Origin: a virus
Lineage: Duplodnaviria > Caudoviricetes
Strand: one strand, 5' to 3'
Virus record (IMG/VR): IMGVR_UViG_3300031658_000005
Coordinates: 1 to 62,507 of that record
Length of the DNA stretch: 62,507 nucleotides
The translations under genes and the position numbers were made by a program. Positions within the stretch are counted from its first letter, which is position 1; every line of letters starts with the position of its first letter. Below are positions 1 through 62,507 of the stretch, piece after piece. The notes beneath the pieces were generated by a model. The model was not told where the DNA came from and searched no databases. It saw nothing but the letters and a program-made list of their open reading frames with translations.

Positions 1-218
1 AAATTTTGATTAAGAATCTTTTTGAGGTCTTTCTCTGTTGTGCTTGAGTTTGCTCCTAGGTGGATAACTATATCTTGGTCAAAAACATTCGGTAAACCAG
101 AGTCCCCAAGATTAATGTCAAATTTTGTTACATTATAGCCCCTGTGAGACAAGTAAGCAGCCAAGTTAGATCCTATGAATCCTCCTCCGCCCGTAATTAA
201 TACTCTATTCGCTCTCAC
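1..218 (-). CDS. hldD: NAD-dependent epimerase, ADP-L-glycero-D-manno-heptose 6-epimerase (HldD/GmhD)-like; 5' part only, runs off window (absent from ORF track)
   Basis: Hand translation from GTG at 218: MRANRVLITGGGGFIGSNLAAYLSHRGYNVTKFDINLGDSGLPNVFDQDIVIHLGANSSTTEKDLKKILNQN. Has the Rossmann TGGxGFIG motif, and HLGANSSTTE matches the HldD H-x-G-A-x-S-S-T-T-E segment. Confidence 0.75.
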   Translation of the reverse strand, partial: MRANRVLITGGGGFIGSNLAAYLSHRGYNVTKFDINLGDSGLPNVFDQDIVIHLGANSSTTEKDLKKILNQN

Positions 219-633
219 AATTACATTCGAGATCAGGAATACACTCTTGTATCAAGTTTTTAATAAGATGCTCGCTAAAATCAGACTCCTTAATCTCTGC
301 CAAGACTTTATTAAGCTCCTCGTCTCCTGTGTCATCATCCAACTCTACTTTTTCAAAAAAATCAAAATTATTCTGAAACGTGTAGTTTTGCACAACTTCA
401 ATTATTAACTCATCATTTTTGAATGATTTATTTATAGAAAAAGAAGAATGCCCATTTGAAATATGGATGTCTTCTTTCGCTTCTGTTAATTCTAATAAGC
501 CTCCCTGTATTTTGTAATTTTTTAAAATCCAGATTTTCTTAGAATATTTAGTAGAAGATTCAAACTTGATATCAGCATCAAAAGACAAACTTTGATAAAG
601 TTTATCGTCTAGGAACTTGACCGTATAAGGCAT
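205..633 (-). CDS. hypothetical protein (acidic C-terminus)
   Basis: ORF track 205..738. Start moved to MPYTVKF (633) because it avoids overlap with the upstream gene and a GTGTAA element lies 10 nt upstream. Confidence 0.6.
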   Translation of the reverse strand: MPYTVKFLDDKLYQSLSFDADIKFESSTKYSKKIWILKNYKIQGGLLELTEAKEDIHISNGHSSFSINKSFKNDELIIEVVQNYTFQNNFDFFEKVELDDDTGDEELNKVLAEIKESDFSEHLIKNLIQECIPDLECNCESE

Positions 634-649
634 TATAATTACCTTACAC

Positions 650-877
650 CTATTCTTTTGTTTCGCCTTTTCTGTTTTCAGCAGGAGCCTCTTCAACTTT
701 AGATTGAAGCTCCTGTAATGCCGAAGACTTTTCGTCATCAGACATTTCTTCTATATTCCGCTCAACTTCTTGAGCAGCGAGACTATGCATAATGTTAATT
801 GCTTCCGCCAAAGTAATGCTGGAAACCATTTCTGAGGTTAAATAAGATTTTAACTTACTAGTGTCTTCTTCGGTCAT
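650..877 (-). CDS. small hypothetical helical protein
   Basis: ORF track 650..1027. Likely start MTEEDTSK at 877, immediately after the stop of the 879 gene. Confidence 0.55.
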   Translation of the reverse strand: MTEEDTSKLKSYLTSEMVSSITLAEAINIMHSLAAQEVERNIEEMSDDEKSSALQELQSKVEEAPAENRKGETKE

Positions 878-878
878 A

Positions 879-1109
879 TCAGTCTTTTTCTTTGCTTGCG
901 TAAATTCTAATATCTGGCTGGTTTGACCCCTTCTCTTTGAAGGAATTTGGAAAGCAGACAATTTTAAGGTCTCTGCCCTCAGAGTCTTTAATAGATCCAC
1001 TATAGTAAGATTGCTTTTGACCATCAACCCTCCAAAGAGCGCCTAGTTCACGTTGCTTCCATTCGTCACTCGTTGTTGACCCTGCTTCTGTTGTGTTATT
1101 ATCACTCAT
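879..1109 (-). CDS. DUF736-like small protein (possible nucleic-acid-binding beta protein)
   Basis: ELGALW...G..SYYSG.I......KIVCFPN..K...NQPDIRIY pattern typical of DUF736. Start taken at MSDNNTT; exact start uncertain. Confidence 0.55.
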   Translation of the reverse strand: MSDNNTTEAGSTTSDEWKQRELGALWRVDGQKQSYYSGSIKDSEGRDLKIVCFPNSFKEKGSNQPDIRIYASKEKD

Positions 1110-1123
1110 ATTATCATTCATAA

Positions 1124-1288
1124 TTATTTGTTCGTAAATCTTCCTTGGACGCTTTTCCAAAACTTTTCTTTACCAAGTTCAAGGTAGCGTTTTTTTTGAA
1201 GTTTGTAAAGCTTTTTTTGAATATGATTGCCGTTTTTTTTATCATAGCCGACTAATTCACGTATTCTCTTAGCAGTAGAGCCACTCAT
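1124..1288 (-). CDS. small basic protein, 54 aa (absent from ORF track)
   Basis: MSGSTAKRIRELVGYDKKNGNHIQKKLYKLQKKRYLELGKEKFWKSVQGRFTNK. ATGA overlap with the Clp ATPase stop; fills the gap between neighbours. Confidence 0.65.
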   Translation of the reverse strand: MSGSTAKRIRELVGYDKKNGNHIQKKLYKLQKKRYLELGKEKFWKSVQGRFTNK

Positions 1289-3627
1289 GACATATGATCA
1301 TGAGTTGTCAAATCTTTTTCAACAAAAAGTTTGATATTTTTCTCTCCAGACAAAACCCTACCCGAAACAAAAGGAGTTATTTCCGACAGGACTTTTTTGC
1401 TCAAAGCATCAACTTTAAACTTTTCTTTTTGAATCTGGTTTACAATTTCTTTTATGTAATTAAAGTCAAAAGTCAGATCTATGTCGCTGTCTTTTAATCT
1501 ATTTTTTAATCTATTTAATTTGAAAAAGAGAAGTCTTCTCAAGCCTCTCTTGTTTAGCTCCTTCAATGAGAAACATTCATCAACAAGAGATAAAATATCT
1601 GGATGAATAACAAGATTATCTTTGCCTGATGACACTTTTTGAAAACCCATTGAAGATTGACTACTAGAAATAGCACTGGTTAAAAATATTTTACAATTCG
1701 TAAAATCAGCAATATCCCCATTACTCATTTGTAGCTGACCATGTTTGAGGATCTGGTTGAACAATGGAATTGCCGAAGGATTAACTTTATGAAAATCATC
1801 AATAATGATTACGCTATTAGGGGAAATTAGAATTTTTTCACAAATAGATGTATTATTGCCATTAGAGGCCGCAATTTTATGAGGAGCATAAGAATCAGAG
1901 AAATGCACTCCACTATAAGATAATACGTCTACCGAATTCCTCTCCAGACTATCCTTTAATAATTTTGCAAAATGAGATTTGCCGCTAAATTTAGGGCCGC
2001 TTACAATAAAACAATCTGGAGATGCAAAATTATCAGTTGATCTAATGCCAAGGCTAGATAAGATTATTTTTTCTTTTAATTTCCTTAGAAAGTCCTTTTG
2101 TCCAATGAGCGACTCTCCAATAATCTCAAATGTTTCAGAGGCAATCCCTCTATCGTTCAAGGGGTTTTTTTTCCGATCAAAAAAGTCTTTCAAATGGCAA
2201 AGTTTAACTTTTGGGGTTTTTTTAGATAAACCTTTGGTCCATTTTTCCAAAGATACATTTAACTCCTGCAAAAGTTCCACATAATCTTTGTCGGGATCTA
2301 AGGCAGCAGCCATTGTTTCTATTTGCTGGTTTTTAATCAATGGGTCCGTCTCCCAATAACTCATCTTTGATTTCGCCCCACAATGATCGACAACATCAAT
2401 AGCCTTATCAGGGTAAAATTTATTTGGAATATACTTTTCACAATAATCAATAATATTCTCCAAGAACGAGTCCGAATACTTAACGCCATGAAAATCTTCG
2501 TAGTAAGAAGTTATCGTAGGGAGAATTTTTTCCATTTGAAATCTAGATGGCTCACGAATCGAAATACGTTCAAACCTACGATCCAATGCTGTGTCTTTTT
2601 TTATTGTATTTGTATACTCATTAATGGTGGTAGCTCCTATGCAACTTATCGTTCCTCTAGCTAACTCTGGCTTAAGTATATTTGATGCCTCTAAAGAATT
2701 ACTTATGCCTCCCCCAGCGCCAATTAAAGTGTGAACCTCATCAATGAATAGAATTAAATTGCTGTATTTTTTAGATTCAGTGATAAAATCCTCTAGGCGC
2801 TTTTCAAACTGACCTCTATATTCAGTGCCAGCAACCATGCTAGACAAACTAACAGAGTAAATAACCTTGTCAGATATAAGCTCTGGAACGTCCCCAGAAA
2901 CTATTCTAGAGGCCAAGCCCTCTATTAAAGAAGTCTTTCCTGTCCCCGCTGGTCCGACAAGCAGAGCATTGGGTTTCTTTTTTCTACAAAGAACAGTGGA
3001 TATCTCCTCTATCTTTCCGTCAAAATCAACAATGTTATCGAAATCTTCATTTAAAGATTTTAAATTTAAATTTTCAGCAAATTGAGAAAGAATCTCGTTT
3101 TCAGAGAACATGTCAATCCAGTCTTTTGGAGCACTAGAAATAGTCTCTACTGAATCATCGCTAAGGTCAATGTCTTTTACGATTAGTGAGCACTCTTTAA
3201 TAATATCAAATGCTATTTCATTAAAGTTTTGCTCGCCCAAGGGAAATAATGTTTTAACAACCTTGGGAGATGAGGTCGCCTCGAAGAACGCCATTAAAAT
3301 AACTTCTGGAGGAATATAATCTAATTGAAAACTTTCCATTGAAATCTTCTCTGCTTCTTGGAGAAGATTTCTTACGTCCGTCTTTAATACCTTCTTAGTG
3401 TATTTATTTTTCTTTTTCCGACTTAAGACATTGCGAGATTCTTTTAATAGATCTTTTAAATCTATATCAACTTTTTTAAGAAGAGAAAAACAAGAAAGAC
3501 TTAAATCATTAATAAAACAATGAAAAAATAAATCTATATCAGCTCCATTTCTACCAAGGACACCGCATAAATTTTTAGTATCTTCTAATACTCCCTCTAT
3601 GTGAGGAGTAAGCGGCAAACTAGTCAT
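1285..3627 (-). CDS. ClpA/ClpC-like AAA+ ATPase (Hsp100) with degenerate second AAA module
   Basis: N-terminal Clp-repeat-like region. D1: RKKKPNALLVGPAGTGKT, AGTEYRGQFE pore loop, LFIDEVH, IGATT, DTALDRRF, PDKAIDVVD. D2: GPKFSGKS, IIIDDFHK, DFTNCKIFLTS, SMGF loop. Confidence 0.9.
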   Translation of the reverse strand: MTSLPLTPHIEGVLEDTKNLCGVLGRNGADIDLFFHCFINDLSLSCFSLLKKVDIDLKDLLKESRNVLSRKKKNKYTKKVLKTDVRNLLQEAEKISMESFQLDYIPPEVILMAFFEATSSPKVVKTLFPLGEQNFNEIAFDIIKECSLIVKDIDLSDDSVETISSAPKDWIDMFSENEILSQFAENLNLKSLNEDFDNIVDFDGKIEEISTVLCRKKKPNALLVGPAGTGKTSLIEGLASRIVSGDVPELISDKVIYSVSLSSMVAGTEYRGQFEKRLEDFITESKKYSNLILFIDEVHTLIGAGGGISNSLEASNILKPELARGTISCIGATTINEYTNTIKKDTALDRRFERISIREPSRFQMEKILPTITSYYEDFHGVKYSDSFLENIIDYCEKYIPNKFYPDKAIDVVDHCGAKSKMSYWETDPLIKNQQIETMAAALDPDKDYVELLQELNVSLEKWTKGLSKKTPKVKLCHLKDFFDRKKNPLNDRGIASETFEIIGESLIGQKDFLRKLKEKIILSSLGIRSTDNFASPDCFIVSGPKFSGKSHFAKLLKDSLERNSVDVLSYSGVHFSDSYAPHKIAASNGNNTSICEKILISPNSVIIIDDFHKVNPSAIPLFNQILKHGQLQMSNGDIADFTNCKIFLTSAISSSQSSMGFQKVSSGKDNLVIHPDILSLVDECFSLKELNKRGLRRLLFFKLNRLKNRLKDSDIDLTFDFNYIKEIVNQIQKEKFKVDALSKKVLSEITPFVSGRVLSGEKNIKLFVEKDLTTHDHMS

Positions 3628-6181
3628 TCCTCACCTCCCTTAATTTCATGTATATATCTGTATTAACTAAATTGATTTTGTCAACGAAGAGAGCATCACT
3701 ACTCTTCGACCCATTTATAACGATAACTTGACTTTTCGCAATCTTTTTCCCACTATCTAGGAAATTAGATAATTTGTTTTCCCTCCTGTTGTCCATAAAC
3801 AAAAAGTTCCTAGTGGCGGTGTTATCGCAAATAGTTAATAGCATATACTTATTATCATTTAAAGAGGTTCTCACAAAGAAATCCTTAACCTCTCCAACAA
3901 CTTGAAATGTCTCACTATCACTAAAGCCCTCTAGATCCTTTAAGTCAACTAAAGATGAATATTTATCCAAGAAACAATCTCGTAAATTATGGGAGTAACT
4001 ATAGCCAAGTAGTGCGGTCTCATACCTCCAATTTGCAAACATTTCATGTTTCCTATTTTGAATATATATTTTTTTATAGCCATCAAATTTCTTTTTAAAA
4101 GTTTCAAATCGCTTCTCTTTCATTATCGGCCTATTGTCGTCTCCTAAAGTCTGCTTTTTGCGGACTTCTGATATAGCATCCAAAATATCATACCCGAACA
4201 CCTCTCCTGTTTTTGCAAAATTTCTTTTTTCTCTATCAGTTAGCAAGTTAAATGATTGAGCTTCTAGCACCATACGAGTTCTATTGGTTCCCGCCCCATC
4301 CATGGTCCCAGCTTGAATTAAAGCCGCTAAAACGGAAATATTAATCTCGCACTGTTTGGCCGCTAAGAATACCTCATATTTATTTGCAAACTCTCTACCC
4401 CTAAAGTCAATTAGGCTCTGTATAGACTTTAAAGATATACCCTTTATGCTATTTAGCCCATACCTAATGTCATTCCCCTCGATTTTAAAATTAAAATCAG
4501 ACTTGAACAAACAAGGAGGTAGCATTTTAAACCCAAAGTCCCCTAATTCTTCATTCACACTAGAAACAACTTGCAATGGATCTGGGTCAAATTCTGAAAA
4601 CTCTAAAATTGAAAGGAAAAATTCTTGCGGATAAGTATGTTTTAGAAAAACTGTTTTAGCAGCCAAGTCAGCATAGGCGAAACTATGAGATTTATTAAAA
4701 GAGTAATTAGAGGCTGCAACTAAAGAATTCCAATAAAAGTCACTAATCTCTTCTCCTAATTTCTTCTCTACTCCAGCCTCATAAACTCTATCCTTCCACT
4801 TGGGCATTTCATCAACCTTCTTTTTCCCCACAATCCTCCTTAGCGTCTCCGCTTCTTCTAAGGTTAATCCAAATACTTTGTGAGCGATTTGCATTAATTG
4901 CTCTTGATACAAAATCACATTTTTTGACCAAGATAAAATCTTATCTAATTCGGGATTTAAGTTTAATTCTACAGGCGAGCCTTTTTGATCTATGTAAGAG
5001 TCCACAAACTCTAGTGCTGCAGGTCTAACAAGCGCCATAACATCTGAAAGCTCATTAATGTCTATTGGCATTACCTTCTTGCAAACCTTGAAATTTGTTT
5101 CAGCAGAAATTTGGAAAAGACCCACTGGATGCTTAAAATTCTGAAGAATATCATAAATGAATTGATCATTAGGATCAATATCCTCTATTTTAATTCCAAC
5201 TTTATCGCAAGTTTTATGAGCGATAGTAAGAGTCCTTAAACCAAGAATGTCAAACTTGACCATTAAGTCTGCCACATCATTCATGTCATAGCCAGTAATT
5301 AAGTCTCCATCTTTTGTCCTCTGCAATGGAACTATTTCTTCAATTTTTTGAGAACAAATTGCAATACCAGAGGGATGCACTCCAGTATTTTTAGGCAAAT
5401 TCTCTACTTTGAGAGCATTTTCAAAAGTTTTCTTATGACTTTTAACCCATGTCTTAAATCTATCGCTTTCTTCTTCAGCCTGTATTAATGAATTTACTTT
5501 GCCGTGTAGCTTTGGTATCATATCTGAAACCTGATTGGCTTCAATTTCCCTAGCTTCGTCAAAATATTTTGTAGCCTCCCTTATGCAAAGCTTAGAACTA
5601 AAAGTATTAAATGTTAGGATCTTCGCTGTCCGCCCCTCATGCTTTTTCTCAATATATTCTATAACCTTGTATCTTTGATCATATGAAATATCAGAGTCAA
5701 CATCTGGCAAAAGACTACCAACAAGAAACTGCTTGCCCCTTTTGTCTTCTACTTTCTTGGCTCTTGATTTAGAAACAAATCTCTCAAAGAAAAGATCGTG
5801 TGGTATTGGGTCTATATTTGTTACCCCAAGAAGATAAAGAACAAGAGACCCAGCAGCAGAGCCTCGACCAGCCCCAGTAGGAATATTATTGTCATGACAA
5901 AAGTTTAAAACATCCCAGTTAAGAAGAATATAATCTGTAAAGTCAAGATCTACAAAAGTCTCTAATTCCTGTTTAGCCCTAGCAAAATAAACTTCTTTAT
6001 TGTCGTAGTTTACGATACCTTTATCTTTTAAGCCTTTTCTAGCAAGTTCATATAATATATCATTATTAGAACTATCAAGATTAAGGCCAAGTTCATTTAG
6101 TTTATCTTCATTGATGACTGTTTTAGGCAACTCTACTCCAGCAGGTTCACAATCATCATATGGTGTAAAATCTTCAAACAT
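3620..6181 (-). CDS. dnaE: DNA polymerase III alpha (family C, DnaE-like) catalytic subunit lacking the PHP domain
   Basis: GAGRGSAAGSLVLYLLGVT, LFFERF, LPDVDSD catalytic aspartates, GVHPSG, KFDILGLRTL, YQEQLM, YSFNKSHS, IRYGLNSIKG, C-terminal OB-fold region. Confidence 0.95.
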   Translation of the reverse strand: MFEDFTPYDDCEPAGVELPKTVINEDKLNELGLNLDSSNNDILYELARKGLKDKGIVNYDNKEVYFARAKQELETFVDLDFTDYILLNWDVLNFCHDNNIPTGAGRGSAAGSLVLYLLGVTNIDPIPHDLFFERFVSKSRAKKVEDKRGKQFLVGSLLPDVDSDISYDQRYKVIEYIEKKHEGRTAKILTFNTFSSKLCIREATKYFDEAREIEANQVSDMIPKLHGKVNSLIQAEEESDRFKTWVKSHKKTFENALKVENLPKNTGVHPSGIAICSQKIEEIVPLQRTKDGDLITGYDMNDVADLMVKFDILGLRTLTIAHKTCDKVGIKIEDIDPNDQFIYDILQNFKHPVGLFQISAETNFKVCKKVMPIDINELSDVMALVRPAALEFVDSYIDQKGSPVELNLNPELDKILSWSKNVILYQEQLMQIAHKVFGLTLEEAETLRRIVGKKKVDEMPKWKDRVYEAGVEKKLGEEISDFYWNSLVAASNYSFNKSHSFAYADLAAKTVFLKHTYPQEFFLSILEFSEFDPDPLQVVSSVNEELGDFGFKMLPPCLFKSDFNFKIEGNDIRYGLNSIKGISLKSIQSLIDFRGREFANKYEVFLAAKQCEINISVLAALIQAGTMDGAGTNRTRMVLEAQSFNLLTDREKRNFAKTGEVFGYDILDAISEVRKKQTLGDDNRPIMKEKRFETFKKKFDGYKKIYIQNRKHEMFANWRYETALLGYSYSHNLRDCFLDKYSSLVDLKDLEGFSDSETFQVVGEVKDFFVRTSLNDNKYMLLTICDNTATRNFLFMDNRRENKLSNFLDSGKKIAKSQVIVINGSKSSDALFVDKINLVNTDIYMKLREVRND

Positions 6182-6795
6182 TATAGATCCATGTGTTTTT
6201 TAAGTTTCAAGAAAATCTGATAACACATTTTAATGTCATACATAGCGTTATGAAGCTTGGACTCATCAAACTCTATGCTGAAAAATTTTAATAATTGGTT
6301 TTGTGAAACTTTAGCCTTGAGACTGCGATCATTAATAATCTTATATTGCCAGCTAAGTATGTCGCTCTTTGGCTTATCTAATTCTTCTCTGTATGCTTTG
6401 CCAAAAGCTCTCGTATCATATATTCTAGGAAGATAAGAATAGTCTGGCTCTTGACCCAGAAGCCTTTGCAAAAGGGCGACCATATAAACATCAAAGCCTA
6501 GTAAGTTTTGGCCCACAATAATGTATTGAGGGTCGAACAAGTAAGTTTCAAATTTAGACCATACTTCCGATAGTGATCGGGACTTTTGATTATAAAGGCC
6601 CCAGTCAAATCCAGTTAGTTTTTTGACCACCTCTGGTATGTTAAGCTCTTTATGAGAGATAAATTCATCGTGTTCTTCTAGGATTTTATTGCCCTGACAA
6701 ACTATCCAAGATAGCTGCCAAGTTTTAGAAGAGTGTAAATTTAAACCTTCCGTTTCTGTGTCGAAGACTAAGTATTTTTGATTACTTGGTAACAT
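6181..6795 (-). CDS. DEDDh 3'-5' exonuclease (DnaQ/epsilon-like proofreading subunit)
   Basis: ExoI VFDTETEG, ExoII GQNLLGFD, ExoIII HNAMYD. TAATG 1-nt overlap with dnaE. Confidence 0.9.
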   Translation of the reverse strand: MLPSNQKYLVFDTETEGLNLHSSKTWQLSWIVCQGNKILEEHDEFISHKELNIPEVVKKLTGFDWGLYNQKSRSLSEVWSKFETYLFDPQYIIVGQNLLGFDVYMVALLQRLLGQEPDYSYLPRIYDTRAFGKAYREELDKPKSDILSWQYKIINDRSLKAKVSQNQLLKFFSIEFDESKLHNAMYDIKMCYQIFLKLKKHMDL

Positions 6796-7480
6796 TTTCT
6801 AAAAAGGATTCGTATGAAAATTCATTGGAGCAAAAATTATCTAAACGTGGATTACTGTAAGTTGGGACTCTACCTTGCTTCCTGCTACAAACAGCCTTAT
6901 ACATCTGGAAGGCTTCAAAGTCTTCTTTGTTTCTGTAATAAATGCTCTTTGCGTTTTCTGTTTTTACTCCCAGTCTTTTAAGGGCTAAGCTGATTTGAAA
7001 GTCAAATGGATGACCATTCGCCTCTTCAATATAAAAATGATCATAATCATCTAAAGAGAGATTGCAAAGGCCAAAGTGAAAAATATTATTGTAAACATAA
7101 GAGTCGTAAAATGGAACCCCTATACTAACATCCTCAAGTTTTGATTTACTTAGATCTGATAAACGCAAGCAGTCTCCCTCACTAGTAAAGCACTTGCTAT
7201 ATAAACTCCTTACAACTGAGACCCCCTTGTTGTTTTTAGGGAGAAATATTAGCTTACTAGGCATCTCCGATAAGCTAGACTGAACGACAGGCAATCTTAC
7301 TCCATAAATCATGGGGATTCCAATTTCTAAGAAAGCTTTGTTGGCGATTCTGAATCCATAAAAATTATCCTCTACGAGAATCATTTTATTTATATCGCCC
7401 GTTTCAGCAATTTCTACTAGGTCTTCAATTCTCAAAAGAGATTTCCCTATACTAAAGTTGCTCTTAAATAGTGGTATCAC
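6782..7480 (-). CDS. stand-alone PHP domain of DNA polymerase III alpha (metal ligands degenerate)
   Basis: FKSNFSIGKSLLRIEDLVEIA...LVEDNFYGF...GIPMIYGV...LIFLPKNNKG mirrors the DnaE N-terminus (HxHxxYS, TDH, KPIxG, LLAKNxxG); ends in IYYRNKED...FCSNEF. Confidence 0.8.
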   Translation of the reverse strand: MIPLFKSNFSIGKSLLRIEDLVEIAETGDINKMILVEDNFYGFRIANKAFLEIGIPMIYGVRLPVVQSSLSEMPSKLIFLPKNNKGVSVVRSLYSKCFTSEGDCLRLSDLSKSKLEDVSIGVPFYDSYVYNNIFHFGLCNLSLDDYDHFYIEEANGHPFDFQISLALKRLGVKTENAKSIYYRNKEDFEAFQMYKAVCSRKQGRVPTYSNPRLDNFCSNEFSYESFLENVTK

Positions 7481-7486
7481 TTCCGA

Positions 7487-7515
7487 AGATTACAATAGCT
7501 CTACTCTCTTGTCAA
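7487..7515 (-). promoter_or_regulatory. sigma70-like promoter for the PHP-exo-dnaE genes
   Basis: Minus strand TTGACA (7515-7510), N17, TAATCT (7492-7487), then 6 nt to the GTG at 7480. Confidence 0.55.
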
Positions 7516-8530
7516 ATGAAAAGGCGGGGCATCCTGCATATTTTTCTTTCTTTATCGTGCAGCCTTCAGAAAACTTCGACTCTAAAGCTTCTTTATGGTC
7601 GGCAGAAGAAACAAAATTACCCTCTTGATCTTCTAAGATGTAGTAGTCCCTAGGAAACTTAAACGGACAATGCCACATTAACGTTCCATCTTTTTTAAGT
7701 TGACCTATGCGATCAGCCCTTCCGCAAACAATTTTTCCTGCAAAGCCTTCTTCTTTTGAAGGATACCCTTTGTCCCAAGCTAATCCACTAGTAGCTGTTT
7801 TTTTGTTGAAATTATTAATCACTTTTTGTATGTCCGTCAAGAAATACTCAAAGCCCTCTAAATCTAATTCGTCCAAAGACTCCATGACCAAAAGGCCTTC
7901 TCCTTTTAAATCAAATTTAAGGAATAAAAATTCCATGCGTCTTTTTAAGTATTCTGGATAAAGATATTTTACTGCAAGGCAATACATGTAATCTTGCATA
8001 TTGTCTGTGTAATCTTTCCCCTGAAAAATACTTTTAGAAGTTTTAAAATCTCGAATTATAGCAATCTTCTTCCTCTTGAACAAGAAGAGCTTATCAATAA
8101 ATCCTAATATTCGGTAATCTTTTCCACCGTCATTGACTTTAAGGTCAAACTTCTTTTCTGAAATAGATTCCGTTGGCTTGCTCTCCGTGTCTCCAAAGAA
8201 ATCAAAATTCAAACCTTCAACAGTCATCTTGTTAATAAGATCCATGTTTTCAAAATCATCTATCTCGTATTTCTTGGCGTAAGCCACCACCATTCTTTTG
8301 ATTGACTTGCTGACATTTATATCTTGAGCCTTAAGAATCGCCTTATAATGTTTCCTATGACGAGGGTTTCCTAGGTTTTCAAAAACAGCATGGCAGATTG
8401 TCCCCCTTAAAGAACCGTGATTAGATTTATCAGGTAGCCTCAACTGGTATTTGCACCAATACTGCCAAGTGCATGTTTGGAGCGTCTTGATTCTTGACGC
8501 TGATAAAGGTTTATTATTAAAAGTTTCCAT
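7490..8530 (-). CDS. PD-(D/E)xK exonuclease, Cas4/AddB/RecB-like
   Basis: LSASRIKTLQTC, RGTICHAVFE, ISEKKF, GFIDKL, IRDFKTSK, QDYMY; C-terminal Cys residues (IVCG, WHCPF, GCP) are candidate Fe-S ligands. Confidence 0.85.
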   Translation of the reverse strand: METFNNKPLSASRIKTLQTCTWQYWCKYQLRLPDKSNHGSLRGTICHAVFENLGNPRHRKHYKAILKAQDINVSKSIKRMVVAYAKKYEIDDFENMDLINKMTVEGLNFDFFGDTESKPTESISEKKFDLKVNDGGKDYRILGFIDKLFLFKRKKIAIIRDFKTSKSIFQGKDYTDNMQDYMYCLAVKYLYPEYLKRRMEFLFLKFDLKGEGLLVMESLDELDLEGFEYFLTDIQKVINNFNKKTATSGLAWDKGYPSKEEGFAGKIVCGRADRIGQLKKDGTLMWHCPFKFPRDYYILEDQEGNFVSSADHKEALESKFSEGCTIKKEKYAGCPAFSFDKRVELL

Positions 8531-9572
8531 AATAGAATGTATTCTTCTTTATAAGTTTGTTGTAAGACGAGTTAAAGCTTTTATTAACGCCATTCTTATT
8601 TCTATTCATCATCTCTTTAGCAATCTTAATTACTTGAGACATAGAATTTTGGTGTGTTTTATTGCAGCACTCAGTAATATATCCCTCTATCTGAGTTTCA
8701 TTCATTTCTCCAAAATCATTTTCCTCTGGAGGAATAAAATAAACTTTTTCAAAGTCCATCGACTCGACCAATTTAAAAATAGATTTAATTGCTCCCTCAA
8801 AACCTCGATTAACAGAGGCTGTATTATCGTTATTGAATGATATGAAGATCTTTTTTATGGGAAGCAGAGCTAGTTTTGAGGTGAATGTAGGAGAAATATT
8901 AAGGCCAAAAGAAACTAAAACATTTTTTACTCCCTTCTCATACAAGGCCAAGCAGTCCCCTACAGATTCGACTATATGCACAGACTCTTTTTTCATAATC
9001 TCGTCCCTAACTTCCTTGATATTGTAGTATGGAAACAACCAATTAGAAGACCTGCCCATATGCAACCACTTGGGCCTATTGTCATCTGTCACTTTTCTAC
9101 CAGAAAAACCATGAATGCGACCGTCTTTTCTGAAGATGGGGAATATAACTCTTTGATACATTTTGCCAGACATAGCTAATCCACATTTAAAATCCTCAAG
9201 AGTTTTTTTGCTAATCCCTTTATCTAAATAAAAATCATGATGAGGGACAAGTTTATTTAGGGCTTTCTCTGGGTATGTTTTCTCTTCTTTCAAAAGGTAT
9301 TTTTGTTTAATTCTTACTCCTATATTTACACCATTATCCTTTAAATAATGCTTTACTACATTGCCATCATTAGTATTTAAAGTCTTCTTTAGCAAAGCTT
9401 CGAAAGGCATAAATTGAGAATCCTCTACATAGTCTTTCCAGACTCCAGTGTCTTTATATATTTGAAGAGCCGTAGAATTATCTCCAGACCTATATACCGC
9501 ATTTGTTCTCCAATACGCACCATGATCTTTTAGGTTGTAACCAAGGTTCTCAAGAACTTCTTTGTAATTCAT
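8517..9572 (-). CDS. dnaG: DnaG-type DNA primase (TOPRIM)
   Basis: RVIFPIFRKDGRIHGFSGR, PKWLH, HIVESVGDCLALY, VSFG, ISFNND, PEENDFGEM; coupled to DnaB. Confidence 0.85.
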   Translation of the reverse strand: MNYKEVLENLGYNLKDHGAYWRTNAVYRSGDNSTALQIYKDTGVWKDYVEDSQFMPFEALLKKTLNTNDGNVVKHYLKDNGVNIGVRIKQKYLLKEEKTYPEKALNKLVPHHDFYLDKGISKKTLEDFKCGLAMSGKMYQRVIFPIFRKDGRIHGFSGRKVTDDNRPKWLHMGRSSNWLFPYYNIKEVRDEIMKKESVHIVESVGDCLALYEKGVKNVLVSFGLNISPTFTSKLALLPIKKIFISFNNDNTASVNRGFEGAIKSIFKLVESMDFEKVYFIPPEENDFGEMNETQIEGYITECCNKTHQNSMSQVIKIAKEMMNRNKNGVNKSFNSSYNKLIKKNTFYYGNF

Positions 9573-11098
9573 TACATCGGTATCTGATCTAGATTATTGC
9601 GACGAACTTCAATTCCCCCTCCATTAGAAGAGTCTACAATGTCTTGTAAATCTCCGCACTCATCAATCCTAAAATTCTCAAGCTTTAAATTAACAAAGTT
9701 TTGCTTCTTTGTTCCATCTGGCATCTCCACTGGATGAATAGCTCTCAAAGCATCCTTGCCTAAGTGCCTTGCTTTTAGATTAATTAATTTGTGAGTTCCA
9801 AAGTTAGCCCCTTCTTCGTGAAGTTCTTCTGCAACCTTTCTTCTAAGTAAAAACAAATGAGAACAGAATTGAGTAATGCCATCAGAGAGGGATACCACGC
9901 TCTCATCATCAACAATAGACCCAACGTTTCTATTACTGGTAATGCCAAGCCTGTTCGACTGAACAGAAGTCAGCATGGAGACACATGGTTTTCCATCAAA
10001 AGATAAGTCTCTATGAATTGTCTGCTTGAATTTATGCACTAAATAAGAAACCTGTTGCCAGCCATCTGCCTTTCCAATGCTGCCAAAGTCACTCTTAATA
10101 TAGTCGAAGCTGAAAATCAAGGGATTGCCTCTTCCAATCTTTGAGAAATAAAATCTTTTTAATAAAGAACACATCTCGTCTGGAGACAAACCCGCGACAT
10201 TCTCATAATAAAACTCCATGCCTTTAATCTTCTCCCAAGCAGACCTGACTTTCGCGACAACTTCGTCCACGCTCCAATCCTTATAAGCAGTTGTCCTCCA
10301 TTTGCCAGTTTGCAAAAGCCATACTGGAATACCCGTCATAGCAGAACATTGCCTAAATATAAGTTCATCTTCGCTCATCTCGCCATTATCAAAGTGAAGA
10401 ACAGCGACCCCATGCTCAGCTGAAACTTTTGTTGTGTAGTCCATACAGAAGTTTGTCTTACCGACTCCAGATCTAGCTACAATAACAGAAATATTACCCG
10501 CGAGCAATAGTGACCCATACATCTCGTTAACTCTTGGATGAGGACCAAGCATTCCGAAGTCTTCAACAGGATTATTCCCCCTGTCCTCCACAAGCTCTTC
10601 CATCATTTCAAACAAGTTGACTGGTCCAGCCTCACTCATCTCAAAATCTTTTATGTTTTTATTGTAGATCTGATCTGATTGCTCTACGAGTTCTCCATAT
10701 TTTAAGTTAGGGTCTGCATTTTTTACAAAATCAGCAACATTTTTGCAGCTATTATAAATTTCCCTACGAGCAGTAAACTTCTTTAATTCTCTAACTGAGC
10801 TTAAGAATATCTTCTCTGTAATCTTGTAGAAAGCGAGTGAGTAAATATACTCTGCCACATCCACACTATCAGGAAAAGTAGCCTTCAGTTGTTGGATTCT
10901 TTGAACAAGAATCGTCTCGTCAATATTTTCTGCATTATTCAAAGCGTTTTTAAGGAGCTTGAAAATTGACACATTAACCTTTGAGTCTTCTGAATAAAAA
11001 TCTCGCTCATTTAAAAAGCTAGAAATTTCCTCCCACTTATGCTGGTGTTGAAGAACACCACTTAAAACTTTTTTTTCTAAATCAAATGAATGTATCAT
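9572..11098 (-). CDS. dnaB: DnaB-like replicative helicase
   Basis: DLEKKVLSGVL N-domain, Walker A ARSGVGKT, GEMS, FDYIK, SVQSNR, KARH. Confidence 0.92.
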   Translation of the reverse strand: MIHSFDLEKKVLSGVLQHQHKWEEISSFLNERDFYSEDSKVNVSIFKLLKNALNNAENIDETILVQRIQQLKATFPDSVDVAEYIYSLAFYKITEKIFLSSVRELKKFTARREIYNSCKNVADFVKNADPNLKYGELVEQSDQIYNKNIKDFEMSEAGPVNLFEMMEELVEDRGNNPVEDFGMLGPHPRVNEMYGSLLLAGNISVIVARSGVGKTNFCMDYTTKVSAEHGVAVLHFDNGEMSEDELIFRQCSAMTGIPVWLLQTGKWRTTAYKDWSVDEVVAKVRSAWEKIKGMEFYYENVAGLSPDEMCSLLKRFYFSKIGRGNPLIFSFDYIKSDFGSIGKADGWQQVSYLVHKFKQTIHRDLSFDGKPCVSMLTSVQSNRLGITSNRNVGSIVDDESVVSLSDGITQFCSHLFLLRRKVAEELHEEGANFGTHKLINLKARHLGKDALRAIHPVEMPDGTKKQNFVNLKLENFRIDECGDLQDIVDSSNGGGIEVRRNNLDQIPM

Positions 11099-11325
11099 AC
11101 GGACATATCGTCGTCTTTTTTCGCCAAGGCCATTTCTATTAACTTGCTAAGGGCCATGTCAACACAAGGGTTTTCAGTCTTGGTAGTCAATGTAGGGCAA
11201 CCATCCTTATTGACATATATTAGCATAAACCCTTTGTTTCCTCCGCTAATAGACCCTGTGGAGTCATAAATTTTATCCAATAGAGATTGAGGTATATCTG
11301 ATTTTTCTTCTTCGAAGCCCTTCAT
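11095..11325 (-). CDS. hypothetical protein
   Basis: 76-aa ORF tightly packed by 4-nt overlaps in the operon. Confidence 0.65.
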   Translation of the reverse strand: MKGFEEEKSDIPQSLLDKIYDSTGSISGGNKGFMLIYVNKDGCPTLTTKTENPCVDMALSKLIEMALAKKDDDMSV

Positions 11326-11738
11326 TTTAAAAGTTTCATTAAGTTTTTGGGGTAGCTTTTTGAGTCCATTATTTCCGACTCTAAAATTCTAATTAATTTA
11401 ATATTATTAATATCGCAAAAATACTCTTTTTTTTCGTCTCTCTTTAATTGACTGAGAAAGTTTTGCCTAGAGTTTGAATGAAAGAACTTATTGTATTTAT
11501 AGTGCTGGTTCCCATCTACTTCAATCGCAATATTCTGTGTAGCGTTAAAAAAGTCAATGGTCATTCTAGTTCCAGCAACAGGGAATTCTTCGAATACCAC
11601 ATCAGCAAACCAATGTTTTTTAATATTATTTTTTACGCTTTTTTGTATTCCGCTTCTGCATTTTGCATCCCAATCAATCAAATACTTAGAGACATTTTTG
11701 ATCTTTTTTTTCCTACCATTTGCACACAAAAAAGTCAT
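11322..11738 (-). CDS. Vsr/DUF559-like endonuclease
   Basis: EEFPV...IDFF...IAIEVDGNQHY...RDEKKEYFC..NNIKLIRI signature. Confidence 0.8.
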   Translation of the reverse strand: MTFLCANGRKKKIKNVSKYLIDWDAKCRSGIQKSVKNNIKKHWFADVVFEEFPVAGTRMTIDFFNATQNIAIEVDGNQHYKYNKFFHSNSRQNFLSQLKRDEKKEYFCDINNIKLIRILESEIMDSKSYPKNLMKLLK

Positions 11739-12874
11739 ACTAACTCCTTATTTAGGATATTGTCTTTTACAAATTCCGCCAGACAAGAGGTGGCTTTTTC
11801 ATCGCCCTCTAGGAACTCATAAAATGAACGACTACCTTGGTAAGAATCTTTAAAGCTAACCTCCTTGCCTTTAAGGTATTCTTTTAACTCTTCGTCAAGC
11901 TTTAGCCAAGCTCCCGCTTTTTCCAAATAACCCCACATAATAAGCATTTCTACGATCTCCCTCTCAATCCAAATGGACTTGCCCCCCATGCGACCATGTT
12001 TGATGGGATAAGTAACTATCTGACCCGTAGACTCGTTAGTTGATTTCAGGATTGCGACCTTAGCATTGTGGCCGTAAATTTTATTTTCTGGAGTGATTTG
12101 CTCATTTGGTTTTTCCAAAATCTTATCGGACTTGTTCTGCTTTTTAAATTCTAAAATCCAATCAGGATAGTGAAGGATTGCATTGCCGCCGCTACTATTG
12201 GTTTGGTTGTTTGGGTCTGCCTTAGCGTATTGACTAATATTAATAGAGCTGCGAACTTGAGAAATCATAATACACATATGTCCAAATTTACTCATTCCCA
12301 AGCTAACGCGCTTCAAGAAATCCGAACACATTAAAGCTCCTCCTGCAACTTTTCTGGCATCTGAAGACCCTTTATCCAAATCTTCCTTAGTGATGAGTCC
12401 GTCCATACTATCTATGACAATACAAAATTTCTCCTGATCTTTATTGTTTCTTAAAAGTCCTCTCAAGAAATCTACGACCGTATCTGTTATATTGCACTCC
12501 CAAACTAAACAGGTTCCTGCAACCCAGTCTTCTGGGAGATATACAAAATCAAGACCAGCTCTATTTCTTATATCTTCACTAAGGCGACCTTCAGCCATAA
12601 CGAACAGGCCTTTGGAATTATCCAGATTCTTAATCATGTTGTGCATGACATGAAGGGCTTCGTTTGTTTTCCCTCCCTCGTTAGCACCAATAAACCTATG
12701 CAATCCTGAACTAAATCCCCCACCCAAAACTTTATCTAAAATCATTGAGCCGCTTGAGACAAGATATGGCTTGGCCCCCTCCTCAAAATTAAGGTGATAT
12801 TCTTGGTTCGATTTAAAATAAGCCTGTGCGTATTCTCTTGAATCATTAAGGGTTTTACTATTCTTCTTATTCAT
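11735..12874 (-). CDS. recA: RecA/UvsX-like recombinase
   Basis: VSSGSMILDKVLGGG, Walker A GANEGGKT, MAEG, VIDSMDGL, MISQVR, SSGGNAILHY, EKAGAW. Confidence 0.9.
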   Translation of the reverse strand: MNKKNSKTLNDSREYAQAYFKSNQEYHLNFEEGAKPYLVSSGSMILDKVLGGGFSSGLHRFIGANEGGKTNEALHVMHNMIKNLDNSKGLFVMAEGRLSEDIRNRAGLDFVYLPEDWVAGTCLVWECNITDTVVDFLRGLLRNNKDQEKFCIVIDSMDGLITKEDLDKGSSDARKVAGGALMCSDFLKRVSLGMSKFGHMCIMISQVRSSINISQYAKADPNNQTNSSGGNAILHYPDWILEFKKQNKSDKILEKPNEQITPENKIYGHNAKVAILKSTNESTGQIVTYPIKHGRMGGKSIWIEREIVEMLIMWGYLEKAGAWLKLDEELKEYLKGKEVSFKDSYQGSRSFYEFLEGDEKATSCLAEFVKDNILNKELV

Positions 12875-13319
12875 TTAAAAAATCTTTTAGCGTTTTCTTT
12901 TTGTTCTCCAGAATATCTTGGCCTACCTTCTCCTTAGTGTCAAGATATTTATCTTTGTCAGGCGGCTTGTAATAAAACTCCTTGCGTTTTTTTGTCAAAT
13001 ACTCTCTCCCTTCTTTAGTTAAAAAGAATTTAATTGTATTTTTAAATACAAATGGAGGCTTTACTTTCTCTAGAAATTCTAGGTCTTTCTCACAATCTAC
13101 AAATTGCTCAAAAACCTTTGTTACTGTGTGCATTTCCATGCGCCAGTCTAAAGCCTTAGATTCTCCAAGCATCCTTTTTATAAAGTTCTTCCTAGCAGAA
13201 AAGAAGGGCTTGGGCTTTTTCTTTTTTGCGGGAGAAAATTTGTGACCGCAATCACACAGTCCAACTCTCGCTCCGACCAAAGCGTTACAGGAGGGGCAGG
13301 TCTTTTTACCTCTGGGCAT
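12867..13319 (-). CDS. hypothetical protein with N-terminal zinc ribbon
   Basis: KTCPSC...LCDCGHKF; basic protein. Confidence 0.65.
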   Translation of the reverse strand: MPRGKKTCPSCNALVGARVGLCDCGHKFSPAKKKKPKPFFSARKNFIKRMLGESKALDWRMEMHTVTKVFEQFVDCEKDLEFLEKVKPPFVFKNTIKFFLTKEGREYLTKKRKEFYYKPPDKDKYLDTKEKVGQDILENKKKTLKDFLNE

Positions 13320-13322
13320 GGA

Positions 13323-14357
13323 TCAAACCATACTTAACTTCAAATCATTGTCAACCATTTTTCCTACAAGGTTGGTGAAATTTGTTTTAGGCTCCCAGCC
13401 AAGGTTTTTGCGAGCTTCAGAGGAATCGCCCAAAAGCAACTCTACTTCAGCGGGGCGATAGAAATCTGGATTAATTTGCACCAAGACCCTTCCTTCGTGA
13501 AGGTATTTCTCGTTGACTCCCTTTCCCGCCCACTCGCATTTTTCTACGGCAAAACCCGCAAAGTTGAAAGCCTCCTCAACAAACTCTCTAATAGAGTGCG
13601 TCTCGTTAGAAGCGAGAATGTATTCTTTGGGTTCTTCTTGATTTAGCATTAGCCAAACACCCTCCACAAAATCTTCTGCATCACTCCAATCTCTTTTAGA
13701 ATCCACATTACCTAGCTCAAGGGGCTTAAAATCATCAAGAATATACTCTTGCTTAATTCTAGAAACGCCTTTGGTAATCTTGCGGGTAACGAATTCTTCT
13801 CCACGACGAGTCCCTTCGTGGTTAAATAGCCAACCTTGAATAGCAAATAATTGATAAGAATCTCTCCAGACTTTCACCATGTGCCTTGCACTAGCCTTAG
13901 AAACGCCATATGGACTCCGTGGCCGTATTGGGTGAAGTTCTGATTGAGGAGAAAACAAAACGTCTCCAAACTCCTCTGAGGAGCCAGCATTATAGTATCT
14001 GCAATTTGGGCAGTGTTTCCGAATAGCCTCTAGCTGATATAAGACGGCCATTGCGTTCGTTTCCATGTGATTGACTGGCATCCTCCAGCTAACTCCAACA
14101 AAAGAATTAGCAGCGAAGTTAATAAAATAATCAGGCTTCTCTTCTGCAATCACAAGCTCTGTATTGGCCTGATCTGCAACGTCAAGATCAATGAGCTTGA
14201 ATCGTGGATTACCCGCTAGATGAGAAATGTTTTCGTGGTTTTTGACACTGAGGCGACGAACTCCCGCAATAATAGTATACTCTGTATTCTCTAAAAGGTA
14301 GTCTGCCATAAAACTACCATCTTGACCTGTTACTCCTGTAATAATTACTTTTTTCAT
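13323..14357 (-). CDS. gmd: GDP-mannose 4,6-dehydratase
   Basis: IITGVTGQDGS, AANSFVGVSW, AGSSEEFG, PRSPYGVSK, LFNHEGTRRGEEFVTRKI, LGNVDSKRDW, YRPAEVELLLGD. Confidence 0.95.
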   Translation of the reverse strand: MKKVIITGVTGQDGSFMADYLLENTEYTIIAGVRRLSVKNHENISHLAGNPRFKLIDLDVADQANTELVIAEEKPDYFINFAANSFVGVSWRMPVNHMETNAMAVLYQLEAIRKHCPNCRYYNAGSSEEFGDVLFSPQSELHPIRPRSPYGVSKASARHMVKVWRDSYQLFAIQGWLFNHEGTRRGEEFVTRKITKGVSRIKQEYILDDFKPLELGNVDSKRDWSDAEDFVEGVWLMLNQEEPKEYILASNETHSIREFVEEAFNFAGFAVEKCEWAGKGVNEKYLHEGRVLVQINPDFYRPAEVELLLGDSSEARKNLGWEPKTNFTNLVGKMVDNDLKLSMV

Positions 14358-15515
14358 TTAAATATTATTTAATTTAGAAACCAGTTTTTCAATTTTAGTT
14401 TCTTTTAAATTGTGGAAAAGACCCACGTAAAATCCATTGTGATGCAGATCAATCGAGTTGGCATAATCAATTTCATCTTGGAAAAACTCTTTATAGCAAG
14501 TTTGGTAACCTAGAAATCCAGATATAATAGGTCTATATTCTATTTCTAGATCCTTGCATATATTCAATGCCTTCTTTTTTTTATCACTCTTGCATATAAT
14601 AGGTAGACAAAATGGAACATGTTCTCCTTCTTGCAATTCAGTAGGTAAGTAAAATTTATTTAAGTCCAACTTTGATTTAAATAGATTATACAATTTTTTT
14701 CTAGATTCTGTATATTTCTCCACTCTTTTTAGGTCTAGCATACCAACAAAAGCATTGAAATCTGAGTTTCTAAAATTATTACCGAGAGTATAAAAATCAA
14801 AAAGACTATCCACTAATTTATTCTCATAGCAAGAAGTATCTATGTCGTAAGCTTTTAAGCTCCTAACCATGCCATGATTTCTGTTGATTAAATAATATTC
14901 ATACTCCTCTTTCGAATTAGTAAATATAAAGCCTCCCTCAATAGATTGTATTTGATGACCGAAATACGTTGAGGTTGTGGAAGTAAAAAACGAAGAAACA
15001 TTTTTATTATCATAAGTTCCAAATGTATTTTCACAATTATCAAAATTTATATTTACTCCATATTTTTTTTGCAACCTCTGATATTCGCCCATTTTTGGAG
15101 TAAATCCAATCAGTGAAGTTGGAAAAACACAAGCTATTCTATCTTTATTCTTAATAATGAAATCTTCTAGTTTGGATAGATCCATAGAGAAATCAGATAA
15201 ATTTATATCAATAAATTTAGGATTAAATCCCGCTTTAATCCAAGGAGAACAAGATGTCTGCCAAGTAGTTGAGGGTAACACTACAATATTCCTATCTTCA
15301 CAAACAGATTTTTGATAATCCGCCAAAAGAGTATTAGCAGTAGACCCGCTTGAAACATAAACAGAATATTTACAACCCACATAATCTGCCATTTTGAATT
15401 CAAACTCTTTAACTCTATCTCCTTGAGTCCACCTGTTAGAAGGATTCAATATAAATTTGCAAATCTTGAGTCGATCTAAAAAAGAAAAATTATTAATATT
15501 TAAGGGCCAATTCAT
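14358..15515 (-). CDS. colD: PLP-dependent sugar 3-dehydratase, ColD-like (DegT/DnrJ fold, His replacing the Schiff-base Lys)
   Basis: VSSGSTAN, FDNCE, STYFGHQIQSIEGG (His at the catalytic Lys position), RNHGMVR, LGNNFRN, EYRPIISG; directly adjacent to gmd. Confidence 0.75.
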   Translation of the reverse strand: MNWPLNINNFSFLDRLKICKFILNPSNRWTQGDRVKEFEFKMADYVGCKYSVYVSSGSTANTLLADYQKSVCEDRNIVVLPSTTWQTSCSPWIKAGFNPKFIDINLSDFSMDLSKLEDFIIKNKDRIACVFPTSLIGFTPKMGEYQRLQKKYGVNINFDNCENTFGTYDNKNVSSFFTSTTSTYFGHQIQSIEGGFIFTNSKEEYEYYLINRNHGMVRSLKAYDIDTSCYENKLVDSLFDFYTLGNNFRNSDFNAFVGMLDLKRVEKYTESRKKLYNLFKSKLDLNKFYLPTELQEGEHVPFCLPIICKSDKKKKALNICKDLEIEYRPIISGFLGYQTCYKEFFQDEIDYANSIDLHHNGFYVGLFHNLKETKIEKLVSKLNNI

Positions 15516-16447
15516 AAGGTATTGTATACTTTGATTATATTTTTTGCTACAGAAGTTTCGCTAAACTTTTCTTTATATTGAATGCTATGTTTTTCAACAA
15601 AATTTTCACAAGCATCATTCCATTCTGGATTATTTATAGAAGAAGATATTTTATCTGGAGAGGAATCAACGCCTATTCCAGACCATAGTTCTTCGCTAGT
15701 TGGGTCATCCTTACAAACAATTGTCTTTGTTTTTGTCACAATTGATTCTAGCGCTGGTAACCCAACAGATTTAAAAGCTGAAGGAAAAAAGAAATACTCC
15801 ACAGAATTATAAAATAAGTTAAGAACTTCATCACTCACCACTCCATAGTAATCTCCCCACCTTGGGTTCTCTGAACCCACTATAGCTAACGAGTCTACAG
15901 GATCTCCCATCTCCATTATTGTTTCAGCAACAATGTGAAACCTTTTGTTAGGATCATTTGCTCTTCCAACATAAAGGTATTTGTAATTCTTGCCTCTTTG
16001 GTTTTTGATTTTATCTTTATCTTGCAAGTCCAAGTAAGAGACATTTTTTATGGGGTTGTAAATTACTTTGCTTTCTAAATCACACCAATTTAATAATTGC
16101 CACTGAACCTCTTCGCATATGCATGTGACTAAATCACAACCTTTTAACTTTTCTTTTAGGTCCAAGGGGTCGTAGCTTCTCCCATAAGGATTGTCTATGT
16201 AAGGATATCTAGATATATCATACTTATTTCCGTCAATACAGTGAGGAGGCAAATCCAAAACATTATAGATTATTTTAGCTTTTGAATTCTTGTTTTTAAA
16301 ATCAAGATCATACGAAGAAGGATCGTTGCAGTAAATCATATCTGCGTCCTCTATATTTGTTATTTGGTGACCTAAAGAAATAAAACCATTCCTAATTCTA
16401 TCTATTTGATTTATATAAGCTTCTGCTCCTGCACAATAAATATTCAT
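15512..16447 (-). CDS. GT-B glycosyltransferase (GT4-like)
   Basis: KVIYNP, YLYVGR...NKR, YYGVVSDE.L..FYNS...FFFPSAFKSVGLPALES. Confidence 0.8.
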   Translation of the reverse strand: MNIYCAGAEAYINQIDRIRNGFISLGHQITNIEDADMIYCNDPSSYDLDFKNKNSKAKIIYNVLDLPPHCIDGNKYDISRYPYIDNPYGRSYDPLDLKEKLKGCDLVTCICEEVQWQLLNWCDLESKVIYNPIKNVSYLDLQDKDKIKNQRGKNYKYLYVGRANDPNKRFHIVAETIMEMGDPVDSLAIVGSENPRWGDYYGVVSDEVLNLFYNSVEYFFFPSAFKSVGLPALESIVTKTKTIVCKDDPTSEELWSGIGVDSSPDKISSSINNPEWNDACENFVEKHSIQYKEKFSETSVAKNIIKVYNTL

Positions 16448-17205
16448 ATTGTTTTTACTTCTGGTTTTTTTTGATTAAATTTTGTAAAAAATTCTTCTCT
16501 AAATGAAAGTTTATTATTTTCTTCATCCCATTCATAAGAACAGATCCCATTATATCTTTTAAGTTGATACTTTATTTTTGCTTTTAAAAACTCTTTAGAA
16601 CCTACCCAAGAATAGTGGTCAGGAAAACAATTTTCTTTAGGTATTTGTGTAATAGATAAATTTTTATAGTCTACAATTTGGTTATTAATATTATAAGCTA
16701 TATCGTTCTCATAATAAAAATGACTCAACGCATTTTTCCCTTTATACTTTGTAGAAAAGATTCTTGGTGGATTAAAATCCTCAATATAATGACCTTTTGA
16801 AAAGACGAAATTTTTAAAGTTTATCTTATATGATTGGCTTTCGGGATTTTCTTTAATATATTTAATTGTTTTTATTATATCATCTTCTGAATAAAATTCA
16901 TCCTGATCTAGAAGCCATATATAATCAAGATCGTGAACCATCAAATGTTGCAGGGGAGAATTTCTAGAGAAGGAATCATTCGCCTCTTTGCCTAAACAAA
17001 TATAATCGATAAAATCTCTATGGTATTTTAGGAGTTGTATCGGAGTTTCCGTATCATCAATGTCCCACCCACTTTCAACATAATCTTTGTATTGATAGCT
17101 TGACACAGCTACTTTTTTGATCTCTGGTATACTTTTCCAGTTTTTTAAAACCCTCTCTGTATATTCAGGAAAACCATAAAAATTACACAGTAAACCTATT
17201 TTCAT
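16444..17205 (-). CDS. GT-A glycosyltransferase (GT2-like)
   Basis: SRN...DYIWLLDQDEFY (DxD), PPRIF, DHYSWV. Start taken at MKIGLLC (ATGA overlap). Confidence 0.75.
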   Translation of the reverse strand: MKIGLLCNFYGFPEYTERVLKNWKSIPEIKKVAVSSYQYKDYVESGWDIDDTETPIQLLKYHRDFIDYICLGKEANDSFSRNSPLQHLMVHDLDYIWLLDQDEFYSEDDIIKTIKYIKENPESQSYKINFKNFVFSKGHYIEDFNPPRIFSTKYKGKNALSHFYYENDIAYNINNQIVDYKNLSITQIPKENCFPDHYSWVGSKEFLKAKIKYQLKRYNGICSYEWDEENNKLSFREEFFTKFNQKKPEVKTI

Positions 17206-17996
17206 AAACTTTTCCAAAGGTTGAGATTATGCTTTTCCGATTTTCTGTCTTTTAGCTCCTGCTCTGTAATATCATGAGAATTTGGATCACCGCCTGTAGC
17301 CTCTACCCAAAAATTATGCCAAAATTTATTTACCTTGATCCTTTCTTTTAAATCGACATAACCTAGATGGTATACAAAAGGCATCCCACTAGCACAATAT
17401 TTAAGAGTATTTTCTATATCTGTGATATCGCAGAGAGGATATGTTTGCAGGAGTTCTCCTTCGTCATTAATCAATTCATCTGTACTTGTTTTATTGTAAT
17501 CTGGTCTCCCGTCTTCTTTTATACCAAAGTTAACTGGTCCTCTATTTAAACCTTTCTTGTGGATATACCATTTTGCACCAAAATCTATATAATGATTATA
17601 ATTACCATAAAGATTTACTACTGGGACAAAGAGAGACGCAAATTCGTTAGACTGAATTAACTGTTCCCCCAAGTTTACTATGGCCGATTTATCCCCACCT
17701 AATCTTTCGTCCAAGTTTTGTTGGACCATTAAATCTCCAGAACAAGCTTGTAGAGCAGAATTCTCTGTTTTCCCATAACAATACGGGTCATCATAAGAAA
17801 TATCTACTGATACGACTTTAAGATTATATCCCTTCTCTTCTCCATACTGCCTAATGACATTATCTGTATCGTCTTCACTTTTATTGACTGCTATACAAAC
17901 TTCGTCAGCGTAGAAAAACCAATTGTCTAATGCGCCCTTGTGATCAAATCCTTTATCTAAAATGTTAAAGGCTGTTGAATAAATACTTATTTTCAT
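17202..17996 (-). CDS. GT-A glycosyltransferase (GT2-like)
   Basis: MKISIYSTAFN, ADEVCIAVNKSEDDT, NSALQACSGDLMVQQNLDE, VYHLGY. Confidence 0.8.
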   Translation of the reverse strand: MKISIYSTAFNILDKGFDHKGALDNWFFYADEVCIAVNKSEDDTDNVIRQYGEEKGYNLKVVSVDISYDDPYCYGKTENSALQACSGDLMVQQNLDERLGGDKSAIVNLGEQLIQSNEFASLFVPVVNLYGNYNHYIDFGAKWYIHKKGLNRGPVNFGIKEDGRPDYNKTSTDELINDEGELLQTYPLCDITDIENTLKYCASGMPFVYHLGYVDLKERIKVNKFWHNFWVEATGGDPNSHDITEQELKDRKSEKHNLNLWKSL

Positions 17997-17998
17997 AA

Positions 17999-18841
17999 TT
18001 AAAATTTAATTTGTTTAAAACAGCTGAAGTCGTGCTTATCTATAAACCCCTCTTTTTGTTGTAAGATTTTATATCTATACCAATCATTTAAAAATTTGTC
18101 AAAGTTTATACATTCTTTTATTTCGTCATTCAATCTATATCTGAAGCATTCCTCAATTGAGGGCAAACAAAATGGGTTAAGCCCCTCCTTTTTAATGAGT
18201 TCAATTAATTTAGAACGATTCAGGTATCTTTCGTTTACTAACTCTATATCATCTTCAAATCCTAATAAAAGATGATTAGTGTTAGGAAAAAAATAGTATT
18301 TAAAATTATGATCAATGAAATATAGAGGGTCTTGTCTTTTCTCTGACCTAATATTTTTTTGAAACCCCTCCTCCCAAAAGGATTGCTTGGAAAGTTCTAG
18401 AGACTTTGTCACTCCAGAAATCCCTTCGTGAGGGTTGTTTACAAATGCTGTTTGCTCATTGAATTTAAATAAAAATCTTTTATTATGCAAGTATACTCCA
18501 TCTACTCCTGAATAATCAAGGTATGAACAAATACTCTTTAATTTCCCAGTAAAATCTGGAGAAAGTCTTTCTAAGGTATCTATTGTAAGAAACCAATCTC
18601 CGACTTCCATGTAACTCTGAAATAACGAGTGATTCCTGCTGAAGTCCAATCTATTGCACCATTTAGTGTAAATTATCTCTCCCTGACCCTTTACGCTTTC
18701 CAAGTAATCTGCCCCATCATCCTTGGGGTAATGAAAAGTCCAAATAAGACCATCAAAGTCATCTTTAATTGGGTCGATTAATTCTTGAAGATCTTGTTTA
18801 TGACCCTCCGTAGTTATACCTATTAACCAAAGTTTGTTCAT
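17999..18841 (-). CDS. GT-A glycosyltransferase-like protein
   Basis: FDGLIW...DDGADYL...W..RLDFSRNHSL...GDWFLTIDTLERL, RFLF...F.NNPHE pattern of GT2 enzymes. Confidence 0.65.
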   Translation of the reverse strand: MNKLWLIGITTEGHKQDLQELIDPIKDDFDGLIWTFHYPKDDGADYLESVKGQGEIIYTKWCNRLDFSRNHSLFQSYMEVGDWFLTIDTLERLSPDFTGKLKSICSYLDYSGVDGVYLHNKRFLFKFNEQTAFVNNPHEGISGVTKSLELSKQSFWEEGFQKNIRSEKRQDPLYFIDHNFKYYFFPNTNHLLLGFEDDIELVNERYLNRSKLIELIKKEGLNPFCLPSIEECFRYRLNDEIKECINFDKFLNDWYRYKILQQKEGFIDKHDFSCFKQIKF

Positions 18842-19572
18842 CCTATATGTTCTGTGTAAATTTTTTCAGGATCAAAGAATGAAAATGGAGTATTGCTATT
18901 GCTCATGGGTTTCAAAAGATGTCCAGACATTAACTCGCAATGATAAGACCCAAGTTTATCTAAATATTGTTGAGCTGCCTTCCATGCAATAAATATTTCG
19001 TTAGTCCTGCTGATATTAGGTTGAAAAGTAAAAGTAGGACCATATTGAGTGTAATTTACAGCTTGAGTTAAAATATCTCCAGTCTCCTTGTGACTATCTC
19101 CATCTGGAGGTCCATATTCTTCGCTCCGATTAAGTCTTACACAAAGTTGATCAGGATTATTGTCTAGAAATTCTAGGCATTCCTCAATAACTTGTTTTAG
19201 GCAGATTTTTGAATTTATTAAATTATCATCCTCTAGCCACAAAGAATATTTTTGTTTTCTTATTTCTTTGTCCGAATATGCTTTATAGATATCTTTAAAA
19301 TACCCAGCGGAATGCGACAAGTGATTCTCGCTATGATATACTATATTTTCTTTAGACTCTATAACTCTAATATCAACAGAATTGCAAAATGCTTTTATCT
19401 CATCTGCCACTTTTTCTTCTCCGTCTCTCGTCTTTAAATGCAAGAGCTTGTTGGCAAATAAATTAAAATCTATCTGATCATAAAGATTAGTAATGCAATC
19501 TTTGTAAGTGTGCTTGCCACCATGACCCATGGTAGTGCAAAAAACTATTAGATTTAAGGGTAATTTAGACAT
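18838..19572 (-). CDS. putative GT-A glycosyltransferase
   Basis: KYSLWLEDD, FLDNNPDQLCVRL, FTFQP and terminal EHIG pattern; first gene of the GT cluster. Confidence 0.6.
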   Translation of the reverse strand: MSKLPLNLIVFCTTMGHGGKHTYKDCITNLYDQIDFNLFANKLLHLKTRDGEEKVADEIKAFCNSVDIRVIESKENIVYHSENHLSHSAGYFKDIYKAYSDKEIRKQKYSLWLEDDNLINSKICLKQVIEECLEFLDNNPDQLCVRLNRSEEYGPPDGDSHKETGDILTQAVNYTQYGPTFTFQPNISRTNEIFIAWKAAQQYLDKLGSYHCELMSGHLLKPMSNSNTPFSFFDPEKIYTEHIG

Positions 19573-19649
19573 GGAATCTCTAGGATTTATGGAAAATAAA
19601 GACTTAGAGATTACTGTCGCCTCAAGTAGATAAAATCTTAACCTTCCAT

Positions 19650-19677
19650 ATTATAGCAAAGAAAAAAGAGAAATCAA
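19650..19677 (-). promoter_or_regulatory. sigma70-like promoter driving the glycan + replication operon
   Basis: Minus strand TTGATT (19677-19672), N16, TATAAT (19655-19650), with extended -10 TGcTATAAT. Confidence 0.7.
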
Positions 19678-19689
19678 TTATTTTTGTCT

Positions 19690-21333
19690 TTATGCTTCGC
19701 AAGACTTGCATTCCATTAAAGATCTCGATAATTCTTGGCTTGGATTAGAACTTCTTTGGTAATATAGACCTTTTACTCCATTCTCCCAAGCGTAAATCAT
19801 AAGCTGGTTAACTTCTTTTAAGGGAGTTTTTGGGGCTATCATCAAATTGAGAGATTGACCTTGGTCCAAGTATTTTTGTCTCTGCGCTGCTTGAATAACT
19901 ATTTCTTTTTGAGATATCTCTCCAAATGTCTTGAATACTTCCTTGTCTTCGTCAGACATAAAGCTCAAATGCTGAACAGAGCCTCCTGCCACAAGAATGC
20001 CCAGCCAAATCTCATCGTTGTCCTTATTGTATTCTGATAATACATCCTTTAAATAAGGGTTTTTGTAAGTAAACTTGCCTTTAGCAAGGTTTTTAACAAA
20101 GTAATTTGAGTTTAAGGGTTCAATTGAAGGTGAGACTTGCCCAAGAATAAATGAACTGCTAGTAGTCGGAGCTATCGCTAAAGTTGTTGTATTGCGGCGA
20201 CCATAGTTTTCCGCATATATAGGACCACCCAAAAGATCAAATAATTCTTCTGTCGCTTTATCACTTCGTTTCCTGATTTCTTTGAAAATAGAGCTATTAG
20301 CTAACTTTGCTTCCATACTCTCGAATCCAATCTTCTTGCTTTGTAGGTAGGAGTGCCAGCCAAGAACCCCCATTCCTAAAGCTCGATGCCGTCTAGCAAA
20401 GTCATGAGAAGGTCTCATAAAAGGAATATCTTTAGTCTTTTGTATATACTCTTCCATTACCGCATCAAGAAACATCGTCAAGGTTTCAACCGCATCAGTC
20501 TTAATTATCTCGTCCCACCTAACTAGGTTTAAGGATGATAGGCAGCAAACAAAAGACTCTTCTTCTATAGAGGGTAAGCTGATCTCGTTACAAAGATTAG
20601 AGGCATATATCTCCATCTCATTGTCTTTGTAGCAGTCTGGCGCTTGATTATTTGCAGTGTCTTTGAAAAACAAATATGGATACCCTGTTTCAAATCTTTT
20701 TTTAATTACTGAAGCCCAGATCTGACGTTTGTCAGCATCTCCATCAATCATTGATTTCATCCAATCATCTCCAACTGTAACTCCAAAGGACATTTCTTGA
20801 ATGGCGTTCCCCTCACTTCGGATGCGAAGAAACTCCTTAATATCGGGATGCTCAATGGGCAAGTAAGCAGCAAAGGAGCCTCGTCGGACATTTCCTTGAG
20901 AAACAACAGCGGCCACTTTATCAAATAGCTCCATGAAATGCACCGCCCCAGATGACTCTCCACCAGAATTAATTTTTGCTCCCCGACCCCGAAGGTCTCC
21001 AAAGTAAGCAGAGGTTCCAGAACCATGTTTGGTCTGCATTCCAACTTCGCTTTGTTTAGCTAGGATTCCATCCATTCTGTCTGGCACATAAACCCCATTG
21101 CAAGAAATAGGCAACCCCCTTTTTCTTCCGAAGTTAGACCAAACAGGAGAAGCGAGAGAGTAAAATCCCTGCTTCATATAAGACTCGAATTTATCAGAAA
21201 ACCCCTCAATTCCCAAGTATCCTTGAGCAGTGTCACATATAGATTTAATTCTTTCTTCTGGAGTTTCCCCTTTCAAATACCCTCGCTCAAGAAAAACTCT
21301 TGAATCCTCATTTAGCCAATAATAATCTTTCAT
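19690..21333 (-). CDS. nrdA: ribonucleotide reductase class I alpha subunit, short form without ATP cone (NrdAi-like)
   Basis: WLNEDSRVFLERGYL start, LPISC, SNLCNEI (thiyl Cys), FVCCLSSLN, APTTSSS, IEP, DQGQSLN, KGLYY, terminal CKSCEA. Confidence 0.95.
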   Translation of the reverse strand: MKDYYWLNEDSRVFLERGYLKGETPEERIKSICDTAQGYLGIEGFSDKFESYMKQGFYSLASPVWSNFGRKRGLPISCNGVYVPDRMDGILAKQSEVGMQTKHGSGTSAYFGDLRGRGAKINSGGESSGAVHFMELFDKVAAVVSQGNVRRGSFAAYLPIEHPDIKEFLRIRSEGNAIQEMSFGVTVGDDWMKSMIDGDADKRQIWASVIKKRFETGYPYLFFKDTANNQAPDCYKDNEMEIYASNLCNEISLPSIEEESFVCCLSSLNLVRWDEIIKTDAVETLTMFLDAVMEEYIQKTKDIPFMRPSHDFARRHRALGMGVLGWHSYLQSKKIGFESMEAKLANSSIFKEIRKRSDKATEELFDLLGGPIYAENYGRRNTTTLAIAPTTSSSFILGQVSPSIEPLNSNYFVKNLAKGKFTYKNPYLKDVLSEYNKDNDEIWLGILVAGGSVQHLSFMSDEDKEVFKTFGEISQKEIVIQAAQRQKYLDQGQSLNLMIAPKTPLKEVNQLMIYAWENGVKGLYYQRSSNPSQELSRSLMECKSCEA

Positions 21334-22305
21334 TTAAAAAAGTTCGTCTGCATTGAAGACTTGTGAATTCTTGGAATATTCCACAGGCCTAGAATAAAAG
21401 AAGTCTGTAGCGTTATTGCCGTGCAACTCCTCCTCAAACCAGAGAGTATCTCTTAATAAATTTTTATCAACCTCAAAAGGTTGTTTGAAACCGATTTGTC
21501 GCATGGAGTCATTAATTCTATTTTTAATAAACTCCTTGACGAGGACTGAATTAAGACCTTTTTGGCTGATTCCATTAATCATCCAGTCTACAATTTGACT
21601 TTCTGCATTAAAAGCTTGCCCAGCTTCGTGTAAAATCCTCTCCTCCAGCTCTTCGTCAAAAAGCTCAGGATGCTCTTCTCTAATAGTGTTGATAAGCTTC
21701 ATCCCAACAAGGCCATGTAGGTTCTCTTCATTACGAGTGTATTTAACCTGCTGGTCAGTGTCCTTTAGAACATTTTTATTGCGAGCAAACCAGTTTATGA
21801 TGTAAAATTGGGAAAACAACGACACGTTCTCTACAAAAAGAGTGAATAGGATTAAGGCGTAAACATATTGCTTCTTGCTATTCTTGTAGAACTTATGGGT
21901 ATATTTACGCAAATAGCTTACTCTACCCTCAATAAAGTCCAGCTTTAAGTTTTCTTCAAACACATCTTCTAAACCAAGAACCTCTAAAAGTCGCTCATAA
22001 GCATTATTGTGAATGACTTCGACGTTAGCCATTACAAAACCTAAATCGCTCAAAGAAGGATGGGGGAGATTATCTCCTAATTTGCTCCAAAACTTCTTAA
22101 CAGCTACTTCGATTTGACCAATTGCCGAAAGAGTTCGCACAATTATTTCTTTCTCCTGATCATTTAGAACAACATTGAAATCTTGAATATCAGAGGTGAA
22201 GCTAAATTCCTTGTCGGTCCAAAATCCGTTGTGCATTGCTTCAATAAATTCTCCTGCCCATGGATAATGGTCAGGCTTTCTGGAGATTTGTTCGTCAAAG
22301 ATCAT
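21334..22305 (-). CDS. nrdB: ribonucleotide reductase beta subunit, class Id (NrdBi)-like
   Basis: FW...F..DIQDF, QIEVAVK, EVIHNNAY, FVENVSLFSQF, EENLH, DFFYSRPVEY. Confidence 0.93.
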   Translation of the reverse strand: MIFDEQISRKPDHYPWAGEFIEAMHNGFWTDKEFSFTSDIQDFNVVLNDQEKEIIVRTLSAIGQIEVAVKKFWSKLGDNLPHPSLSDLGFVMANVEVIHNNAYERLLEVLGLEDVFEENLKLDFIEGRVSYLRKYTHKFYKNSKKQYVYALILFTLFVENVSLFSQFYIINWFARNKNVLKDTDQQVKYTRNEENLHGLVGMKLINTIREEHPELFDEELEERILHEAGQAFNAESQIVDWMINGISQKGLNSVLVKEFIKNRINDSMRQIGFKQPFEVDKNLLRDTLWFEEELHGNNATDFFYSRPVEYSKNSQVFNADELF

Positions 22306-22320
22306 CTTATAATTTTACAC

Positions 22321-22348
22321 AGGATATTCCCCTCTAGAACTGCGTCAA
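22321..22348 (-). promoter_or_regulatory. sigma70-like promoter upstream of nrdB, abutting a GTGTAA element
   Basis: Minus strand TTGACG, N16, TATCCT, immediately followed by GTGTAA (22320-22315) and 9 nt to ATG. Confidence 0.45.
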
Positions 22349-22421
22349 CCTTATTTTTAAGAAAAATAGCTCCGCTCATTAAATTAATATAACGTAAGGG
22401 ACACGTAGCCATTATTATTTT

Positions 22422-22469
22422 AATACGTATCCAATACGAGCATTTTGAATACGGGCGTTTCCAATACGA
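22422..22469. repeat. four AATACG direct repeats in the divergent intergenic region
   Basis: AATACG at 22422, 22433, 22448 and 22463; CCAATACGA occurs twice, 30 nt apart (22431, 22461). Confidence 0.8.
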
Positions 22470-22477
22470 TATTCTCT

Positions 22478-22505
22478 ATTGTAAGGATATATTTTCAGCC
22501 GTCAA
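22478..22505 (-). promoter_or_regulatory. leftward sigma70-like promoter reading into the AATACG repeats
   Basis: Minus strand TTGACG (22505-22500), N16, TACAAT (22483-22478). Confidence 0.55.
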
Positions 22506-22529
22506 GAATAAAGTATTTTTTTATTTTTC

Positions 22530-22557
22530 TTGATTTTCTTCCTTTTTCCCGTATAGT
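22530..22557 (+). promoter_or_regulatory. rightward sigma70-like promoter for the sigma-factor operon
   Basis: TTGATT (22530), N16, TATAGT (22552), then 8 nt to GTG at 22566. Confidence 0.6.
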
Positions 22558-22565
22558 AAGTAAAA

Positions 22566-23162
22566 GTGATTAAGAGTTTAACAGATTTAGATCTAACCTT
22601 ATTGATTAAGGAAGATAATGACGAGAATGCTTTGAATGAGTTGATTTCTAGGCATTCGGGAATTTACGTGGACATGCTCTACAAATTTGGATCTAGTTGC
22701 CTGACTCAAACCCAAGTGTCTGATATTATGGGGGAAAAAGACTATGTCATCTATAAGGCTGCTTTAGAATACGACGAAACTAGAGCTAAGTTTTCCACAC
22801 ATCTTGCAAATAAGACAAAATACATGTGTCTTACTCAAAAAACCAAGAATAAAAATAACAAGGTTACAGGAAATTTTGACGAAATACAATTTTGCCAAAA
22901 AGATAAATCTTATACTCCAGATAAATCTTGCCGATTAAATGACTGCTTCAGCAGAATCATTAATTTAATAGAATTACATAAAGACAAGCGTTTAAAGATA
23001 ATTTTCCATGAGAGATATTTTTGTGGACCAAAGGGCAAGTTAAAACCTTGGAAAGATATAGCTCAAATGATAAATTTGTCTGCTCAAGGATGTATAAATA
23101 TTCATAATAGAGCTATAAAAGAATTAAGTCAAAAAATAGATGATGAAAAAATTAAATTTTGA
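22566..23162 (+). CDS. sigma70-family RNA polymerase sigma factor
   Basis: Region 2-like ALNELISRHSGI...KAALEYDETRAKFSTHL; region 4 HTH KPWKDIAQMINLSAQGCINIHNRAIKEL. Confidence 0.85.
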   Translation: MIKSLTDLDLTLLIKEDNDENALNELISRHSGIYVDMLYKFGSSCLTQTQVSDIMGEKDYVIYKAALEYDETRAKFSTHLANKTKYMCLTQKTKNKNNKVTGNFDEIQFCQKDKSYTPDKSCRLNDCFSRIINLIELHKDKRLKIIFHERYFCGPKGKLKPWKDIAQMINLSAQGCINIHNRAIKELSQKIDDEKIKF

Positions 23163-24228
23163 AGGGCCAATAAACTCTCTTAGCTTAGGAAATGTGACAA
23201 TTAATTTTCTAAGAGAGCTAAAAGAAAGAGATATTGATATTTCATTATTCCCTATAGGAGAAAAAGGAGACTTTTCTGCTTACGATAAAATACCTGAAGA
23301 ATTTCGGCAGTGGGTAAGCAATTCAGCTTCAGTAAGACTTAAGAATCTAGACAAAGAAACTCCCTCATTGAAGATTTGGCACATTAACGGTTCAGAAAAA
23401 ACTCTACCCAATCAATTCTTATACACTTTTTACGAATTAGATTCGCCCACCAAAGAAGAAGTAAATATCGTCAAACTACAAAAACATGTATTTTTCTCAT
23501 CATCAGAAGCGGCGAAAGCCTTTAAACAAAAAGGTTGCAATAATATTAGCCATGTCCCTCTTGGCTTTGATACGGATTTCCATGAAACGAAAAAAGAATA
23601 CTTAAAAGATACTATCCATTTTGGTCTTGTGGGAAAGTTTGAACGAAGAAAAAACACACAAGCAATCATACAACTATGGACTAAAAAGTTTGGCAATGAC
23701 CCCAAGTATCAACTTTCTTGCTTGGTGAAAAATCCATTCTTTAATGAGAAGCAAATGTCTCAGGCAATTTTTAATTCTCTTGGTGGTCAGTCTTGGTCAA
23801 ACGTTAATTTCTTACCTCACCTTAAGACCAATTCAGAAGTTAATGATTTCATTAATTCAATTGATATAGATCTTTCTGGCCTTTCTAATGCTGAAGGCTG
23901 GAATTTACCGTCTTTTAATGCTACAGCCCTTGGTAAATGGTCTTTGGTAAGTAATTGTTCTGCCCATAAAGACTGGGCAACAAAAGAAAACTGCATTTTA
24001 GTAGAGCCAGCTGGCAAACAACCTTGTTACGATAACTTCTTCTTCAAGGAAGGTTTACCATTTAATCAGGGAGAATATTTTAAATTAAAAGCAGACGATA
24101 TTGAAAAAGGTTTTGAGGAAGCCCTAGAAAAAGTGGGACAAAAGAACACAGAAGGGACAAAATTGCGTGACAATTTTTCCTACTCTAAATCTATCGATGC
24201 GATTTTATCCCGTATTTACGAAGAATAA
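23140..24228 (+). CDS. GT-B glycosyltransferase (GT4-like)
   Basis: HVPLGFDT, FGLVGKFERRKNT, LSNAEGWNLPSFNATALGK, SAHKDW. Confidence 0.85.
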   Translation: MMKKLNFEGPINSLSLGNVTINFLRELKERDIDISLFPIGEKGDFSAYDKIPEEFRQWVSNSASVRLKNLDKETPSLKIWHINGSEKTLPNQFLYTFYELDSPTKEEVNIVKLQKHVFFSSSEAAKAFKQKGCNNISHVPLGFDTDFHETKKEYLKDTIHFGLVGKFERRKNTQAIIQLWTKKFGNDPKYQLSCLVKNPFFNEKQMSQAIFNSLGGQSWSNVNFLPHLKTNSEVNDFINSIDIDLSGLSNAEGWNLPSFNATALGKWSLVSNCSAHKDWATKENCILVEPAGKQPCYDNFFFKEGLPFNQGEYFKLKADDIEKGFEEALEKVGQKNTEGTKLRDNFSYSKSIDAILSRIYEE

Positions 24229-24232
24229 ATAT

Positions 24233-24247
24233 TGGCACAGATTATGT
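24233..24247 (+). promoter_or_regulatory. sigma54-like -24/-12 promoter upstream of hsp20
   Basis: TGGCAC-AGATT-ATGT versus consensus TGGCAC-N5-TTGC; the -24 box is perfect and the -12 is imperfect. It lies in the 31-nt intergenic gap. Confidence 0.45.
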
Positions 24248-24259
24248 TAAAGAAGAACC

Positions 24260-24574
24260 ATGAACAATTCATATAAAAAATATTCGAAAGACAGTTGGCA
24301 GAATAACACAGAAATAGCGCTCACTGACAACGGGAACGATTACGTGGCTGAATTCGAGCTAGCAGGATTCTCTAAAGAAGATCTTTCTGTTTCAGCAAAC
24401 GATGAAAGACTTTTTGTCAATGCTAAAAACGACACTAAACAAAAGGAATTCAAATTAAATTTATATGGGATTGTTTCTGTGGATAATATAGCATCAAACA
24501 TGAAGAATGGACTGTTAAAAATAACTCTTCCCAAGAAGAGTGTTGTAGGTAAAAGAAAAGTAGAAACCACGTAG
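24260..24574 (+). CDS. small heat-shock protein (Hsp20/alpha-crystallin)
   Basis: ELAGFSKEDLSV...ASNMKNGLLKITLPK. Confidence 0.9.
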   Translation: MNNSYKKYSKDSWQNNTEIALTDNGNDYVAEFELAGFSKEDLSVSANDERLFVNAKNDTKQKEFKLNLYGIVSVDNIASNMKNGLLKITLPKKSVVGKRKVETT

Positions 24575-24951
24575 TGCCAATATACATATACAAGCATCCC
24601 GCAAAAGACGAGTATGAGGAGGTTATTCAAGGAATGAATGACCTACATAGGTTTTTTAAAGATGGGAAAGAATGGAAGAGAGTATATCTTAGTCCAAATG
24701 CATCTATATCTAGCAATGACGACCCATTTAATCCCAACTCTTTTGTAGAAAAGACTGGGAAAATGAAGGGGACAGTTGGAGATATGATGAGTTATTCTGA
24801 AGAACTCAGCGAAAAAAGAGCGGATAAGCACGGGGGACAAGACCCAGTCCTTAAGCAACACTTCAAGGACTACGAGAAACAAGTGGGAAAAAAACACATT
24901 TCCGACAAGCCAAAATTATTTGAGGACAAATCGATGAAAATTGATTTTTAA
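24574..24951 (+). CDS. FmdB-like small protein (zinc-ribbon cysteines lost)
   Basis: MPIYIYKHP...YEEVIQGMND...WKRVYLSP resembles the FmdB N-terminus; GTG start overlapping the hsp20 stop. Confidence 0.55.
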   Translation: MPIYIYKHPAKDEYEEVIQGMNDLHRFFKDGKEWKRVYLSPNASISSNDDPFNPNSFVEKTGKMKGTVGDMMSYSEELSEKRADKHGGQDPVLKQHFKDYEKQVGKKHISDKPKLFEDKSMKIDF

Positions 24952-25809
24952 TTAAATTGGAGAGGTTAAACCTATCCCAGCCCAATGTCCTCCGCCTACT
25001 CCAGAGACAAATACGCATAAAGTATTTCCTGAAATAGCCAATGCTCCAGTCGCTTCTATTGCAGGTGAACCTTCAGAAGAACCCATGTCATTTCCAAGCC
25101 ATCTAGGTAAAGCAAAGCCTGTTTGAAATCTTGTTATTCCAGTTACAGTATGAGACCCATTGAACATTTCTTCATTTACTATAGTAGAACCACTAAGAAT
25201 TGCATCGCTTAAAACCTCAAGGTTGCCGCTAAATATTCCACTTGCCCCGTCTCCAACGTTTATACCTTGGTCAAAGTATGTGCTCCCACCTTCGAAAAAA
25301 TGGCCTGAGCTAAACTGTGCGTAAAAAGCATTCTGCTGAGTTACTGTTAAAGAGGTTGATGCTAGGTTGTCTTTTAAAACAGCGCTTCCCGTTGCAGTCT
25401 TAGTAAAAGTAACTCCATGTCCAGCCAAGCAAACATTTTCTTGGCTTCCCGTCTCAAACGAAATTGAATCTGCGCGGAAAATAGCATTATTAATACCGCT
25501 GATAGTGCTATTATTGGACGAAATTGCAAAATTATCATAGGCATTCGGTCCACCTCCAATAGCATTATTGCCACCCAAGAACAGAATATTCCCTAAGTTA
25601 GGATCGAAGGAATTATTTGAAAGAGGAGCTAATTCAGCGACCCTTCTTCCATTATTGGTTAAATTTCCTGTAAAAGAAAAGTCTCCCGTTAAACCCTTAG
25701 AAAGATTTAATTGAACTCCAGTATTACTTTGAACAATGTTTAAGTCTCCAGAATCACTAAAGAAAGTATGTAATTGGATTTGTTCTGGTTGAATTTTGTT
25801 GAATGCCAT
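24952..25809 (-). CDS. putative virion structural/fibre protein (G/S/T/N-rich beta protein)
   Basis: Composition and [S/T]G richness match the tail genes; it has its own GTGTAA element (25840-25835). Confidence 0.6.
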   Translation of the reverse strand: MAFNKIQPEQIQLHTFFSDSGDLNIVQSNTGVQLNLSKGLTGDFSFTGNLTNNGRRVAELAPLSNNSFDPNLGNILFLGGNNAIGGGPNAYDNFAISSNNSTISGINNAIFRADSISFETGSQENVCLAGHGVTFTKTATGSAVLKDNLASTSLTVTQQNAFYAQFSSGHFFEGGSTYFDQGINVGDGASGIFSGNLEVLSDAILSGSTIVNEEMFNGSHTVTGITRFQTGFALPRWLGNDMGSSEGSPAIEATGALAISGNTLCVFVSGVGGGHWAGIGLTSPI

Positions 25810-25847
25810 GATACAATAGATTATCTTCTATAAATTACACAAATTCA

Positions 25848-26453
25848 ATGAAATTTACTCTTTATAAGCCAAACTCCAAAAATGCAGGGTCAGCATTCAG
25901 TTTTGACATCGCCAAAGACAAAAAAGGAAATGCAGTCATGTATGTCTCTATGATCCAACAACACAGCTGGAATGATCAAACTAAAAATGGTTCTTTTAAA
26001 GAGAATGCGAAAAATCCAGAAAAATCTGGCACTATAAAACTAACCCCCACAGAAGCTGGAGAAATCCTGTCCTCGCTAAAAACAAGAATTCCTTTCGTGG
26101 CATTTCATAGGAGCGAAAAAGATACTACTATTATTAAATTCACCCCTTGGGACAAAAAAAGGAAAATTATGAATAAAAATGGAGAAGAATGGATCGAAAC
26201 TCCTGCTTTTGGCTTTTCCGTTACCCGAAATTCATCTCAAATATTCAAGCTTCCACTTGAAGCAGGAGAAACACAAGTTCTAGCAGAACTTATGAAAAAA
26301 TACATTTCAAATTCTTTTATTGTAGCGGACTCATATAAGGAATCTTATCAAAGCCAAAAGCCAAGACAAGAAGCTCCAAGACAAGAAGCTCCAAAACAAG
26401 AGCCTCCAAAACAAAAAGAAACTGAAGACGAAGACTATGGAGTCCCATTCTAA
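25848..26453 (+). CDS. putative single-stranded DNA-binding protein (Whirly/PC4-like fold, SSB-like acidic tail)
   Basis: Duplicated beta-sheet+helix pattern (TIKLTPTEAGEIL / FKLPLEAGETQVL), low-complexity linker, C-terminus EDEDYGVPF resembling the SSB tip DDDIPF. Confidence 0.55.
   Translation: MKFTLYKPNSKNAGSAFSFDIAKDKKGNAVMYVSMIQQHSWNDQTKNGSFKENAKNPEKSGTIKLTPTEAGEILSSLKTRIPFVAFHRSEKDTTIIKFTPWDKKRKIMNKNGEEWIETPAFGFSVTRNSSQIFKLPLEAGETQVLAELMKKYISNSFIVADSYKESYQSQKPRQEAPRQEAPKQEPPKQKETEDEDYGVPF
26361..26420 (+). repeat. 15-bp in-frame tandem repeat x4 (PRQEA PRQEA PKQEP PKQKE)
   Basis: ccaagacaagaagct x2, ccaaaacaagagcct, ccaaaacaaaaagaa. Confidence 0.9.
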
Positions 26454-28149
26454 AAAACTCAGGGTTCTAGTCCACTCTAATCATAGTAGGCTTGTTACTG
26501 GATTTGGCAAAAATGCTAAAAATATTCTTTTAGCATTACATGCTGACCCGCAAATTGAAGTTATTGAAGCTGGAAATGGAGTTAAATTTGGGGCTGACTT
26601 ATTGACTCCTTGGGAGTCTTATGGGACTAGCCCCACTGACCCACTTGTTTTGCAAGGCATACAAGGCAATGGGCAGAAAGAAAGAATGGCTCAATATGGA
26701 TATTATACTATCGACGAAATTGTCGATAGATGTAATCCAGATGTTTACCTTGGAATCGAAGACATTTGGGCGTTTTCCGAATATCACAAGAAACCTTGGT
26801 GGAATAAAATCAATAAAGTTCTTTGGACGACATTAGACAGTTTGCCGATTTTAGACCAAGCCCTGCAAATGGAGCCTCTTTGCGATAAGATGTTAGTGTG
26901 GGCATCATTCGCAGAATACGAAATGAAAAAGCTTGGACACAAGAATGTCGAAACACTCCACGGAGCTGTTGACTACTTTCATTTTAAGCCGATAGACCAC
27001 AGGTCTTCCATAAGAAAGAAATTTGGTTTGGATTCAAATTATGTGATAGGTTTTGTTTTTAAAAATCAATTAAGAAAATCAGTCCCCAACCTTCTAGAGG
27101 GTTTTAAAATTTTCAAAAAACAGAATCCAGATGCTGCAGCAAAACTGTTATTGCATACTGATTGGGCAGAGACTTCTCATGGCTGGGATATACCGAGATA
27201 TCTTAAAGAGATGGATATTGATCAAAATGATGTCCTTTCCACCTATCTTTGCCATGCTTGTGATTACTTTCATGTAGCCCCTTATCAAGGAGAAGATAAA
27301 AATTGCCCTCAGTGCAAAACAGAAAAGTCATTTAAAACTAAAAATAGCGCAAAAGGAGTTAACGAAAAACAATTAAATGAACTCTATAATTGCATGGACG
27401 TTTACTGCCATCCATTCACAAGCGGAGGACAAGAATTACCCATTCAAGAAGCGAAGGCAGCAGGACTGGTAACTTTAGTTACAGGTTATTCTTGTGGAAC
27501 AGACTCTTGTTACAAACGCCAAGGAGGAATTCCTCTAAAGTGGAATTCATATAGAGAGCCTAGCACTCAATTCATTAAAGCATCTACTTGCCCGAAAGAT
27601 ATTGCAAAAAAGTTAAAAATGGTCTTCCATATGCCAAAAGCAGAAAAACTTCTTTTGGCAGAAAAAGGATTAAAATATGTAAAAAAGAATTTTTCTGTTG
27701 AGTCCACTGTAAACAAACTCAAGAATATTTTGTTTTCTCTAGAAAAGCCCATAATCAAAGAAGAAGAGACGAAGGACTCCCCCAAGACTTTAGGGATTGA
27801 AGATGCATTAGGAGATGAAGGCATCTCTAATAGGATCGCCGTTGTTCTTCCTGAATCAGCTGGAGATATTCTCATTCTGAATTCTTTAATGAAGAATCTT
27901 AAAGATTTGTATCCAGAAAAAAACATATACGTCTTTACTAAACCTCAATTTTATCAGATGATTGAGGATAATCCAAGTGTTCATAAAATCCTTCCATATC
28001 AAGATAGTCTTCAAAACCTATTAATGTTAGAAGGAAGGGGGGACCATCAGGGGTATTTTGACATGGCTTTTTTGCCTAATATCGGGACACAAAAACATTT
28101 AAACTATCTCCATAACGGTAAAGATAAAACACAATTTGAGTTACGATGA
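26437..28149 (+). CDS. GT4-like glycosyltransferase with Cys4 insertion, fused to the N-terminal half of a GT9 heptosyltransferase
   Basis: TGFG, KNQLRKSVPNL, CHAC...CPQC insert, LNELYNCMDVYCHPFTSGGQELPIQEA. C-terminal IAVVLPESAGDILILNSLMKNLKDLYPEKNIYVFTKPQFYQMIEDNPSVHKILPY is WaaC/WaaF N-domain-like. Confidence 0.8.
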   Translation: MESHSKKLRVLVHSNHSRLVTGFGKNAKNILLALHADPQIEVIEAGNGVKFGADLLTPWESYGTSPTDPLVLQGIQGNGQKERMAQYGYYTIDEIVDRCNPDVYLGIEDIWAFSEYHKKPWWNKINKVLWTTLDSLPILDQALQMEPLCDKMLVWASFAEYEMKKLGHKNVETLHGAVDYFHFKPIDHRSSIRKKFGLDSNYVIGFVFKNQLRKSVPNLLEGFKIFKKQNPDAAAKLLLHTDWAETSHGWDIPRYLKEMDIDQNDVLSTYLCHACDYFHVAPYQGEDKNCPQCKTEKSFKTKNSAKGVNEKQLNELYNCMDVYCHPFTSGGQELPIQEAKAAGLVTLVTGYSCGTDSCYKRQGGIPLKWNSYREPSTQFIKASTCPKDIAKKLKMVFHMPKAEKLLLAEKGLKYVKKNFSVESTVNKLKNILFSLEKPIIKEEETKDSPKTLGIEDALGDEGISNRIAVVLPESAGDILILNSLMKNLKDLYPEKNIYVFTKPQFYQMIEDNPSVHKILPYQDSLQNLLMLEGRGDHQGYFDMAFLPNIGTQKHLNYLHNGKDKTQFELR

Positions 28150-29276
28150 GCCATTTAGCAGAGGAATACGCCAAATCATGCGGAGTAAAGATTGGTAAGC
28201 CAGTATTGAATCCTCATTACTTCCCAGTTTTATATGATAAATATATTACAATTCATAATGACAAGAAGGTTCAGGCAAAAGAATACGATATGTGGGTTGA
28301 TGTTATTGAACTTCTTAAAACGCATTTGGGAGATATTAAAATCATCCAAGTCGGAGCTAAAGGAGAAAAAACAATTGACGGCGTAGATGCTCATATGCCC
28401 ACAGAAACTCTGAAGCAATCTGCTTATATTATAAAAAACTCTTTAGGACATGTCGGGATTGATAGTGTCCCTATTCACATCGCTTCTGCATTAGATAAGC
28501 CCGTTGTAGGCATCTATGCTCACACATATGCAGACACATGTTCTCCGCTTTGGAATGATAAAACAAAAGCGATAACAATTGAATCAGATAGAGGTGGCAA
28601 AAAACCCTCATTTTCTTTAGAGGAAAATCCAAAAACGATCAATTTCATAAAACCAGAAGAGATCGCTCAAGCTGTTCTTGATGTTTTAGAAATCGATGAG
28701 AAAGTTGTTCATGAAACAATTTTCATTGGGGGTAATTGTAAGTCAGATTTTTACGAGGTTATACCGATAAAGCGCACAAATATTGTGTCTGATAATATTG
28801 ATGTAAGGATGGACTACGCTCACAACGAAGAAGTCTTAAATTACATCCTCCAAAGGAATAAAGTGGAGGTTACGACCACAAAACCTATTAATGAAAATCT
28901 CATTAGGTCCAAAAAGATAAAAAAAATAATCTATAAGGCGGAATCTTTTGATGTTGAGTTTCTCAACCTAGTGAAGGAAGTGGGAGTGCCTATTATAACA
29001 ATATGCACATCTTCGAAAAACCTTCCTGAAGAAAGATCTAAAAACTTTGATCAGCTAATTAATTATCTAGATACTCAGGCAATTATTGAGAATAACAAGA
29101 AAAAGATCAATGTAGATGATTTTAATACAATTAAAATTAAAAGTAATAAAAAAATAGTTTGCGGAGACGATATTTACCCAAGCTATTTTGATTTGAATGA
29201 ACGCAAAAATTTAGATCATTTTTACCTTGACTTAGAATTCTTTAGAGTTTATCATGACCCACATGAGCAAGAATAG
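28146..29276 (+). CDS. C-terminal half of a GT9 heptosyltransferase plus an unknown domain
   Basis: HLAEEY, YITIH...AKEY..W, IIQVG, LKQSAYIIKNS..HVGIDSVPIHIASALDKPVVGIY (GT9 DSGxxHxAxA motif). Confidence 0.8.
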   Translation: MSHLAEEYAKSCGVKIGKPVLNPHYFPVLYDKYITIHNDKKVQAKEYDMWVDVIELLKTHLGDIKIIQVGAKGEKTIDGVDAHMPTETLKQSAYIIKNSLGHVGIDSVPIHIASALDKPVVGIYAHTYADTCSPLWNDKTKAITIESDRGGKKPSFSLEENPKTINFIKPEEIAQAVLDVLEIDEKVVHETIFIGGNCKSDFYEVIPIKRTNIVSDNIDVRMDYAHNEEVLNYILQRNKVEVTTTKPINENLIRSKKIKKIIYKAESFDVEFLNLVKEVGVPIITICTSSKNLPEERSKNFDQLINYLDTQAIIENNKKKINVDDFNTIKIKSNKKIVCGDDIYPSYFDLNERKNLDHFYLDLEFFRVYHDPHEQE

Positions 29277-30078
29277 TGTTTACGGCCCAGATATTTACAA
29301 GAGAAACGAGCATGGTCTTTTAGGGAATGCCCTATATTCTTTCAATGAAGATGGTTCTGTTGATTGGAGGTCCATGATTAAAGACAACTTCCTTTATCCT
29401 AATAAAGATTGGTTTGAGGCAAGAAAGAAGCCCATCCCAAGTTCTACTGACGGATTAAGAGATAATCAACTCTTGATTATGCTTGGTGGCATCAAGGAAC
29501 TCGCCAAAATAAGAGGCTATAGTTCTGTAAATTTTGATATAGATAACATTTCAGACGGTTACGTTACGGCCAAATGCACAATTGAATGGGATGGCAATTA
29601 CGAGTCATCTATTACTACCTATACAGATGTCGCGAATGCCACATTAGCTAACACAGATGCTTTTTGTGCGAAATTTTTAGAGACTATCGCTTGCAATAGG
29701 GCTTTTGTTAGGTGTGTTCGCAATTACTTGGGCATTCACATTGTAGGTGCTGATGAAATCGATAAGTCAAAAGGGGCTAATAATTCCAATACAGTGGAGT
29801 ATGATGCATCCAGCGATGCTGTAATGTTCCCATTAACGCCTTCAGGATCGCTTCAGAAGGCCTTGGGCGAGAATCGCGGAGTAAACTCCTTTGAGGAGTT
29901 TAAAGCGCTTTTAAGGGCGTTCTGGAAGGATAATTCTTATCGTCCCACCGTTTCTGGAGAGTTCACTAATGAAGAGAAAGAGAAAGAGATGTCGAAGGAA
30001 ATTAAAAGTTGGAAATCTTATGACGACATCCCAGCCAAAGAGTGCAGGAAATTGATTGCAATTTGCAAAAACTCATAA
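29254..30078 (+). CDS. putative Rad52/Sak-like single-strand annealing protein
   Basis: GGIKELAKIRGY...VTAKCTIEW...DVANA...LETIACNRAFVRCVRNYLGI resembles the SSAP 'AxxxAxxRxxxxxLGI' helix. Confidence 0.5.
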   Translation: MTHMSKNSVYGPDIYKRNEHGLLGNALYSFNEDGSVDWRSMIKDNFLYPNKDWFEARKKPIPSSTDGLRDNQLLIMLGGIKELAKIRGYSSVNFDIDNISDGYVTAKCTIEWDGNYESSITTYTDVANATLANTDAFCAKFLETIACNRAFVRCVRNYLGIHIVGADEIDKSKGANNSNTVEYDASSDAVMFPLTPSGSLQKALGENRGVNSFEEFKALLRAFWKDNSYRPTVSGEFTNEEKEKEMSKEIKSWKSYDDIPAKECRKLIAICKNS

Positions 30079-32532
30079 ACCCAAGGCATTTCTCTGCCTT
30101 GCGTTGAAGGACTTTGGAAGCATTGACTTTGGAGTGAGGGCTTCCATTCCTTCCGTTATCATGAAGCTTTGCTCTGGCGGTATAAGTTTAATTGTAGATT
30201 CGCTTACGGTTGTAGTGATCCCATTGCTGCCAACAGAAATAGATACAGAGTTCATTGTCGGGAAAAACTCTGGGACTACTAGCCCGTAAAAAGTCCTACT
30301 AGAACTCTGAGGCCTATCATAACGATTGTTGTATTTCCCCCTGATTTCCTGCAAAACTTTCATTTCGGCTGTAGAGCCAGAAGCGCTTGATAAACTTAAT
30401 TTATTAATAATTGATTTGTTAGTCTCAATGCGAGGGGGACTTTGAATAGAATTATATTTGAAATCATACCTATCAAAGAGATCGGCTAGTTTCTGACCTG
30501 ATTCAGAAGAACTTGCTATCTGATCATCTTCTTCCTCTTCTCCTTCTTCACCAATCTTATTAACTCTTGTTTTACTTCTTGTATAAGTTAGTTTTATGGT
30601 TTTCTTTACCTCAATAGCGTTCATGAACTTTTGCGTCGATTCTTTGAGTAAATTAATTATTCCTGTCCCTAAAGTTTTTCCTGTTACTTCTTTAGGAACA
30701 GAAGGCCCTCCGATATAAAACTGATTTTGAAATCCTAGTTGGTCTACTATTTCATAAAAATCACCCAACATAGAAAAATCAACTTTAGCATCTTCTCCCT
30801 CCCTCTCTAGTTTAGGCAGCGCCCTGAGACCAACAAAATAATTATCATGTATCTTTTTTACTGGATTTCCGATTTTTGTTTTTCCTCGATCTTCTTTAGT
30901 TTGAGTTAATAGCCCCAAGTCCTTAACTGTTAAGTCTTTTTTGGTGTTTAAATTGTCAAGGTAAGTGGAAATTGAAGATAACTCTGGAATTTCTGAGATT
31001 TTGTCGTTTCCTTTTAATGGTCCAACAATAACAATATTATTACTATTTGAAAACTCCATCCTTTCAGACTTGTAGTCAGAGTAGGCATTTGAGATATAGA
31101 TTCCCCCAGCAATTTCGAAATACGACTTTAAAAAACTATACAATTCTGTTGTGTGAGGCCTAGGCATTTTCTTGGGCGTAGGATTGTCTTCAACGCTGAT
31201 ATCGTTATACATTAATCTAAGATATTTAAATTTATTATCCAGCCTATTCATGCCTTTAAGCTTAGTAAGTTTAGCTACTACTTTTGCCCGTGGTTCGGCT
31301 TCATCGTCATATACACTCTCTAAGTCATCCCCAAAGTAAGTGACGAGCTTTACTCCGTTTCCTTTTACCTCTGCCAAGGGTAAATATGGATACAATTTAG
31401 ATAGATCGAAGTTTTCTATACTTTCTGCTTTGGCTATAGCAGTACAGAAGTAAGTAAATTTATCAAAGTAATCGTTGCTTTCTTCTTGCTCTATTAAACT
31501 AAAGAAAGCTCCCAAAACAGGAATAGGAGCTTTTTTTGTAAGCCCGTAATCTTCAAATCTGCATCTTTTGAAGAATATAGGCCTAGGTCTATAATCAGCT
31601 TTTGAACTAGAAGAATCCTTGCTTCTTTCTGTTGTTCCAGAATAGGTATTAACAATCTTATTTAATACATTGGTCTCCGTAAAAGAAGAACTCAAGACAT
31701 TGGGGTCGTTAGTATTCACATGAGAAGGGATTTTAATTTGACTAGCAATATCAGAGTTAACAAACTCGACGGCCCCAGTTTGAGGATTAATATACCAAAA
31801 ATACCCTAAGCTTCCCGCTATACTACTTATCACGCTAGACAAAGTCCCACTCACTTCAAATAAAAGGTCGTCAGTTTCTTTCAAACCATTTACGAATACT
31901 CCAGCGCTACTTAAAGCTTTCTTAAATTCAGACAGCGTATACCCAAATTTCAAATCATATTGAGATAAATCAGGAGAATCTTTGTAAATTTTACTTACGA
32001 AATCTGTGTTTAAAGACAAGTTTTCTTTTAATTCTTTATTTTGATAAATTAAACTTATTTTTACTCCTTTGAAGCTTGATGCAGATTCTATGTTGTAAAT
32101 CTTTCCAAGATAGATTACAGAGTCCTCTACTACTGGTCCTTGAGTTTTGAAAGATTTCAAAGGCGATCCTTTCACTTCTGTAAAATACGGGACAGAATCT
32201 TCGAATTCTCCTCCTTCAGGCCCACAATTAATCCCTCTAACTAAAATTATATAAGAATCCAATATCAAAGATGTTCTATCTGTATATCTTCTTGTTATAA
32301 CTTTTTTGGTTGGGTCTGCGGATGTAGTTTTTGAAGTGCAGACAAAATTACCTAACATGTTATTGATTTTCTGATTAGTGAAGTTATTGACTTCTCCCAA
32401 ATCTCCTAAAACGGTTCCTAGGGTCTCGCCATCTTCTACAGATTTTGGATTTACCAAAGAAGTTACAGATGCTGTGTGGCCTCCTCCAGCATTTGTAAAA
32501 TTCAAATCCACTTTTGTAATACCTTCTTTCAT
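30073..32532 (-). CDS. putative tail tip/baseplate protein
   Basis: 819 aa, distal gene of the tail module; SSVISSIAGSLGYFWYINP resembles hub/Tal-type segments. Confidence 0.5.
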   Translation of the reverse strand: MKEGITKVDLNFTNAGGGHTASVTSLVNPKSVEDGETLGTVLGDLGEVNNFTNQKINNMLGNFVCTSKTTSADPTKKVITRRYTDRTSLILDSYIILVRGINCGPEGGEFEDSVPYFTEVKGSPLKSFKTQGPVVEDSVIYLGKIYNIESASSFKGVKISLIYQNKELKENLSLNTDFVSKIYKDSPDLSQYDLKFGYTLSEFKKALSSAGVFVNGLKETDDLLFEVSGTLSSVISSIAGSLGYFWYINPQTGAVEFVNSDIASQIKIPSHVNTNDPNVLSSSFTETNVLNKIVNTYSGTTERSKDSSSSKADYRPRPIFFKRCRFEDYGLTKKAPIPVLGAFFSLIEQEESNDYFDKFTYFCTAIAKAESIENFDLSKLYPYLPLAEVKGNGVKLVTYFGDDLESVYDDEAEPRAKVVAKLTKLKGMNRLDNKFKYLRLMYNDISVEDNPTPKKMPRPHTTELYSFLKSYFEIAGGIYISNAYSDYKSERMEFSNSNNIVIVGPLKGNDKISEIPELSSISTYLDNLNTKKDLTVKDLGLLTQTKEDRGKTKIGNPVKKIHDNYFVGLRALPKLEREGEDAKVDFSMLGDFYEIVDQLGFQNQFYIGGPSVPKEVTGKTLGTGIINLLKESTQKFMNAIEVKKTIKLTYTRSKTRVNKIGEEGEEEEDDQIASSSESGQKLADLFDRYDFKYNSIQSPPRIETNKSIINKLSLSSASGSTAEMKVLQEIRGKYNNRYDRPQSSSRTFYGLVVPEFFPTMNSVSISVGSNGITTTVSESTIKLIPPEQSFMITEGMEALTPKSMLPKSFNARQRNALGL

Positions 32533-33389
32533 AAAATAATTTCCTCTTTTTTAGTTGTAACCTTAAAGCTTTTTCCTTCAATTGACCCACTAATCAAAGC
32601 GCTAACTCCTGTTCTAACTATAGTTACACCTGTATAAAGCTCTAGATAGTTTGATTGGAACTCTGACACACCATTAATATAATAATTAGTCCTTTTTTCA
32701 ATAAATCCAGAACCAAAAACATCAGGATTTTTTCCTGTCACAGAGTCTGACCTAAATCTTTTCTTGTAAGCGCTGTATTTAAATTGATTTTTATTATCTG
32801 ATGTAACTACACCTCCGACATTTACAGATTCTGATCCAGCTCCTCCAAAAAGAGGTGTGAAATTAGCCTCTGTCCCAACAGAAACTCCAATACCGACACC
32901 AGAATATACTTTCTGGCCATTTAGAAAATAATCGCAATCCGAAAAACTTACTGGCCCTACAGAATTCACGATAGAATCTTTTAAAGATTGTCCGAAATCT
33001 CCTGTGGCAACGATAATGTCTGAGCCAGAAACGAGGTTATAGGAAATCTCAGAAAAAGAGTTTTCTGGAGTAGTGTCGTCAAAAAATAATTTTGATCTTT
33101 GGAATGGATCAGCTTCTAAGTTTTTTATAAAAAAATCTCCTGTATTTATTTTATATAAAATTTCATTAATGGCTTGCTCTATAATTGGGTCTTCCTGCAG
33201 TAGGGTCTGACCATTTAAAGATAATTGGAACCTTTTATCTTCAAGAGATATGTTTCTGTCGTAATAAAAATCGCCTTGAGTTCCTGCCACGCCTTTATTC
33301 AATAAAGAATAATTATCGGTATGCAAATCTATAGAAGAGCATCCAGAAATAGTTGAGTCACCAGTAAATATAGTAGAGTCGTAAATCAT
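32529..33389 (-). CDS. putative tail/virion protein
   Basis: Position in the tail module; repeated (L/I)NG motifs (SLNGQ, FLNGQ, YINGV); [S/T]G-rich. Confidence 0.55.
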   Translation of the reverse strand: MIYDSTIFTGDSTISGCSSIDLHTDNYSLLNKGVAGTQGDFYYDRNISLEDKRFQLSLNGQTLLQEDPIIEQAINEILYKINTGDFFIKNLEADPFQRSKLFFDDTTPENSFSEISYNLVSGSDIIVATGDFGQSLKDSIVNSVGPVSFSDCDYFLNGQKVYSGVGIGVSVGTEANFTPLFGGAGSESVNVGGVVTSDNKNQFKYSAYKKRFRSDSVTGKNPDVFGSGFIEKRTNYYINGVSEFQSNYLELYTGVTIVRTGVSALISGSIEGKSFKVTTKKEEIIL

Positions 33390-34771
33390 ATTCTTTCTCC
33401 TAAATAGTAAATGTAATCTTTCTTTAAGTATTCTCCACTTGTGTCCATTCTAATTCCAGAATTTTTAAGTTTTGTAATTATTGTTTTACTCTCGTAGAGA
33501 GGAATCTGTATAACGCCGCTAATCTCGTCTAGTGTCCCTACTTGCATCCTAGATCCAAACAGCTGAACTGAAATCTCACCTGCCCCAGAGACTCCTCTGT
33601 CCTCTGCATATTGACTAATAGCGCCTTCTACATCTTGCAATCCAAGAGTATCAAAGGCTGATGTGTCACCAGTCGGCAAATATTGATATCCAGAGTCGGG
33701 GTGCAAAAATCCTACTTCTTCTTTGACAAAGTTTGTAGTATTTCCTACATCACAGGATCTATAAACAAAATACCTATCTCCCTCTTCAACACTCGCGTTC
33801 GAGGCAGACCGAAAGCTCCCCGTGGACATATATCTTCCTGTTGACAAGTTGATACTGCCAGTATCTTTATAATCGTAGCCTGTAATTCCAGTTTTATAAA
33901 CAGTAGCTTGGTCGTAACCTGTGATTATTGAATTAGTGCTTGTAGCGCCTATACCAACAAAATAATTTCCTACCATTCCGCTTCCTAATCCAAATATAGT
34001 AGAGGGAGAAATATAACCAGACAATAAAGCAAAAGAATTTAAACTTATATTCGAGGTTTCAAATGATCCTCCATTACCTCTAAAATATTGTTCAGAACCT
34101 CCTATATAAAATCCTGAATTATTAGCTATGAAGGTAGTATCAAGAGTAAAGTCGTCTTTTTCTATTTCATTATTCAAGAAGTCATACCTGCACATGGTAA
34201 GCTGATTAAAGCCAAGCGAAAAACTAATAATATTTCTTTTACTTAATTCTAATTCAGTAGAGGTGTAAATAAAATCCCCATCTTCACCGAATCCTTGGTA
34301 AAATAATTTTCCTCTATCTGTTATGCCAAAGTTGAACCCCCTTGCTCCTGTTATAACTTGTTCGTTAATTATACTTGACCCCTTTTCAAGAGATCCAAAC
34401 AAAACACAATCATTTACCTCTCCATTGAACTCAAAGTCCATAACAACCGAACAATTAGAATAAGGGAAAAGGTCAGTTCCAGTGACTTGCAAATTTGATT
34501 TAGACAAATCTCCTTTGTCGTTGAGCAAGAATTCTCCTGTGGCAAAAAGCTTCGCATCTTGAACTGTTGATCCTAAACCTACAAGAACCCCACTATAGAC
34601 CCCTGTGTCTCTTGCTGGCTCGCAGTTTTCAATAACAGCATAGTTAGTTCCTGCTCTATTATCAATTCCTATATGCCTTCCACTAAGCCCAGAGAAATTA
34701 TAAAAGACAAACAAGTTTTCATTGCTTCCTAGTGTATCTCTTAAAGAATAATCTAAACCTTTTTCACTCAT
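33386..34771 (-). CDS. putative tail protein, possibly with a concanavalin A/LamG-like domain
   Basis: LFVFYNF start, GFNFGITDRGKLFY, FYIGG; [S/T]G-rich. Confidence 0.5.
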   Translation of the reverse strand: MSEKGLDYSLRDTLGSNENLFVFYNFSGLSGRHIGIDNRAGTNYAVIENCEPARDTGVYSGVLVGLGSTVQDAKLFATGEFLLNDKGDLSKSNLQVTGTDLFPYSNCSVVMDFEFNGEVNDCVLFGSLEKGSSIINEQVITGARGFNFGITDRGKLFYQGFGEDGDFIYTSTELELSKRNIISFSLGFNQLTMCRYDFLNNEIEKDDFTLDTTFIANNSGFYIGGSEQYFRGNGGSFETSNISLNSFALLSGYISPSTIFGLGSGMVGNYFVGIGATSTNSIITGYDQATVYKTGITGYDYKDTGSINLSTGRYMSTGSFRSASNASVEEGDRYFVYRSCDVGNTTNFVKEEVGFLHPDSGYQYLPTGDTSAFDTLGLQDVEGAISQYAEDRGVSGAGEISVQLFGSRMQVGTLDEISGVIQIPLYESKTIITKLKNSGIRMDTSGEYLKKDYIYYLGERI

Positions 34772-34772
34772 A

Positions 34773-36377
34773 TTAATAGTATTTACTTATATTATAAGAA
34801 ATATTCTTATCATTTAAACTACTAGACTCAGAATATATAAATACGCCTGTCATGTATCCACTTACTGTATCTTTAAGTTCTTGGAGATGCCCTGTGGAAG
34901 CCTCGCAAGATGCTGCCGCCGATAATTGCCCTGCGGTGCGATTGTTAATTTTTTGCTTAGCGAACCCTCCAAGACTTGGAACAATACCGCTTAGTTCTAA
35001 AGGCCTGTTATCTGTTAAAGAAATTTGTAGTCCAGTTAAACTCCCATTAGAAAGATCTGGCCCATTGTCAAAGGAGAGGGAATAAGATATGCTGCTTTGA
35101 TTGGGGTTTTTTGAAATAGACCTACTAATCGGCTCAGGGTTTATGTAATCCCCGCTTATGTGATACCCACTTGCATACCCAGTGAATTCTTGCAGGGCTT
35201 CAATCGCCAAATTTAAAAATCCTGAATCAGCAGCTAGGCCGCTATATTGCTCATCTATTTCTGCAAATCTCTGACCAGTTGCGGGATCTCCAGTGGGAAT
35301 AACTTCAAATGGAGAATTATATTTAAAATCTCCCTGTATGGAAACCTGCACTTTAGAGTCGTCTTTGCTAGCGCTGACTGTGGAACTCCTTGTATGTAAT
35401 ACGTTTCCTACTTGATCTAAGTTTTCGGGGTTGGAAAAACCATAAGAGAAAGAAATAATATTTGTTCCAGTGTCTATGTCGTAAGATGACGTAGAAGGCC
35501 CCCTATCTATAAATGTATAGACTCCACTTTCATAATCAGAAAGAGATGAAACTACCGAATTAACGGCAATTTCTTGAGCCATAGAAGCTGTAAATAATCC
35601 TGTAGAAATTATACCTTTAGAGTTTTTAATAGCATCGAAATCCCCTTGAATGCTAGCTGTCACATTAACGTTTAAGCCTTCGTCTCTTCCATATGCTATT
35701 GAACAATTAGATTGGAAGACTCCAGATAAACCTGTATGTATATATTCGCTTGTATTGTATCGATAAGTTTCTTGTAGTCCATATGTGTTTTTACTCTTGT
35801 CTATGTTTTCGGTCCTAGACATTAAGTATCCCGTAGATCCTGTTAAAAATAAACTCAAGTCATTATATCCTGTGACTCTCCCTGTTACAAAATGCCTTGC
35901 ATTTACCAATGGAGACGCAGAATTAACCTTAACTCCTTTTGCAGAAACATTATGAGTGGATTCTACAATTCGACCATCCTGTTCGTTGAATGACCAAGTG
36001 TCTATTGGGTCAGATATTCCAAAAAACTCTGAAAAACTATTGGACTCATAACAACTAAAGGATACGGAATAAGGCAAGAATGTAGTCAAGTCTGAATCTG
36101 AGAAAGAGATGGTTTCTGGCTTTGCTTTCAAAAAAGTCTCGTCTTGTGATTCGTGCGAGATGGTTAATGTCTCAAATGTAGACATCATCCCACTAATCAT
36201 TTTCATTTTTTGTAAATGCAAGCCGCTTAAATTTTCTCCCGTTAAGTTCCCAACTAATTCAATAGAGTTTTTGGTGTGATCTATTTTTCCAGCAATATAA
36301 ACAGGCTCAATCCCTTGTCCTACAAAAGGAATAGGACTTGGGAATGAATAACTTCCATATGTAATTTGTTCGGACAT
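34773..36377 (-). CDS. putative tail (distal tail/baseplate) protein
   Basis: Second gene after the tape measure; beta-rich and S/T/G-rich. Confidence 0.55.
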   Translation of the reverse strand: MSEQITYGSYSFPSPIPFVGQGIEPVYIAGKIDHTKNSIELVGNLTGENLSGLHLQKMKMISGMMSTFETLTISHESQDETFLKAKPETISFSDSDLTTFLPYSVSFSCYESNSFSEFFGISDPIDTWSFNEQDGRIVESTHNVSAKGVKVNSASPLVNARHFVTGRVTGYNDLSLFLTGSTGYLMSRTENIDKSKNTYGLQETYRYNTSEYIHTGLSGVFQSNCSIAYGRDEGLNVNVTASIQGDFDAIKNSKGIISTGLFTASMAQEIAVNSVVSSLSDYESGVYTFIDRGPSTSSYDIDTGTNIISFSYGFSNPENLDQVGNVLHTRSSTVSASKDDSKVQVSIQGDFKYNSPFEVIPTGDPATGQRFAEIDEQYSGLAADSGFLNLAIEALQEFTGYASGYHISGDYINPEPISRSISKNPNQSSISYSLSFDNGPDLSNGSLTGLQISLTDNRPLELSGIVPSLGGFAKQKINNRTAGQLSAAASCEASTGHLQELKDTVSGYMTGVFIYSESSSLNDKNISYNISKYY

Positions 36378-37927
36378 TATTCTTCGATAAATAAATAGTT
36401 TAAAGTTCTGCTGGCGGTTCCTTGTCCAAGGTCAGTAGTAATAGTATCAGACGTTATATGAATAACGTCTTCATCAACTAATTGATTCAACTCTTCTGTC
36501 TTAGATTCTAAAATACTCTTGGCCTTGTATATACCTGCGCCTTGACTAACTGTAGCTTGAGCCGTAACGGATGCTTTCCCAACTGTCTTCATATTATTTT
36601 GGACAATCTGGTCTTCTAGACTCGTCAAATTTAAAAACTTTTCTATTCTTTTTATCTGATTTGTTTTTGATAAAGTTTTCTTTAGTTTAAGTAGGCCGTT
36701 ATTCATGTTTTGGTAAGCATTGTCAGTAGTATATTTAATGCTCTCATTTATTTTCCCTTGTGTTTTTAAAAAGTCCGTTGATCTACTTTTCTCAAAAAAC
36801 AATACAGTTGGATGAAATAAACGTCTAATTTTAGTCTGATACAATTCTTGCTCACTACCCCAAGAAGATCTTGCGTTATTGAATTTAGAAATTTGGTTTT
36901 TCCCTTCTGATGAGAACGCTATATTTAAATCATAATTTATAAATCTGCCATCTTTAGATTCTGACCCAAGATAAGTAATAGAGTTTTTTTGTGATTTCGC
37001 AGGATCTGTAGAAAAAGAAATTGTTATATTAGCTTTGTTTCCATCTGAAGATAGAGCTTTCGATATAGAAAAAGGATCTCCAAACTCCGTTTGCTCTTCA
37101 GTTTTTTTAGCATCTATTATATTTGCTATAGCCGAATTAATAACATTTTGAGAATCCAGTCTAAGGGAAGTTAAATCTATATTAATAGTCTTATTTAAAT
37201 AACCTCTTTGATCAACATCAAGTTTTTGAGTCTCTTTCTTGCTGACTTTATTGACATCGTCCACTATAGAAGAGGCAACATTTTCTTCTATAGAAACAGT
37301 AAGGCCTATAAGATCGTAAGTTTCATTTATTAACCCCCGAAAGTTGTCGCTGATTTTTGCATTTTCAGATATTCCATCTTCTTGGTATCCAAAATTAGGC
37401 CTATTAGAAAAGTAATAATTTGTTAAAAATGTTTTAGCGTTATTTAGGAATTGCCCACCTGCTTCTTGCGAATACGTTAAAGATGTTTTTCTATTTGAAG
37501 TATATTCGTCCCCAGACCTAGAGAAATTATAAGACTCAGAAAAGCTAGATATAGCATGAGGGTTTGGGATATATTTTGCAAATTCTGTGGAAGAATAGTT
37601 GTCCAGCCTTCTGTGTTCTTCTATTGAAATAGATACATTTTCAGAGCCTACTAAAGTCCCAGCCTCAAAGTTATAATTAGTTATTTTTCCATTAATATAA
37701 TCATCGGCTCCTATTCTTGCCGTAATATTTGGCCTATTATAAGCGTTCTTGATGGCCTCTCTACCATTTAATAAGCTTGTTTCGTTTTGTTCAATATTAA
37801 TGTCGGAAACATCAATTTGATAGGTTCCGATAACTTTATATCCAAATAACTCTTCAGTGTCTAGATAGCTATACTGTATCTCGACAGAAGAAGATATGAC
37901 ATTAGTTACTATTAAATTAATTGGCAT
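36377..37927 (-). CDS. putative distal tail protein
   Basis: Immediately downstream of the tape measure; beta-rich. Confidence 0.55.
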   Translation of the reverse strand: MPINLIVTNVISSSVEIQYSYLDTEELFGYKVIGTYQIDVSDINIEQNETSLLNGREAIKNAYNRPNITARIGADDYINGKITNYNFEAGTLVGSENVSISIEEHRRLDNYSSTEFAKYIPNPHAISSFSESYNFSRSGDEYTSNRKTSLTYSQEAGGQFLNNAKTFLTNYYFSNRPNFGYQEDGISENAKISDNFRGLINETYDLIGLTVSIEENVASSIVDDVNKVSKKETQKLDVDQRGYLNKTINIDLTSLRLDSQNVINSAIANIIDAKKTEEQTEFGDPFSISKALSSDGNKANITISFSTDPAKSQKNSITYLGSESKDGRFINYDLNIAFSSEGKNQISKFNNARSSWGSEQELYQTKIRRLFHPTVLFFEKSRSTDFLKTQGKINESIKYTTDNAYQNMNNGLLKLKKTLSKTNQIKRIEKFLNLTSLEDQIVQNNMKTVGKASVTAQATVSQGAGIYKAKSILESKTEELNQLVDEDVIHITSDTITTDLGQGTASRTLNYLFIEE

Positions 37928-40900
37928 TTATTTTTCTGGAGTTGTTAAGTCCGCAAGCATTGTTTCAATATGAGCCATAAAAAGATCAAGAGAGTCTAGC
38001 ATCCCCTCTTGTTTTTTTACGAATGCTGCACTTCTCTCTATAAGGCCACTTGTATCTGTAACCTGTGTTGTTATTGTGGCAGAAAAAGCATTGAGGTTTG
38101 CCACGCTTGAGGCAGCTGTCTCCATTTGATCTGCAAGCGTTGTGACATTGGAAGCAAGTCGTTTAGTAGATTCGTTATCTTCAAGCGCCTTATAATTCTC
38201 TCTGGTTGTTTCTAACTGTTTTGCGAGATCTGCTTGGGCAGTATCTAATTTTCCAATAGCTTCTTGTTCTGAGAGTTTGAGATCCTGAAGCCTTTTGTAA
38301 GTTCCTTCCCCACGCTCCTTATCAATCGCCTTGGCATCTGTTACGGCATCTGTTCTGTTCCCGATGCTCATGACACCACCTCCTTCACCAAGCTTTTTCG
38401 CCAGTTCACTTGAAATTGTTTTTAAGATTTCTGTGGCACTTATATCTCCCAGTCCTGCCCTAGATGCAGCCCCCTCGATTCCCGTCTGCAATCTAGAAAT
38501 CTTCATAGCCTCTCCTTTAGTCAACTTATGATTAGGCCCTTTTTTTTCTATGCCTCTTATGTAATCTTCAAGCTTATTTATTGCTGCATTTAAGCCTGTT
38601 GACGATCCACTTGCTTTCCCAGTGGTTACACTATCAATATATGCATCAGACGATTTTCTTTCTTTGTCTCTTAATTGAGTTTTTTTATCTTTTATATTCT
38701 CTATGCCCTTTTCAATGGAGAACATTTTATTTTTAAATGAAACCGCAGCTCCAGTTACTGCTTTATCAAAACTCTGCCCAGCTGCTGCTGCTGCTTTCTC
38801 TAACTCAATTATTGTATCTCCAGTGGAACTGGGGTCTTCCTTTGCGCCCTTAAGCGCTGCATCAGCGCTTGATTTATCAAATTTGGCTGCATTGATATCT
38901 CTAAACATTAAGTTTTGTTCAGAGGCTAATGCAACAGACCCTGCAAATGGACCAGAAATCGAACTCGCCAGACTGTTTCTGATTTGTCCTACCGCCTGAT
39001 CTTTTTTAACTCTGTTATCCGTATCTAACATGGATTTGGCTATATCCATCTTGATTTTGTTTATTTTTTTAGTGGTTTCTGTCGATGACTTATTAGCATA
39101 AATAAGGGCTGATTTATGTCTCGTCTCCTCTTCTATAGTTTCAAATCTCCTTCCAACAAGATTCAAGGTGGCTTTAACCAATTTACGTTCAGCCTTTTCT
39201 CTATTTTTACGATATTCCTCTTCTTCTTTTTCGCCTTTAGCGGGGTTAGTTTCTTGTTTATCAAGAATGTCTGCCAATTCACTCTTTGCTTCTTCGTGAC
39301 GGTTTTGAAGGCCTTCTGCCGCCTCAAAACCCTGTTTAGAATTAACCTTATTTAAATTTTCATTTACTGCGTTTTGAAAACCTAAAGGTGTAAAATCTAG
39401 TCTACCTAAAGAATTCGCTTCGTTTCCGTTCTTTTTCTTTCTTAAACTAATGTCGTTGTCCGCGCCCTCTACATCTCCGAACGCCGAGGGAACAAACCCT
39501 CCAATAAGACCTCCAATCGCTGCGCCAATTGCAGTGCCTAGAACTGGAACTACAGAACCAATTCCTGCTCCAACCAAAGCTCCAAGGCCAGCATTAGCAA
39601 GAGTGCCGCCTGTATTCTTGTATCTTTCGTTTTTCTGGCTTTGCTCTAAGTCGTCATTGAGGGCAGTAGACCCAATTTCATAAGCTGCAAAAAGTCCCGC
39701 TACAATTGGACCCGCTCGTTTGGCAATTGTATTAGCCATAACGCCCTTGGAAACCTTCAAGCCATTCATGGCCGAGGGTTTCTGGGCTACGGTAGACCTA
39801 GCTGCTGCCTGAGCATCTTTGGGCTTCATGCCTGATGCCTTGTTTTCCCTAAATTGTTTCATTTCCTGCTTGTGCCTAAAAGCATTCTGAGCTTTAGTGG
39901 CCTTCCCAGCCTTTGCTCCTCCTCCCATGAGCCAGCTTCCTGCCTTCTTGCCGTAGCCTCCAGTCACCATACTTAGAGTGCCTAAAGATACTAATGCGGT
40001 AGATGCCGTCGAAACTGCACCTACGAAATGTTCCATAGCTGTTTTTGCTTCTCCTCTAGCCTTACCTTCTTCTTTGAGTTTTTTTATCCCAACGCTTATT
40101 TCAGCATGGCTTTCCTTAGATGTTTTTAGAGCATCTATTTTTTCTTGAGTATCTGCCTCTATTTGAGTTTTATTGCCTTCGAACTCCGCTGTTGAAGCAC
40201 CCAAAACAGTCTGTAGCGCGAAAAGGCCCATCATTAATCCTCCTAAACCAGCCCCACCACCTTCAGATTTAGGTTCAGGTCCGTTGCCCTTGGCAAACTT
40301 AGGCATGTAGCCTCCAGCGAAACTTTTTGGAGTTCTCTTTGTTCGCTTCGGGATATAACCTCCAGCATAATTTTGTTTCCTTCTTTTGGGGCGAGATAAT
40401 TTTTTCAAAGACCCTTGATTAGCTAACTTCTTTGCAAAACTTGCTTGAGTTCCGTCTGTCTTATTATGTTTATAATCATAAGTAGCTATTTCGCTTCCCT
40501 TACCTGCTTGAATTCCAAAGAGTTTATCGATAGCTTTTCTCTTAGAGCCTCCAACTCCCTTAACATCAAAATCACCACCTTCTTGATTTTTTGCAGGGCT
40601 AATATCTAGAGCTGCATTTACAGATGCTTCGAAAGCAGCTCCAATTATACCTCTAAGAGCGCCTTTTCCTCCTCCTTGTGCTTGCAGTTTTTTCTCGATG
40701 TCTTTTGGTTTTGGAGTCCCTAGAACTGGTTTGAGTAATGATCCGAATTTTGCGGCGTTGGTCGTGACACTTTTAGTTATATTTTTCTCTAAATTTTCAT
40801 CATGAGGGTCTGCTGCTTGATCAATAGCCCTTGGAACTTTTGGCCCTTCAACATCTAACGCTTGAAGGTATTCGTAACCCATTTTCTTACCTTTGAATTC

Positions 40901-42943
40901 AAATCTCCCAAAACTACCCTTTTGAACTTCAGAACTATGACCAATAGTCGGAACGAGCATCGTAGCCTTTCCAACATTTGTATTAGGGTCAACGCCTATG
41001 ACTGTTTCATTTTTATTTTTATCAAGTTCTTTTTGCCTTAGTGCCACTGCATTTTTAGCACCTTCGTCTTTGCTGTCCTTATATCTTGTAGTTTCAATGA
41101 ATTGGTTTAATTTGCCTTGAGGCAATTTCGCAATTTGCGATGGACTCTTGCTTAATCCTCCAGAATATTTCGGCATATTACCACCAGCATACATAGGAAT
41201 AACTGCAGAGTTCCCTCCCGCAAAATTAGGTATTTCTACCTCACTATTATTCATTACAAACCGACTGCCACCAATCGTTCCTGCCCCGAAATGAGCTTGA
41301 ACATTATCGGGTGCTCCAAGCATTCTTGCGGTAGCCTCTTCTTCCATGAAGCCAGTGGCGAAATTCTTGCCCTTCTTGCCCCTGAAAGATCCAGTCATTG
41401 GATTGAACCCCGATACACCTCTTGCTGCCGCTGCCGAAGCGATCTTCCTCATCAACGCAGCCTGTTGCACCAATTCTCTATTTTCTTTCTGTATAGCTAA
41501 GATTACAGCTTGTTCTTTTTGAGCCTGACTTACTGTTGAACTAACAATAGTCTGCCTTAAAGCGTCATCTCTTTGAAGAAGTCCAACAATCCCACCCTCA
41601 ATCGACTTAATTCTTTCGGTTGCGCTTCCTATTGCAAACAAAGATTTCAAGCCCTCTCCCGCGAATCTAGCTACTAATTTAAAAATCTTAATAAAAGCCG
41701 CAGTAAATATAATTACTGCGGGTCCACTCAAAAAATTCCCAATTGTTTTAAATAATCCTTTAATGAAAACATTTCCTTTTTCTGGGTCTAAGGCATTATC
41801 TAGAAATTCAGTGAATTTGGTAGTAAGACCCAATAAGTTTTGAAGAAGAGGCCCAAAAGTAATTGTTCCAATCCTCTCTGAAAGACTAGTTAGTCCTTGA
41901 ATAAGAACGTTGATTTGAGAAGAGATGGATTTACTAAGTTCAGCATTTTTTTCGAAAGCTTCGTTTGTGGCCGAAGAAGCTGTGGCAGCAGCTTTTGCAA
42001 AAATAGAAGTATCAGAAGACAGGTCTTTTAAAGCAGCACTGACAACGTTGATTTGGAAGACACCACCTGCAAGTTCTTTGATTTGAGAGGCAATAGTTGG
42101 GTCTGATACATTTTGTAGGGCTGCGGATAGAGCATTTAGTTTTTGAATGCCTGTTTGTGTGTTGTCGATTTCAACCCCTAATTCTTTAAGTTTTTCAATT
42201 GTAGATCCCCTAGATATCCTAGTAAAAATTGATTTAAATGCGTTTCCGATAACAGCTCCACCACGTGAGGTTCTTTGCTCGACTGCGGTAACCAGTCCCA
42301 AAAGCTCATTAAAACTAACTCCAGCATCTTCTGCTGTAGAACCTGCGCGACTAAAAGCTTCAGCCAAATCTTGAGTAGAGACCGCAAAAGCCGTGTCAAC
42401 AGCGACCATTTTATTGACAATTTGATTGGCGCTCAGTCCAGCGGATGTAAACCCGTTGATAGCTGCCGTCAAAGCTTTCACAGACTTTGCCGAATCCAAA
42501 CCTGAAATCCTAGTCAATATCAAAGCTGCCTTTAGCCTTTTAGCTGTTTCTGCTGCACTTAATCCTTGCCTTGCAAGCTCTGCGGCTCCATCTGCCACAG
42601 TGTTAAATGATTGCCCAGTTTCTTTTGCGACTTTAAATATAGAGTTTCTAAATTTATTAAAGTTTGCATCGGTGGCTTGAAATATAGAGTTAATCTCAAT
42701 TAACTTTTTTTCCACCTCAATAGTAGTGGAAACTAATTTTTTAAATGACTGACTTACACCATTTATTACCGCAGTAGTGGCTCCAAATGCAAACACACGG
42801 GCAGTAGAAGCATCTAGAGATTTTTGAAACTCTGAAGCCTGTCCCGTAATTCTACCTAAAGCATGTTGAATCTGCTTCGAAGAGGAAGCTAGACTTACAG
42901 GATTTAACTTAACATTTAAGCTTGCATTTAAACTAACAGCCAT
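37928..42943 (-). CDS. tail tape-measure protein (TP901-family core)
   Basis: 1671 aa, Ala/Gly/Ser-rich helical. ELARQG, AVDTAFAVSTQDLAEAFSRAGS.A..AGVSFNELLG, GGAVIGNAFKSIFTRI core; hydrophobic GAAIGG segment. Confidence 0.92.
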   Translation of the reverse strand: MAVSLNASLNVKLNPVSLASSSKQIQHALGRITGQASEFQKSLDASTARVFAFGATTAVINGVSQSFKKLVSTTIEVEKKLIEINSIFQATDANFNKFRNSIFKVAKETGQSFNTVADGAAELARQGLSAAETAKRLKAALILTRISGLDSAKSVKALTAAINGFTSAGLSANQIVNKMVAVDTAFAVSTQDLAEAFSRAGSTAEDAGVSFNELLGLVTAVEQRTSRGGAVIGNAFKSIFTRISRGSTIEKLKELGVEIDNTQTGIQKLNALSAALQNVSDPTIASQIKELAGGVFQINVVSAALKDLSSDTSIFAKAAATASSATNEAFEKNAELSKSISSQINVLIQGLTSLSERIGTITFGPLLQNLLGLTTKFTEFLDNALDPEKGNVFIKGLFKTIGNFLSGPAVIIFTAAFIKIFKLVARFAGEGLKSLFAIGSATERIKSIEGGIVGLLQRDDALRQTIVSSTVSQAQKEQAVILAIQKENRELVQQAALMRKIASAAAARGVSGFNPMTGSFRGKKGKNFATGFMEEEATARMLGAPDNVQAHFGAGTIGGSRFVMNNSEVEIPNFAGGNSAVIPMYAGGNMPKYSGGLSKSPSQIAKLPQGKLNQFIETTRYKDSKDEGAKNAVALRQKELDKNKNETVIGVDPNTNVGKATMLVPTIGHSSEVQKGSFGRFEFKGKKMGYEYLQALDVEGPKVPRAIDQAADPHDENLEKNITKSVTTNAAKFGSLLKPVLGTPKPKDIEKKLQAQGGGKGALRGIIGAAFEASVNAALDISPAKNQEGGDFDVKGVGGSKRKAIDKLFGIQAGKGSEIATYDYKHNKTDGTQASFAKKLANQGSLKKLSRPKRRKQNYAGGYIPKRTKRTPKSFAGGYMPKFAKGNGPEPKSEGGGAGLGGLMMGLFALQTVLGASTAEFEGNKTQIEADTQEKIDALKTSKESHAEISVGIKKLKEEGKARGEAKTAMEHFVGAVSTASTALVSLGTLSMVTGGYGKKAGSWLMGGGAKAGKATKAQNAFRHKQEMKQFRENKASGMKPKDAQAAARSTVAQKPSAMNGLKVSKGVMANTIAKRAGPIVAGLFAAYEIGSTALNDDLEQSQKNERYKNTGGTLANAGLGALVGAGIGSVVPVLGTAIGAAIGGLIGGFVPSAFGDVEGADNDISLRKKKNGNEANSLGRLDFTPLGFQNAVNENLNKVNSKQGFEAAEGLQNRHEEAKSELADILDKQETNPAKGEKEEEEYRKNREKAERKLVKATLNLVGRRFETIEEETRHKSALIYANKSSTETTKKINKIKMDIAKSMLDTDNRVKKDQAVGQIRNSLASSISGPFAGSVALASEQNLMFRDINAAKFDKSSADAALKGAKEDPSSTGDTIIELEKAAAAAGQSFDKAVTGAAVSFKNKMFSIEKGIENIKDKKTQLRDKERKSSDAYIDSVTTGKASGSSTGLNAAINKLEDYIRGIEKKGPNHKLTKGEAMKISRLQTGIEGAASRAGLGDISATEILKTISSELAKKLGEGGGVMSIGNRTDAVTDAKAIDKERGEGTYKRLQDLKLSEQEAIGKLDTAQADLAKQLETTRENYKALEDNESTKRLASNVTTLADQMETAASSVANLNAFSATITTQVTDTSGLIERSAAFVKKQEGMLDSLDLFMAHIETMLADLTTPEK

Positions 42944-42962
42944 ATAGTGTAATTTACACCTA

Positions 42963-43832
42963 TCAACTTAAAAAGTCTTCTGCTTTTAGTTTGCCTCCTC
43001 TTGCTTGTGATTTTTGTCTCAAATCGTCCAATCCATGAGAAACCTTAGAGTCGGTCTCTTCTTTCTCCTCGTAGTCCATCATTCTCACAGGATCTCCATA
43101 GATTTCTTCAGGAATCCTAGTGTTCTTAATCTTATTAAAAAGGCTATGGGAAATCACAATTAAATATTTTTGAAAATTTGTTATATCCTGAAAGTTTTTT
43201 CCCAAAAGTTGCAAAGGATTACTTTCCTGAGTCACGAATAAATCAAAAAAACCCCCAAAGTAAGATGCTCGAAGAATATTCTCTCGATTATTTAATACTG
43301 AATACCTTTTAAACATTGCTGTTGTGGCGAGAATCTCCTGTTCTGGATCAGGAGATTTTGTAAACTCAGCATCTGCAAAAACAGATTTTTTAAACATTCT
43401 CTTTACTCTTTTGGCCTCCGACAAATGCTCCGCACTATAAGATGTTAATTGACTTCTTTTAAACTCAATATCCTTAAGGTCTTCTTCTTGCTTGGAAATC
43501 TGCTTCTGGAAAAGCTCTCTTTGTTTTGGGTCTGAAATTTTGGACATCGCCACAAAAGATTTTTTAATAGTCCACCTTAAAGACTTTATGCTCTCTTCTT
43601 TTTTTATGGACCAAAACTTTCTCTTAATCGCCGTATCGATAAGATCTTTTTCTGATTTAATTCCAGACTTTATGGATCGAGCAATATCAACCTCTTGAAG
43701 ATCATCAAATTCAAGAAGTTCAAGTAGCCCAAAGTGCTTGAAATAAAACTGACTATCCGAAGTAGTTAATACACTATAACCACGAACGATATCCAATAAG
43801 TCAATAGAGTATTTATTATCCGACTTGTTCAT
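42963..43832 (-). CDS. putative tail assembly chaperone (pre-tape-measure)
   Basis: Charged helical protein directly upstream of the TMP. Confidence 0.5.
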   Translation of the reverse strand: MNKSDNKYSIDLLDIVRGYSVLTTSDSQFYFKHFGLLELLEFDDLQEVDIARSIKSGIKSEKDLIDTAIKRKFWSIKKEESIKSLRWTIKKSFVAMSKISDPKQRELFQKQISKQEEDLKDIEFKRSQLTSYSAEHLSEAKRVKRMFKKSVFADAEFTKSPDPEQEILATTAMFKRYSVLNNRENILRASYFGGFFDLFVTQESNPLQLLGKNFQDITNFQKYLIVISHSLFNKIKNTRIPEEIYGDPVRMMDYEEKEETDSKVSHGLDDLRQKSQARGGKLKAEDFLS

Positions 43833-44625
43833 CTAAAGCTTCTGCTTCAGGGTCAAACAGTTCGCTCATGGCTTTCCCAATGGACTCTTGGTCATTGCCC
43901 ATTTTATTATACCAAATGCTAGCCACCCTAATTAATTTTTCAAATGACTCATTGTAAATATTCTTAGCCCTCAAAAAAGTAGGGTCTTCAATATCTTTGT
44001 CTTCAGCCTCTTGCAAGGAAATCAAGAACATCCGTTTTTTCTCAAATTCTTCTCCTTCAAAAATTTCAAATAAATCTTTTTTACCATTAATGGAATCCTC
44101 AAAGTAAGAGAAATTAAGAACAAGCCACTCTATAACTTTAATTTCAGACTTAGAGTCTGCGGTCTGACTAAATTGAGATCTCAAATTGCTTTCGTATTCG
44201 TGTAGAGAAACCCTTGTTGAAACAAATACTCTCTTTGCCTCCTTTAACTGTTGTTCTTGTTCCTCGGATAAGTTTTTTCCGCCCTCGAAAAACTCAATTG
44301 TTCTAGATGCCTCCATGTTATCAATAATCATTTGCTCGGTGACTTCTTGAGATGTTTTGGAGGTGAGGCCACCCATATCTCCAAGCTTCTTTGATAACAT
44401 AGCCTTGGTTAAAAAACCAGCATTGATATATTCGTTATATTTTTGGCCATAAAAGAACTCTGCGTCTTCAAGGTCTAGAATAGAAGGTTTTCCAAAAACA
44501 ATTCTATTCTTAATTTTCTCTTTTATTTTTTTTGTGGTCTCAACTGGGCCATTTTTAGTTTTCTTTACGTGAGGGACTTGTTTCTCAATAACTCTCTCAA
44601 TATCAAACGAATATAACTCTTTCAC
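43816..44625 (-). CDS. putative tail assembly chaperone
   Basis: Charged helical protein between tail-tube genes and the TMP; GTG start. Confidence 0.5.
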   Translation of the reverse strand: MKELYSFDIERVIEKQVPHVKKTKNGPVETTKKIKEKIKNRIVFGKPSILDLEDAEFFYGQKYNEYINAGFLTKAMLSKKLGDMGGLTSKTSQEVTEQMIIDNMEASRTIEFFEGGKNLSEEQEQQLKEAKRVFVSTRVSLHEYESNLRSQFSQTADSKSEIKVIEWLVLNFSYFEDSINGKKDLFEIFEGEEFEKKRMFLISLQEAEDKDIEDPTFLRAKNIYNESFEKLIRVASIWYNKMGNDQESIGKAMSELFDPEAEALDEQVG

Positions 44626-44631
44626 TTATAT

Positions 44632-44659
44632 ATTATAAGAAGTTTTAATACAAAATCAA
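44632..44659 (-). promoter_or_regulatory. sigma70-like promoter
   Basis: Minus strand TTGATT (44659-44654), N16, TATAAT (44637-44632), then 6 nt to GTG at 44625. Confidence 0.65.
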
Positions 44660-44662
44660 TTT

Positions 44663-45928
44663 TTAAAACTTAAAAAATACTAGTGGGTCTAGATTAAATT
44701 CAGTTGCTTTTAATAAAGTGTTTATCCCTGCATCACTATCAACATGCGCAATTAGTTCATTTATATCTGAAGCATAGTGAGCAAAAGACGGGCCTCTAAC
44801 TAAACTTCCAGAAACGGAAAGATAAGTAGTCAATAAAACAGCCTCTCCATTAATTATCATGAATACTGGCTGACCAGAATCGCCGAGGCCAATTTGTTCT
44901 GCTAAGTTTCTATATGGTTCTGGCACATCTGATGGAGCAGAATAAAAAAGAGTTTCTCTTATCAAATTTTTTGCGGTAACTAATGGCCCTAGGATTAATT
45001 TTTTTTCAAAATCGAATCCAGCCACTATTGGTTGATAATATTGTATTAATATACCACTAACGTTCGTTTTTAAAAAATCATTAATATTTAAAGGCAAAAT
45101 TTTTGTAAAAGAGATATTGTCTGGAAGTTCTTCGCTTAAAACTCCCACAGTAATATCTGCACTAGCATGATCCGCTACAGCAGAAATTGTTCTTGATACC
45201 CAAGTTCCATTAGGATCAGCAAAGTAAACAACATCAGAAGTACTTAATTTAAAATGTTTTGCCATTATGATATGTCTTTTAGTTATGGCTGTTGCGCCTC
45301 TTTGTCTATAATCAGTTGGAGTTCCATACCCCTTATTATTCCAGACACTAACTGAGGTAAAATCAATATCTTTGGCCCAAAAAGATTCGGATCGAGGCGC
45401 ATTAAATCCGCCACCCTCTAATACCCCATTGGGATCTGTAAAAGATGTGAGCATACTAGCATTTGAGGCTACATCCATAGTGCTAGTTATATTATTATTA
45501 ATCTGAGAGTTTGCGTTTTTGGCTAAAGAGTTTTGAGATTGTCCGCTCACAGAAAGAGAGACTTCAGAATCTCCATGCTTGTTGAACATTAAGCAATTTA
45601 CACTTTTATCAGTAGCTCCTTGAGTTTGGCCTGTTATATCTAAGCCATTAGCAATTAAAATCCCATCTTGGTAATACGAAAAAGAGTTGTTTATATAATC
45701 ATGGTGGACCTCTAGGTCAAAAGAAATTCCGCTCCTATAGCCTCCAAAAAAATTCCCGCTCTGATCAAACACATAACCTTCTTTTCCAGAAAATGTAATC
45801 AAATCAGAAGAGTAGAATTCCCCCGTCTCAGATAGCGATAATTCAAAACCACTCAAAGGGCTATCTACAGACACGGATATATCATAGATGGCATTTTGAT
45901 AATTAGATAAATTTCCAGTTGTAATCAT
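44663..45928 (-). CDS. virion-associated protein with C-terminal trypsin-like serine protease domain
   Basis: ATAITKRHIIMAKHF (His), ADITVGVL (Asp), GLGDSGQPVF (Ser); N-terminal ~130 aa is [S/T]G-rich. Confidence 0.75.
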   Translation of the reverse strand: MITTGNLSNYQNAIYDISVSVDSPLSGFELSLSETGEFYSSDLITFSGKEGYVFDQSGNFFGGYRSGISFDLEVHHDYINNSFSYYQDGILIANGLDITGQTQGATDKSVNCLMFNKHGDSEVSLSVSGQSQNSLAKNANSQINNNITSTMDVASNASMLTSFTDPNGVLEGGGFNAPRSESFWAKDIDFTSVSVWNNKGYGTPTDYRQRGATAITKRHIIMAKHFKLSTSDVVYFADPNGTWVSRTISAVADHASADITVGVLSEELPDNISFTKILPLNINDFLKTNVSGILIQYYQPIVAGFDFEKKLILGPLVTAKNLIRETLFYSAPSDVPEPYRNLAEQIGLGDSGQPVFMIINGEAVLLTTYLSVSGSLVRGPSFAHYASDINELIAHVDSDAGINTLLKATEFNLDPLVFFKF

Positions 45929-46779
45929 TTTATTATTGGGAAATAGTAAGAAAAGCTTAAGGAGGTATTCCCATCTAGAGATGTTGATTCATTAATGGAA
46001 TCTAGGCAGCACCCACTTGTAGTAAAGTCTAAGACTGACTGATTACTTTCGTTTTTTAAATTAACAGTAATGGCCCCACTTTCACAAACCAAGCTAGAAA
46101 TATTTATTCCTGTAGCTTTTGTTTTTAATACATCAAAACTAAGAGAGCCTTGAGCTGGCATTTGAGGATATCTATATTGAGGAACTCTTGTACCCAACCT
46201 AGTTACAGGTTTTTTTTCTAGAGAGACGGAAATAGAGAAGTTTTGAATATTTAATGTTGAAGAATCAATGCCCTCACTGCCATTTGTTGCACTAGTAATC
46301 TCGATGTCCTCTGGTCTAAAAAAACCTTCAAAATAATCCTCAGATTGACTCTGTGGTGTTTCATAGCTAGTAAAAATAGCTGCATTACCCTCGTATGTTG
46401 TGGAGCCTTTCACAATATCTCCCACAGAGCCATTTATAGAATAGGATGTTAAAGTAGCTCCAGAAATAGTTGTTGTGCCTACCTTATCTTTGGCTTTGAA
46501 ATTAAAAAATCCAGTAGACAAAAAACCTGATTGCATATGTTGATAGCTATAAATCGGATCAATGCCAGTAGCGCCAGTTGTTAAATTAACGTCATAGCTT
46601 AGCGTGGTAGACTGATTAGAAGTTAGTATTCTATCTACAGAATGAGAGGCTCCCAATCTTTGAATATCAATAACACTTTTTGGAGACGAAATAGACAAGG
46701 AGGTCACGGCAGGTATTCTCAGATAAGATCCCACACCTACAAAAAGCTGAATATCACTGGAATGAATCCTATCTGGCAT
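45925..46779 (-). CDS. minor tail-tube-like protein (paralog of the major tail protein)
   Basis: DIQRLG, LTSYSINGSVGDI, RPEDIEI, IQNFSISVSLEKKPVTRLG parallel DIREFG, FESYSLNFAVGEI, RPEDVTL, VQSASIEVPLSRTPIEALG in 46843..48132. Confidence 0.65.
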   Translation of the reverse strand: MPDRIHSSDIQLFVGVGSYLRIPAVTSLSISSPKSVIDIQRLGASHSVDRILTSNQSTTLSYDVNLTTGATGIDPIYSYQHMQSGFLSTGFFNFKAKDKVGTTTISGATLTSYSINGSVGDIVKGSTTYEGNAAIFTSYETPQSQSEDYFEGFFRPEDIEITSATNGSEGIDSSTLNIQNFSISVSLEKKPVTRLGTRVPQYRYPQMPAQGSLSFDVLKTKATGINISSLVCESGAITVNLKNESNQSVLDFTTSGCCLDSINESTSLDGNTSLSFSYYFPIIK

Positions 46780-46793
46780 ATAGTAGTTTACAC

Positions 46794-46824
46794 AAAAAAG
46801 CCCCGCATACCTGCGAGGCTTTTT
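46794..46824 (-). terminator. intrinsic terminator after the major tail protein gene
   Basis: Minus strand GCCTCGCA-GGTA-TGCGGGGC followed by TTTTTT; A-tract on the other side, so possibly bidirectional. Confidence 0.85.
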
Positions 46825-46842
46825 CTAGTTGTAATAGTTATA

Positions 46843-48132
46843 TTAAGATCCAGCTCCATCTTCAGGGGAGTATGGCGCTTTGTTGTTATTCTTCTCATAC
46901 AGAAATCCGTCATCGAATTTCCCAGCTTTAGTTGTGCTATATACGTCAGGCTGGTTTGAACTGATTCCAGAGTAAAAGAATCCTTGATCAATTTGATTGG
47001 TTCCTCCAAGTTGAGTAGAAAACACTAATTCAATCGTCTCGTTGTCGTCTAATCCTTGAGAAAACCCTTGAGAATCTACTACTGCTTTTCTCATAACATA
47101 CTTGTGAGCGGAATTCCCATCTTCGTCTTTGACAGTAAGAGTAATATCAGTGGTTTGTTGACCAGCGCTTCCAGTTAGAATTTTGTCAACTTGCCCCTCT
47201 TGAAAGTTTTTGAGTAATGCGCTTACCGACATTGTTATATTAATTGGTAAATCCAATGGCTTGGCTACCGCCTTAGCAGAACCAAGGGCTTCAATGGGAG
47301 TCCTAGAAAGAGGTACTTCAATAGAGGCGCTCTGAACATGCATATCTCCCAGATCAGTTCCACCAAAGGCAAATTCTGTTGTAGAGAAGGATAAAGTAAC
47401 GTCTTCTGGACGGAGGACTAGAACACTCATATTGCCAGTGCTAGGCGCTCCTAGCATGAACTGACCAGTATCTGCGCGTCCGCCAGCCTTATTTAAGGAA
47501 GGGTTATAAATGCCAGAACTAGTAGCGTCAAAAGTAACGTTTTCTGCAGTTCCATCAATATCAACTCTTGGAATTTCTCCAACAGCAAAGTTCAAAGAGT
47601 AACTTTCAAAATTGCAGTTTCCAAGAGAAACGACATCATGATTTGCTCTTTCAGTAGTGGTAAATTTTCCAGTTGGGTTATCAAGAAAAGAATTAGTAGA
47701 TGCGAAAGCATCTTCTCCCTCTTTAACAGTTAAGACGAATAGGTTTTTTTCTCTTTTCGCAGGGTCTTCCGCAAGAATTCCAGAGACAAATTGACCTTTA
47801 AAAATCGGGGTGGCATCATCACCTAGAATCCCTAAGCCATTAAATCCTAAATTACCTTCATTTTCTCCTGCTCCAAGGTAGTAACCAAGAGAGAAAGATG
47901 GGTTCAAGTCACCTAAAGTGATCGTTCCAATTCGTGCTAATTGTCCAAATTCTCGAATATCTTGCCTTCCTCCAGCAATATCGATATCAAAAGAGAAAGT
48001 GTCTACCCGATGAAGCTGTTGCGGCATACAGCCCGTTTTTGCTTTTTGGGGTGTGGTTAAATTGGAAAGTGCGCCCGTAGGAGACACATAAACAGCTTTG
48101 CTTTGCGAAATTATTCTAGTTCTAGAGGCCAT
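46843..48132 (-). CDS. major tail tube protein
   Basis: Position after the neck genes, beta-rich composition, own GTGTAA element and terminator. Confidence 0.7.
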   Translation of the reverse strand: MASRTRIISQSKAVYVSPTGALSNLTTPQKAKTGCMPQQLHRVDTFSFDIDIAGGRQDIREFGQLARIGTITLGDLNPSFSLGYYLGAGENEGNLGFNGLGILGDDATPIFKGQFVSGILAEDPAKREKNLFVLTVKEGEDAFASTNSFLDNPTGKFTTTERANHDVVSLGNCNFESYSLNFAVGEIPRVDIDGTAENVTFDATSSGIYNPSLNKAGGRADTGQFMLGAPSTGNMSVLVLRPEDVTLSFSTTEFAFGGTDLGDMHVQSASIEVPLSRTPIEALGSAKAVAKPLDLPINITMSVSALLKNFQEGQVDKILTGSAGQQTTDITLTVKDEDGNSAHKYVMRKAVVDSQGFSQGLDDNETIELVFSTQLGGTNQIDQGFFYSGISSNQPDVYSTTKAGKFDDGFLYEKNNNKAPYSPEDGAGS

Positions 48133-48179
48133 ATGAATTTATGTTAAAAATGTAAAGGTTTACTCCTTCTTACACAAAT

Positions 48180-49064
48180 TCAAGTCCTAGGGAAACGATA
48201 AGTGCATAATTCAAAATCAATATACCCAATTGAAATATTCTTATTTAAACTCTCCCTAATTTTCTCGGAAACTATTTTTGATACCAAGACGCTCTCAATA
48301 TGAGATTTCATAGGGTTTGACTCGCCTGAAATTAATTCATTATAACTATAAGGAAAATCTTTAATTGAAAAAGAAAATCCATATGGGAAGTTTTCATATG
48401 GAACATGAGTCATGTCTTCTCTAACTGAATCCCTAAACAAAGAAAGCACAGAATCTAGCGTGTAATTATCAAAAGACAAAACCATAACTCTAATCCTAGT
48501 AGTTGTATCTTCTTCTCCTCCAAAAGCAAATTCTTTATTATCAGAAGATGCCACAGAAATAAAACAAGCAGGTAGAAAGTAAGTAGTTTCATCAAACTCG
48601 TCTGTCTTCCCGTATTGGTAAGGCAATTCTGTTGCACTGTCCTTGAAATCCGAATGAATAATTATTTGAGCGTCAGTATCATTTGTAATGTAAGTATTGA
48701 CCTCCTTGACTGTAGAATTCGCTGTTAGCGCCGTATTCCCAATCTCAGCTCCAGAGGCTTTTGGGAAAATCAACCTTCCATTTTCATAATCAGTAAAGAC
48801 CCCACCATTTTCATCATAGTTTCCTGTTATAAATTCATTGCCTAAGAAAAATCCTGAGTTGGGGGTGTCAACCTGATATTCTCCAACAAGAGATCTATAC
48901 TTTCCTTGAAAAGCTATATGGCTTGGCGGAATATCTGAAAAGGAACCCGAAATAAAAGCGTTACTTAAATCTACCTTGTAAGCCTTGGCGGAATCGCTCA
49001 ATAACTGATTCTCAAACCACAGGTAAAAACTGGATAAAATATTTTGATCAAATTGTGCCTTCAT
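48180..49064 (-). CDS. putative tail terminator/neck protein
   Basis: FLPACFIS...FAFGGEE...IRVMVL...LDSVLSLFRD pattern and gene order. Confidence 0.5.
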   Translation of the reverse strand: MKAQFDQNILSSFYLWFENQLLSDSAKAYKVDLSNAFISGSFSDIPPSHIAFQGKYRSLVGEYQVDTPNSGFFLGNEFITGNYDENGGVFTDYENGRLIFPKASGAEIGNTALTANSTVKEVNTYITNDTDAQIIIHSDFKDSATELPYQYGKTDEFDETTYFLPACFISVASSDNKEFAFGGEEDTTTRIRVMVLSFDNYTLDSVLSLFRDSVREDMTHVPYENFPYGFSFSIKDFPYSYNELISGESNPMKSHIESVLVSKIVSEKIRESLNKNISIGYIDFELCTYRFPRT

Positions 49065-49069
49065 CTAAC

Positions 49070-49702
49070 TTACCTTAATAAATTCTTTTTAAAATTACCA
49101 ATTAGCTCCCCAATGTATGGGGTTCTATTAAATCTTACACCAGAAGACCTGTTTTTGACCTGCATACCTGTTCCAGAATTAGACTGCCCGAAACCTTTAG
49201 CACTAAATAGAAACTGACCTAAGTTGGTAAGCCCACCTTCTTCAATGCTTTTTGCCCAGCTCTTGCCTGTCATCCAAGGGATTGGAGTCAAGCCATATAT
49301 TTCTTCTGCCGAAGGGATATAGAAGGTTATGGTGAATTTACCTTTGTTATTTGATCTCCTAACCTTAAATTGAATCTTTTGATTAAAAATTTGAGATATT
49401 ATTTCTGTAGGTTTAGATCCTCCAGAAAAACCAATGAATGAAAACAAGTTGCCATACCCACCTAAAGTCCCGCTAGTATTCGCCGCTCTTGGCCCAGCAT
49501 TCAATTCTACTGTTATCGGATGTATTTTAAATTCTTTTTCCAGTTCTCTCTGGTGTTCTTTTATTTTAGGCTCCAAGACTTTCCTAATGGCTTGAGCCAT
49601 GCTCTTGTTATTTGGGCTATCTACCGTAAGCTCCCTTAAAAGCTCCGCAGCATCTATCGTCACCACAGGCCTTGAGACCGACATGAAACTCTTGCTTGCC
49701 AT
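49070..49702 (-). CDS. putative neck/tail-completion protein
   Basis: Basic protein within the head-tail joining gene order. Confidence 0.45.
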   Translation of the reverse strand: MASKSFMSVSRPVVTIDAAELLRELTVDSPNNKSMAQAIRKVLEPKIKEHQRELEKEFKIHPITVELNAGPRAANTSGTLGGYGNLFSFIGFSGGSKPTEIISQIFNQKIQFKVRRSNNKGKFTITFYIPSAEEIYGLTPIPWMTGKSWAKSIEEGGLTNLGQFLFSAKGFGQSNSGTGMQVKNRSSGVRFNRTPYIGELIGNFKKNLLR

Positions 49703-50148
49703 TAATTCTCGCGTTTCAGGTATATAGAATAAAATTGAGTATCAAATGGACCAATTACTTTAGCATCTCCATCAAGAACAAATAATTGATCATCAACCTC
49801 TATTTTTGAGCATATTTTAATTTTTTCATAGGCATCAGGCTTAACCTTAACTCTAACTTGACCTTCAGATCCAATAAGGTTCATTTGTCCGTTGCCATCA
49901 AGGATTTCTTCTTTTTGCTCGTTCTTGTAGTATATTCTTGCGGGATAGGTATATTTAGTTAAAGTGATCTCAGAAGAGATCTTGGCTACATTCTTGTTTC
50001 TCCCGTATAGAGGATTGAAATTAAGCTCTGTAGGCACGGTGGAGGCCTCTTTGACATAAATATGTATGTCTCTCGCAAATGTGTCGTGAATGCCGCTTAG
50101 AGCGGAGTTAATGGCCGTTTTCTCGGCATCTGTAAGAAGAGAAGACAT
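49702..50148 (-). CDS. putative head-closure (stopper) protein
   Basis: 148-aa beta protein after the adaptor; YPARIYY...VRVKV...IEVDDQLF...YSIYLKR. Confidence 0.5.
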   Translation of the reverse strand: MSSLLTDAEKTAINSALSGIHDTFARDIHIYVKEASTVPTELNFNPLYGRNKNVAKISSEITLTKYTYPARIYYKNEQKEEILDGNGQMNLIGSEGQVRVKVKPDAYEKIKICSKIEVDDQLFVLDGDAKVIGPFDTQFYSIYLKREN

Positions 50149-50149
50149 G

Positions 50150-50638
50150 TTACACTAATTTTCCAGATAAATTAAAAGTCCCATCCGTTCCAGCAACTTG
50201 AATAGGAGAAGATTTTTGATAGTTATACTGGTAAAGAAGATTATCGAGAGAATCTTGAGCTTGCTCGCCTAAATCTCTATAAGTTTTAGCAATAGAGTTT
50301 TTGTTTTGCCTTTGGATTGTTGTGTCGCCTTCTTTAATGGTCACCCAATCTAAAGACTCAGAATAAGTAAATGATCTCAAAGATTCTCTTGCAGACTTTT
50401 GATAATACCAAAGCTCATACAACGTGGAGAAAATATTCTTCTCCACATCAGCTAATCCAGTATCTCCCATCAAGATATCTCCCGCAGCATCCACCGCAAA
50501 CTCTTCATGAATAAGTCCATTAAACTCCCCAATGTTAGTCTCCAGCCATCCAGAAACAAATCCAATATTATATGAACCAGTATCATTTGGAAAATCGTAT
50601 GTTACGATTCCGCTAGCTAAATCTCCAAGATCATTCAT
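50150..50638 (-). CDS. putative head-tail adaptor protein
   Basis: Helical protein with TIKEGDTTI hairpin followed by a helix, as in connector proteins. Confidence 0.55.
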   Translation of the reverse strand: MNDLGDLASGIVTYDFPNDTGSYNIGFVSGWLETNIGEFNGLIHEEFAVDAAGDILMGDTGLADVEKNIFSTLYELWYYQKSARESLRSFTYSESLDWVTIKEGDTTIQRQNKNSIAKTYRDLGEQAQDSLDNLLYQYNYQKSSPIQVAGTDGTFNLSGKLV

Positions 50639-50641
50639 TAA

Positions 50642-51064
50642 TTAAAAACCTTCTTTAAATAACCTTACAGTAGATTCGTAATCTGGGGAACTTGGATTTA
50701 AAATTGGTTGAGAAGAACCTTGAACAGTTACATTGTTTTTTTGAACATAAAAATCGAAAGACTTCATCAAGGACTTCCTGAGAAGATTCATATTCCTTTC
50801 CCTAGGAATGCCTACTCTAGCAGCCAAATCGGTCAATTCAGAAGCATTGCAGTCACTTAGGCGCTGCTTGAAAATATCTCTATGTAATGTCCCATATGGG
50901 TTCATTTTGGGCATGCCAAGCAAATCTTCTAATTCTTTAATGTGTTCAATTTGCTCTTCTTTAGAGTTCCGTGCTTTGCCATCAGTAATATCAAAATCTT
51001 CTAAATGCTTCTTTTCAACGCCTTTTGAAGCTTCCATTTTCTTTGCTGGTTTCTCTTCGCTCAT
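50642..51064 (-). CDS. hypothetical protein downstream of the capsid gene
   Basis: 140 aa; ELTDLAARVGI is reminiscent of a Rho-N/HeH helix pair. Confidence 0.55.
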   Translation of the reverse strand: MSEEKPAKKMEASKGVEKKHLEDFDITDGKARNSKEEQIEHIKELEDLLGMPKMNPYGTLHRDIFKQRLSDCNASELTDLAARVGIPRERNMNLLRKSLMKSFDFYVQKNNVTVQGSSQPILNPSSPDYESTVRLFKEGF

Positions 51065-51069
51065 AATAC

Positions 51070-51098
51070 ATAATAGGTATAACCTATATAAAAATCAA
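51070..51098 (-). promoter_or_regulatory. sigma70-like promoter overlapping the capsid terminator T-tract
   Basis: Minus strand TTGATT (51098-51093), N17, TATTAT (51075-51070), then 5 nt to ATG at 51064. Confidence 0.5.
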
Positions 51099-51130
51099 AA
51101 AAAAGAGCCGTTCCGTGAGGAACGACTCTC
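51097..51130 (-). terminator. intrinsic terminator after the major capsid gene
   Basis: Minus strand AGAGTCGTTCC-TCAC-GGAACGGCTCT, with a T8 run starting at the final T of the stem. Confidence 0.9.
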
Positions 51131-51152
51131 TTTATAAGTAATATCAGGTTGA

Positions 51153-52292
51153 TTACACTACCAATCCGATAAGAGCGCGATTGTCAATACAAAGGCGACC
51201 CTCTTCAACTTTACCGTAGTAACCAATCTTATTCTGACGAACAGAGAACTGGTCATCGACAAGGACTTGAAACTCAGAAGGACTTCCTTCTCCGATTACA
51301 GTAGGACGGATAAGAGCATCCTTGGAGCGATCAATGCCGATGAGAATCTCATCACTAGCAGTCGCCCAAGTGCCACTATTTCCGCCGCCAATAACGGTAG
51401 CGCCTTGAGATGCAACAATAGCGCCAAAGAGCTTATTGAACCGTTGCCCAACACCCATTTCGTTGATCTCCATAACATTAATTCCGTAGAAGGAAGGAAG
51501 ACCAGCAGAACTAAATAGCTCCTGACGAAGCGCTTCAGGAGCAGGAAGACTGTCCTTAACTGAGGAACCATAAGGAGCTTCTGCAGTATTGATTGGGTTG
51601 TAGGCCATGGCGCGAAGCTCTTCAACCATTTCTGGAGAAACAAGCAAGTCGCTGATGCCAGACTTAATCCCACCAACAGGAGTTCCTCCACTGAAGGAAC
51701 TGTTAATGCGCTTACTCTTAGTAATCAGGTTATTGAAGTCAGCTAAGACGAAACGATTTTCAGCAGAAGAGCCGATGATGCTTCCACCAGCGGCAGTTCC
51801 AGTTCCAGTCCCTTTTATCAGAGCGGTAGCAAGAACATTGAAGGCAGTAGTAGTCTGCTTCAACATAACTTCTTGGGCCATGCGGGTGAAAGTCTTGCTA
51901 ACAACGTCGAGTCGAGCCTTACGGACATACTTGCGATCAAACGCAAGAGCGCTGTCCAAGGTGTAAGTGCTAAACTTCAACTCATTGTGAGCGGGGAAGA
52001 CTTGACTGTATGGAAGTCCACCAGCAACCTGTTGAGAATACACTTCAATGTAGTCTTCGTCGGTGATATCGTGGAAAAGGTCCAAGGGAAGAGAAGGATT
52101 GTCATCTTCTCCATAAGAAATCGTCGTATAGAGATTCCCAATAGTAGGAGCGTTATTGATAACTTCAGACACAACAGGTCCAAGCAGTTCTGCAACTGCC
52201 GCCTGAGCCTCGTAAGCCTCTTCACGATTATTAGATCCCATTGCCTTAATTAAGGCCATTTGATCTTCAGTTCTTTTAATTGTGATTTTCAT
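51153..52292 (-). CDS. major capsid protein (HK97 fold expected)
   Basis: 379 aa; gene order portal-protease-decoration-MCP; DLLVSPE, FYGINV, IGYYGKVEEG terminal strand; strong terminator. Confidence 0.85.
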   Translation of the reverse strand: MKITIKRTEDQMALIKAMGSNNREEAYEAQAAVAELLGPVVSEVINNAPTIGNLYTTISYGEDDNPSLPLDLFHDITDEDYIEVYSQQVAGGLPYSQVFPAHNELKFSTYTLDSALAFDRKYVRKARLDVVSKTFTRMAQEVMLKQTTTAFNVLATALIKGTGTGTAAGGSIIGSSAENRFVLADFNNLITKSKRINSSFSGGTPVGGIKSGISDLLVSPEMVEELRAMAYNPINTAEAPYGSSVKDSLPAPEALRQELFSSAGLPSFYGINVMEINEMGVGQRFNKLFGAIVASQGATVIGGGNSGTWATASDEILIGIDRSKDALIRPTVIGEGSPSEFQVLVDDQFSVRQNKIGYYGKVEEGRLCIDNRALIGLVV

Positions 52293-52304
52293 TTTCTTAA
52301 ATTA

Positions 52305-52934
52305 TTAGCAGTTAAGTTTGAGGATTGCGTAAGCACCTGCGAAAGCATCAGTGTTTCCACCTTGCGACTCCCTAAGCCCAGTTCCAATGAATGTTCCAAT
52401 GGCATGAGCGGCATGTGCGTGACGGGTAGCGGCAACACTAGTGATGCCCGTAATAGTTCCATTCAAAGAAGGTAGAGCATACTGACCGACAGTAGGAGCT
52501 ATTCCATTGGTTAGACCATTGACATTAATAGTGAAGAGACCTTTGGTGGCAATAGGAACTGCCTGACCAGATACAACACATTGCAACTCCTCTTTCTTTT
52601 GGGGATAGTAGAGAAGATTCTCTCCGTTTTCATCTTTAGAGCGAACATCGCGCAAAAGAATACCCAAAGCTTTATCGTTTCCTCCAGTAGTGACCATTTT
52701 GGTCACCTTGTAAGGCACTTCTGGATATAGGGAAAGTCCCTTGCCCATGGTGGTTTGATACGAGTCAGCGTCTCCGCGCTCGACATATTGGACGGGATCG
52801 TTAGTAAGGTTAGCTTCGCTAACCTTGACAACGGACCCCGCCTCGCCTGTTTCGGTATCAAGAGAATAGAAGTTAATAACATCATTCTCATCATATTGAC
52901 GAAACGGCAATAAACGTGTAATTTCGTTAGCCAT
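52305..52934 (-). CDS. putative capsid decoration/cement protein
   Basis: Directly upstream of the MCP; LGILL...VVSGQAVPIATKGLF beta-tulip-like pattern. Confidence 0.6.
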   Translation of the reverse strand: MANEITRLLPFRQYDENDVINFYSLDTETGEAGSVVKVSEANLTNDPVQYVERGDADSYQTTMGKGLSLYPEVPYKVTKMVTTGGNDKALGILLRDVRSKDENGENLLYYPQKKEELQCVVSGQAVPIATKGLFTINVNGLTNGIAPTVGQYALPSLNGTITGITSVAATRHAHAAHAIGTFIGTGLRESQGGNTDAFAGAYAILKLNC

Positions 52935-52956
52935 AATATTTAGTTTTTAATTTTTT

Positions 52957-54456
52957 TTAGTTTGCAACTTCAACAGAGAAGTTACTCTTAAGTCTTTCGA
53001 CTAAAGAAATTTGTTTGCTAGCTTCAGCATTATTATTTGGAAGAGAAGCTCCAGCCTCATCTTCTTCAATCTCAAGCTCTTCTTCCGACTCTTCTTTACT
53101 AGCCACTGCCTCTTTGGGGTCATCGCCCTCCGTGCGGTTAGCTACAGCTTCGTCGATACGTGCTTTGATATCTGCTTCTTGAGCCTCAATATTTTTATTG
53201 AGTTTGTGTGCAAAAATAATCTCAAGCTTTTCCTTGTAAGAATTGAATTCGTCTTCGGTGGAATTAAGGTTTTTGATTTCAGCGAGGACTAAGGAGAGTT
53301 CCTGCTCGTTAAGCCCATAATTGCTATCAATAAAGTTCATGCGAGCATTGAAAACCTCAACGGCAGCGCTAGCTTCAACTTCACTCTTAAGAGAGTTAAG
53401 CTCTTCTTTTGTTTCCTTAAAGGAATCTTGTAGTTCCACAAGATCAGCTTCCGCTTTTGCTTTGGCCTCCTGTTCAACTTTCATCTTAGAATTCCAAGAC
53501 TCATTATGCTCTACAAGAGTATCACGAATACTTTCACCGACAGTCTTGGCTTCAGATCCTTCCTTGACAGCAGAAGCAACGCTCTTAGTCAACTGGGAGA
53601 TTAATTGATCAAATTGATTTTTATCCATATTTAAAATGCTTTTTAATTTGCTTGAGTTTACATTAATATTCGCGTTTAGGGAAATTTTTTCTTCAGTTTT
53701 ATTATTTGAATCTTTTTCTATTATATTAACGCCCTTGACGGCGGCAGCAGGATTTTGTGTTAAAGCTGCCCCCAAAGGATATGTTTGTCCCACGATTAAT
53801 CTGTTGACAGGATTGCCGTTTTGATCGATTCCTTTCCCGCCCAATCCTCTAATGTATTGCTTCAAGTCTTCTTTTTTGGACCCTTCAGCTATAGTGGAGT
53901 CTTGCAAGTATTTAGATCCAACAGCGACTTCAAATTGTTTAAATGCTAGCTCCCAGCTTGTAGATATACTTTGATAAGATTCTTCTTCTTCTTGGGATGC
54001 TTCTACAATTGCTTCAGCTAGTTCTGGATATACAGATTTATAAATCAATCCAGCCGCATTAAGATAAAAAGGCTCTTTTTTGTCGGCGTAAGACTCAATG
54101 TCGTTATCTTTGAAATCGAATTCTTCATCAGAAAAGGACGCATTAATCATGTGTCCAACAATTTTGTCTTTTTTGTGCTCAATATTGATTGGCTTATTAA
54201 TAAACCTTTTTACAGCAGCGATTGCTGTTTTAGCATCAATGCCATCACCATTTTTGTTAAATTCATTGATTTTGGCTAAATTAAATACTACAGGCAATAC
54301 ATCAATATTTTGTTCAGGATCGAAATCATCTGGGAGCAAAGATTGAGCCGCTTCTTGAATAGACCCTTGCGAAAGCCCAAATAACTCGAACTCCTCGTTT
54401 TTAATCTCTCTTACCTTGCCTTCAAATAAGCAAATGTTAAAATCATTCAGTGACAT
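52957..54456 (-). CDS. prohead protease-scaffold fusion
   Basis: FNKNGDG, KPINIEH (His), SISTSWE (Ser), GAALTQNPAA; C-terminal acidic coiled coil. Confidence 0.75.
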   Translation of the reverse strand: MSLNDFNICLFEGKVREIKNEEFELFGLSQGSIQEAAQSLLPDDFDPEQNIDVLPVVFNLAKINEFNKNGDGIDAKTAIAAVKRFINKPINIEHKKDKIVGHMINASFSDEEFDFKDNDIESYADKKEPFYLNAAGLIYKSVYPELAEAIVEASQEEEESYQSISTSWELAFKQFEVAVGSKYLQDSTIAEGSKKEDLKQYIRGLGGKGIDQNGNPVNRLIVGQTYPLGAALTQNPAAAVKGVNIIEKDSNNKTEEKISLNANINVNSSKLKSILNMDKNQFDQLISQLTKSVASAVKEGSEAKTVGESIRDTLVEHNESWNSKMKVEQEAKAKAEADLVELQDSFKETKEELNSLKSEVEASAAVEVFNARMNFIDSNYGLNEQELSLVLAEIKNLNSTEDEFNSYKEKLEIIFAHKLNKNIEAQEADIKARIDEAVANRTEGDDPKEAVASKEESEEELEIEEDEAGASLPNNNAEASKQISLVERLKSNFSVEVAN

Positions 54457-54464
54457 ATTTTTTA

Positions 54465-56423
54465 TTACACTGAAATTTGCGTAGAATGATATAAAATTGC
54501 AGAAGCTAAATCATCCAACTGATGCTGGCAACCCAACTCTAGGACTTTTTCGTTTACTGCAAGAGAAGTAAGCTTATCTAAATCTTTTACTATTTCAGAT
54601 AAAGTCTCTTCCCAATCTGCCACATCTTTAGCTATAACAATAGACTCGCAAACCTGAGCTACCATTTCTTTTTTTTGTTTAGACATTCTCTTTAGCCCAA
54701 ATTTAGAAGCAAATTCCCTGAACGCCAAAACTTCAAGTTCGTTTATTCTTTTTGTGGCCTCGACAATATTTTTCTTTGAATAAGATGAATTGGAAACTCC
54801 AATTGGCCTACCTCCAGATGGAGCGACTGCGGTTGGCTGGTCAGGAGCTGAAGGATCTTCTCCCTGCTCATCGCTGTATAAATTAATTGTATTCACAAGA
54901 GGCATATAGTGTCCTTTTTCACGCTCTCCTTTGAATTTGTCTTGAGCTTGCTGCATTTCAGATGCTTCTGGGAACACTCCAGTATGAACAACTTTCATTC
55001 CTTGCTCTGGGGTAAGGACTCCTAATTCCATGAGTCTTGTGGCTAATTTAGATAGATTACTATCGTCCATGGTGTCGGTTTTGGAAAATTTGGCTTCTGG
55101 CCAAGAGCGAAGGCCAGCAGACTTGCAGATTCTCCTAATTTCTGGATTGATGAAGTCATTTAAAAAGGCCCTGCGAGAGTCTTCTAGTCGCTGAAAGAAA
55201 ACTCTCATTTTAACCTGAGTATCGGAATACTTAGAGTCTCCAATAAGAATGTTTTGCAATCCTTGTTCAATGTCTTTGTTGATTACCTCGTATTTCTCTG
55301 GGCCGACAACCTTGCGGATATCTGGAATAATAAAATCTGCTTTTGTGGTATAGTCAGAAACAAGAATTCGACCAACACTTTGGTTCTTGAAGATCTGCTG
55401 CATTGCCGCTAAGTTTCTATGATTTACCCCGCCCTTGTCTGGCTCGTTCCCCATGGTCACAAGTAAAACAACATTTTCAATAGAACGACTGATAGCTTGA
55501 TCAATATTTTTTAATTCAATCTTTCTGTTTATGTCTTCAAGTACGGGATAGCCAAGAGGAATAGCCAAAGGCTCGTAGTCCTGCTTTTTAGCAAAAACAA
55601 CATGCAGTAACTGAGGATCAAGTTTAATCTGCACTTTTGCCATGGCATATGTGTTCTTTCCTGATTTTATGGACTCTTTAATGTCTTCTGGTAAAGAGTC
55701 TAGCATTTCTAATTCATGCTCAGTCTCTGGCTTTTGAAGACGAGAGATCTCAAATGGAGTCAATACTTTAAAATACTCATAACCACTAAAAGATATTGAA
55801 CCCTTGGTCGCTATATCTGTAGGGTTAATTAATAAATACCTAATAGGGATTTTTTTTCTAGAGCTAGTGCCATATGCCTCCAGCATCTTTTGAGAATTTT
55901 TAAGAGGTATTTTCCCATCCACCCTGTAAAAGAAGACATTGCCTGAGCGATAGTATTCTCTGAAATACTGTTGCTTTATGTCGTGCATCCTAATTCTTTT
56001 AAACCAAGCCTCGATAAATTTTTTAGATTTCTCTGAGCCTCCCTCAAGGTAAAGTTCTGAATCAGCGAACTCGGATAAAAGATCGATGGTGCTTTTGAAA
56101 GAAGAAATGTTAAAGTAAGCTTTTTGACAGAGTTCTACCGCCTCTCTTGTGTCCGCAGAGTCTTTGTCGTAGTTGAATGGCAATATGCCTTTTTTAATAT
56201 TATTAAATTTATCAGATAGCCCCAAAGTAGCTGCCGCATTCGTCCTAGTCCCAGTCCTAGAGGTGGGAGAATCTAATCGAGAAGCTTCTGAGCTAAATAT
56301 AGGATCACCAATTAATTCTGGCTTAAAAATTTCTTCTTGAGGGAGAAGCAGATTTTCAATTGGAAATTCTTTTTTATTGAACTTCTCCCAGTATTCAGAA
56401 CGCTTAGTGTATTTACGAGACAT
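54465..56423 (-). CDS. portal protein
   Basis: 652 aa between terminase and protease; KSTIDLLSEF, REYYRSGNVFFY, KKQDYEPLAIP, LLVTMG, LMELGVL. Confidence 0.8.
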   Translation of the reverse strand: MSRKYTKRSEYWEKFNKKEFPIENLLLPQEEIFKPELIGDPIFSSEASRLDSPTSRTGTRTNAAATLGLSDKFNNIKKGILPFNYDKDSADTREAVELCQKAYFNISSFKSTIDLLSEFADSELYLEGGSEKSKKFIEAWFKRIRMHDIKQQYFREYYRSGNVFFYRVDGKIPLKNSQKMLEAYGTSSRKKIPIRYLLINPTDIATKGSISFSGYEYFKVLTPFEISRLQKPETEHELEMLDSLPEDIKESIKSGKNTYAMAKVQIKLDPQLLHVVFAKKQDYEPLAIPLGYPVLEDINRKIELKNIDQAISRSIENVVLLVTMGNEPDKGGVNHRNLAAMQQIFKNQSVGRILVSDYTTKADFIIPDIRKVVGPEKYEVINKDIEQGLQNILIGDSKYSDTQVKMRVFFQRLEDSRRAFLNDFINPEIRRICKSAGLRSWPEAKFSKTDTMDDSNLSKLATRLMELGVLTPEQGMKVVHTGVFPEASEMQQAQDKFKGEREKGHYMPLVNTINLYSDEQGEDPSAPDQPTAVAPSGGRPIGVSNSSYSKKNIVEATKRINELEVLAFREFASKFGLKRMSKQKKEMVAQVCESIVIAKDVADWEETLSEIVKDLDKLTSLAVNEKVLELGCQHQLDDLASAILYHSTQISV

Positions 56424-56466
56424 ATTAAAGTTTACACTAAAGTTATAAAAGTAACTTTACAACTTT

Positions 56467-58371
56467 TCAAATTGCAAACGGAATAAATGTTCCTTGAGGC
56501 TTTTGTTCTTGAGTCGCGTTTTCTGAATCAAAAAATACCTTGGCAAACCAATTCCCTAGAACTAAGGCAGAATAAGAATCTTTTCGTGCTCTATTAGGCC
56601 CTTTTTGCCTTCTTAGGTTTTGAGGTAGGTTAAATGCTTGTGATCCTTGTGGATTTCCTACCACTTCAATGTTAGCGCATTCCGACTTTGTAAGTTCTAC
56701 AACATACTTTTGATGATCAATTAAGTCTATCATCATGGCTCCTTTAGAAGATTTTGGGGTCTTAATATCCCATTTTAGTTTTTCAATGGGTATGTTTTTT
56801 TTGCGTTGCGAGTCAAAATGACTATCAATCGCCCTAGAAGCAAATAGAATTCTTTTATGGTCTATGGCCGCTTGCAACATCTCATTAGCGTTTCTAATCC
56901 AATTAGATGTGGGTTTTCTAAGTATGCAGTAATTTCTCTCTCTTACGTTGTATTGGTTTTTAAAATTCAATATGTCTGAGTTCCAATTTTCTGGTCTTTC
57001 CAAGTCCACTTCTAAAACGCCGATTTTCACATCAGCCTCTTTAAATAAAGCACTCTCATTACAAGAGTTAATAAACTGGACTCCTCCATTATAGTCCCCG
57101 CAAATCCCAACAATATTAAAGTGCTGTATTAAATATAAAAAATACTCCATATGCTCCTTAAGAGACACTCCTGCTATAGCATAACTATGCACTAAGCATA
57201 TTTTTTGAGCTTCTCTATCAACCTTAAACACATGCATTGCAAAATGGTCAGCGTTAGTATTGCCAGCCCAGTTTGGGTCAAAAGCAAGGAGATACTCATG
57301 ACTAGGGTTTCCGACTAATTCTACTGCGGGGAACTCTCCATCTGGAATGGTGCAAGCGGCCATTTTAGATAATCTAAAGTAACCATCACTCTCATCAATA
57401 AACTGAGCGCCAAATTCTCTCTTGAATTGCATCTCCGACATTGTTGCCTTCGCTTGCTTAAGCAGATTTTGATCATATAGTCTCTTAGGAGCGCAATCGT
57501 AACTTAATTGCATAATAAGCCTATAAGCATCATCTTTTAATTCATCCTCTTCGTCTCCCTCTTCGTCATTCTCTTTTGCCTCATTCCCAAATATAAGATC
57601 TTCATACTTTTTGTATAATCTATACATGTATTCGAATTTAAATGATGGAGATGATAGAATGATTAGCTTGTTGTTGGGCCAAACATACCTGTCTCCCTCT
57701 TTCATCTCGCCTTTCTCGATTACTCTGGATTCTAGGTTGTATAATTCCTCTCTCTCGATGGGGTTGTCTACCACACCAAGGAATGGTATGATAACTTCGT
57801 TAAAAATCTTTTCTGGTATAGTTAAGAATTCATCCAACACAATCCTATTAAAACGAAATCCACGAAGTCTCTCTCCATTAGCGAGAGGAAGGGCAATAGC
57901 CCTAGCCTTACCTAAAGTCATTGTCCATTGGTCAGTTCCCTTTTGAATTCTGAATCCGCATTCTTTAATTAGGCTGGCTTCTGGTTTACTAATGATATCC
58001 TCCATTTTTTGGAAGATTTGTTTTGATTGCCTAAAACTTCCTGCGATAACGCCTATATTAGCGCTAGGATTGAGTAAGCACTCTAGTATTACGTAAATCG
58101 CCGTAGAGAATGTCTTAGACATGCCGCGAGAAAATACAAACATAGAATAGTCCGAAACCATCATGCCCTTGATCGCCATCGCTTGAAATGGGAATAACTT
58201 CACACCCAAAAACAACTCAGATGTAAAGGCTATATTATTTCTAAGAAATTTATATAACAAATACTTAGACTCCTCTTCTCCAAGAGTCCCATCCATTTTC
58301 TTTATTAGCTTGTTTAGCTCCTTTGAGGAGTGCTCAAGCCGATATCCTTGTTTTCCTTTTGTCCAAGCCAT
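56467..58371 (-). CDS. terL: terminase large subunit
   Basis: LFPFQ adenine-binding motif, Walker A-like SRGMSKT, LRGFRFNRIVLDE, LSSP, FKREFGAQF, RNase H-like LAFDPN ... RKDSYSA. Confidence 0.92.
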   Translation of the reverse strand: MAWTKGKQGYRLEHSSKELNKLIKKMDGTLGEEESKYLLYKFLRNNIAFTSELFLGVKLFPFQAMAIKGMMVSDYSMFVFSRGMSKTFSTAIYVILECLLNPSANIGVIAGSFRQSKQIFQKMEDIISKPEASLIKECGFRIQKGTDQWTMTLGKARAIALPLANGERLRGFRFNRIVLDEFLTIPEKIFNEVIIPFLGVVDNPIEREELYNLESRVIEKGEMKEGDRYVWPNNKLIILSSPSFKFEYMYRLYKKYEDLIFGNEAKENDEEGDEEDELKDDAYRLIMQLSYDCAPKRLYDQNLLKQAKATMSEMQFKREFGAQFIDESDGYFRLSKMAACTIPDGEFPAVELVGNPSHEYLLAFDPNWAGNTNADHFAMHVFKVDREAQKICLVHSYAIAGVSLKEHMEYFLYLIQHFNIVGICGDYNGGVQFINSCNESALFKEADVKIGVLEVDLERPENWNSDILNFKNQYNVRERNYCILRKPTSNWIRNANEMLQAAIDHKRILFASRAIDSHFDSQRKKNIPIEKLKWDIKTPKSSKGAMMIDLIDHQKYVVELTKSECANIEVVGNPQGSQAFNLPQNLRRQKGPNRARKDSYSALVLGNWFAKVFFDSENATQEQKPQGTFIPFAI

Positions 58372-59287
58372 TTATTCTTTTATCTATAAAATATTGTAAA
58401 TCCACTCTCCATAAATCTTTCCCATGATACAGTATTAGTGGAATGAGTTTTTTTGCTCCCGCCCTATTGTGAGCGAAAACAATCTGAAGGTTTTCGGGGT
58501 AGTCTACAATCAGATTTCTTACATTATGCCACAAGTAACCCAAATTAGACTTAAACTTAGAAAGTTTATTGTGTTCTTCTAGCTTTTCTATAGAAGTCTC
58601 CGCAACGATAAACATATATGAATTAAATTGAACACATCTATCCATTTCCCTTCTAAATCGCTCTATATCTTTGCCAAAGGTTTGCCTAAAGTCGTCTTGA
58701 GCCTTCCTATCTACAAAGGTTTTAGAATATAACTCTCCTCGCGCCGTATAATCCCCAAAGTCCAACTTGTTAGTTATAGAGTCTTCGAAAGTTAATGGAA
58801 TCTTTTCTCTCGTATCTATAAACATTGGTATGTCTTGATGACTGGATTCCCAAAACTTTAACGGAAGATTTTTGTTATAGTAGTTTTCTACTTTGAATTC
58901 TTTTAAAAAATTAGAATACGAACCCCAAAATTTCTTATAATAAAAAATATTAGCCATTTCCGATAGGTCGTAAAAAAGGTTTGGCGGAGATATATTTATT
59001 TCTTTTAGTAGGAACTTTTCTTTTGTCTTGTTTTTAATATAATCTTTAACTTCTTCGGGTGGAGCGGATTCCATCCATGAAACGAAGTTGGAGTGATCAT
59101 TGAAGTCGTCTCGCATGTATTGGTCATAAGACCTAAACGCAAGTTTTTCGTTTGTGTATAAGTCTCTTTTGTCATAGTGCTTTACATAGTAGTCTCCTAT
59201 AGCAAGGGTATGAGCTTTTAAGTGAGCATGAAAACTCCTTTTCTTATCAAACTCTTTGTCGCATTCCTTGCAGACGAAATCACTCAT
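58334..59287 (-). CDS. C2H2 zinc finger + ERCC4/XPF-type nuclease
   Basis: FVCKECDKEF...FHAHLKAH; IDTREK...LDFGDY...VDRKAQDDF...RFRREMDR...FIVAE. Confidence 0.75.
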   Translation of the reverse strand: MSDFVCKECDKEFDKKRSFHAHLKAHTLAIGDYYVKHYDKRDLYTNEKLAFRSYDQYMRDDFNDHSNFVSWMESAPPEEVKDYIKNKTKEKFLLKEINISPPNLFYDLSEMANIFYYKKFWGSYSNFLKEFKVENYYNKNLPLKFWESSHQDIPMFIDTREKIPLTFEDSITNKLDFGDYTARGELYSKTFVDRKAQDDFRQTFGKDIERFRREMDRCVQFNSYMFIVAETSIEKLEEHNKLSKFKSNLGYLWHNVRNLIVDYPENLQIVFAHNRAGAKKLIPLILYHGKDLWRVDLQYFIDKRINGLDKRKTRISA

Positions 59288-60345
59288 AATATTTCTCTTT
59301 TGGAGATTCCCAAAATACGCGCTTTATACTCGTCCATGGATTCAAGTCGATCAGCCTCTTCTTCAATTAGCTTGTTTTGCATTTCTGCCATCAGAATCAT
59401 GCGATCACGCTCTTCTTTATCCTGAAATGCCTCCACTAAAGCGGCAATGCTTCCATTTTGCTCTCCTCTTGCCTTTAGACGCGCCTGACGGCTCCCGTTA
59501 AGGTCTTTCGTTAAAGATTCGATTCTCTTCTCGCATTGATTCAATTCCTCGCTAGTGGCCTTTATAAGCTCAGTGAGACGCATTGTTAAATCTCGCTCAT
59601 TGTCTGTGTCGTTGAGCATCGTGTTCAACTTGTCTATTCTTTGCTGAATATGTTTCTGTCTGACATAGTTAGTGCAAACAGTAATATACAAATTCAACTC
59701 ATCATTAGTTAAGTCTGGTTTATCCCAAACGGTTCTTACAAACTCACTTTCAAATAAATCTCTATCTGCAACCGTAGAGTATTGGTTGATGAAATGGACA
59801 AATCTTGGACTCTTTAGGTAGAAAAGTAGCTTTTCGCACATTTTCCTCTGTTTTGTCTGGATGGTAACCTCGTCAAAATCCTGTCCAGCCCAATCATTGA
59901 TTTTTTTTATTGATCTTGAGAGCGATTTTGGAGCAGACCACTTGTCCGTAGTCAACATTTCGTTATCATCGATGATTTCAGGCCTATATCGGCGCAAATA
60001 TTCCATGACTGTTCTATGTTGCTGGCTTAGAGCCTGAATTGCCCTATCTTTAAAAGTCAGTCGAGCCACCTCAAGAGCGTTCATTCCTTTCTCGACGTTA
60101 CTTCCCATTAAAAATTGCTTTTGTTCATTTGTGAGATCAACTTCCCCGACCTTCGGGACAAGAGTTGTTGTGAAATCCAGACTTTTAGTAATTAAAAATT
60201 TTCTCACAGCTCTCCCTTCCTTAGATCGACCATCCAGAGTGTCGTCATTAAATATGATTTGAGTGATACTCTTTAAATCGGGGTTCTTAGGGAACTCATC
60301 TTCAATTTTCTCTTTTTGCTCGTCTGTTAATTCTATATCTCTCAT
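59284..60345 (-). CDS. hypothetical coiled-coil protein, candidate terminase small subunit/packaging factor
   Basis: Two N-terminal 'LTxEQK' HTH-like repeats, a C-terminal coiled coil, and position upstream of the nuclease and terL. Confidence 0.4.
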   Translation of the reverse strand: MRDIELTDEQKEKIEDEFPKNPDLKSITQIIFNDDTLDGRSKEGRAVRKFLITKSLDFTTTLVPKVGEVDLTNEQKQFLMGSNVEKGMNALEVARLTFKDRAIQALSQQHRTVMEYLRRYRPEIIDDNEMLTTDKWSAPKSLSRSIKKINDWAGQDFDEVTIQTKQRKMCEKLLFYLKSPRFVHFINQYSTVADRDLFESEFVRTVWDKPDLTNDELNLYITVCTNYVRQKHIQQRIDKLNTMLNDTDNERDLTMRLTELIKATSEELNQCEKRIESLTKDLNGSRQARLKARGEQNGSIAALVEAFQDKEERDRMILMAEMQNKLIEEEADRLESMDEYKARILGISKREIL

Positions 60346-61019
60346 AAAATATCGTTCTCACTCATCATTCTAAGAGCAATTTGGTAAAATTTCTTTTTTA
60401 AATTGGCGATCTGCTTATATCTTGGTTTTTTTCTGTTGGCTGAATCTGCCTTAAACCCGAATTGCTTAGCTACATCGTTCTCTTCCTTGTTCTCAATATA
60501 CAATAAAAAATAAATCTTCTTATGTTTCTCATTCAACTCATTCATTACTAATTCATGAAGACGAGTAGAAGAATTATCATAGTCTACATTATCCCTCAAT
60601 GTAACAAACCCCGTAAACAAACCTTCGTCTAAGGCTAGCGGAAGTTTAATATTATAAGCTTTTTCTTTTTTATTCTTCCATTTAGCAAAATCAGGACACG
60701 AAATATCTTGCTCTTTGCTTTTTGTCATCCCACAACTAGTAGCCCCCATATTATGAGGACACCTTAAACAAGGTTTAGCAAAACTAGAATAATTATTCCT
60801 TACCAGATTCTTTATCTGATTAGAGATAATCATAGAAGCCCAAGGCTTAAATGGACGCTCCTGATCCCAAAGATGCCATTTTTTAAAAATATGCAATCTG
60901 ACTATTTGACAAACATCATCATAGTCCATCCATGCTATCGCACTCAATTGCCATTTAGGTCTATATTTTTTTAAAAGATCTTCTAGGTCTGAGCTTTGAC
61001 TGTCGAAATCATAATCCAT
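60342..61019 (-). CDS. second sigma-factor-like protein (ECF-like) with Cys-rich insertion
   Basis: Region 2-like DYDDVCQIVRLHIFKKWHLWDQERPFKPWASMIISNQIKN; CLRC..C..C insert; region 4-like LNEKHKKIYFLLYIE..EENDVAKQFG. Confidence 0.65.
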   Translation of the reverse strand: MDYDFDSQSSDLEDLLKKYRPKWQLSAIAWMDYDDVCQIVRLHIFKKWHLWDQERPFKPWASMIISNQIKNLVRNNYSSFAKPCLRCPHNMGATSCGMTKSKEQDISCPDFAKWKNKKEKAYNIKLPLALDEGLFTGFVTLRDNVDYDNSSTRLHELVMNELNEKHKKIYFLLYIENKEENDVAKQFGFKADSANRKKPRYKQIANLKKKFYQIALRMMSENDIL

Positions 61020-61374
61020 CTATATCTTTCGTGCGTGAGGAAGAACAATCTTTAACTGTTTTATCTAAAAGCTCTTTTCCGCTAGGGTCTTTCGACTCGG
61101 ACCTGTGGAAGTTTCCTCTAGGAGCAGTAGCTTCAGAAGAAGTTACCGATCCCCAAATATCTTCAATGCTTGTCTTGCCTTCGTCCCTCTCAATTACAAT
61201 GCCTTTTTTCAACTCACTTAAATTAATATCAAAATCATTCTCCGCTTCTTCTTGCTCTTCTTTGGCCGCAGTAGAAACTGCCCCAGCTCCTTGACCACAA
61301 TTACAACAAAACTTAGGTTTATTAATCTCATATAAAATCTTGAAACCGCAAGATACACAGAAAATCTTATTCAT
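61009..61374 (-). CDS. zinc-ribbon protein
   Basis: IFCVSCG...KPKFCCNCG followed by an acidic region. Confidence 0.7.
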   Translation of the reverse strand: MNKIFCVSCGFKILYEINKPKFCCNCGQGAGAVSTAAKEEQEEAENDFDINLSELKKGIVIERDEGKTSIEDIWGSVTSSEATAPRGNFHRSESKDPSGKELLDKTVKDCSSSRTKDIDGL

Positions 61375-61385
61375 GGCTAATTTTA

Positions 61386-62063
61386 TTAGCTTATTATGCT
61401 TTTTTCAATTTTATCTACTAAATAACTTATGATTTTATCTCTCATAATATCTTCCTTGGTAAATTGTAGATGATGCACTCCCAATAATCTACTCTCCTTG
61501 TCGTCAAATATATTGCAAAATTTATTAAATCCTGTGCGCCTAATGTCGCTCTGCATACTATCGCCGCATAAGAATAACGTAGTGTTATTAGAAATGCGGG
61601 TTATGATAGTTGTAAGTTCTTTTGTTGTCATGTTTTGTGCCTCATCCACTATGACCACCTTACTCCTCCATGTAGCGCCTCGCAAAAAGTTGATCGGGGC
61701 CGCTTCTAATACCTTCCTGTCTTGTATTTGTTTTTTTTCTGGCCCATTTAGCAACTCATCCAATTTATCTTCTAACGGACCCATATACGGGTTGAACTTC
61801 TCGTCCATGCTTCCTTTCAGAAAACCCATCCCCCTCTCCGCACTTTCAGCCAAACTCCTCAAATATAATATCTTAAGCAACTTGTCTTCATTGTATTTGT
61901 ATAATGCCGTATACACAGATAAAAATGTCTTCGCAGTCCCAGCTGGTCCACTAATAAATACAATCCTTGTTTCTGGATCTCGCATTATTCTGTGAAATTC
62001 CATCTGCTTTTCCGTCAATTCAATATGACCCAACAATAATGAGTTCTGAGTTCTAAACGTCAT
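61386..62063 (-). CDS. phoH: PhoH-family ATPase
   Basis: LTEKQ, GPAGTAKT, MGFLKGSMDEKFNPY, FLRGATW, IVDEAQN, LCGDSMQSDI, EDIMR. Confidence 0.95.
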   Translation of the reverse strand: MTFRTQNSLLLGHIELTEKQMEFHRIMRDPETRIVFISGPAGTAKTFLSVYTALYKYNEDKLLKILYLRSLAESAERGMGFLKGSMDEKFNPYMGPLEDKLDELLNGPEKKQIQDRKVLEAAPINFLRGATWRSKVVIVDEAQNMTTKELTTIITRISNNTTLFLCGDSMQSDIRRTGFNKFCNIFDDKESRLLGVHHLQFTKEDIMRDKIISYLVDKIEKSIIS

Positions 62064-62075
62064 TTATGTTCTTTG

Positions 62076-62081
62076 TTACAC
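62076..62081 (-). promoter_or_regulatory. GTGTAA element (representative of a recurring upstream motif)
   Basis: 12 nt upstream of the phoH ATG. The same hexamer occurs on the minus strand at 644, 22315, 25835, 42954, 46788, 48170, 50150, 51153, 54465 and 56432. Confidence 0.65.
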
Positions 62082-62240
62082 GCATTAACGATCCGTAGAA
62101 CCTCAAGTTTATAGAATACACCACCCCCCCGCCGAAATTACGTCAAGCAAAAAGTTCAAGATTCTGAAAAAACCCCTCCCTCTTCTCCCCACAAAAAAAA
62201 CGCATTTGTATGCAAATAAACCTTTTAATTTATTTTTTTC

Positions 62241-62251
62241 TGTGGTATAAT
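62241..62251 (+). promoter_or_regulatory. extended -10 sigma70 promoter (probable early promoter)
   Basis: TGTGGTATAAT (TRTGnTATAAT consensus), 6 nt before ATG at 62258. Confidence 0.7.
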
Positions 62252-62257
62252 TCGCCC

Positions 62258-62507
62258 ATGACCAACACCAAAGCTAACATGAAAAACCAAGACATCGCCA
62301 TTGCCCGACTGACTCAAAAACTTGAGCGCATGGAAGAGATTGCAGTCTTCCGCGTGTCCGATCTTGAGTTCATCGAAATCGTTGAAGTCCTCAAATCGGG
62401 CAAGTGGGCCGACTGGCTAGTCGAGTTTTCCTATGAAGGGAAAAAATATCAAGGCTCGTTACAGGCTGGAATCGAAGATACAGATTTCCAGCACGATATA
62501 ATCGAAT
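62258..62507 (+). CDS. hypothetical (probable early) protein, 5' part; runs off window (absent from ORF track)
   Basis: Open frame MTNTKANMKNQDIAIARLTQKLERMEEIAVFRVSDLEFIEIVEVLKSGKWADWLVEFSYEGKKYQGSLQAGIEDTDFQHDIIE with no stop to the window end. Confidence 0.65.
   Translation, partial: MTNTKANMKNQDIAIARLTQKLERMEEIAVFRVSDLEFIEIVEVLKSGKWADWLVEFSYEGKKYQGSLQAGIEDTDFQHDIIE

Follow-up and report, generated by a model that had tools for sequence, protein, structure and literature searches.

Four distal-tail proteins of an uncultured siphovirus carry Ser-Gly and Thr-Gly ([S/T]-G) dipeptides at 2.0-2.3 times expectation, with Thr-Gly favored over Ser-Gly and without enrichment of the reverse dipeptide. 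The best reading of this bias, which we hold tentatively and at less than even confidence, is that the tail tip is O-glycosylated at [S/T]-G by phage-encoded enzymes. The stretch of DNA analyzed, called the window below, is 62,507 nucleotides long and is a fragment of about 43% of a genome of about 147 kb. The nearest cultured terminase shares 24-27% identity with that of this phage.

[S/T]-G dipeptides in proteins of the tail tip

Following the tape measure gene (37928..42943; PF10145, 6e-24; phrog_4211, 5e-43), the window has the gene order of a siphovirus tail tip, all on the minus strand. The genes encode a 516-aa protein at the Dit position (36377..37927), a 534-aa [S/T]-G-rich protein at the hub/Tal position (34773..36377) whose model has tail-tube-like modules, a 461-aa [S/T]-G-rich distal tail protein with a predicted lectin-like jelly roll and very long beta-hairpins (33386..34771), a 286-aa [S/T]-G-rich distal tail protein (32529..33389), and an 819-aa tail protein (30073..32532). 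Also on the minus strand are genes for a 285-aa [S/T]-G-rich protein flanked by glycosyltransferase genes (24952..25809), the product of which had no match in Pfam and PHROG searches, and for a 421-aa protein whose sites are mostly N-terminal (44663..45928). An Hsp20 gene at 24260-24574 sits amid these [S/T]-G and glycosyltransferase genes.

The preliminary description of this DNA had relied on hand counts of the dipeptide, and all were exact on recount. In the hub protein, 24 of 46 glycines are preceded by Ser or Thr and 4 are followed by one of them, with 10.4 [S/T]-G expected (observed/expected, O/E, 2.30). The 33386 product has 22 [S/T]-G versus 13 in the reverse order, the weaker skew noted earlier (10.6 expected, O/E 2.07), the 24952 product has 16 versus 7.7 expected (O/E 2.07), and the 44663 product has 11 in total, with 8 in the first 130 aa. 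To these we added the 32529 product, with 11 versus 5.5 expected. The enrichment was kept in composition-preserving shuffles, which reached the hub count of 24 in 0 of 20000 trials and gave p values of 1.5e-4 for 33386, 7.5e-4 for 24952, 0.009 for 32529, and 0.026 for 44663. The Dit-position protein, named earlier as not showing the bias, is depleted, with 1 [S/T]-G versus 5.4 expected; the 819-aa protein has 7 versus 10.0 and the tape measure protein 20 versus 24.1. Neither the capsid candidate 51153 (O/E 0.97) nor the tail-tube candidate 46843 (O/E 1.13) is enriched, and the earlier proposal that exposed virion proteins at large are coated therefore narrows to the tail tip.

The products of 34773, 33386, 24952, 32529, and 44663 were pooled, having been picked after their counts were known, and gave 42 TG versus 15.4 expected (z 6.8, O/E 2.74) and 42 SG versus 25.0 (O/E 1.68). 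The remaining 50 window proteins gave 0.89 for SG and 1.05 for TG. Since the codons encoding [S/T]-G are diverse, the bias acts at the protein level. Hydrophobic residues flank the dipeptide at 54% of -1 and 51% of +1 positions versus a background of 34%, and the four enriched proteins are mutually non-homologous (hhalign probability ≤0.5%).

The main rival to O-glycosylation, possible though rather doubtful, is that [S/T]-G represents a lineage-specific structural habit of beta-rich fiber and baseplate modules at turns, bulges, and helix caps, spread by descent and module exchange, with the glycosyltransferases remodeling the surface polysaccharide of the infected cell and so blocking further adsorption. 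The hydrophobic flanks would be in keeping with such a habit, but it would less readily account for a bias common to four non-homologous proteins with different folds, or for the depletion of the usual turn pairs in the five pooled proteins (DG O/E 0.33; PG 0 versus 5.2 expected). The low DG value, together with an NG value of 0.87, instead favors some other selective cause, such as the need to replace chemically labile pairs (Asn-Gly and Asp-Gly) in particles that last long, a signal for chaperones or assembly, or a different modification (phosphorylation or acylation). The Hsp20 gene among these genes and the limitation of the bias to a few virion proteins point the same way. We consider a cause of this kind improbable, as DG is not depleted in the enriched proteins of other phage groups (O/E 1.18), the equally long-lived capsid and tape measure are unaffected, and neither the window nor the complete relative G019 showed a kinase or an acyltransferase.

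Conservation among relatives and placement in structure models

Across 48 related viral loci the same proteins are [S/T]-G-enriched; some sites are conserved and others turn over. Orthologues of the 33386 product have O/E values of 1.7-3.1 in all 48 loci having one, and those of the 24952 and 32529 products have values of 1.7-3.0 and 1.4-3.7, the latter even at 24-30% identity; orthologues of the 30073 and 36377 products range over 0.3-1.6 and 0.0-1.0. The Ser and Thr residues of the motif are more conserved than other Ser and Thr residues (0.84 versus 0.63). At 34-43% identity, 33386 orthologues hold 17-26 sites with only 10-14 in the columns used in the window, indicating that site density is maintained through turnover. 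Hub sites are conserved to about 45% identity, and the positional conservation of many sites, as well as an enrichment that follows a set of phages also sharing replication genes, could be taken as marks of a structural habit. Against this, one sublineage retains the hub fold with no more than 1-3 of the 24 sites seen in the window, the others having been replaced by NS, KD, KE, and the like, and the fold thus does not need [S/T]-G. The hub orthologues of G019 and G020 have lost the motif, with the glycosyltransferase cassette described below retained, which weighs against O-glycosylation at [S/T]-G.

AF2 models of the 34773 (pLDDT 77.5) and 33386 (pLDDT 77) products have different folds. The hub model comprises four strand-strand-helix-strand modules and by Foldseek matched tail and baseplate chains weakly (best E 1.9e-3), and the 33386 model matched lectin-like binding domains (E ~1e-7). 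Coil or helix accounts for 21 of the 24 sites of the hub model, where sites sit at the termini of secondary-structure elements; in the 33386 model 11 of 22 are in long predicted strands within long beta-hairpins. As modeled, both placements would suit structural roles for the dipeptide, and with half of the 33386 sites in predicted strands, many of them may be poorly accessible.

Enrichment of this kind was not found among 51 proteins of six model phages (median O/E 1.08, maximum 1.98), and the tail proteins of Che8 have values of 0.8-1.7. Eleven cultured J-type fibers gave a pooled O/E of 0.96, and 77 uncultured J-type fibers a median of 1.00, with 0 of 77 at 1.8 or above; the cassette was in 0 of the 50 records searched that hold these uncultured fibers. 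That J-type fibers elsewhere are not enriched argues against the structural habit.

A conserved glycosyltransferase cassette and a variable island

The cassette comprises four plus-strand genes spanning 25848-30078. The first (25848..26453) travels with the other three, 26437, 28146, and 29254, in the loci of the family and in other phage groups. The second (26437..28149; phrog_2170, 1e-18) encodes a GT4-like GT-B domain interrupted by a four-Cys zinc-ribbon insertion, and a C-terminal stretch like the N-lobe of GT9; the cysteines C272, C275, C290, and C293 (CxxC...CxxC) are invariant and lie in a stretch resembling ribosomal zinc ribbons. This protein is 55-88% identical across the family, and its profile matched BshA (2.8e-4), Gtf1 (6.8e-4), and, at residues 464-522, the GT9 structure 3tov (0.028) when searched against the PDB. 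The third gene (28146..29276) encodes the C-lobe of a GT9 (heptosyltransferase-family) enzyme at its N-terminus (PF01075, 2.5e-9, residues 34-144) followed by about 200 aa, and its family profile matched WaaF 1psw at 0.0026. Its homologue in G029 is fused in frame with the homologue of 26437. The fourth gene (29254..30078) is conserved together with the cassette, and its profile had no significant match in the PDB.

The cassette genes are among the best conserved of the region. A 26437 homologue is present in 42 of the 49 loci of the family; of the seven without one, six are cut short on the side concerned, and the remaining record carries a homologue elsewhere. The proposed co-occurrence of enrichment and glycosyltransferase genes consequently cannot discriminate within the family. 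At least 429 viral stretches encode a cassette glycosyltransferase, and no match to the cassette was found among 50,697 phage records. The cassette recurs in other phage groups, whose tail fibers are often but not invariably enriched. In 49 cassette-bearing loci of these groups, 31 of 151 ORFs have an O/E of 1.8 or above, a level that the reverse dipeptide reaches in 5 of 151; the 31 include J-type fibers but also five homologues of Pol III alpha, a non-virion protein. The enriched fibers favor Thr over Ser as in the window (TG 2.44, SG 1.66), with sites concentrated in distal C-terminal parts. Outside the family, fibers of cassette-bearing phages show this Thr-biased enrichment and J-type fibers of phages lacking the cassette do not, but 9 of 34 cassette-adjacent J-like proteins have values below 1.0. 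Moreover, all cassette carriers have further genes in common, such as that for Pol III alpha, and the association may therefore reflect shared ancestry.

A nucleotide-sugar island on the minus strand (13323-19572) begins with a gene for Gmd (GDP-mannose 4,6-dehydratase; 13323..14357), an assignment from the preliminary description that is strong (PF16363, 6e-103; TIGR01472, 2e-96). Of 28 related records, 23 have a homologue (33-88% identity), in some cases duplicated. The adjacent gene (14358..15515) encodes a DegT/DnrJ/EryC1-family PLP enzyme (PF01041, 3e-45), a sugar aminotransferase or 3-dehydratase; it had been called ColD-like, of which the family assignment holds, but the best NCBIfam matches, PseC (2e-37) and RfbH (6e-33), are far under cut-off and do not distinguish ColD from Per. 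An HldD-like enzyme, also listed earlier, was not found in the window. Five small ORFs complete the island (15512, 16444, 17202, 17999, and 18838; 15512..19572), and a further GT-B-type glycosyltransferase is encoded on the plus strand at 23140..24228 (phrog_2170, 1.8e-17 over 14-351), with a homologue of 36% identity in the distant record G028. Of the eight glycosyltransferases originally counted, four are well supported by matches to glycosyltransferase families at E 1e-7 or better: 23140, 26437, 28146, and 15512, the last being GT-B-like (phrog_2170, 1e-7). Support is weaker for 17999, which is GT2-like with a SunS-family N-terminus (N-terminal part of TIGR04195, 5.6e-7), and for 16444, a weak GT2 (PF00535, 0.0034). 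No family match was obtained with 17202, which aligns toward the C-terminus (residues 882-1135) of a 1209-aa fused glycosyltransferase ORF of G029 (3e-7), and no match at all with 18838.

The island varies between relatives; in G019, a methyltransferase and a CAP59-like enzyme lie beside the Gmd homologue. Such variability favors the structural habit with its accompanying remodeling of the host surface, as phage clusters of NDP-sugar and glycosyltransferase genes that are polymorphic between relatives are read, in the part of the account by Iyer et al. 2021 used here (PMC7824862), as diversifying the outer polysaccharide of the host. The large-phage islands of that account similarly combine Gmd, a DegT-family enzyme, and small glycosyltransferases in a variable cluster. 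The four-gene cassette differs in being conserved rather than polymorphic, which counts against this explanation, and the motif in the tail proteins is not addressed by that reading as far as this portion of the source goes.

The glycosyltransferases might instead modify phage DNA, the protein motif being unrelated. DNA-modifying phage glycosyltransferases are well known, as excerpted from PMC13326640, with glucosyl-hmC in T-even phages and arabinosyl-5hoC in RB69 and DLP3; these phages, like the present one, encode GT-B enzymes and sugar-nucleotide genes, and in G028 the cassette adjoins replication genes, that for Pol III alpha among them, rather than tail genes. In the same excerpts, a thymidylate-synthase homologue supplies the hydroxylated pyrimidine with which the known routes begin (PMC13326640). 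Unlike in those phages, a ThyA homologue (PF00303) was absent from all five records searched, three of them complete, with the control positive in 10 of 14 genomes, and a Pfam scan of 96 ORFs (complete relative G019) found no hydroxylated-pyrimidine enzyme; PF12851 (Tet_JBP) had no match, its control being likewise silent. Restriction sites are strongly avoided, with CCGG found 0 times versus 57.8 +/- 7.6 expected and GTAC 6 versus 89.6 in the window, and with 0 versus ~240 and 1 versus 174 in G019. Such avoidance would be needless if cytosines were blanket-modified. On these sequence grounds DNA glycosylation appears disfavored, and we regard it as very improbable.

Comparison with known glycosylation systems and the proposed pathway

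In the mycobacteriophage study of Freeman et al. 2023 (Cell Host Microbe), the targets are reportedly capsid and tail-tube subunits, and to our knowledge no [S/T]-G sequon was described. The present phage differs in that the tail tip is enriched and the capsid and tube candidates are not. Common to both are phage-encoded glycosyltransferases with virion proteins as the proposed targets (cf. the genome note PMC11256854).

A second parallel is found in the bacterial autotransporter heptosyltransferases TibC and AAH, which act on TibA and AIDA-I. TibC, as described in sections of PMC4358343, is a cytoplasmic heptosyltransferase related to LPS heptosyltransferases that modifies Ser only, including TibA Ser-313 in N-S-G-G, and has a four-Cys finger inserted in the enzyme. 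In these systems, to the extent that those sections cover them, a cytoplasmic GT-B enzyme related to LPS heptosyltransferases acts on a beta-rich surface protein at numerous hydroxyl residues, and the GT9-like 28146 product and the invariant four-Cys insertion of 26437 are reminiscent of this arrangement. Enzymes of this family (BAHT) have an N-terminal beta-barrel, a dodecameric assembly, and a four-Cys iron finger inside the catalytic domain. Unlike in TibC, the four cysteines here are in the GT4-like protein and not in the GT9-like one, and the GT9-like enzyme, whose matches are weak, that to PF01075 covering the C-lobe alone, is split over two genes, with the C-lobe in 28146 and the N-lobe-like stretch in 26437. 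The BAHT acceptor is Ser, not Thr, in beta-helix loops, whereas Thr exceeds Ser here both in the window and in other groups, a comparison at the motif level only. Ag43, grouped with TibA and AIDA-I among the autotransporters in portions of PMC3835316, has no [S/T]-G excess (O/E 0.83), unlike the tail-tip proteins.

If the tail tip is O-glycosylated, the cassette enzymes would modify freshly synthesized tail-tip proteins in the cytoplasm, adding sugar at many [S/T]-G sites to the Ser or Thr hydroxyl, and the variable island would supply and elaborate that sugar, leaving the host-recognition apparatus covered in glycan. More speculatively, a large uncultured phage group may hyper-O-glycosylate its hub, lectin-like baseplate proteins, and distal central-fiber parts at [S/T]-G by means of the GT4-like zinc-ribbon protein and the split GT9-like enzyme, with the polymorphic island diversifying the glycan between relatives. 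The LPS-like multi-sugar glycan envisaged earlier, with its heptose and dideoxyhexose masses, is unsupported.

Should the bias have a cause other than glycosylation, a strong directional dipeptide preference confined to non-homologous tail-tip proteins and deeply conserved would still call for explanation. If the proposal is correct, the system would be the first in phages in which virion glycosylation follows a defined sequon; it could be read from sequence directly, and metagenomes alone would suffice to predict target proteins and their sites. Virion glycosylation would then reach beyond mycobacteriophages into a widespread group of uncultured phages, raising the question of whether glycan on receptor-binding proteins serves in shielding, self-avoidance, stability, or host mimicry.

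An [S/T]-G excess in proteins of the tail region

Residues of Ser or Thr immediately preceding Gly were recounted in the predicted proteins of the window, and every hand count in the preliminary description proved exact. The excess also withstood correction for composition by shuffling in five proteins, named here, like all ORFs below, by coordinate. The 534-aa hub protein (34773-36377) has 24 sites against 10.4 expected, a count that 0 of 20000 shuffles reached. The 461-aa protein (33386-34771) has 22 against 10.6 (p 1.5e-4), 24952-25809 has 16 against 7.7 (p 7.5e-4), 32529-33389 has 11 against 5.5 (p 0.009), and 44663-45928 has 11 against 6.1 (p 0.026), with 8 of these in the N-terminal 130 aa. 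G-[S/T], the reversed pair, showed no enrichment, and in the hub it was depleted (4 versus 10.4 expected). When these five proteins, picked after the counts were known, were pooled, TG was the top over-represented dipeptide (42 versus 15.4 expected) and SG the second (42 versus 25.0), while DG (4 versus 12.2) and PG (0 versus 5.2) were depleted. In the remaining 50 window proteins the observed/expected ratio (O/E) was 0.89 for SG and 1.05 for TG. Motif Thr and Ser codons included ACN, AGY, and TCN, and the bias therefore acts at the protein level, which rules out a DNA-level cause. A repeat module shared among 34773, 33386, 24952, and 32529 was likewise rejected (hhalign probability ≤0.5%).

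The protein in the distal-tail (Dit) position, 36377-37927, adjoins the hub and has a single site versus 5.4 expected. With its orthologues, it shows O/E of 0.0-1.0, often 0.2-0.4, beside the most enriched protein; the poverty of this family may reflect either avoidance or chance inherited by descent. The C-terminal part of 44663-45928, which had no match in Pfam or PHROG, contains the sequence G-D-S-G-Q-P, which may echo the motif around the catalytic serine in trypsin-like proteases. An Hsp20/alpha-crystallin gene (24260-24574) lies between the glycosyltransferase gene 23140 and the motif-rich 24952.

Conservation and turnover of the motif in relatives

The window comprises an entire linear viral record, with a completeness estimate of 43%. 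It encodes a tape measure protein (37928-42943), a large terminase (56467-58371), a weak capsid-family match (51153-52292), and a Pol III alpha replicase (3620-7480) with the PHP domain split off, together with a DnaB-like helicase, a primase, a UvsX-like recombinase, class I ribonucleotide reductase, and PhoH. The RNase T-like exonuclease (6181-6795) and PHP part (6782-7480) of the replicase each have an ORF of their own, upstream of the one for the polymerase core (3620-6181); in record G028, polymerase and PHP part form a single fusion. Because cultured phages gave no blastn match to the tail region and the best terminase matches among them reach just 24-27% identity, no cultured phage is, by these searches, close to the window; tblastn of cultured phages with 26437, a glycosyltransferase gene, was also without a match. 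Complete relatives are ~147 kb, one with direct terminal repeats. Hub homologues numbered 116 in metagenome protein sets, and 50 viral loci hold hub relatives.

The excess recurs in these relatives. Orthologues of 33386 have O/E of 1.7-3.1 in all 48 of the 48 loci holding one, and the ranges for 32529 and 24952 are 1.4-3.7 and 1.7-3.0. Across 111 sequences of the hub family, most of the 24 hub sites are kept, 19 being present in 74% or more, and conservation is 0.84 for motif Ser/Thr versus 0.63 for other Ser/Thr. In the complete relative G019, just three proteins exceed an O/E of 1.8 with at least 8 sites, all of them in the tail region.

Sites also turn over. A small hub clade, nested beside one averaging 15.6 sites, retains just 1-3 of the window's 24 and has 1-7 in total, with NS, KD, KE, and the like substituted; it still has the cassette described below, and its 33386 and 32529 orthologues remain enriched. 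Orthologues of 33386 at 34-43% identity have 17-26 sites, just 10-14 of them in the window's columns. With an outgroup added, a hub tree counted 171 gains and 76 losses, but the outgroup alignment (~25% identity) is unreliable, so we draw nothing from these totals and rely solely on where the motif-poor clade nests.

Structure models give two of the enriched proteins different folds. The hub is modeled as four tube-like modules with helices, for which whole-model Foldseek gave weak matches only; 21 of its 24 sites are predicted in coil or helix, mostly at helix ends, and 60 of 97 other Ser/Thr in strands. The 33386 protein is modeled as a lectin-like jelly roll and, after it, very long hairpins; half of its sites are in predicted strands. 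Such placements favor a structural explanation, that [S/T]-G is a building habit of the lineage, as do the hydrophobic flanks of the motif (hydrophobic share 54% at -1, 51% at +1, and 46% at +2, versus a background of 34%). This is the strongest rival to glycosylation, since all carriers of the cassette may be kin.

A glycosyltransferase cassette and its association with the motif

The preliminary description listed eight glycosyltransferases along with Gmd, ColD-like, and HldD-like enzymes. The identity of Gmd (13323) is secure, and 14358, the proposed ColD-like enzyme, could be placed in the DegT family at family level only. Four of the glycosyltransferases, 15512, 23140, 26437, and 28146, have family matches at E ≤1e-7; 17999 (matching the SunS family in its GT2 portion) and 16444 (a weak GT2 match) are less certain, and family searches with 17202 and 18838 gave no match. 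We found no HldD-like enzyme, the sole trace being the weak short-chain dehydrogenase similarity of Gmd itself (E 0.0097).

Two of these genes, 26437 and 28146, belong to a four-gene cassette (25848-30078) and seem between them to encode two enzymes, one GT4-like and one GT9-like. The GT4-like domain of 26437 carries an invariant CxxC...CxxC insertion (residues 272-293). The GT9-like enzyme would take its N-lobe-like stretch from the end of 26437 and its C-lobe from the start of 28146, and thus appears split over overlapping genes (ATGA overlap at 28146-28149). In record G029 (L066 9823-13452), another phage, the counterparts of both are in one 1209-aa ORF with a 17202-like domain. Lying within a GT-B domain, the insertion is similar to the zinc ribbons of ribosomal proteins (eL43). 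Single-sequence PDB searches with 28146 and 26437 were uninformative, and a PDB profile search with the cassette gene 29254 gave no significant match.

A homologue of 26437 is present in 42 of 49 family loci; six of the other seven end early on that side, and the seventh record carries the gene elsewhere. Co-occurrence of cassette and motif within the family cannot discriminate. The cassette glycosyltransferase was found in at least 429 viral stretches. The 80 loci retained comprise 31 of the window's family and 49 that have the cassette but in which BLAST detected no homologue of the tail proteins of the window. In these 49, with near-identical loci left uncollapsed, O/E is ≥1.8 in 31 of the 151 ORFs whose expected count is at least 4; the reverse order reaches that level in 5 of the 151. 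In all, 22 loci have at least one ORF with O/E ≥1.8 and at least 8 sites. Five of the 31 enriched ORFs are Pol III alpha homologues rather than virion proteins (L120, L132, L130, L143, and L119; O/E ~1.9, ~11 versus 5.5, the window's own being 1.31), so a conserved enzyme fold can yield such values at small counts.

The remaining enriched ORFs include several lambda-J-type central fibres (phrog_31, E ~1e-100). We took every distinct J-like ORF next to the cassette, 34 in number, regardless of score. Pooled, they have 952 sites versus 707 expected, with a median O/E of 1.30 (range 0.40-2.12); 12 reach 1.5 and nine fall below 1.0. Eleven J-type fibres of cultured phages, all of them lacking the cassette, have a pooled O/E of 0.96 (range 0.70-1.26), and 77 uncultured ones from 80 loci have a median of 1.00 and a maximum of 1.60. 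The cassette was found in none of 50 records holding the latter (23 of them ≥90% complete), in a search run without a positive control. Comparing 27 cassette-side ORFs with the 77 uncultured fibres by a rank test gave p 2e-5, after three near-duplicates and four short ORFs (O/E 0.40-0.71) had been left out, a choice that favors the glycosylation reading. Among 51 proteins with an expected count of at least 4 from lambda, T5, SPP1, Che8, Slash, and T4, O/E has a mean of 1.13, a median of 1.08, and a maximum of 1.98, with two values reaching 1.8. The model-phage, cultured, and uncultured controls together rule out a generic trait of tail proteins. In eleven ORFs chosen for high scores, TG and SG ratios were 2.44 and 1.66, close to the 2.74 and 1.68 of the window's five pooled proteins; in two J-like proteins most sites are distal, past the conserved J core. 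The link between cassette and motif is suggestive and is not independent of ancestry.

Other roles for the glycosyltransferases and comparison with known systems

If the glycosyltransferases instead modified DNA, a thymidylate-synthase homologue might be looked for, and none is present in five records, three complete, in a search whose control worked; Tet_JBP also gave no match, though there the control was silent. Two 4-base palindromes, CCGG and GTAC, are almost completely avoided in the window and in G019. The window has 0 CCGG versus 57.8 +/- 7.6 in shuffles and 6 GTAC versus 89.6 by Markov expectation; G019 (147 kb; L052-L059) has 0 versus ~240 and 1 versus 174. Blanket cytosine modification would make such avoidance needless, and the pattern points to host restriction systems of those specificities acting on phage DNA that is probably unmodified. 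DNA glycosylation is thus disfavored. Motif Gly codons are never preceded by ACC or TCC (0 of 84), which fits the same avoidance.

Phage sugar islands of this kind are read in PMC7824862 as remodeling the host surface. That role fits the variable island of nucleotide-sugar and glycosyltransferase genes at 13323-19572, but is a poorer fit to the conserved cassette.

For glycosylation of the virion itself, the nearest known systems are that of mycobacteriophages and cytoplasmic hyper-heptosylation of autotransporters by TibC/AAH. The CxxC...CxxC insertion of 26437 recalls the four-Cys iron finger with which TibC grips its substrate, but the four Cys lie in the GT4-like enzyme and not the GT9-like one, and the GT9 similarity is weak and divided between two genes. 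According to PMC4358343, TibC uses Ser only, and one mapped site in its substrate TibA is N-S-G-G; in the window proteins motif Thr is enriched above motif Ser. The antigen Ag43 of K-12, a stand-in heptosyltransferase substrate, has no [S/T]-G excess (O/E 0.83). Ag43 carries no native glycosylation in K-12, which makes this weak evidence. Taken together, these differences place the window system outside the TibC/AAH family on present evidence. Among the papers listed by a literature search, none concerned an O-glycosylation sequon in bacteriophage tail proteins, and the HFTV1 preprint does not mention virion glycosylation.

The [S/T]-G signature is genuine, unusual, and wider than the preliminary description saw. 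The proposal made there that the motif is an acceptor sequon survives in tentative form: putative O-glycosylation of the tail tip at [S/T]-G, to which we give somewhat less than an even chance, may be what the signature records in these phages.
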